This document shows, piece after piece, positions 1 to 24,656 of a stretch of 24,656 nt of DNA; the first letter of the stretch is position 1; the number at the start of each line of letters is the position of its first letter. This stretch comes from an uncultured Deinococcales bacterium (lineage in GTDB: Bacteria > Deinococcota > Deinococci > Deinococcales > JAAFIG01): the NCBI GenBank assembly GCA_964244895.1, contig CAXTKV010000060.1, positions 1 to 24,656 of the forward strand. The letters run 5' to 3'. A program made the position numbers and the translations under genes. The notes under the pieces are model-generated. The model did not search any database. It was not told the origin of the DNA and saw only the letters and a list, made by a program, of their open reading frames with translations.

Positions 1-2
1 TG

Positions 3-3000
3 CACCACCAGGGCGTGATCGCGCTCTCGGGCTGCCTGGGCGCGGAAGTGCCCAACCTGATCCTTCAGGACAGGCTGCCGGAGGCCGAGGAGCGGCTCAA
101 GTGGTATCTGGATCTGTTCAAGGACGATTACTACATCGAAATTCAGAACCACGGTCTGCCCGAGCAGGTCAAGGTCAACGCGGTGCTGAAAGCCTGGGCG
201 CAGAAGTACGGCGTCGGCATGGTCGCCACCAACGATGGCCATTACGTCCGCGCCGAGGACGCCTTCGCGCACGAGACACTCCTGGCGATTCAGACCAAAG
301 CGTTGATGAGCGAGGAGAACCGCTTCAAGTTTCCGTGCAACGATTTTTACGTCAAGACGCGCACGGAAATGGAACGGTTGCTCGCGCCCGTCGACTGGGG
401 CGAGGAAATCTTCGACAACACCATGGAAGTCGCCAGCAAGTGCAACCTGGTGCTGCCCATCGGTTCCAAACGCGTCTACCAGATGCCCGCGTTGCCGATC
501 CCCGAAGGCCGCACGATGGACGAGGAATTGCGCGTGCAGGTCTATCAGGGCCTGGTGGTGCGCTTTCCAGAGGACGCCAACGCGAACCTGTTGCGCGAGT
601 ACGTCGAGGCCAGCCTCGAGAGGCTCGAGCCGGAATCGAAATCGCGGGTGCTTGAGCGGCTGCAGGGTTTCGATCCAGAGACCGCCGATCTCGAGAAGCT
701 AGTCCTGGCGACCGCCTACATGGGCTCCCTATGGGTCAGCGCGGGCAAGGAAGCAGGGGAGAAGTACACGCCCTATCCCGGCCTGGACGCGCTCGAGGCG
801 AATGAGACGGCGCGGGCCAGGCTGGGTCACGGTCTGGTCGTGCTGCGCCGCGCGGAGTACGAATCGGGCGTGATCATCCGCATGGGCTTCCCGGATTACT
901 TTTTGATTGTCGCGGATTTCATCAACTGGGCCAAGGATCACGGCATTCGCGTCGGGCCGGGGCGCGGTTCGGGCGCGGGGTCGCTGGTGGCGTATTCCTT
1001 GCGGATCACGAACCTCGACCCGCTGCACTTCGGCCTGCTGTTCGAGCGCTTTCTGAACCCGGATCGCGTCTCGATGCCGGATTTCGACGTGGATTTTTCG
1101 GATTCCCGCCGCAACGAGGTGATCGAGTACGTGCGCGACAAGTACGGCGACGACAAGGTCGCGATGATCGCGACCTTCGGAACGATGTCATCCAGGGCGT
1201 GCTTCAAGGACGTGGCGCGCGTCATGGAGTTGCCGTTCGCGGACGCCGACAAGATCAGCAAGCTCGTGCCGGTCGTGTTCGGCAGGGCCTTGACGCTCGA
1301 TCAGGCCGAAGAGAGTGTGCCGGACATCAAGGCGATGCTCGAGGAAAACCCGAAAGCCCGAGAAGTCTATGAGATCGCCAAATCCCTGGAGGGCCTGACG
1401 CGCCACTCGAGCGTCCACGCGTCCGGCGTGATCATCGGCAAGGAACGATTGGATAACCTGGTGCCGTTGATGCGCGACACCTCCGGCGAGGGCATCGTCT
1501 GCCAGCTCGACATGAGCAGCGTCGAGGACATCGGCTTGATCAAGATGGATTTCCTCGGGCTTCGGACGCTGTCGTTCCTGGAAGAGGCCATGCGGATCGT
1601 CAAGGAATCCAAGGGCGTCAGCCTCGAGCCGGACGACTTCCCGCTGGACGACGCCAAAACCTACGAGTTGATCGCGCGCGGCGAGACCAAGGGCGTCTTC
1701 CAGCTCGAGGGCGGCGGCATCACGGACGCGGCCAAGAAGCTCAAACCGCGCCGCATCGAGGATGTCAACGCGCTTTCGGCGCTCTACCGGCCAGGCCCGA
1801 TGGAGAACATCCCGACCTACATCGAACGCCACCACGGGCGCGAGAAAGTCACTTACGCGGAATTCCCGACCTGCGAGCAATTCCTCGAGCCGATCCTGCG
1901 CGAAACCTACGGCATTCCCGTCTACCAGGAACAGATCATGCAGATCGCCAGCGCGGTCGCCGGGTATTCGCTCGGGCAGGCGGATTTGCTGCGGCGCGCG
2001 ATGGGCAAGAAGAAGATGGAAGAGATGGTCAAGGAACGCCAGAAGTTCCTGGAGGGATCGAAGGCCGCGAACAGCATTCCGGCCAGCGAAGCGAACGGTC
2101 TGTTCGATCTTCTCGAGAAATTTGCCAATTACGGCTTCAACAAGTCGCACAGCGCCGCTTACGCTTTCATCTCGTTCCAGACGGCCTACATCAAGGCGCA
2201 TTATCCGGTCGAATTCATGGCTTCCTTGCTGACCGTCGAACGCCGAGATTCGGACAAGGTCGCGGAGTACATCAACGACGCGCGACAGATCAGGTTGGAA
2301 GGTGGCGAAAGAATCGAGGTTTTGCCGCCCGACATCAACCTGTCCGGCCCGGATTTCCGCGTGGTGGGCGAGAAAATCCTGTTCGGGTTGCTGGCCGTCA
2401 AGAACCTCGGTGATGGCGCGGTCGCGCAGATTCTGGAGGAGCGCAACACGAACGGTTCGTTCAAATCCCTGGCGGATTTCTGTACGCGCACGCGCGAGGC
2501 GGGCTTGAACCGTCGCGCACTGGAAACGCTGGTCAAGGCGGGCGGTTTCGACGCGTTCGGCACGCGCGAGGCGCTGCTGGAATCCCTGGAAGAAACCATG
2601 TCCTACGCGGCGGGTCAGGCCAGCATGAACGCCCAGGGCATGGATTCGTTGTTCGGCATGGCGACCATCGCGCCCGAGCCGAAATTGCGCCATGTCCCAC
2701 CGCCGACCAGCGAAGACGAAGCCCGAGCGCGCGCCATCAAACGCCTCAAGGACGAGAAGGACGCGGTCGGGTTGTACATCACGGGTCACCCGTTGCAGCA
2801 CTATCCCGGCATGCTCGAGGCGGCGTCCACCAAGGCCAACCAGCTCGAAGCGTGGTTCTTCACCTCGAGCGTCGCGCCGGGGTATCGGGGTCGCAAGCGG
2901 GCTCTGCTGGCGGGCACGATTTCCGGGATTCAGCGCAAACCGACCAAATCGGGCAGCATGATGGCGCGCTTCATCCTGACGGACGACACGTCCAGCCTGG

Positions 3001-3461
3001 AACTGGTCGCGTTTTCGAGAGCCTACGAGAAGATCAACGCGAAACTCTCTGAAGACGCGCCCGCGCTGGTGGTGGTCGAGGTCGAACCGGACGGCGAGGG
3101 CGTGCGCGTGACCGCCGAGGACGTGGTCTTGTACGAAGACGCCCAATCCATGCCGAAGGTCATGTACGCCGAACTGAACCTTGAGGACGTGCAGCCCGCG
3201 CAGCTCGATCATCTGGACGCGATCCTGCAGGAACAAGAAGGCACGCCGAACATCCCGATCCGTTTGCGCGTCTTCGGGCCGGGCGGGTACGAACTCTGGG
3301 ATCTGGATGCGCGCGCCACGCCGACCACGCCGGAATTGTTGCGCCACGAATGCCCGTGGTTGCGTTCCAGCCTGGCGATCAACGGCGACGCTGTTCTGGC
3401 CAAGCTCGCGCCGCAGCCGAAACCCTGGGAGAACCGTCAGCAGGGACGGACGCTCAACTGA
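3..3461 (+). CDS. dnaE: DNA polymerase III alpha subunit, 5'-partial (gene starts before the window)
   Basis: PHP motifs (IALSGCL, YIEIQNHG, VATNDGHY), GPGRGSGAGS, catalytic RVSMPDFDVDF, KMDFLGL, YGFNKSHS and a C-terminal OB fold. The frame is open from the window edge. Confidence 0.98.
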   Translation, partial: HHQGVIALSGCLGAEVPNLILQDRLPEAEERLKWYLDLFKDDYYIEIQNHGLPEQVKVNAVLKAWAQKYGVGMVATNDGHYVRAEDAFAHETLLAIQTKALMSEENRFKFPCNDFYVKTRTEMERLLAPVDWGEEIFDNTMEVASKCNLVLPIGSKRVYQMPALPIPEGRTMDEELRVQVYQGLVVRFPEDANANLLREYVEASLERLEPESKSRVLERLQGFDPETADLEKLVLATAYMGSLWVSAGKEAGEKYTPYPGLDALEANETARARLGHGLVVLRRAEYESGVIIRMGFPDYFLIVADFINWAKDHGIRVGPGRGSGAGSLVAYSLRITNLDPLHFGLLFERFLNPDRVSMPDFDVDFSDSRRNEVIEYVRDKYGDDKVAMIATFGTMSSRACFKDVARVMELPFADADKISKLVPVVFGRALTLDQAEESVPDIKAMLEENPKAREVYEIAKSLEGLTRHSSVHASGVIIGKERLDNLVPLMRDTSGEGIVCQLDMSSVEDIGLIKMDFLGLRTLSFLEEAMRIVKESKGVSLEPDDFPLDDAKTYELIARGETKGVFQLEGGGITDAAKKLKPRRIEDVNALSALYRPGPMENIPTYIERHHGREKVTYAEFPTCEQFLEPILRETYGIPVYQEQIMQIASAVAGYSLGQADLLRRAMGKKKMEEMVKERQKFLEGSKAANSIPASEANGLFDLLEKFANYGFNKSHSAAYAFISFQTAYIKAHYPVEFMASLLTVERRDSDKVAEYINDARQIRLEGGERIEVLPPDINLSGPDFRVVGEKILFGLLAVKNLGDGAVAQILEERNTNGSFKSLADFCTRTREAGLNRRALETLVKAGGFDAFGTREALLESLEETMSYAAGQASMNAQGMDSLFGMATIAPEPKLRHVPPPTSEDEARARAIKRLKDEKDAVGLYITGHPLQHYPGMLEAASTKANQLEAWFFTSSVAPGYRGRKRALLAGTISGIQRKPTKSGSMMARFILTDDTSSLELVAFSRAYEKINAKLSEDAPALVVVEVEPDGEGVRVTAEDVVLYEDAQSMPKVMYAELNLEDVQPAQLDHLDAILQEQEGTPNIPIRLRVFGPGGYELWDLDARATPTTPELLRHECPWLRSSLAINGDAVLAKLAPQPKPWENRQQGRTLN

Positions 3462-3497
3462 TGCTCGATCTCGAGACGGAACGAGACCAGAGGTCGT

Positions 3498-3523
3498 AAG
3501 GGCAGGTTCGCGACCTGCCCTTT
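3498..3523 (+). terminator. Hairpin downstream of dnaE (possible intrinsic terminator or REP-type hairpin)
   Basis: Perfect 10-bp stem AAGGGCAGGT-tcgcg-ACCTGCCCTT, 36 nt after the dnaE stop. The U-tract is weak. Confidence 0.5.
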
Positions 3524-3556
3524 CCTCAAGACGCATCAAAATGCGCCATCATGCAA

Positions 3557-3606
3557 AAAGCACCGTCCAGCGCGCGATCTAGAGAATATCGTCCCACACG
3601 GTGTTC
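3557..3606. repeat. Intergenic palindromic repeat family, composite degenerate copy
   Basis: CACCGTCCAGCGCGCGATC followed by GAATATCGTCCCACACGGTGTTC. The latter matches the reverse complement of 12373-12390 at 17/18 nt. Confidence 0.7.
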
Positions 3607-3653
3607 CCAGACCTGATTCTGGAGCATACCGTCCGCGTCTGGCGCGGAAGCCC

Positions 3654-3705
3654 TTCACGGCTCGCGCGTTCAGACCGTATATTGTTGCGAGCCATCGAGA
3701 GGAGG
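3654..3705 (+). promoter_or_regulatory. Putative sigma70 promoter and RBS for the ATP-grasp gene
   Basis: TTCACG (3654-3659), 18-nt spacer, TATATT (3678-3683). GGAGG at 3701-3705 precedes GTG 3710. Confidence 0.4.
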
Positions 3706-3709
3706 GCGC

Positions 3710-5185
3710 GTGTTCAACGGTTACGATCCTGGCGAGTTCTTCGACGAAATGTTCGACGCGCCTGGACGGGCGCGGGCGCATTACGTTCCGATCCTCGATC
3801 GCTTGAACGCGATGGGGCGCGCGGAGTTCGAGCGGCGGCGTTCGATTTCCGATCTGACGTTTCGCAATCAGGGCATCACCTTTACGGTCTACGGCGATTC
3901 GGCGGGCACGGAGCGCACGTTTCCGTTCGATCCGGTGCCGCGCATCATTCCGGCGGACGAATGGGACGTGATCGAGCGCGGCCTCTCGCAGCGCGTGCGC
4001 GCCCTGAATTTCTTCTTGAACGATGTCTACGGCGAACAGCAGATTCTCGAGGATGGGATCGTGCCTCGGGAACTGGTGTTATCGTGTTCCAACTTTCGGC
4101 GCGAGGTGCACGGCGTCAAGTTGCCCCTGGGGGTCTTCACCCACATCGTCGGTACGGACCTGATCCGCGACGATTCCGGGCAGTACATGGTCTTGGAGGA
4201 CAACCTGCGCACGCCGTCCGGCGTGAGTTACGTGCTGGCCAACCGCACCGCCATGACCCGAATCCTGCCGCACATGTTCGAGGGTCAGGGCGTGCGGCCC
4301 GTGCAGCACTACACGACCGCCCTCCTGGAACTCTTGCGCTCGCTTTCCCCGAGGGACATCGAAGACCCGACGATCGTGGTCTTGACGCCCGGTCAGTACA
4401 ACAGCGCGTATTTCGAGCACGCCTTTCTGGCGCAGCAGATGGGCGTGGAACTGGTCGAGGGCCGCGATCTGTTCGTGGCGGAGGGTCGCGTCTGGATGCG
4501 CACCACCTCCGGGCGCGAGCAGGTGGACGTGATCTACCGCCGCGTGGACGACGATTTTTTGGATCCCATGACCTTCCGCGCGGATTCGCAGTTGGGCGTG
4601 GCGGGTCTGGTCGAGGTCTACCGTCAGGGCCGCGTGGCGCTCGCCAACGCGGTCGGGGCGGGCGTGGCGGACGACAAAGCCATCTACGCGTACGTGCCCG
4701 CCATGATCCGTTACTACCTGAACGAAGAGGCGATCCTGCCGAATGTGCCGACCTTCCTGGGGTCAGACAAGGACGGTCTGGCCGAGATGGTCTCGAGGCC
4801 GCAGGAACTGGTGATCAAGGCCGTCGGTGAGGCCGGAGGTTACGGCATGCTGGTCGGGCCAGCCTCGAGCCCATCAGAGATCGCGGAGTTCCTGAAAAAA
4901 GTTCACGCCAACCCGCGCAATTACATCGCGCAGCCGACGATTGGCCTCTCGCGCCACCCGACGTACTACCCGGACAGCGGGCGTTTCGAGCCGTGCCACG
5001 TGGATTTGCGCCCGTACATCCTGGTCGGCGAGAACGTCACGATCATCCCCGGCGGATTGACGCGGGTGGCCTTGAAGCGCGGTTCGCTGGTGGTCAATTC
5101 CAGCCAGGGCGGCGGCTCGAAGGACACGTGGGTGCTGGGGCACGCCGATCAGACGCAATCGCAATCTCAGGGCGGTGAATCGTGA
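3710..5185 (+). CDS. Circularly permuted type 2 ATP-grasp protein
   Basis: GITFTVYGD, FPFDPVPRII, VLEDNLRTPSGVSY, YNSAYFEH, VDVIYRRVDDDFLDP, HVDLRPY and GSLVVNSSQGGGSKDTWV. Strong RBS. Confidence 0.95.
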   Translation: MFNGYDPGEFFDEMFDAPGRARAHYVPILDRLNAMGRAEFERRRSISDLTFRNQGITFTVYGDSAGTERTFPFDPVPRIIPADEWDVIERGLSQRVRALNFFLNDVYGEQQILEDGIVPRELVLSCSNFRREVHGVKLPLGVFTHIVGTDLIRDDSGQYMVLEDNLRTPSGVSYVLANRTAMTRILPHMFEGQGVRPVQHYTTALLELLRSLSPRDIEDPTIVVLTPGQYNSAYFEHAFLAQQMGVELVEGRDLFVAEGRVWMRTTSGREQVDVIYRRVDDDFLDPMTFRADSQLGVAGLVEVYRQGRVALANAVGAGVADDKAIYAYVPAMIRYYLNEEAILPNVPTFLGSDKDGLAEMVSRPQELVIKAVGEAGGYGMLVGPASSPSEIAEFLKKVHANPRNYIAQPTIGLSRHPTYYPDSGRFEPCHVDLRPYILVGENVTIIPGGLTRVALKRGSLVVNSSQGGGSKDTWVLGHADQTQSQSQGGES

Positions 5186-5205
5186 TCTCGGGGTATCAGG
5201 TACAA

Positions 5206-5253
5206 GAAGACCGTCCAGCACGCATCTCGAGAATACTGTGCTGGACGGTCTTC
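5206..5253. repeat. Intergenic palindromic repeat family, long form
   Basis: Perfect 16-bp inverted repeat GAAGACCGTCCAGCAC / GTGCTGGACGGTCTTC with a 16-nt loop containing CTCGAG. Confidence 0.9.
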
Positions 5254-5284
5254 CTGAAAATCGAAGGTTTTTGGGGAGGTGCCG

Positions 5285-6217
5285 ATGCTCTCTCGAGTGG
5301 CTGAGAACCTGTTCTGGATCGGGCGGTACATCGAACGGGCCGAGAACGCGGCGCGATTGCTGGACGTGAACTACTATGCGACCCTCGAGACGGACGGGCT
5401 GGTGACGGAACAGTGGGCTCCGCTATTGGTGATCACGGGTTCGGAGGACGATTTCCGCAAGCGCGGCGAGCGGGCGGACGGGCGCACGGTGCCGTCGTGG
5501 TTGGCCTTCGCGCCGGACAACCCCTCGAGCATCCGGGCGTGCATCGCGCAGGCGCGAGAGAACGCGAGGGCGCTGCGGGATCGCATTTCATCGGAGATGT
5601 GGGAATGCATCAACCGCGCGTACCACAAGCTCTGCTTCGGTACGGAATTCGTGCTGCCCAACGATGGTCTGCACGATTACTGCGTCGAGGCTCGCGAAGT
5701 CAGCCACCTGTTTTACGGCATCGCCCAGGCGACCTTACCGCGCGAGATGGGCTGGGAGTTCCTGCGGGCTGGTCAGAAGCTCGAGCGGGGCGACAACATC
5801 TTGCGGCTCTTGCAGGTGCGATATCGGCGTTCCGGCGGTCAGGCCGTGGCGGAAGCCATCGAGAACCACCGTTGGATGGCCGTGCTGAAGACCGCCAGCG
5901 CCTACGAAGCCTTCCGCAAGCACTACCAGACGCGTCTGGAAGCCCGCCGGATCGCGGAATTCTTGTTGCTGGACGAGGAATTCCCGCGCAGCGTGCGCTA
6001 CTGCGCGGACGCCTTGCGCGGCTGCCTGGAAGCCATCGCGGATGCCAACCCCGGCTCGAGACGGGACGCGCTGCGCGAGGTCGGGTGGTTGTCCGCGCGT
6101 TTGCAGTACGCGACGATCGACAGCATCCTGGACGCGGAAAACCCCAGCCTGGAGATGCTGCTGGGCGATTTCAACGCGGTCGGGCAGGCGGTCTTCGAGG
6201 CGTACTTCAAGTCATAA
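5285..6217 (+). CDS. Alpha-E domain-containing protein (DUF403)
   Basis: MLSRVAENLFWIGRYIERAEN, ARENAR, ISSEMWECIN, GQKLERGD and FPRSVRY are the ER motifs of the family. ATG 5285 follows GGAGG at 5275-5279. Confidence 0.95.
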   Translation: MLSRVAENLFWIGRYIERAENAARLLDVNYYATLETDGLVTEQWAPLLVITGSEDDFRKRGERADGRTVPSWLAFAPDNPSSIRACIAQARENARALRDRISSEMWECINRAYHKLCFGTEFVLPNDGLHDYCVEAREVSHLFYGIAQATLPREMGWEFLRAGQKLERGDNILRLLQVRYRRSGGQAVAEAIENHRWMAVLKTASAYEAFRKHYQTRLEARRIAEFLLLDEEFPRSVRYCADALRGCLEAIADANPGSRRDALREVGWLSARLQYATIDSILDAENPSLEMLLGDFNAVGQAVFEAYFKS

Positions 6218-6264
6218 GGGCGAACGTCTCTGCGGCGGCAGCCTCGAGGTTGCCATTGTTCCTT

Positions 6265-6283
6265 CCAGGACGGTGCTCTCGAG
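6265..6283. repeat. Half copy of the intergenic repeat
   Basis: CCAGGACGGTGCTCTCGAG matches the right arm of the family. Confidence 0.5.
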
Positions 6284-6401
6284 CGTGAACGAAGCCCGGT
6301 CGGGCGATCTCAGGTACACGTTTTCGAGGTTTTGCTCATCAAAACTGAAGTACACTGACGGCTGTTGTCATCACGGATTCAACCCGGCTTTTGAGGTTCC
6401 T

Positions 6402-7331
6402 TTGCGCGCTCACATCCTGCACACCACCGATTACCGTTACCCCCTGGACGCCAGAGATTCGTTCAACGAATTGCGGCTTCAGCCCGCCGACGACGACCGT
6501 CAGACGGTGCTCGAGTTCAAACTCGAGGTCGAAGCGTATGCCCTGGCGGTCAACCAGTTCACCGGATCCGGCGCGTCGCGCAAGGCGAAGCTGGTCCGCT
6601 TGCCGGACGTGAGCTTGCAGAGCCGACTGGACTACTTCGGAACGCACGTTCACCACGCGCACGTGCGCGAGCGCCACCGCCACCTGCGCGTCCAGACCCG
6701 CAGCGTCGTGATCACGCAACCCACGCCGCAGATCGGGCGGGTCGAGGCCGCTGCGCTGGTCGGCTTCGCCCGGCGTTTCTACGAGTTCACGGCCAGCTCG
6801 AAGCGCGTACCGCTCGAGACGGACTGGATGAACCTGCTGGGCTGGCACGCGTTGGAACCCGAGATGGATCTGCTGACGTATCTGGACGGTCTGACCGCGC
6901 ACCTGCACGCGCGCTTCACCTACGCGCCCGGTGCGACCAGCGTGGACACGCCCCTGGGGGTCTTCGTGGCCTCCGGTAGCGGCGTCTGCCAGGATTACGT
7001 CCACGCCATGCTCGGGGTCTGCCGCCGGGTGGGAATTCCCGCGCGGTACGTGTCAGGGTACCTGTACGCCGGTCAGGATTTCGTGGGTGCGGAAGCCACG
7101 CACGCCTGGATCGAGTGTTTCGTGCCCGGCGCGGGCTGGTTGGGTTTCGATCCGACGAACGACATCCGGGTCGGTGAATCGCACGTCAAGATCGGTCACG
7201 GGCGCGATTACGACGACGTTCCGCCGATCAAGGGCTTGCGCACCGGCGGCGGTTCCGAGACGCTCGGGGTCGAAGTTCAGGTCGAGCTCGAGGAACCCGT
7301 CGCGGTGCAGATGGAAGACTTGCAGCAGTAA
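6402..7331 (+). CDS. Transglutaminase-like protein (Bact_transglu_N + transglutaminase core)
   Basis: HTTDYRY..SFNELRLQP N-domain and the catalytic triad motifs GVCQD, THAW and GFDPTN, plus GRDYDDVPP. Start moved to TTG 6402, which follows GAGG at 6393-6396. Confidence 0.92.
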   Translation: MRAHILHTTDYRYPLDARDSFNELRLQPADDDRQTVLEFKLEVEAYALAVNQFTGSGASRKAKLVRLPDVSLQSRLDYFGTHVHHAHVRERHRHLRVQTRSVVITQPTPQIGRVEAAALVGFARRFYEFTASSKRVPLETDWMNLLGWHALEPEMDLLTYLDGLTAHLHARFTYAPGATSVDTPLGVFVASGSGVCQDYVHAMLGVCRRVGIPARYVSGYLYAGQDFVGAEATHAWIECFVPGAGWLGFDPTNDIRVGESHVKIGHGRDYDDVPPIKGLRTGGGSETLGVEVQVELEEPVAVQMEDLQQ

Positions 7332-7435
7332 AGCTCGAGTCCGCACGCCCCTGACGGAACCGTCCGGGACGAATGGGTGTCTCGAGAACCTGGAGGGCTG
7401 CCGCGATCCCGCATCGAATCTCGTGCTGGTGCGGG

Positions 7436-7502
7436 AAGACCGTTCCAGACGGTCTTTTTTGAAATTCAGGAACACCGTCTCGCACGGTGTTCCTGAATTT
7501 CA
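7436..7502. repeat. Two tandem short-form palindromes between convergent genes (possible bidirectional terminator)
   Basis: AAGACCGT-tccag-ACGGTCTT (7436-7456) followed by a T-run, then a perfect 19-bp IR TGAAATTCAGGAACACCGT-ctcgc-ACGGTGTTCCTGAATTTCA (7460-7502). Confidence 0.9.
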
Positions 7503-8006
7503 GGCCATTCGCGGCGCGTTCGGGTCGGGTGAATCGAGGCGCAAAGGTTTCTCTTCTGGTTCACCGGAAGCTGCACCCTCGAGCGTGACCTTCAGGTACT
7601 CGAGCGCAAGCCGGTAACCCTGCGCCCCGAACCCGGCGATCGTGCCGACGCAGACGGCAGCCACGACGCTGTGGTGCCGGAATTCCTCTCGGGCTTGGAC
7701 GTTCGAGAGGTGAAGCTCGATCACGGGCAGGGGTTGGCCGGAAATCGCGTCGCGCAGCGCAATCGAGTAGTGCGTCAACGCGCCCGGATTGAGGATGATC
7801 GCGCGGAAGCCGTCATCGAGGGCTTCCTGAACCCACTCCAGCATCTGCCCTTCATAGTTCGACTGGCGGCACGCGACCCGCAAACCGAGCTCGAGCCCCC
7901 AGGCTTCGCAGCGCCGTTCCAGATCGTCCAGCGTGTCGTGCCCGTAGACCTCGGGCTGGCGAGTGCCGAGTCGGTTGAGGTTCGGGCCGTTCAGAATCAA
8001 AACCAC
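7500..8006 (-). CDS. aroQ: Type II 3-dehydroquinate dehydratase
   Basis: VLILNGPNLNRLGTRQPEVYG, QSNYEG, NPGALTHYSIALRDAI and ELHLSNVQAREEFRH. Start set at GTG 8006, 6 nt after a CATGAT -10-like box. Confidence 0.95.
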   Translation of the reverse strand: MVLILNGPNLNRLGTRQPEVYGHDTLDDLERRCEAWGLELGLRVACRQSNYEGQMLEWVQEALDDGFRAIILNPGALTHYSIALRDAISGQPLPVIELHLSNVQAREEFRHHSVVAAVCVGTIAGFGAQGYRLALEYLKVTLEGAASGEPEEKPLRLDSPDPNAPRMA

Positions 8007-8118
8007 GCGAGCATCATGACACGCTTCAAGGGTCGTCTCGAGCGGTGCGGTGTGCGGGTTGGATCGCGTGCCTCTATCTGTGCCGCCCCACCGCGTTGCT
8101 CTGATGACGCTACTCAGC

Positions 8119-8177
8119 GAACACCGTCCAGCACGCAGATTTTGCATTCTCGAGAAGGCTGTCCTGGACGGTCTTTC
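8119..8177. repeat. Intergenic palindromic repeat family, long form
   Basis: GAACACCGTCCAGCACGCA...CTCGAG...GTCCTGGACGGTCTTTC, between divergent genes. Confidence 0.85.
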
Positions 8178-8436
8178 CTTTGTGCGCAGCTTGTGTCCGG
8201 CGGTTTGGCCCCGGACTTCATCCTGAATTGATCCTGGCCGCTAACATGATCAGAAGTGATGCGTTCCAAAAACGACATTCTGCGTACCCGACACCGAAGA
8301 ATGATGATTCGTGTCGGATATCGTTTCGCTCTGCCCGCAAAAAGCGGCATAATGTTGTGCATGCTGCCCCAGGTTCTCGAGCCGCTCACACCGACGGGTG
8401 AAGCTTCATGATGCGCGCTGAAGCAGGTGATGCCTC

Positions 8437-10161
8437 GTGATGCTTCGTGAAGCCTTCGGGATTCTGGCGCTCAGCGAAAAAGACCTCGACCCGCGCGCCC
8501 TGGAAGCCGTCCTGACCGCCAGGCTCGAAACCGCCGAATTTCACGACATTCCCCGGTTGCTCGAGGCCTACCGAACCGTCAACGGTTTGCTCGAGACGCA
8601 GATGTGGTACTGGAATCCGGAAACCACCTCGATTCACCACCAGGACGGTTCGACCATCGAGTTGCGCGGCGCGAACGCCAGCGCAGCCGTCATGACCGCG
8701 CCCCCGCCGTCGCCGCCGGCATTGACGCCCCCGGCATTGACGCCCCCGGCGCTGACGCCCCCGTCCGCCCCCCAGGGTTCCAGGGCTGACGAGGTCGAAC
8801 TGATCACCGATGGCGCACCCGCGATACCCGAGCTTCCGGCTCCAGCGGTTCGAGCTGCCGTGTCGGACGACGTATCGCTGGTCGTGGACGAGGAGGCCGA
8901 AACCCGCGCCACCCCAATCATCCCACCGCCCAGCCCGGCCTTCGGTAGCCACACCCCAACCGCCCAACCGTTCGAGGAATCCGTCAGGTTGACTTCACGG
9001 GTCGAATTTCCGCCGGCTCCCACCAACGCCGCTCGCGCCCCGCAGCCGGAGATGATCACGCAACCGCGCATCAACCGCTCCATTCCCATCGGCGCGGACG
9101 ATGATCTCGAGCAAGCGCACAGCACCATGGTGATCGTCCCACCGCGCCGCAAAGTCACCGCGCCGTGGGTGGTGGCCGTCGCCGCCGTCGGCCTGGCGGG
9201 TGGACTGTGGGTTCTACAATCTCAGACTGGACGCAGCGCGCAGCGCAACTCGGTCGCCCCGATCGTCCGGCCCAGCGCCGTGAACACCGCGCCATCGCCC
9301 GCCCCAGCGCCACCCGTCGCGACCAAACCCGCGACTGCGCCGCGCGCCGCGAATCCCGCGCCTAAACCGGCGGTCAAACCCGCGACTGCCGCGACCAAAC
9401 CCGCCCCGATCGAGCCTGCAATCAAGACAGCCATCAAGCCCGCCGCAAAACCCGCGCCCAAACCACCGGCGCTCGTCTCGAGCGGCAAACCGAGCGCGCC
9501 GAAACCAATTGAACTGAAGCCGACAGCCCCGAAACCGACCGCCCCGAAGCCGACCACCACGGCTTCGGCAAAACCGCAGAATCCGACGATCGAGGTGACC
9601 CCACCCGCCGCGACGCCGAAAGCTGCGACGCCAGCATCGGTCCGACCGAAACCCGTCGCGGTGAAACCGCAACCCACCCCGTCCTTCGCACCGCCTCCGC
9701 CCGCTCCGAAACCCGTCGCGGTGCAGAAACCTACCCCGGTCAGCCCGCCCGCGCAGGTGCGACCGGCAGCCAAACCGGCGGTCGCCGTCACGAGACCCGC
9801 TCCGCAACCGGCTGCCAGACCAGCCCCCAAGCCTGCCGCCGCACCCCCAACCGCAGCGACCACGATCAAACCCGCCCAGAGGCCGATTGCGCCGCGACCG
9901 AAGCCCGTCTCCGTGCCCGCACCCGTTGCAGTCATCGAGGCGCCTAAAAGCACCGGCCTGCCCGACAACCTGACCCGCGAAGAATACGGCAGGCGCTACT
10001 TCAACCAGAAAATCTTCGAGGTCTGGCAGCGTTCCGGCGCGCAATTGCGGTACGCGACCTGGGAGGCCATCCCGCTCGAGATTCAGACCCTGGATTCCAA
10101 TCGTTTCCGCTCGGCGGTCTATATTGCGCCCCCGCCTGAACCGCAAGAATCCCCGAAGTAA
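8437..10161 (+). CDS. Hypothetical bitopic membrane protein with long Pro/Ala/Lys-rich linkers
   Basis: 574-aa ORF with a helical N-terminal domain, one hydrophobic segment (WVVAVAAVGLAGGLWVL) after a basic RRK, a ~240-aa PAPKP-rich region and an aromatic-rich C-terminal domain. Confidence 0.75.
   Translation: MMLREAFGILALSEKDLDPRALEAVLTARLETAEFHDIPRLLEAYRTVNGLLETQMWYWNPETTSIHHQDGSTIELRGANASAAVMTAPPPSPPALTPPALTPPALTPPSAPQGSRADEVELITDGAPAIPELPAPAVRAAVSDDVSLVVDEEAETRATPIIPPPSPAFGSHTPTAQPFEESVRLTSRVEFPPAPTNAARAPQPEMITQPRINRSIPIGADDDLEQAHSTMVIVPPRRKVTAPWVVAVAAVGLAGGLWVLQSQTGRSAQRNSVAPIVRPSAVNTAPSPAPAPPVATKPATAPRAANPAPKPAVKPATAATKPAPIEPAIKTAIKPAAKPAPKPPALVSSGKPSAPKPIELKPTAPKPTAPKPTTTASAKPQNPTIEVTPPAATPKAATPASVRPKPVAVKPQPTPSFAPPPPAPKPVAVQKPTPVSPPAQVRPAAKPAVAVTRPAPQPAARPAPKPAAAPPTAATTIKPAQRPIAPRPKPVSVPAPVAVIEAPKSTGLPDNLTREEYGRRYFNQKIFEVWQRSGAQLRYATWEAIPLEIQTLDSNRFRSAVYIAPPPEPQESPK
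8713..8763 (+). repeat. 15-nt coding tandem repeat x3 (PPALT)
   Basis: ccgccggcattgacg cccccggcattgacg cccccggcgctgacg cccccg. Confidence 0.85.
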
Positions 10162-10353
10162 GGCTGCAGCGATCTCGAGAGACAGCCTCGGGAACCGTTC
10201 ATGCGACGAATCCGCGCTCGGGAAATCGGGCGCGGTTCGCGTTCGCTCCGGTATCGGTTCGTTCTCGGATCACCGACGCGATCTCGAGCTTCGATCTCGA
10301 GCGCGAGTGCTCTCGAGTATTCGCCCGATTCTTCAGGACGCCCAATGCTTCGT

Positions 10354-10421
10354 GACCGTCCAGGACGCAATAAAACACGCTGTGCAGCCTGATCTCGCGG
10401 CTGTGACGGTCTTTTCTCGAG
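10354..10421. repeat. Intergenic palindromic repeat family, degenerate long form
   Basis: GACCGTCCAGGACGCAATAAAACAC...GACGGTCTTTTCTCGAG. The loop resembles the reverse complement of the copy at 15992-16045. Confidence 0.75.
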
Positions 10422-10564
10422 CGTGAAACGTACCGCGCCCGAATCTCGAGCCGATGGCCTTGAAGCTGAAAACCGAACCGGTTTAGTCTGTCCAGACCCA
10501 AAGCGCACGCGAATCGAGCTTCTGTGCCGTCCGTCACGCTCGATTCCACGAGGAGGAATTCAGT

Positions 10565-12076
10565 TTGAGCGACCCGTATTTCATCGGTGTGGATGGCGGT
10601 ACGGAGGGTTTGCGCGCCGGAGTCTTCGACTTGCGCGGACACCCGATCGCGTTCGCTTCGACCGCGTACAGCACGGCGTTCCCGCGTCCAGGCTGGGCGG
10701 AACAGAACCCGGACGATTGGTGGACGGCGCTCGGATTGAGCGTCAAAAGCGCGGTACTCGAGGCGAAAATCGACCCGGCGCAGGTCGCCGCGATCTGCCT
10801 GGACACGACCTCGTGCAGCGTCGTGGCGCTGGACGCGGCGGGACGGCACGTGCGGCCCGCGCTGATCTGGATGGACGTGCGCAGCGGCGATCAGGCCCGA
10901 CGCATCGCGCAGAGCGGCGACGATGCGCTGCGCGTCAACGGCTACGGCCCGGTCAGTTCCGAGTGGATGGCTCCCAAAGCCCTGTGGTTGCTCGAGAACG
11001 AGCCTGACAACTTCCAGCGCGCCGCGTTCATCTGCGAGTACCAGGATTACCTCAACCACCGCCTGACCGGACGGATGGTCGGCAGCCTCAACAACGCCTC
11101 GATCCGCTGGTATTACGACCGCTCGCGCGGCGGATTCCAGCGCTCTATTTTTGAACGCGTCGGTCTGGGCGCGGTGCTCGAGAAATTCCCCGAAGACATC
11201 ATCCCGATGGGCGACGCGATCGGCCCGCTGACCCCACAAGCCGCCGCGCACCTGGGCTTGCCGCCATCCACGCCCGTTGTGCAGGGCGGCGCAGACGCCT
11301 TCGTGGCGATGGTCGGGCTGGGGGTGGTGCGCCCCGGACGGTTGGCGTTCATCACCGGGTCATCGCATTTGCACCTGGGATTGACGGACAAACCGATTCA
11401 CGCGCACGGCATCTGGGGCACGTACCCGGACGCCGTAGTGAAGGGCTTATTCACCATCGAGGGCGGGCAGACTTCGACTGGATCGGTGATCGCCTGGTTG
11501 CGCCGACTGATGGGCGAACCCGACTACGAAGCGCTGAACCAGAAAGCCGTGCGCCTGCCGCCCGGCGCGGAAGGGCTGGTGGTGCTCGAGCATTTTCAGG
11601 GCAACCGCACGCCGCACACCGACCCGGATAGCCGGGGTGTGATCTCCGGCTTGACGCTCAAACACGGCGCCGAGCATCTGTACCGCGCGGTGATCGAAGG
11701 TGTGGCTTACGGCACGGAGGACGTTTTTGCCGCCATGCGCCGCGCCGGGTACGCCCCGCAAGAATTCATCATGTGCGGCGGCGCGACCCGATCAGAACTC
11801 TGGATGCAGATCCACGCCGACGTGAGCGGCGTACCCATCCGCCTGACCCGCGTGCCCGACGCCGCCGCCCTCGGCAGCGCGATCCTGGCCGCCGTCGGCG
11901 CTGGCGCGTACCCCAGCATCCAGAGCGCCTGCGACGAGATGGTCGAATTCACCCGCACCATCGAACCCGACCTGGACAATCACGAAGCCTACAAACCCCT
12001 GCTCGAGGCGTACCGCGCCACCTACGCCAACCTGAAGGACACGCTGCACGCCCAGGCCGCCATCGCTCGAGGTTGA
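10565..12076 (+). CDS. FGGY-family carbohydrate (pentulose/ribulo-like) kinase
   Basis: IGVDGGTEG, PGWAEQNPDDWW, LIWMDVRS, GGADA, FQGNRTPHTD, RAVIEG and CGGATRS. AGGAGG RBS before TTG. Confidence 0.93.
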   Translation: MSDPYFIGVDGGTEGLRAGVFDLRGHPIAFASTAYSTAFPRPGWAEQNPDDWWTALGLSVKSAVLEAKIDPAQVAAICLDTTSCSVVALDAAGRHVRPALIWMDVRSGDQARRIAQSGDDALRVNGYGPVSSEWMAPKALWLLENEPDNFQRAAFICEYQDYLNHRLTGRMVGSLNNASIRWYYDRSRGGFQRSIFERVGLGAVLEKFPEDIIPMGDAIGPLTPQAAAHLGLPPSTPVVQGGADAFVAMVGLGVVRPGRLAFITGSSHLHLGLTDKPIHAHGIWGTYPDAVVKGLFTIEGGQTSTGSVIAWLRRLMGEPDYEALNQKAVRLPPGAEGLVVLEHFQGNRTPHTDPDSRGVISGLTLKHGAEHLYRAVIEGVAYGTEDVFAAMRRAGYAPQEFIMCGGATRSELWMQIHADVSGVPIRLTRVPDAAALGSAILAAVGAGAYPSIQSACDEMVEFTRTIEPDLDNHEAYKPLLEAYRATYANLKDTLHAQAAIARG

Positions 12077-12077
12077 A

Positions 12078-12165
12078 TCCTCGAGACCGGGTTTCTCGAG
12101 ACTGGGTTCCTCGCGAACACCGTTCGGCACGGGGTTCTCGATTTACGTGCAAGACGGTGCTCTTG
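12078..12165. repeat. 15-nt CTCGAG-containing tandem unit followed by short-form palindrome copies
   Basis: TCCTCGAGACCGGGT TTCTCGAGACTGGGT TCCTCGCGA, then GAACACCGT-tcggc-ACGGGGTTC and a further half site AGACGGTGCTC. Confidence 0.7.
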
Positions 12166-12170
12166 AACTG

Positions 12171-12329
12171 CACCTCCACTTTTGAGAGGGGAGATGTCAT
12201 AAGCCTGATCAAAGCTGATGACGGAGGGGTCGCCGTGCGCGAACAGCGACCCCTCCGTCTGTCGCGTCACAAAAACAAAGGCGTGACGCTTTTGTCCTCC
12301 CCTGCCTTTAGCAGGGGAGGACAAAAGCG
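12171..12329. repeat. Second, distinct multi-hairpin intergenic element
   Basis: 14-bp IR at 12220-12233/12246-12259, 7-bp IR at 12264-12270/12283-12289 and 19-bp IR at 12287-12305/12311-12329. Confidence 0.8.
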
Positions 12330-12331
12330 AG

Positions 12332-12390
12332 GAACACCGTCCACCACACAATTTCTCGAGGATCCAGGAGTGCCGTGTGGGACGATGTTC
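12332..12390. repeat. Intergenic palindromic repeat family, long degenerate form
   Basis: GAACACCGTCCACCACAC...CTCGAG...GTGTGGGACGATGTTC. Confidence 0.75.
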
Positions 12391-12398
12391 TGCTGATC

Positions 12399-15080
12399 TC
12401 AACCCGTGTTCCGCAACCCCGCCGCGATGCCCTGAATTGAGAGCATCAGCGCGCGCTCCAGGGCGGGACGGTCGGCGTGATCGTCGGGCAGGCGGCGGTA
12501 GCGGCGCAATAGCTCGACCTGGACGTGATGGATCGGGTCGACGTAAGGGTTCCGAAGGTCTATGGATCGTTTCAGCACGGCTTCCGTCTCGAGCAATTCG
12601 GTTCCGGTGGCGCGCGTCACCAGCTTGAGGGTTCTGGCGAATTCCTTCTGGATGCGCACGGCCAGCGTCTGGTCTTTGGCCAGACTGGCGTAGCGCGCGA
12701 ACAGGCCCATGTCGGCTTTGGCCAGGCTCATCTGGGCGTTGTCCAGCAGGGATCGGAAGAACGGCCATTGGCGGTACATTTCGCTGGCCAGGCCGGGGTA
12801 TTTCTTCTCGATGACTTCCAGGCCAGCGCCCAGGCCGTACCAACCGGGCAGGTTGGCGCGGGTCTGCGTCCAGGACATGACCCACGGAATCGCGCGCAGG
12901 TTTTCCAGGCTGGCCGGGCCGGGGCGTCTGACGGGGCGCGAGGCGATCTTCAGGCTGGCGATCTCGCGGATCGGGGTAGCGGCCTCGAAGAAGCTCACGA
13001 AGCCGGGGTCGTGAACGAACGCTTCGTAGACCTCGCGCGAGACTTTCGCGGCGCGATCCAGGGCGTCGCGGTACTGCTGCGGCCAGTCGGTCGGTTCCTG
13101 CGCGGCGGACACGATCAGCGCGTAGAGCAGTTGCTCCAGATTGCGCTTGGCGAGCGCGGGGCTGGCGTACCGATCCGCCAGCGCTTCGCCCTGCTCGGTC
13201 AACCGCAATCCAGCCCCGATGGTTCCGGGCGGTTGCGCCTGAATGCCGCGCGCCGCCGGGCCGCCGCCGCGCCCGATGCTGGTGCCGCGCCCGTGAAAGA
13301 AGCGGTGCGAGACGTGAAAGCGTTTGAAGACTTCCGTCATGCGCTCCTGCGCGGTGTAGAGCGCCCAGTTGGCCGCCAGGAAGCCCGCTTCCTTGTTGGA
13401 ATCCGAGTAGCCGATCATGACTTCCTGCACGCGATCCCCGACGTGCGCGCGGTAGACGGGGCTTTCCAGCAAGCGGGTCATCACGGCGGGCGCGACCTCG
13501 AGATCCTCTAAGGTTTCAAACAACGGCGAGACATCCACGTCCCCGACGCCCGCCTCTCGGGCCAGGATCAGGACTTCCAGCACGTCGCTGACGCTTTCCG
13601 CGTGCGAGATCACGTACCGACCGAAGGCGGCGTGACCCGCGCGTTGTCGGGCTTCGCGCATGGCTTCGAGCGGTTCGAGCGCCCACTGGATGTTCTCGGA
13701 TTGGGTCGCGCCGCGCGGCAGGAGCGGCCTGGGACTCGAGAGTTCGCGCTCCAGGATCTCCACGCGGCTCGCCTCGGGCAGGCTGGCGTAATCCGGGCTG
13801 ACGCCGCCCACGGCCAGCAGGTCGTGAATCGCGCCCTCGAGCTTGCCGGAAAAATCGCGGATGTCCAACGACACCAGGTGGCGCCCGAAGGTGCGCGTTT
13901 GGGTCAGCGCGGGCCGCGCGAAGACGCCCGCCGCGCGGTTCTGGTGCGCCCGCTCCAGGGCCGCCACCACCCGCTCGAGCGCCGGGGTGGGATCGCTCGG
14001 GTGTTCGCCGTCCAGCCCGTCGTGGGCGGCCTGCACTTCGGCGCGCCACGGCTCGAGATCGCCGTGACCCAGTTCCTTGGGCGCGGTGACTCGCGCGCGG
14101 TGCTCGGAAAGGTTGGCGAAGAGCGCGCGCAGCACGGATTGCAATTCGGTTCTGGCCCGATCCGCGTGCATGGAGAGCGTGTCGCGCGTGACTTCCGGCG
14201 TGACGTTCGGGTTGCCGTCGCGGTCGCCACCGATCCAGGAATAGAGCTTCAACGGCAGGGCGGGCACGCCGCGCTCCACGGTGCTCGCGCCGAATTCCTG
14301 GGCTACGGCCTCGCGCAAATCGCGCTCGAGTTCCGGCAGCGCCTCGCGGATGAAGGTCAGGTAGTACAACCCGCCGCGCACCTCGTCGCGCACGGTCGGG
14401 TTGCGGGCGTGCAACTCGAGCGTGCCCCAGAGCGCTTCTATGCGCGCAGAAACGCGCTCTAAAGCTTCGGCTTGCGCGGATTCCGATTCAAAGTTCGGCA
14501 GTTCCGCCGCGATCAATTCCAGGTGATGGCGCACCGTGCGCCGCCGCATCTCGGTCGGGTGCGCCGTGAAGGTCAGACCCAGTTCCAGTGAGCCGACCAA
14601 AGAAAGAATTTTTCTGGCCGTCCAGCCTCGCGCCCTGAGGGTGTGAATCGCGTCGTGCAGGCTCTGGCGGCGGGGTTCGGTCTTTCCTTCGGGCGCGTCG
14701 CTCGGGGTGCTACTCGAGCGACGCCGCACGCGGTGGCGCTCCTCGGCCAGGTTGACCAGGTTGAAATAATGGCTGAACGCCCGCACCAGCGCTTCCGCGT
14801 CGCGCACGTCCAGGCCGCGCACGGTCTTCTCCAGTTTCGCCGTCGTGGCGGTATCCGACGGGCGGCGGCGCAGGCGTTTGGTCATCTCGCGCACGTCCTC
14901 TTCCAGCAAAAAGAAGCGTTCGCCCTCCTGCTCGCGCAGCACCGCGCCCAGACAGCGCCCCAACAAGTCCACGTCCCGCGCCAGCGGATCGCGCTCCAAG
15001 GTGGGGCCGGAGACCGTCAGGGACGGTGTTTTTTTCTTGCGCGACGGACGGTCTTTTTGCGAGTCGCTGTTTTTAAGCAC
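12399..15080 (-). CDS. ppc: Phosphoenolpyruvate carboxylase
   Basis: LTFTAHPTE, SWIGGDRDGNPNVT, PLFETLEDL, VMIGYSDSNKEAG, FHGRGTSIGRGGGP, LRAIPWVMSWTQTR and C-terminal GLRNTG. Start placed at GTG 15080, downstream of GAGGGGG and overlapping the upstream stop. Alternative starts are 15122 and 14999. Confidence 0.96.
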   Translation of the reverse strand: MLKNSDSQKDRPSRKKKTPSLTVSGPTLERDPLARDVDLLGRCLGAVLREQEGERFFLLEEDVREMTKRLRRRPSDTATTAKLEKTVRGLDVRDAEALVRAFSHYFNLVNLAEERHRVRRRSSSTPSDAPEGKTEPRRQSLHDAIHTLRARGWTARKILSLVGSLELGLTFTAHPTEMRRRTVRHHLELIAAELPNFESESAQAEALERVSARIEALWGTLELHARNPTVRDEVRGGLYYLTFIREALPELERDLREAVAQEFGASTVERGVPALPLKLYSWIGGDRDGNPNVTPEVTRDTLSMHADRARTELQSVLRALFANLSEHRARVTAPKELGHGDLEPWRAEVQAAHDGLDGEHPSDPTPALERVVAALERAHQNRAAGVFARPALTQTRTFGRHLVSLDIRDFSGKLEGAIHDLLAVGGVSPDYASLPEASRVEILERELSSPRPLLPRGATQSENIQWALEPLEAMREARQRAGHAAFGRYVISHAESVSDVLEVLILAREAGVGDVDVSPLFETLEDLEVAPAVMTRLLESPVYRAHVGDRVQEVMIGYSDSNKEAGFLAANWALYTAQERMTEVFKRFHVSHRFFHGRGTSIGRGGGPAARGIQAQPPGTIGAGLRLTEQGEALADRYASPALAKRNLEQLLYALIVSAAQEPTDWPQQYRDALDRAAKVSREVYEAFVHDPGFVSFFEAATPIREIASLKIASRPVRRPGPASLENLRAIPWVMSWTQTRANLPGWYGLGAGLEVIEKKYPGLASEMYRQWPFFRSLLDNAQMSLAKADMGLFARYASLAKDQTLAVRIQKEFARTLKLVTRATGTELLETEAVLKRSIDLRNPYVDPIHHVQVELLRRYRRLPDDHADRPALERALMLSIQGIAAGLRNTG

Positions 15081-15870
15081 GGTGCGTTTCCCCCTCGAAT
15101 TGACCCTCGGCTTGACCTTCACGGAATCGGTAACGCGCTGCGCGCACCACCCGGTCGGACTCGATCTCGAGTTCCACGGCGTTCAACTCACACGGCCCTT
15201 CGGCCACGCCGATCTTGTGCGGCAAGCCCGTGCGGAAGCGGTAAATGGCGCCCTCCAGGCCGATGCCGATGCTGGAATTGCTGGGGCCGGTCATGCCGAT
15301 ATCGGACTGGAAGGCCGTACCAGCCGTCAAAAAGCGCGTGTCCGCCGTCGGCACGTGCGTGTGCGTGCCCAGCACGGCGGCCACGCGACCATCGAAAGCC
15401 CAGGCGAAACAGGCTTTTTCCGAGGTCGCTTCCGCGTGAAAATCCACGATCACCGCGCCCAGGTTTTTTCCTTCCAGCACGGTTTCCAGCGCCGCGAACG
15501 GATCATCCAGCGCGTTCATGAACAAGCGACCCATGGCGTTCACCACCGTGATCCGCTGACCCGCCGCCGTGAAGCTTCCCCAGCCTCGACCGGGCGCACC
15601 GCTCGGGTAATTGAGCGGACGGATGACGCGCTCGTCGTCCACCAAGCCCAGCACTTCCTTGTTGTCCCAGGTGTGATTCCCGAGCGTCACCACGTCCACG
15701 CCCGCCCTGGTCAGGGTCTGGAAGCTCTCAAGGTTCAGCCCGAAACCGCCCGCCGCGTTTTCCGCGTTGGCGATCACCAGGTCGTAGCGGTTGCGGATGC
15801 TCGGCAGGTGCGCCGCGACCAGCGCGCGTCCCGGTTTGCCGAACACGTCACCGATAAAAAGAACGCGCAC
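15073..15870 (-). CDS. ymdB: TIGR00282/YmdB-family metallophosphoesterase
   Basis: MRVLFIGDVFGKPGR, NAENAAGGFG, TLGNHTWD, DFHAEATSEK, GTHTHVPTAD and DIGMTGP. Confidence 0.93.
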   Translation of the reverse strand: MRVLFIGDVFGKPGRALVAAHLPSIRNRYDLVIANAENAAGGFGLNLESFQTLTRAGVDVVTLGNHTWDNKEVLGLVDDERVIRPLNYPSGAPGRGWGSFTAAGQRITVVNAMGRLFMNALDDPFAALETVLEGKNLGAVIVDFHAEATSEKACFAWAFDGRVAAVLGTHTHVPTADTRFLTAGTAFQSDIGMTGPSNSSIGIGLEGAIYRFRTGLPHKIGVAEGPCELNAVELEIESDRVVRAARYRFREGQAEGQFEGETHRA

Positions 15871-15876
15871 CCGCGA

Positions 15877-15885
15877 ATGCTAACA
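15877..15885 (-). promoter_or_regulatory. Extended -10 box of a leaderless promoter (ymdB-ppc)
   Basis: Minus strand reads TGT-TAGCAT, 6 nt, GTG start. No SD. Confidence 0.65.
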
Positions 15886-15991
15886 CCCGCCCTGCTGGCG
15901 ACGGTCGCCCGAACGTTCGTTCTCGAGCGGCGGGAGCCGCCCCGAAATTCGGGTCGGTGTACAAGCGCGTAAAGCTTCCGGGCGACTTCCT

Positions 15992-16045
15992 CGAGAACAC
16001 CGTCCAGTACACAGTATTTTATTTGCGTGCTGGACGGTGTTCTCG
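15992..16045. repeat. Intergenic palindromic repeat family, long form
   Basis: Perfect 16-bp IR CGAGAACACCGTCCAG / CTGGACGGTGTTCTCG. The loop shares AATACTGTG (on the reverse strand) with the copy at 5206-5253. Confidence 0.9.
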
Positions 16046-16056
16046 TTGGCTCGGGG

Positions 16057-17025
16057 TCAGCTTGAAACTTCAGATCGGGACGCTTCACCCGCCACCCGCG
16101 CGGGATCGCTTTCGAGGTGTTCGTTTCGCGCGCCCGGCAGCACGAACATCGCCGCGCCCGGACGCACGCGGGCCGTGATCGGCGTGGTCGCCTCGAGCAA
16201 TTCGCCATCGAACTGCACGGGCAGCGGCGGATCGGCCCAGAGTTTCACCTCGCGCGCCCGGTGCACCTCGAGCTGGTTGCTGACATCGAAGGCGGGCCAA
16301 CCGATTTTTTCCGCGACCGCCCGCGCGAAGATCGGTACGAGTTCCACGCCGGATCGGGCTTTGATCACAGCGACTTCCAGCAGTCCGTCCGCGCTGTCCG
16401 TGCCGGGGATCACGTCCAAGTCCAGAATTTTTCCGATGTTGACGATCATCACGCCGATACCGCTGGCCTCGATGCGCACGCCGTCCAGAAAGAGCGTGAA
16501 CCTGGACACCGCGACACGCGCGGTCAGTCCGGTCGCGAAGTACGCGCTGAGGCCCAGGCGGGGTTTCCAATCGACCGCGCCAGCCATGATGGCCGCATCG
16601 ATGCCAGCGCCAGCCCCCATCGCGAAGCCGACGCGCGAGGGTTCGGGTGCGCCCCCGTCGAACTCGAGTTCGCCCAGGTCGAAGCGTCCCGTGTTTCCGG
16701 TCAAGGCGATCAGCGCGAGCGCGGCGGGATCGCTGGGCAGGCCGTGGTGTTTGCTGACCCAGTTGGCCGTGCCCGCCGGGTACGCCAGGATCGGTACGCC
16801 GCTATCGGCCAGGACGTGCGCTACGCCGCCGATCGTGCCATCGCCGCCCGCCGCCACGACCCGATCGAAATCTCGGGCATCGCGGAGCATTTCCTCGAGC
16901 CTCGAGCCGGGGCGAAGCGTCCTGACGGTCACGCGCGCCCGCAACAGCTCGAGGGCAGCGATAAAGGTCGGGAAGCCCGCGTCGCCCTGACCGGAATTCG
17001 GGTTGTGAATCACCAGAATATTCAT
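16057..17025 (-). CDS. Diacylglycerol/lipid kinase family protein (YegS/BmrU-like)
   Basis: HNPNSG, VAAGGDGTI, YPAGTAN, GAGIDA, DGLLEV and VQFDGE. Confidence 0.92.
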   Translation of the reverse strand: MNILVIHNPNSGQGDAGFPTFIAALELLRARVTVRTLRPGSRLEEMLRDARDFDRVVAAGGDGTIGGVAHVLADSGVPILAYPAGTANWVSKHHGLPSDPAALALIALTGNTGRFDLGELEFDGGAPEPSRVGFAMGAGAGIDAAIMAGAVDWKPRLGLSAYFATGLTARVAVSRFTLFLDGVRIEASGIGVMIVNIGKILDLDVIPGTDSADGLLEVAVIKARSGVELVPIFARAVAEKIGWPAFDVSNQLEVHRAREVKLWADPPLPVQFDGELLEATTPITARVRPGAAMFVLPGARNEHLESDPARVAGEASRSEVSS

Positions 17026-17080
17026 CTCTCGCCCAATCGCAGCGCCGTCTGCCGCGCCCGAGCGCAGTTTTGATCGCGTT

Positions 17081-17338
17081 TCAGAGGTTTCGCTCGAGTT
17101 CCGCGAGGAAGTGTACGGCGCGCGAATGAGCCAGGTGTGCGTCGTCGAGTTCAGAGGCTTCCAGCGTCAGCGCCACGACCTCCAACGAATCGCCCAGAAA
17201 GACCGCGCTGACGCGCCCACCGCAGACCTGACCGACGCTCAGGCGCTCGCGGTACGCGGATGCTTCCAGCACGTCCAGCATGGCGCGCACGCCAGCCCGG
17301 TCGGGTGTGCCCTGTGCAATCTCGAGGCTCGGGTTCAT
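17081..17338 (-). CDS. Small hypothetical protein (85 aa), probably leaderless
   Basis: Fills the gap between co-oriented genes. TAGGAT lies 6 nt upstream of the ATG. Confidence 0.6.
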   Translation of the reverse strand: MNPSLEIAQGTPDRAGVRAMLDVLEASAYRERLSVGQVCGGRVSAVFLGDSLEVVALTLEASELDDAHLAHSRAVHFLAELERNL

Positions 17339-17347
17339 ACCAGAATC

Positions 17348-17665
17348 CTAGCGAGTCGGTTCGAGCGGCACGGTCACGGTTTCCGTTTTGCGCACGAACC
17401 CCTGCTTGCGCGAGAGTTCCTCGAGGTAGCGCTCGTCGGTCGAAGCTTTGGCGCGCCGGGTGGTGAGCTGGTTGACCTCGCGCTCGAGCTGATGAATGCG
17501 CTGACTCGCGTCGGCGGCCTGCTGATTCCAGGCGTGATCCCGGTAGAGCGTCACGACCACCAGCGCCGTCGCGTGCAGCACGCCAATGCCTGCGAGGACG
17601 AGCAAAATTCCGTGTGCGACACGGATTGGATTCGCTGCCCTCACTGCGCGTGGCTTGGTGATCAC
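17348..17665 (-). CDS. Septum formation initiator (FtsB/DivIC-like) protein
   Basis: Short N-terminus, one TM helix, a coiled coil and a C-terminal DERYLEELSRKQGFVRKTE matching the E..AR..G.V...E motif. Confidence 0.75.
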   Translation of the reverse strand: MITKPRAVRAANPIRVAHGILLVLAGIGVLHATALVVVTLYRDHAWNQQAADASQRIHQLEREVNQLTTRRAKASTDERYLEELSRKQGFVRKTETVTVPLEPTR

Positions 17666-17895
17666 GTATTTTCCATATTAGCACGAATTATGCCCTGCAG
17701 CACAACATCTCTGGCCGGGGTTGCCAAACAGGCGCGACAGGGACGGTCTTTTCGGTCGCTCGGATCTGATCGCAGCGTGAATCACGGGTCGGTGTGAAGA
17801 CCACAAAACGGCACTCGAGCCGAAGTCCCTGAAGGTTCGAGGCGCATTTTATCGAGCTATCCGCACCGGTTCTCTCGAGCGTTCTTGAAGGATGG

Positions 17896-17954
17896 ATCGT
17901 CCAGCACGCGATCTTCAAAGATCGCAAAAAGACCGTACCAGACGGTGTTCTTTT
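17896..17954. repeat. Intergenic palindromic repeat family, composite copy abutting the DeoR stop
   Basis: ATCGTCCAGCACGCGATC, then AAAAAGACCGT-accag-ACGGTGTTCTTTT. Confidence 0.8.
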
Positions 17955-18709
17955 CAGGCGCGCGTGATGGTCAGCCCAGCCCGGACGAACGGCGCGATCA
18001 GTTCCTCGGGGACGCCGCGTTCGATCACGATGCCGCTCGCGTCGCTCAGGGGCGCGATCACGTAGGGGGAGGCGGCGTTCAATTTTTCGGACGACGCCAG
18101 CACGATGGTTTCCGCCGCGCTGCCGATCATGGCGCGTTTGACGTGCGCCTCCTCGAGATCGCCGGTGGTGAGTCCAACGTCCTCGCGCACGCCCGTCACG
18201 CCCATGAAGTACGCGTCGGCGCGGATGCGCGAGATGGCTTCGATGGCCGCCGCGCCGACGGCCACCATCGAGTGGCGAAACAAGCGTCCGCCGATCAGTG
18301 TGACCTCGATGCTGGCGTGATGCTCGAGTTCGACCGCGATGCTCGGGCTGTGCGTCACGATGGTCGCCCGCAAGGTTTTGGGCAGGTGCCGCGCGAGTTG
18401 CACGGCGGTCGTGCCGCCGTCCAGAATCGCGATCTGGCCGGGCTGCACCATGCGCGCCGCCGCGCGTCCTATCGCGATCTTGGCGTCCGCGCCGATCTGC
18501 TGGCGCGCCGTCAGATCCGCCACGGCGGGCGAGGCCGGGAGCGCGCCGCCGTGGACGCGCTGCAGCGAGCCCGCTCTGGCGAGTTCTCGCAGGTCGCGGC
18601 GGATCGTGTCTTCGGACAGGCCGAGTTGCTGGCTGAAGCTCTTGGCGACGATCTGCCCGTCGCGCTCGAGCGTCTCGAGGATCAGTTGCTTGCGTTGGCG
18701 GGTCAGCAC
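17954..18709 (-). CDS. DeoR/GlpR-family transcriptional regulator
   Basis: MLTRQRKQLIL, HTH SEDTIRRDLRELA, RVHGGA and sensor domain LDGGTT. GTG 18709 lies 7 nt after TATCAT. Confidence 0.93.
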   Translation of the reverse strand: MLTRQRKQLILETLERDGQIVAKSFSQQLGLSEDTIRRDLRELARAGSLQRVHGGALPASPAVADLTARQQIGADAKIAIGRAAARMVQPGQIAILDGGTTAVQLARHLPKTLRATIVTHSPSIAVELEHHASIEVTLIGGRLFRHSMVAVGAAAIEAISRIRADAYFMGVTGVREDVGLTTGDLEEAHVKRAMIGSAAETIVLASSEKLNAASPYVIAPLSDASGIVIERGVPEELIAPFVRAGLTITRA

Positions 18710-18716
18710 GCTGCCC

Positions 18717-18776
18717 ATGATACGGCTCGGAATTGCACGAAATTTCTTGACATTGCACGAAACTGCTTGATACATT
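18717..18776. promoter_or_regulatory. Divergent promoters with direct-repeat operator
   Basis: Plus strand: TTGACA (18747-18752), 18 nt, TACATT (18771-18776) with an extended TG. Minus-strand -10 TATCAT at 18717-18722. ATTGCACGAAA is repeated at a 20-nt period (18732, 18752). Confidence 0.75.
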
Positions 18777-18834
18777 GACCGCACGAGGCGACGGCGACTC
18801 CAAGCTCGAGTCCCTCCAGAAAGAGGTTCAGACC

Positions 18835-19221
18835 GTGCCAGACGACATTCACACCCAAAAACCGATGATGATCCTGATCGCGGGCCCGTACCGCTCCGGC
18901 ACGAACGACGACCCCGAAAAAATGGCGCACAACCTGGCGCAACTCGAGCAGGCGTCATGGCCGCTTTTTTTGGCCGGACACGTCCCGATGATCGGCGAGT
19001 GGGTGGCCTTACCCGTCTGGCGGACGGCGGGCGGTTCGCGCGTCGGGGACGCGCTCTACGACCAGATCCTGCATCCGACCGCCGGACGTTTGATCCAGTT
19101 GTGCGACGCCGTGCTGCGTCTGGACGGCCAATCCAAGGGCGCCGACAACGACGTGCGCCTGGCTCGAGCGCGAGGTATCCCGGTCTATTTCAGCCTTCAG
19201 GACGTGCCCGGCTGCGCCTGA
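18835..19221 (+). CDS. DUF4406-like protein (nucleoside deoxyribosyltransferase-like fold)
   Basis: MILIAGPYRSGT, GHVPMIGEW and CDAVLRLDGQSKGADNDVRLARARGIPVY. GAGG RBS before GTG 18835. Confidence 0.8.
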   Translation: MPDDIHTQKPMMILIAGPYRSGTNDDPEKMAHNLAQLEQASWPLFLAGHVPMIGEWVALPVWRTAGGSRVGDALYDQILHPTAGRLIQLCDAVLRLDGQSKGADNDVRLARARGIPVYFSLQDVPGCA

Positions 19222-19227
19222 ATCATG

Positions 19228-19265
19228 AAAAAGACCGTCCAGGACGGCGTTCCTTGAATCTCGAG
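19228..19265. repeat. Short-form palindrome between convergent genes
   Basis: AAAAAGACCGT-ccagg-ACGGCGTTCCTTGAATCTCGAG. The tail resembles 23561-23588. Confidence 0.8.
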
Positions 19266-19288
19266 AAACCGCGTGCGGGACGGCTCCC

Positions 19289-20578
19289 TCAGTTTTGGCG
19301 CAGCTCGGCTCGAGCGGGCGTCCCAGCGGTTCCCGACCGATACCGATACACCATCACACCGCCGACCCCGACCAGGCACAACCCGGCGCAGATCAAGAGC
19401 GCCACCCCGACCCCGAAGGCGTGCGCCAGCGCGCTGGTCAGCAAACCACCGATCGGCGTGCTGCCCATGAACAACGTGAAATACAGGCTCGAGACGCGAC
19501 CGCGCAACTCGTCCGGCACGCGCACCTGAATCATCGTCTGGGCGTTGGTGGTGAAGGTCACGCCCGCGAAGCCCAGCACGAACAGCAAGACCGCCGAAAC
19601 CGCGTAATTGCGGCTCATCGCGACCGCCGCCAGCAGCAGGCTGAAGGCCACCGCCGCCACCACCAACCTGGGCAGGCTGACGTTGCGCGCGTAGGCCGTC
19701 ACGAAGGCCGCCAGCAGCGACCCGACGCCCATGCCCGCGCTGATCAGACCGTAGGCCGCCGGGTTATCGGTCAAACCCAGCAGGAACCCGCCGATCAGCG
19801 GCAAGGTCACGCTGAAGTTGTACCCGAACGTGCCGATCGCGCCGACCAGCAGCATCACCACGAAGACCTCCGGCGTGCCGCGCACGTAACGCAAACCCTC
19901 GCGCAAGCGCTCGAGACCAGAAGCTTCGGCTCGAGGTCGGGTCGCTGGGAAACCCGTGCGATCCATCAAGAACAAACCCGTCAGCACCGCCAAGAAACTC
20001 AGCGCGTTCAAGCCGTAAATCGCGCCGATGCCGAGCGGCACGATCAGCACGCCCGCCAGCGCCGGGCCGACGATTCTGGAAGTGTTGAACAGAATCGAGT
20101 TGAGCGCCACCGCGTTCGCCCGCCGTTCGTTCGGCACCAGCGACGCGGAAAAAGATTGCCGCACCGGCTGATCCAGCGCGTTCGCCAGACCGCTCAGGAA
20201 GGCCAGCAGGTACACCTGCCAGAGTTGAATCAGCCCAAAGATGATCAACAGCGCGTAAACGCCCGCCAGCACCAGCGCCAACGATTGCGTCAGCATCAGC
20301 ATCCTGTAGCGGTTGACCCGATCCGCGATCACGCCGCCGACCATGGACAACAGCAGCGCGGGCAAAAATTGCAGCGTGGAAACGATGCCGACCGCGAAGG
20401 CCGAATGGGTCAAGCGCAGGATCAGCAGCGCCTGCGCGGTCGTCTGCATCCAGGTTCCGGTCAGGGACACCAACTGCCCGAACCAGAAGAGCCTGTAGTT
20501 GCGGATCTCCAGCGCCTGAAAACCCCTCCGCGCACCCTCGAGCCAGGGCGTTCGGACGGAATTGGGTGTTGAACGCAC
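19289..20578 (-). CDS. MFS transporter (MFS_3/DHA3-like)
   Basis: RNYRLFWFGQLVSLTGTWMQ, GGVIADRVNR, NAVALNS and VPDELRGRV, with about 12 hydrophobic segments. GGAGG RBS. Confidence 0.93.
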   Translation of the reverse strand: MRSTPNSVRTPWLEGARRGFQALEIRNYRLFWFGQLVSLTGTWMQTTAQALLILRLTHSAFAVGIVSTLQFLPALLLSMVGGVIADRVNRYRMLMLTQSLALVLAGVYALLIIFGLIQLWQVYLLAFLSGLANALDQPVRQSFSASLVPNERRANAVALNSILFNTSRIVGPALAGVLIVPLGIGAIYGLNALSFLAVLTGLFLMDRTGFPATRPRAEASGLERLREGLRYVRGTPEVFVVMLLVGAIGTFGYNFSVTLPLIGGFLLGLTDNPAAYGLISAGMGVGSLLAAFVTAYARNVSLPRLVVAAVAFSLLLAAVAMSRNYAVSAVLLFVLGFAGVTFTTNAQTMIQVRVPDELRGRVSSLYFTLFMGSTPIGGLLTSALAHAFGVGVALLICAGLCLVGVGGVMVYRYRSGTAGTPARAELRQN

Positions 20579-20734
20579 GTCGACCTCCGGTCAGCGCACG
20601 CGTGCCCCGACGAAACCGAGCCTAAAATTGGGCTGTGAAATTCGTGTGAAGGACGGCGCGGATGGCTCGAGACCCGGATAACAGGTTTTCGGAGGGGCGC
20701 GATTCATCGCGCCCGATCTCGAGAACGATTCGAG

Positions 20735-22264
20735 TTACCCCGGTTGGTACTCGCCCCACTCGTGGCGCAGCACACCGCAGACCTCGCCGAGCGTGGCCCT
20801 GGCGCGGAAGGCGTTCAGCACGAAGGGCATCAAATTTTCAGAACCTCTGGAGGCGTTCTGTAAACGCTCGAGCGACGCGGCTGTCGAGCCAGAATCGCGG
20901 TCGGCGCGGAAGGCGCGAAGCTGTTCGACGCGGCGCGCCTCCATTTCGGGGTCGATCTTCTGGATCGGCACGCTGGACTTGGAATCCGTCTGGAAGCTGT
21001 TGACGCCGACCACCGCGCGCTCGCCGCGTTCGATCTCCTGTTGGAAACGGTAGGCGGCCTCCTCGATCTCGCGCTGCACGAAGCCGTTCTCGACGGCGGC
21101 GACCGCACCACCCAACGCCTCGATCTTCGAGACGATCTCGCGGGCGCGGCGCTCGAGCAGGTCGGTTTTTTCCTCGAGCCAGAACGATCCGCCCAACGGA
21201 TCGGGCTCGAGCGTCACGCCGCTCTCGAAGGCCAGCACCTGCTGGGTGCGCAACGCCAGCCGCGCGGAATCCTCGGTCGGCAAGCCGAGTGCCTCGTCGA
21301 AGGCGTTCGTGTGCAAACTCTGCGTTCCGCCTAGCACGGCGGCCAGGGCCTGATACGCGGTGCGCACGATGTTGACTTCGGGTTGCTGCGCGGTCAGGGT
21401 GCTGCCGCCCGTCTGCGTGTGAAAGCGCAGCATCCAGGATTTCGGGTCGGTCGCGCCGAATTCCTCGCGCATCATGCGGGCCCACATCCGTCTGGCGGCG
21501 CGGAACTTCGCGACTTCCTCGAGAATATCGTTGTGGCACGCGAAGAAAAACGACAATCGCGGCGCGAACTGATCGAGTTCCAGGCCGCGCTCCATCGCGG
21601 CGCGCACGTACGCGCGGGCGTTCGCCAGGGTGAACGCGATCTCCTGGGCGGCGGTCGAACCGGCCTCGCGGATGTGGTAGCCGCTGATGCTGATCGTGTT
21701 CCATTTCGGGATGTGCGCCGCGCAGTGCTCGAAGACATCCGTGATCAAACGCATCGATTGCCTGGGTGGGTAAATGTACGTGCCGCGCGCGATGTATTCC
21801 TTCAGGATGTCGTTCTGGACGGTGCCGCCGATCTGATGGCCCGAGATCCCTTTTTCTTCCGCCACCAGCGTGTACAAGGCCAGCAGCATCATGGCGGGCG
21901 CGTTGATCGTCATGCTGGTCGTGACCTGATCCAGTGGAATCGAATCGAACAGCGCGCGCATGTCGTCCACGGTCGCGATGCTGACCCCGACCCGACCGAC
22001 CTCGCCAGCCGCCAGCGCGTCGTCTGGGTCCATGCCCAACTGGGTCGGCAGGTCGAAGGCCACGGACAACCCGGTCGTGCCCTGAGACAGCAGGTAGCGG
22101 TAGCGCTTGTTGGATTCCTCGGCGCTGCCGAAACCCGCGTACTGGCGCATCGTCCAGGGGCGTTCGGTGTACATCCTCTTGTAGACGCCGCGCGTGAACG
22201 GGTACGCGCCCGGTTCTCCCAGGCTGGCTTTGATCGCGGCGACGGTATCGGAATCGTTGGGCAT
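20735..22264 (-). CDS. Methylmalonyl-CoA mutase family, substrate-binding (large) subunit lacking the B12-binding domain
   Basis: [56 protein letters not shown] and GGTQSLHTN. Ends at ATLGEVC..LR..WGEY with no DxHxxG. Confidence 0.95.
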
Positions 22265-22450
22265 GGGTTTCCTTCAGCGCGTGGTGCGCGGTTCTCGAGA
22301 CGAACAGTGCTCGAGCTTGAACCTCGAGCCTGTCAAACGGAACCGAAGCTGACGGAATTATAGTCGCGCAGTTCAAGCCAGGTTGAAGACGGAAACCCGA
22401 CGATCAGGGAAGCTCGCGGTCGCGCTTTACCTGAATTGAGGAAGATTCGG

Positions 22451-22456
22451 TACACT
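22451..22456 (+). promoter_or_regulatory. -10 box of a leaderless mltG promoter
   Basis: TACACT, 7 nt, GTG 22464. No SD. Confidence 0.65.
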
Positions 22457-22463
22457 ACCGTTC

Positions 22464-23486
22464 GTGAATCCCGCCGTACCCCAAAGACGACGCCCACCGA
22501 TCCCCGTGTTTCTGGCCGCAATTGCGCTGGTGCTGATCGCGCTGGCCGGGCTGGCGTTCTTTCTGACCTCACCGACCGGTTCCGGGCCGTTCACGCTCGA
22601 GATCAAACGCGGCACCAGCCTTTCGGACGCCGTCAAGCAGATGCAATCGCGCGGACTGATCCGTTCCGCCGACGTCTTCCGGCTGGTGCTGCGCGCCACG
22701 GGCGCGGATCGCAGCCTGAAGGACGGCTACTACGACCTGGACGGCAGGATGGATTACTTCGAGCTGGCCCGAGCCTTGCAGCGCACGCCTCGCTCGCGCG
22801 AGCTCAGAATCACCATCCCAGAAGGCTTCCGCCTCAAGGACATCGCCGCGCGCTTCTCGGCGGCGGGTTGGAGCAGCACCGACCAGCTCCAGTCGGCCTT
22901 TTCCACCAGTTCCCTCTCGAGCTTCGTGCCGCAGGGCAAACCGCTGGAAGGTTTCCTGTTTCCGGCCACCTACAAATTCGTGCCGGAGGCCACCGCCACC
23001 GAAATTGCGCGCATCCTGACCAGGCGGCTCGAGCAGGAAGTCACGCCCGAACGCCGCAAGACCCTGGCCAAGATGGGCCTCTCCGTCTACCAGTGGGTGA
23101 CGCTGGCCAGCGTGGTGCAGGCCGAAGCGGGCCAGGTGTCTGAGATGCCGGTGATCGCCGGCGTGTTCCTGAACCGCCTGAAGATCGGCATGGCGCTCCA
23201 GTCCGACCCGATCATCGCCTACGGGTTGAACAAGCGCCTGCCGGAACTGGATCGCCAGGGCGGGGATTTTGAAAAGGACACGCCGTACAACAGCTACAAG
23301 AATGTCGGTTTGCCACCCACGCCGATCAACAATCCAGGTGCTGCGGCGCTGGACGCCGTGCTGAAGGCGCAGCGCACCGCGCCGAACGGTGACGGGTGGT
23401 TGTACTTCCTGCACGGCAAGGGCGGCGTCTTCAAGCCGAACACGAACTTCAACGCGCACTTGCGGGACACGAATCGGTATCGTTGA
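22464..23486 (+). CDS. mltG: Endolytic transglycosylase MltG (YceG)
   Basis: N-terminal TM, ITIPEG, LEGFLFPATY, LASVVQAE, VFLNRL..GMALQSDP and YNSYKNVGLPPTPINNPG. Confidence 0.95.
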   Translation: MNPAVPQRRRPPIPVFLAAIALVLIALAGLAFFLTSPTGSGPFTLEIKRGTSLSDAVKQMQSRGLIRSADVFRLVLRATGADRSLKDGYYDLDGRMDYFELARALQRTPRSRELRITIPEGFRLKDIAARFSAAGWSSTDQLQSAFSTSSLSSFVPQGKPLEGFLFPATYKFVPEATATEIARILTRRLEQEVTPERRKTLAKMGLSVYQWVTLASVVQAEAGQVSEMPVIAGVFLNRLKIGMALQSDPIIAYGLNKRLPELDRQGGDFEKDTPYNSYKNVGLPPTPINNPGAAALDAVLKAQRTAPNGDGWLYFLHGKGGVFKPNTNFNAHLRDTNRYR

Positions 23487-23522
23487 GGCGTGCCCAAGCC
23501 TGGGTCAAAAGCCCTGTTTTGT

Positions 23523-23589
23523 CGAGAACACCGTGCAGCGCGGTGTTCTTTGAATCGCGTCCTGGACGGTGTTCCTTGAGTATCTCGAG
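23523..23589. repeat. Intergenic palindromic repeat family, composite copy
   Basis: AGAACACCG-tgcagcg-CGGTGTTCT followed by GCGTCCTGGACGGTGTTCCTTGAGTATCTCGAG. Confidence 0.85.
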
Positions 23590-24118
23590 CAAAGCTGAAT
23601 GGCGCACGTGGGCCAAAGGGGTGCGCTCGAGTTTGCCGGACGCCTCCGAATCCGTCTGGCGCCACCTCGAGACGTTCCTGCGCTCGCTCGAACCTCGGGT
23701 CGTTCTGGCGTACCGCGCGTTCAGGGACGAGGTTCGGCTCGAGGCGTTGGCAGCCAGTACGCCCGAGGTGACGTGGCTGACGACGCGCGCGAACTCTGAC
23801 GCGAGCTTGACGCTGCACGCCTTCTCGAGCGCGACCGTCACCAACCGCTTCGGCATCCTCGAGCCGCACGTGGACGCGGCGGAGTTCGATCCGCGCACCG
23901 TTGACGCGGTGCTCGTGCCCGGTCTGGCGTTCGACCTGAACGGCAACAGGCTCGGCTACGGCGCGGGCTATTACGACCGACTGCTCCCGAAACTCCGCCC
24001 CGGCATCCCGATCATCGGCGTGACCCGAGACGCGCTGGTCGTGCCCGAACTGCCCGTTGAACCGCACGATGTGCGAATGGCGCACCTGGTCACGGAATCT
24101 GGCGTGCGCGCCATTTGA
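23576..24118 (+). CDS. ygfA: 5-formyltetrahydrofolate cyclo-ligase
   Basis: SKAEWR, NRFGILEP, DAVLVPGLAFDLNGNRLGYGAGYYDRLL and PVEPHDVRM. The TTG 23576 start is uncertain. Confidence 0.92.
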   Translation: MSISSKAEWRTWAKGVRSSLPDASESVWRHLETFLRSLEPRVVLAYRAFRDEVRLEALAASTPEVTWLTTRANSDASLTLHAFSSATVTNRFGILEPHVDAAEFDPRTVDAVLVPGLAFDLNGNRLGYGAGYYDRLLPKLRPGIPIIGVTRDALVVPELPVEPHDVRMAHLVTESGVRAI

Positions 24119-24149
24119 TCGATTGCGCCCAAGCGTTTAGACTCCGCCC

Positions 24150-24440
24150 GTGCTGAAGTTCCAGGACGCCATCTCGAGCTTCATCGATTCGGTTCTGCCC
24201 GCGGATCATCCCAACCCAGAAATTGCCTTGCTGTACCGCATGATGCGCGATTACCCGGCGCGCGGCGGCAAGATGATCCGATCCAGGCTGTTGGTCGCGT
24301 CGGCGCTCGCGCACGGCGGGAATGTTGAACGCGCCCTGCCGCTGGCGGTCGCGCTCGAGTTGTTCCAGAACTGGATTCTGATCCACGACGACATCGAAGA
24401 CGACTCGGAGGAGCGTCGCGGCAAGCCCGCGCTGCACCGC
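24150..24440 (+). CDS. Polyprenyl (GGPP) synthase, N-terminal part only, absent from the ORF track
   Basis: Hand translation from GTG 24150 (TAGACT 6 nt upstream) gives ...DYPARGGKMIRS...ALELFQNWILIHDDIEDDSEERRGKPALHR, which includes the first Asp-rich motif. Similarity stops at 24440. Confidence 0.9.
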
Positions 24441-24656
24441 TGCAATGATCTCGTTGCCCCATTTCGACCGGTCGAATCCCTTGGGCAGCGAACGCAGACC
24501 GGCAAGCCGCTCCAGGCTGGTCGGCGCATGCGTGGCGATATCGCCGACGGCGTCGTCCTTCAGCACGCGGCTGCGCGGCACGTCGCGGCCCTGCGCCTCC
24601 TGTTCGCGCCAGGCGGCGACCTCCATGAGGACGGCGAGCTCCTTCGGCTTGCGCAC
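24420..24656 (-). CDS. rnd: Ribonuclease D internal fragment (HRDC region), apparently from another organism
   Basis: RKPKELAVLMEVAAWREQEAQGRDVPRSRVLKDDA...LRSLPKGFDRSKWGNEIIAAVQRGLA matches the RNase D HRDC pattern WRE..A...DVPR..VLKD. Confidence 0.8.

Follow-up and report, generated by a model that had tools for sequence, protein, structure and literature searches.

An earlier note reported a REP-like palindromic motif at 14 loci of a contig from an uncultured Deinococcales bacterium (24,656 nucleotides; this whole stretch is called the window). The motif raises the question of whether its copies were spread by a mobile element or constitute sites that are recognized by a protein.

Copies in the window and in the genome

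We found the motif at all 14 loci. When scored with a matrix trained on the genome (threshold of at least 15 bits), 12 loci passed and two were weak (10362/10403 and 17740). The copies are as follows:

3558..3606, paired boxes, centres 3569 and 3595 (26 bp), tandem gap 3' of dnaE, at least 15 bits
5206..5253, paired boxes, centres 5217 and 5242 (25 bp), CTCGAG within the spacer, at least 15 bits
6256..6278, single box, centre 6267, 19 bits, one half strong
7435..7492, paired full boxes, centres 7446 and 7481 (35 bp), convergent gap, at least 15 bits
8119..8176, paired boxes, centres 8130 and 8165 (35 bp), divergent gap, at least 15 bits
10351..10414, two weak boxes, centres 10362 and 10403 (41 bp), 11.8 and 11.6 bits, under the 15-bit cut-off
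12115..12162, paired boxes, centres 12126 and 12151 (25 bp), convergent gap, by the left stop, at least 15 bits
12332..12390, paired boxes, centres 12343 and 12379 (36 bp), same convergent gap as 12115..12162, by the ppc stop
15009..15056, paired boxes, centres 15020 and 15045 (25 bp), called 5' end of ppc, in frame
15995..16042, paired boxes, centres 16006 and 16031 (25 bp), tandem gap, at least 15 bits
17729..17751, weak single box, centre 17740, 14.0 bits
17892..17950, full box 17939 with weak partner 17903 (9.9 bits), 36 bp apart
19230..19288, strong box 19241 with weak partner 19277 (8.1 bits), 36 bp apart, convergent gap
23526..23574, paired boxes, centres 23537 and 23563 (26 bp), tandem gap 3' of an mltG-like gene

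The pair at 15009..15056 lies inside the ppc frame if GTG 15080 is the start codon and upstream of ppc if a later start is used. An Rfam search of the window returned no match at gathering score. Short and long architectures had been distinguished before and both forms were seen, but they represent one box that occurs singly or paired. Similarly, the motifs at 7436/7460 and 17896/17926 are real, but each locus is one pair, with its boxes 35 and 36 bp apart, respectively. The 17/18 match between 3584-3601 and the reverse complement of 12373-12390 was correct, and CGTC does lie within the arm, where it sits inside the dyad and not as an unpaired end tag. The sequence AATACTGTG (six copies genome-wide) had been described as a shared loop. 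Its reverse copy at 16010-16018 consists of a spacer end and a degenerate inner half-site, and shared loops were dropped as a sign of copying.

When the genome assembly (5.12 Mb in 328 contigs, 91% complete) was scanned, we obtained 4,471 boxes of the form AASACCGT-N5-ACGGTSTT, which are grouped in 2,776 elements. Shuffled intergenic DNA yielded 2 boxes and codon-shuffled genes 35, and the observed number lies far above chance. According to gene calls made with a custom script, for which long gaps may conceal uncalled genes, 93% of the boxes are non-coding and 313 of the 4,471 (7%) coding. Inside genes, boxes at 21 bits exceeded synonymous-codon nulls 5- to 11-fold (46 vs 9.4-9.9 and 25 vs 2.2-2.8). 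The commonest N-free 10-mer of the genome, AACACCGTCC, occurs 1,856 times, and 1,779 of these copies are non-coding (1.77 vs 0.019 per kb in coding DNA). For ACCGT-N5-ACGGT we observed 1,108 strand-counts, compared with 8-44 for the N3, N4, N6 and N7 variants.

The palindromic box measures 15-23 bp and the paired centre 40-57 bp. In 1,521 of the 1,652 pairs, the boxes are 25/26 or 35/36 bp apart. Counted by spacing, there were 753 pairs at 25 bp, 116 at 26, 493 at 35 and 182 at 36, compared with 1-17 at 22-24 and 27-29 bp, one at 32 bp, one at 33 bp and 31 at 34 bp. The preferred spacings form two classes one helical turn apart. Three or more boxes were present in 21 of the 2,776 elements, and long clusters are absent. 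Almost all pair cores are distinct (636/640 and 385/385), and neither clonal subfamilies nor MITE-style families of near-identical copies were found among them, although real cores are marginally nearer each other than simulated ones (8.3 vs 8.9-9.3 nearest-neighbour mismatches). The spacers are unique and A/T-rich and contain runs of T and of A in phase. Mirroring between the two N5 cores exceeds chance in the 25-bp class (0.36 vs 0.17), in particular close to stop codons (0.40-0.51 vs 0.18-0.24) with a peak in convergent gaps (0.51 vs 0.24), and may reflect a role as a hairpin or copying by template switching. Mirroring is slight in the 35/36 classes.

Spread, flanks and relatives

The elements are evenly spread. 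Gaps that offer between 120 and 3,000 usable bp hold 0.8-1.1 elements on average (variance/mean 0.24-0.54), and 107 neighbours lie closer than 700 bp, compared with 192 ± 9.5 expected from 300 shuffles. They favour the first 20 bp 3' of stop codons, and IS-rich and defence islands or contigs are poor in them. Along transcription, no U-tract asymmetry was detected (2.6-3.2 T in the 8 nt downstream vs 2.6-3.1 mirror-upstream) and 336 of 617 divergent gaps are occupied. Thus, the elements are not just terminators, as the earlier note had argued.

The flanks carry an A/T rhythm with a period of 11.4 bp that reaches about 90 bp (z = 16 at 22-45 bp, 11 at 45-68, 4 at 68-91, about 1 or less farther out). 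It is spread across all three codon positions and is absent at lone CTCGAG. In element-free relatives, the rhythm is found at half strength (z = 2.9), and a choice of bendable insertion targets would give the same pattern. CTCGAG adjoins the outer end at 400 of 3,012 pair ends and fills many spacers.

The family proved to be lineage-specific, as had been proposed. Among 363 Deinococcota genomes, it was found in no other one, and no box dialect was detected in sister genera (120-400 kb each from three genomes). A strict pair pattern gave no match in genome contigs and none in metagenome contigs, collections from which the own genome may be left out. With a looser pattern, we obtained at least four isolated matches in unrelated genomes, none in a viral collection and 12 metagenome loci, five of which resemble the lineage and seven of which are unrelated or perfect fold-backs. 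A 16-mer from the family had single matches in at least 80 viral loci among the matches listed, which we read as chance. Sequencing runs X1 and X2 contain a relative with many copies. Among four alignable congeneric loci, chosen because the element is present, three carry the pair at the same place with 56/60 identical positions in the half-sites, 21/30 in N5 and 15/40 in the spacers; at the fourth, the genome studied here has one box and a shorter gap.

Copies inside genes were compared with orthologues. The pairs in PheT (36 bp) and MiaA (34 bp) align without gaps to 5/5 orthologues each, with residues replaced, including a Cys of PheT that is common to all five. Five pairs in all were aligned by hand, and the remaining three (LpxD-like, FAD-binding, AAA-TPR) bring extra residues. 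Among 36 strong coding copies with an orthologue, 18 were gap-free and 12 carried three or more extra residues, compared with about 4 expected from low-identity control windows.

Mobile element, uptake signal or RNA element

Dense intergenic palindrome pairs are usually classed as REPs or REPINs, and the family has this look. According to the accessible parts of PMC3116915 and PMC3337134, the REPINs of Pseudomonas fluorescens SBW25 are also extragenic and lineage-specific, with inverted imperfect palindromes at set spacings (including 34-36 bp; here 1,521/1,652 pairs), unique spacers and long palindromic singlets. A REPIN- or MITE-like non-autonomous element, the mover enzyme of which is missing from the assembly, would insert where DNA bends easily, keep away from neighbourhoods that already hold a copy and, upon excision, leave a lone palindrome behind. 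The 91% completeness of the assembly, the surplus of extra residues in coding copies (12/36, above matched controls), the partly pre-existing flank rhythm and the arm mirroring in the 25-bp class speak for such an element. However, the spacers do not form the hairpins described for REPINs in the available text of PMC3337134. They are unpaired, with a complementarity of 0.32-0.44, and at most 2.3% of the pairs reach 90%. When we folded the first 300 pairs of the 25 and 35 classes and all pairs of the 26 and 36 classes, arm-swapped chimeras matched the folding of real pairs for spacings of 26, 35 and 36 bp, and in the 25 class the values were -17.0 for real pairs, -15.6 for chimeras and -30.4 kcal/mol for a perfect mirror. 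The GTAG end tag is also absent (61 occurrences in the outer 14-nt flanks vs 72 in the control, n = 5,538; CGTC 108).

A RAYT or transposase gene flanked by the best copies, for which the earlier note had suggested looking, did not emerge from searches of the genome with PF01797, PF02371 and NF047646. The sole RAYT-like gene (C12:40664-41188; NF047646 52.6 bits, below a cut-off of 80) is accompanied by GTAG REPs of another kind and by no adjoining box, and the nearest intergenic boxes are one gene off. These REPs belong to a separate true GTAG family of about 91 stems, and the look-alike studied here fails most REPIN tests beside this REP/RAYT system. At one congeneric locus (L341), the congener carries a GTAG REP that our genome lacks, while the neighbouring pair is kept in both. 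Profile searches of the genome gave no match for PF01797 and PF02371 and 11 matches for PF00589. No target-site duplication stood out among 144 boundary pairs at six lengths each in the 25 and 35 classes (best z 3.6). The ungapped pairs within PheT and MiaA count against insertion, and the even spread contrasts with the random distribution of REPIN doublets in extragenic space, as given in the accessible part of PMC3116915. Two spacing classes one turn apart and periodic flanks likewise set the family apart from what these sources describe for SBW25. GTAG/CGTC REPs and E. coli BIMEs, as far as covered by the available portions of PMC3733652 and PMC6379681, are also short extragenic palindromes, mostly 3' of genes, and BIME-2 is described there as a gyrase site; our family, in contrast, lacks an unpaired tag and long clusters. 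Taken together, we consider a mobile element unlikely; the extra residues speak for the non-autonomous element proposed earlier, but tag, spacer hairpin and cognate RAYT are absent.

By analogy with Haemophilus USS and Neisseria DUS, the pairs might constitute a signal for DNA uptake. Fragments carrying a paired, bendable site would be favoured by the competence machinery of the genus, and this bias together with recombination would let such sites accumulate. Thousands of copies at about 1 per kb (4,471 boxes in 5.12 Mb), spacing that is more regular than random, lack of orientation bias, rarity in recently acquired DNA and helically phased AT tracts are shared with USS/DUS, as presented in the accessible parts of PMC1626085 and PMC7811141. 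USS/DUS are described there as arising by point substitution; the gap-free copies in PheT and MiaA and in 18 of the 36 strong coding copies would fit such an origin, but 12 of the 36 carry extra residues. The ComEC frame is open, seven ComEA-like genes are present, and a return that falls off within about 1 kb would agree with a need for one site on each fragment. Nevertheless, ComEA-like matches are multiple in relatives too (1-5), no receptor was found, the elements favour the first 20 bp past stop codons, and sister genera have no dialect in the 120-400 kb scanned from each of three genomes. Moreover, 7% of the boxes are coding, compared with 65% of H. influenzae USS (accessible part of PMC1626085), and the dyad, the fixed two-box geometry and the 90-bp periodic flanks do not appear in the available portions of the USS/DUS accounts. 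An uptake function appears improbable to us. If the uptake machinery did read the pairs, they would represent a third independently evolved uptake code. To our knowledge, no such code is known in Deinococcota, and our literature search for one returned no paper.

A third possibility, which we consider very unlikely, is an element that acts in RNA, as a processing site or as a hairpin that stabilises 3' ends, or else a side effect of biased repair that is tied to the family-wide excess of CTCGAG. The bias towards stop codons and the peak of N5 mirroring in convergent gaps would suit the former, but U-tract asymmetry is absent, the 35/36 classes are barely mirrored, divergent gaps are occupied and a helical flank rhythm is a property of DNA. 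RNA processing, one of the functions proposed earlier, may be no more than a side role of the 25-bp class. The repair scenario draws on CTCGAG at pair ends and in spacers; against it, CTCGAG is equally abundant in box-free sister genera (4.7-6.4 per kb) and its density over contigs is uncorrelated with that of the boxes (rho 0.08).

A putative docking site and its counterparts

Judged from sequence data, the family bears signs of a protein site built in place, and among the options listed in the earlier note a nucleoid-protein site appears best supported. We see about an even chance that the pairs are sites, built by substitution, at which a lineage-specific protein docks as a dimer of dimers and bends or wraps the DNA. 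One dimer would occupy each box, and about 170-200 bp would be bent or wrapped by the two dimers. Their cooperation would permit decay of the inner halves to ACGC/GCGT. Substitutions and small local duplications would create the sites where they now lie, and selection or a biased-inheritance drive would retain them, with a return that may drop when another site is within about 1 kb. In the weakest step of this scheme, the complex may anchor or relieve supercoils close to where transcription units end, perhaps through the positioning of gyrase. The flank period of 11.4 bp counts against this step when compared with the 10.75 bp of gyrase (accessible part of PMC6379681). The E. coli gyrase motif, as described there, also has a central segment, two arms and periodic G+C, but it is degenerate and covers 130 bp, whereas the family has a specific centre of 40-57 bp and reaches about 90 bp.

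No candidate for the binding protein was found in the genome by motif, codon-bias, cluster, HU, histone-fold and GyrA checks. The motif check provides weak evidence, since the short protein motifs used missed several expected genes; a codon-bias list and the densest element clusters pointed to no binder. There are three HU genes (1-3 in relatives), the DUF1931 histone fold is absent in 5/5 genomes, and the C-terminus of GyrA is ordinary with six repeats.

A more far-reaching version, which we regard as possible but doubtful, is a sequence-anchored nucleosome-like unit confined to one genus, in which a tetramer at about 2,800 paired sites would wrap these 170-200 bp, under selection or a drive forceful enough to alter essential proteins such as PheT and to keep the sites evenly distributed on the chromosome. 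If the binder is intracellular, the family would represent sequence-programmed bacterial chromatin, a form not found in the literature searched. Under either reading, docking or uptake, the geometry (25 or 35 bp, not 30) offers a sharp biochemical test and a bait for the protein. The palindromic sites matS, SBS and NBS serve the sequence-specific chromosome-organising dimers MatP, SlmA and Noc, and they number in the tens and are restricted to chromosome regions. Cyanobacterial HIP1, according to the accessible part of PMC5861425, is likewise a hyper-abundant palindrome that is conserved by selection and has a proposed role in nucleoid structure. However, it is a single 8-mer found within and between genes, whereas the present box is longer, paired and mainly intergenic, and the nearer counterpart of HIP1 is the family-wide excess of CTCGAG.

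Anatomy and distribution of the box family

The window is contig C60 of a 5.12 Mb genome (G000; 328 contigs, 91% complete), which is the sole member of its genus among the genomes searched and for which our custom calling script predicted 4,501 genes (80% coding). The most frequent N-free 10-mer of this genome is AACACCGTCC (1,856 copies, 1,779 of them non-coding). The repeat unit, here called box, is the dyad gagAA(C/G)ACCGT-N5-ACGGT(G/C)TTctc, in which N5 is mostly CCWGS. With a matrix cut-off of 15 bits we called 4,471 boxes, 313 of them coding according to our gene calls, and the controls yielded 2 boxes (shuffled intergenic DNA) and 35 (codon-shuffled genes). The motif described in the earlier note exceeds both controls. 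It was recovered at all 14 window loci listed there, 12 of which cleared the cut-off while two were weak.

The boxes form 2,776 elements (1,103 single, 1,652 paired, 21 larger). Within pairs, the centres are 25 bp (753), 26 bp (116), 35 bp (493) or 36 bp (182) apart. Smaller peaks lie at 24, 30/31, 34 and 41 bp. Because of this anatomy and these fixed distances, the short and long forms previously regarded as separate architectures are a single box type, alone or paired. Paired boxes have strong outer halves, their inner halves are often degraded to ACGC/GCGT, and the spacers (59-71% A+T) carry phased T and A runs. The cores are almost all distinct (636/640, 385/385, 109/109 and 142/142 in the four sets), and in the two large classes the asymmetric spacers are oriented independently of transcription (184 vs 163, 123 vs 140).

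The 16-mer searched for has 932 copies in G000 and 0-1 per genome in 60 relatives, and matches to the pair pattern numbered 411 in G000 and zero in the 363 further genomes scanned from the phylum. Hence the suspected lineage specificity holds, and the box family is real and genus-restricted. In three sister genera (400, 160 and 120 kb scanned), no further family of spaced dyads was conspicuous. Five of 12 metagenome loci came from the G000 lineage, and four aligned to G000 at 76-84% identity. In three of these four congeneric loci, which were chosen because they carry an element, a pair lies at the same place (distances 26 vs 25, 25 vs 25 and 36 vs 35 bp), with identities of 56/60 for half-sites, 21/30 for N5 and 15/40 for spacers. 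At the fourth locus the G000 gap is shorter and holds one box.

Folding, transposases and copies inside genes

No hairpin signal was detected in the 26, 35 and 36 bp classes, in which arm-swapped chimeras were as stable as real pairs. The 25 bp class was slightly more stable than its chimeras (-17.0 vs -15.6; perfect mirror -30.4), and its N5 cores mirror one another above chance (0.36 vs 0.17), chiefly near stops and in convergent gaps. At most 2.3% of the pairs reach 90% complementarity. The elements showed no U-tract asymmetry, no unpaired end tag and no clear target-site duplication; they are not hairpin elements.

Profile searches of G000 with PF01797 and PF02371 gave no match, and NF047646 retrieved one RAYT-like gene (C12:40664-41188) with a score under the cut-off. 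This gene (4630-5189 of locus L322, corresponding to C12:40630-41188) has a GTAG-tagged perfect stem of its own, with one copy within the coding frame and a second immediately upstream; the stem has 8 copies at up to 3 mismatches and about 91 related stems in G000. Since the gene has its own GTAG stems and no adjoining box, G000 has an ordinary REP/RAYT pair distinct from the box family. At one aligned locus (L341) the congener has a GTAG REP that G000 lacks, and the neighbouring pair of boxes is kept in both. As tested, the box family falls outside REP, REPIN, MITE and DUS/USS.

Boxes inside genes were 5-11-fold above two synonymous-codon nulls (21 bits). Of 25 pairs lying wholly within genes, five were aligned to several orthologues each. 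The PheT and MiaA pairs each showed no gap against 5/5 orthologues. The PheT changes lie in the outer half-sites, with replacement of a Cys that all five orthologues have. The FAD-binding protein has 2 extra residues, an LpxD-like protein 3-8, and an AAA-TPR protein an apparent 30-bp tandem duplication. In a comparison with 2.3 Mb of DNA from relatives (matches for 1,137 genes), 18 of 36 coding elements of at least 19 bits with an orthologue were gap-free and 12 had at least 3 extra residues in G000, compared with about 4 expected from low-identity control windows. Since both kinds of copies were found, these alignments show in-place substitution in some cases and sequence gain in others. Both are possible outcomes at a site under selection or drive, and transposition alone leaves the PheT and MiaA copies unexplained.

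Placement, flanking rhythm and possible function

Among gaps of at least 50 bp, 469/574 convergent, 1,388/2,109 tandem and 336/617 divergent ones are occupied. Whether a gap offers 120 or 3,000 bp of usable space, it carries about one element on average, and only 29 gaps of 160-240 bp carry at least two, against 320 expected from the short-gap rate. Occupancy is 0.64 where the nearest other element is <800 bp away and increases to 0.84-0.91 where it is 1.2-4 kb away, and neighbours <700 bp apart are depleted (107 vs 192 ± 9.5 in shuffles matched for length and orientation). Preferred positions are the first 20 bp past stops and the centre of divergent gaps. IS-rich contigs and those with defence and CRISPR loci are box-poor and retain CTCGAG; IS-type transposases (names assigned by eye) are present on the box-poor contigs.

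Beyond the pairs, A/T content oscillates with a period of 11.4 bp (z = 16 at 22-45 bp, 11 at 45-68 bp, 4 at 68-91 bp), and no rhythm was seen past 91 bp or around lone CTCGAG sites. It runs on into adjoining genes and is seen at each of the three codon positions (amplitudes 0.028, 0.022, 0.023). For genes that have an orthologue, the amplitude was 0.029 in G000 vs 0.016 in an element-free relative (z = 2.9), and at third positions 0.044 vs 0.012. Since the relative also has the rhythm, part of it is older than the element.

Most likely, the family represents putative protein-docking sites built in place. Two dyads with weak inner halves, set at spacings that differ by one turn, together with bent spacers and flanks in phase would be the expected trace of a cooperative dimer pair, which would bend or wrap double-stranded DNA. 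The even spread and the count per gap suggest that one site per neighbourhood is enough, and therefore benefit or drive would saturate. A mobile element that chooses its targets and shows immunity is a live rival: the partly pre-existing rhythm fits target choice and nucleation at bendable DNA alike. So is a DNA-uptake signal, as G000 has an open ComEC frame and seven ComEA-like helix-hairpin-helix genes (8 matches; C225, C115, C240, C39, C206, C179), several of which apparently encode signal peptides; in relatives the matches number 1-5.

For the docking sites, a role in supercoil handling may be considered from the gene-end preference and from a likeness to the E. coli gyrase motif, although this is the weakest step. 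According to PMC6379681, that motif comprises a central 36 bp and two 47-bp periodic arms, and the boxes share the layout of a central segment with periodic flanking arms. A search of G000 including HU genes, a DUF1931 histone fold and the GyrA C-terminus gave no candidate binding protein. Our literature search, which covered main texts and few subscription papers, found no description of the motif; the supplementary repeat lists of PMC12306157 (three other Deinococcota) could bear on its novelty.

Additional features of genome and window

CTCGAG is hyper-abundant in G000 (about 21,900 sites; 2-4-fold above synonymous nulls in genes), resembling cyanobacterial HIP1 in this respect. The excess is family-wide (4.7-6.4 per kb in the sister-genus genomes G003-G006), and our search found no paper on it. 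Relative to expectation, CGGCCG (0.01) and CCCGGG (0.03) are near-absent, and CCGCGG, GCCGGC and GACGTC reach about 0.11, which suggests strong restriction-site avoidance. Besides the main HU gene on C103, there are two closely similar extra paralogues (C10:5198-5500, C117:13596-13862). Within the window we observed:

8440-10161: 573-aa protein, rich in Pro/Ala, with a single hydrophobic stretch and matching no Pfam family
12170-12195 (approximately): weaker copy of the following repeat
12290-12330: another, minor hairpin repeat with CCTCCCCT and AGGGGAGG as arms around a loop; 21 copies in G000, unrelated to the box
15009-15080: uncertain ppc start; a start at the GTG at 15080, which overlaps the upstream stop, would place a 25-bp pair in frame, and the alternative TTG near 15000 would make that pair intergenic
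24090-24656, + strand: frame we take to be polyprenyl-synthetase-like, losing this likeness at about 24440, where the - strand reads like what is presumably an RNase D fragment; possibly a chimeric contig end
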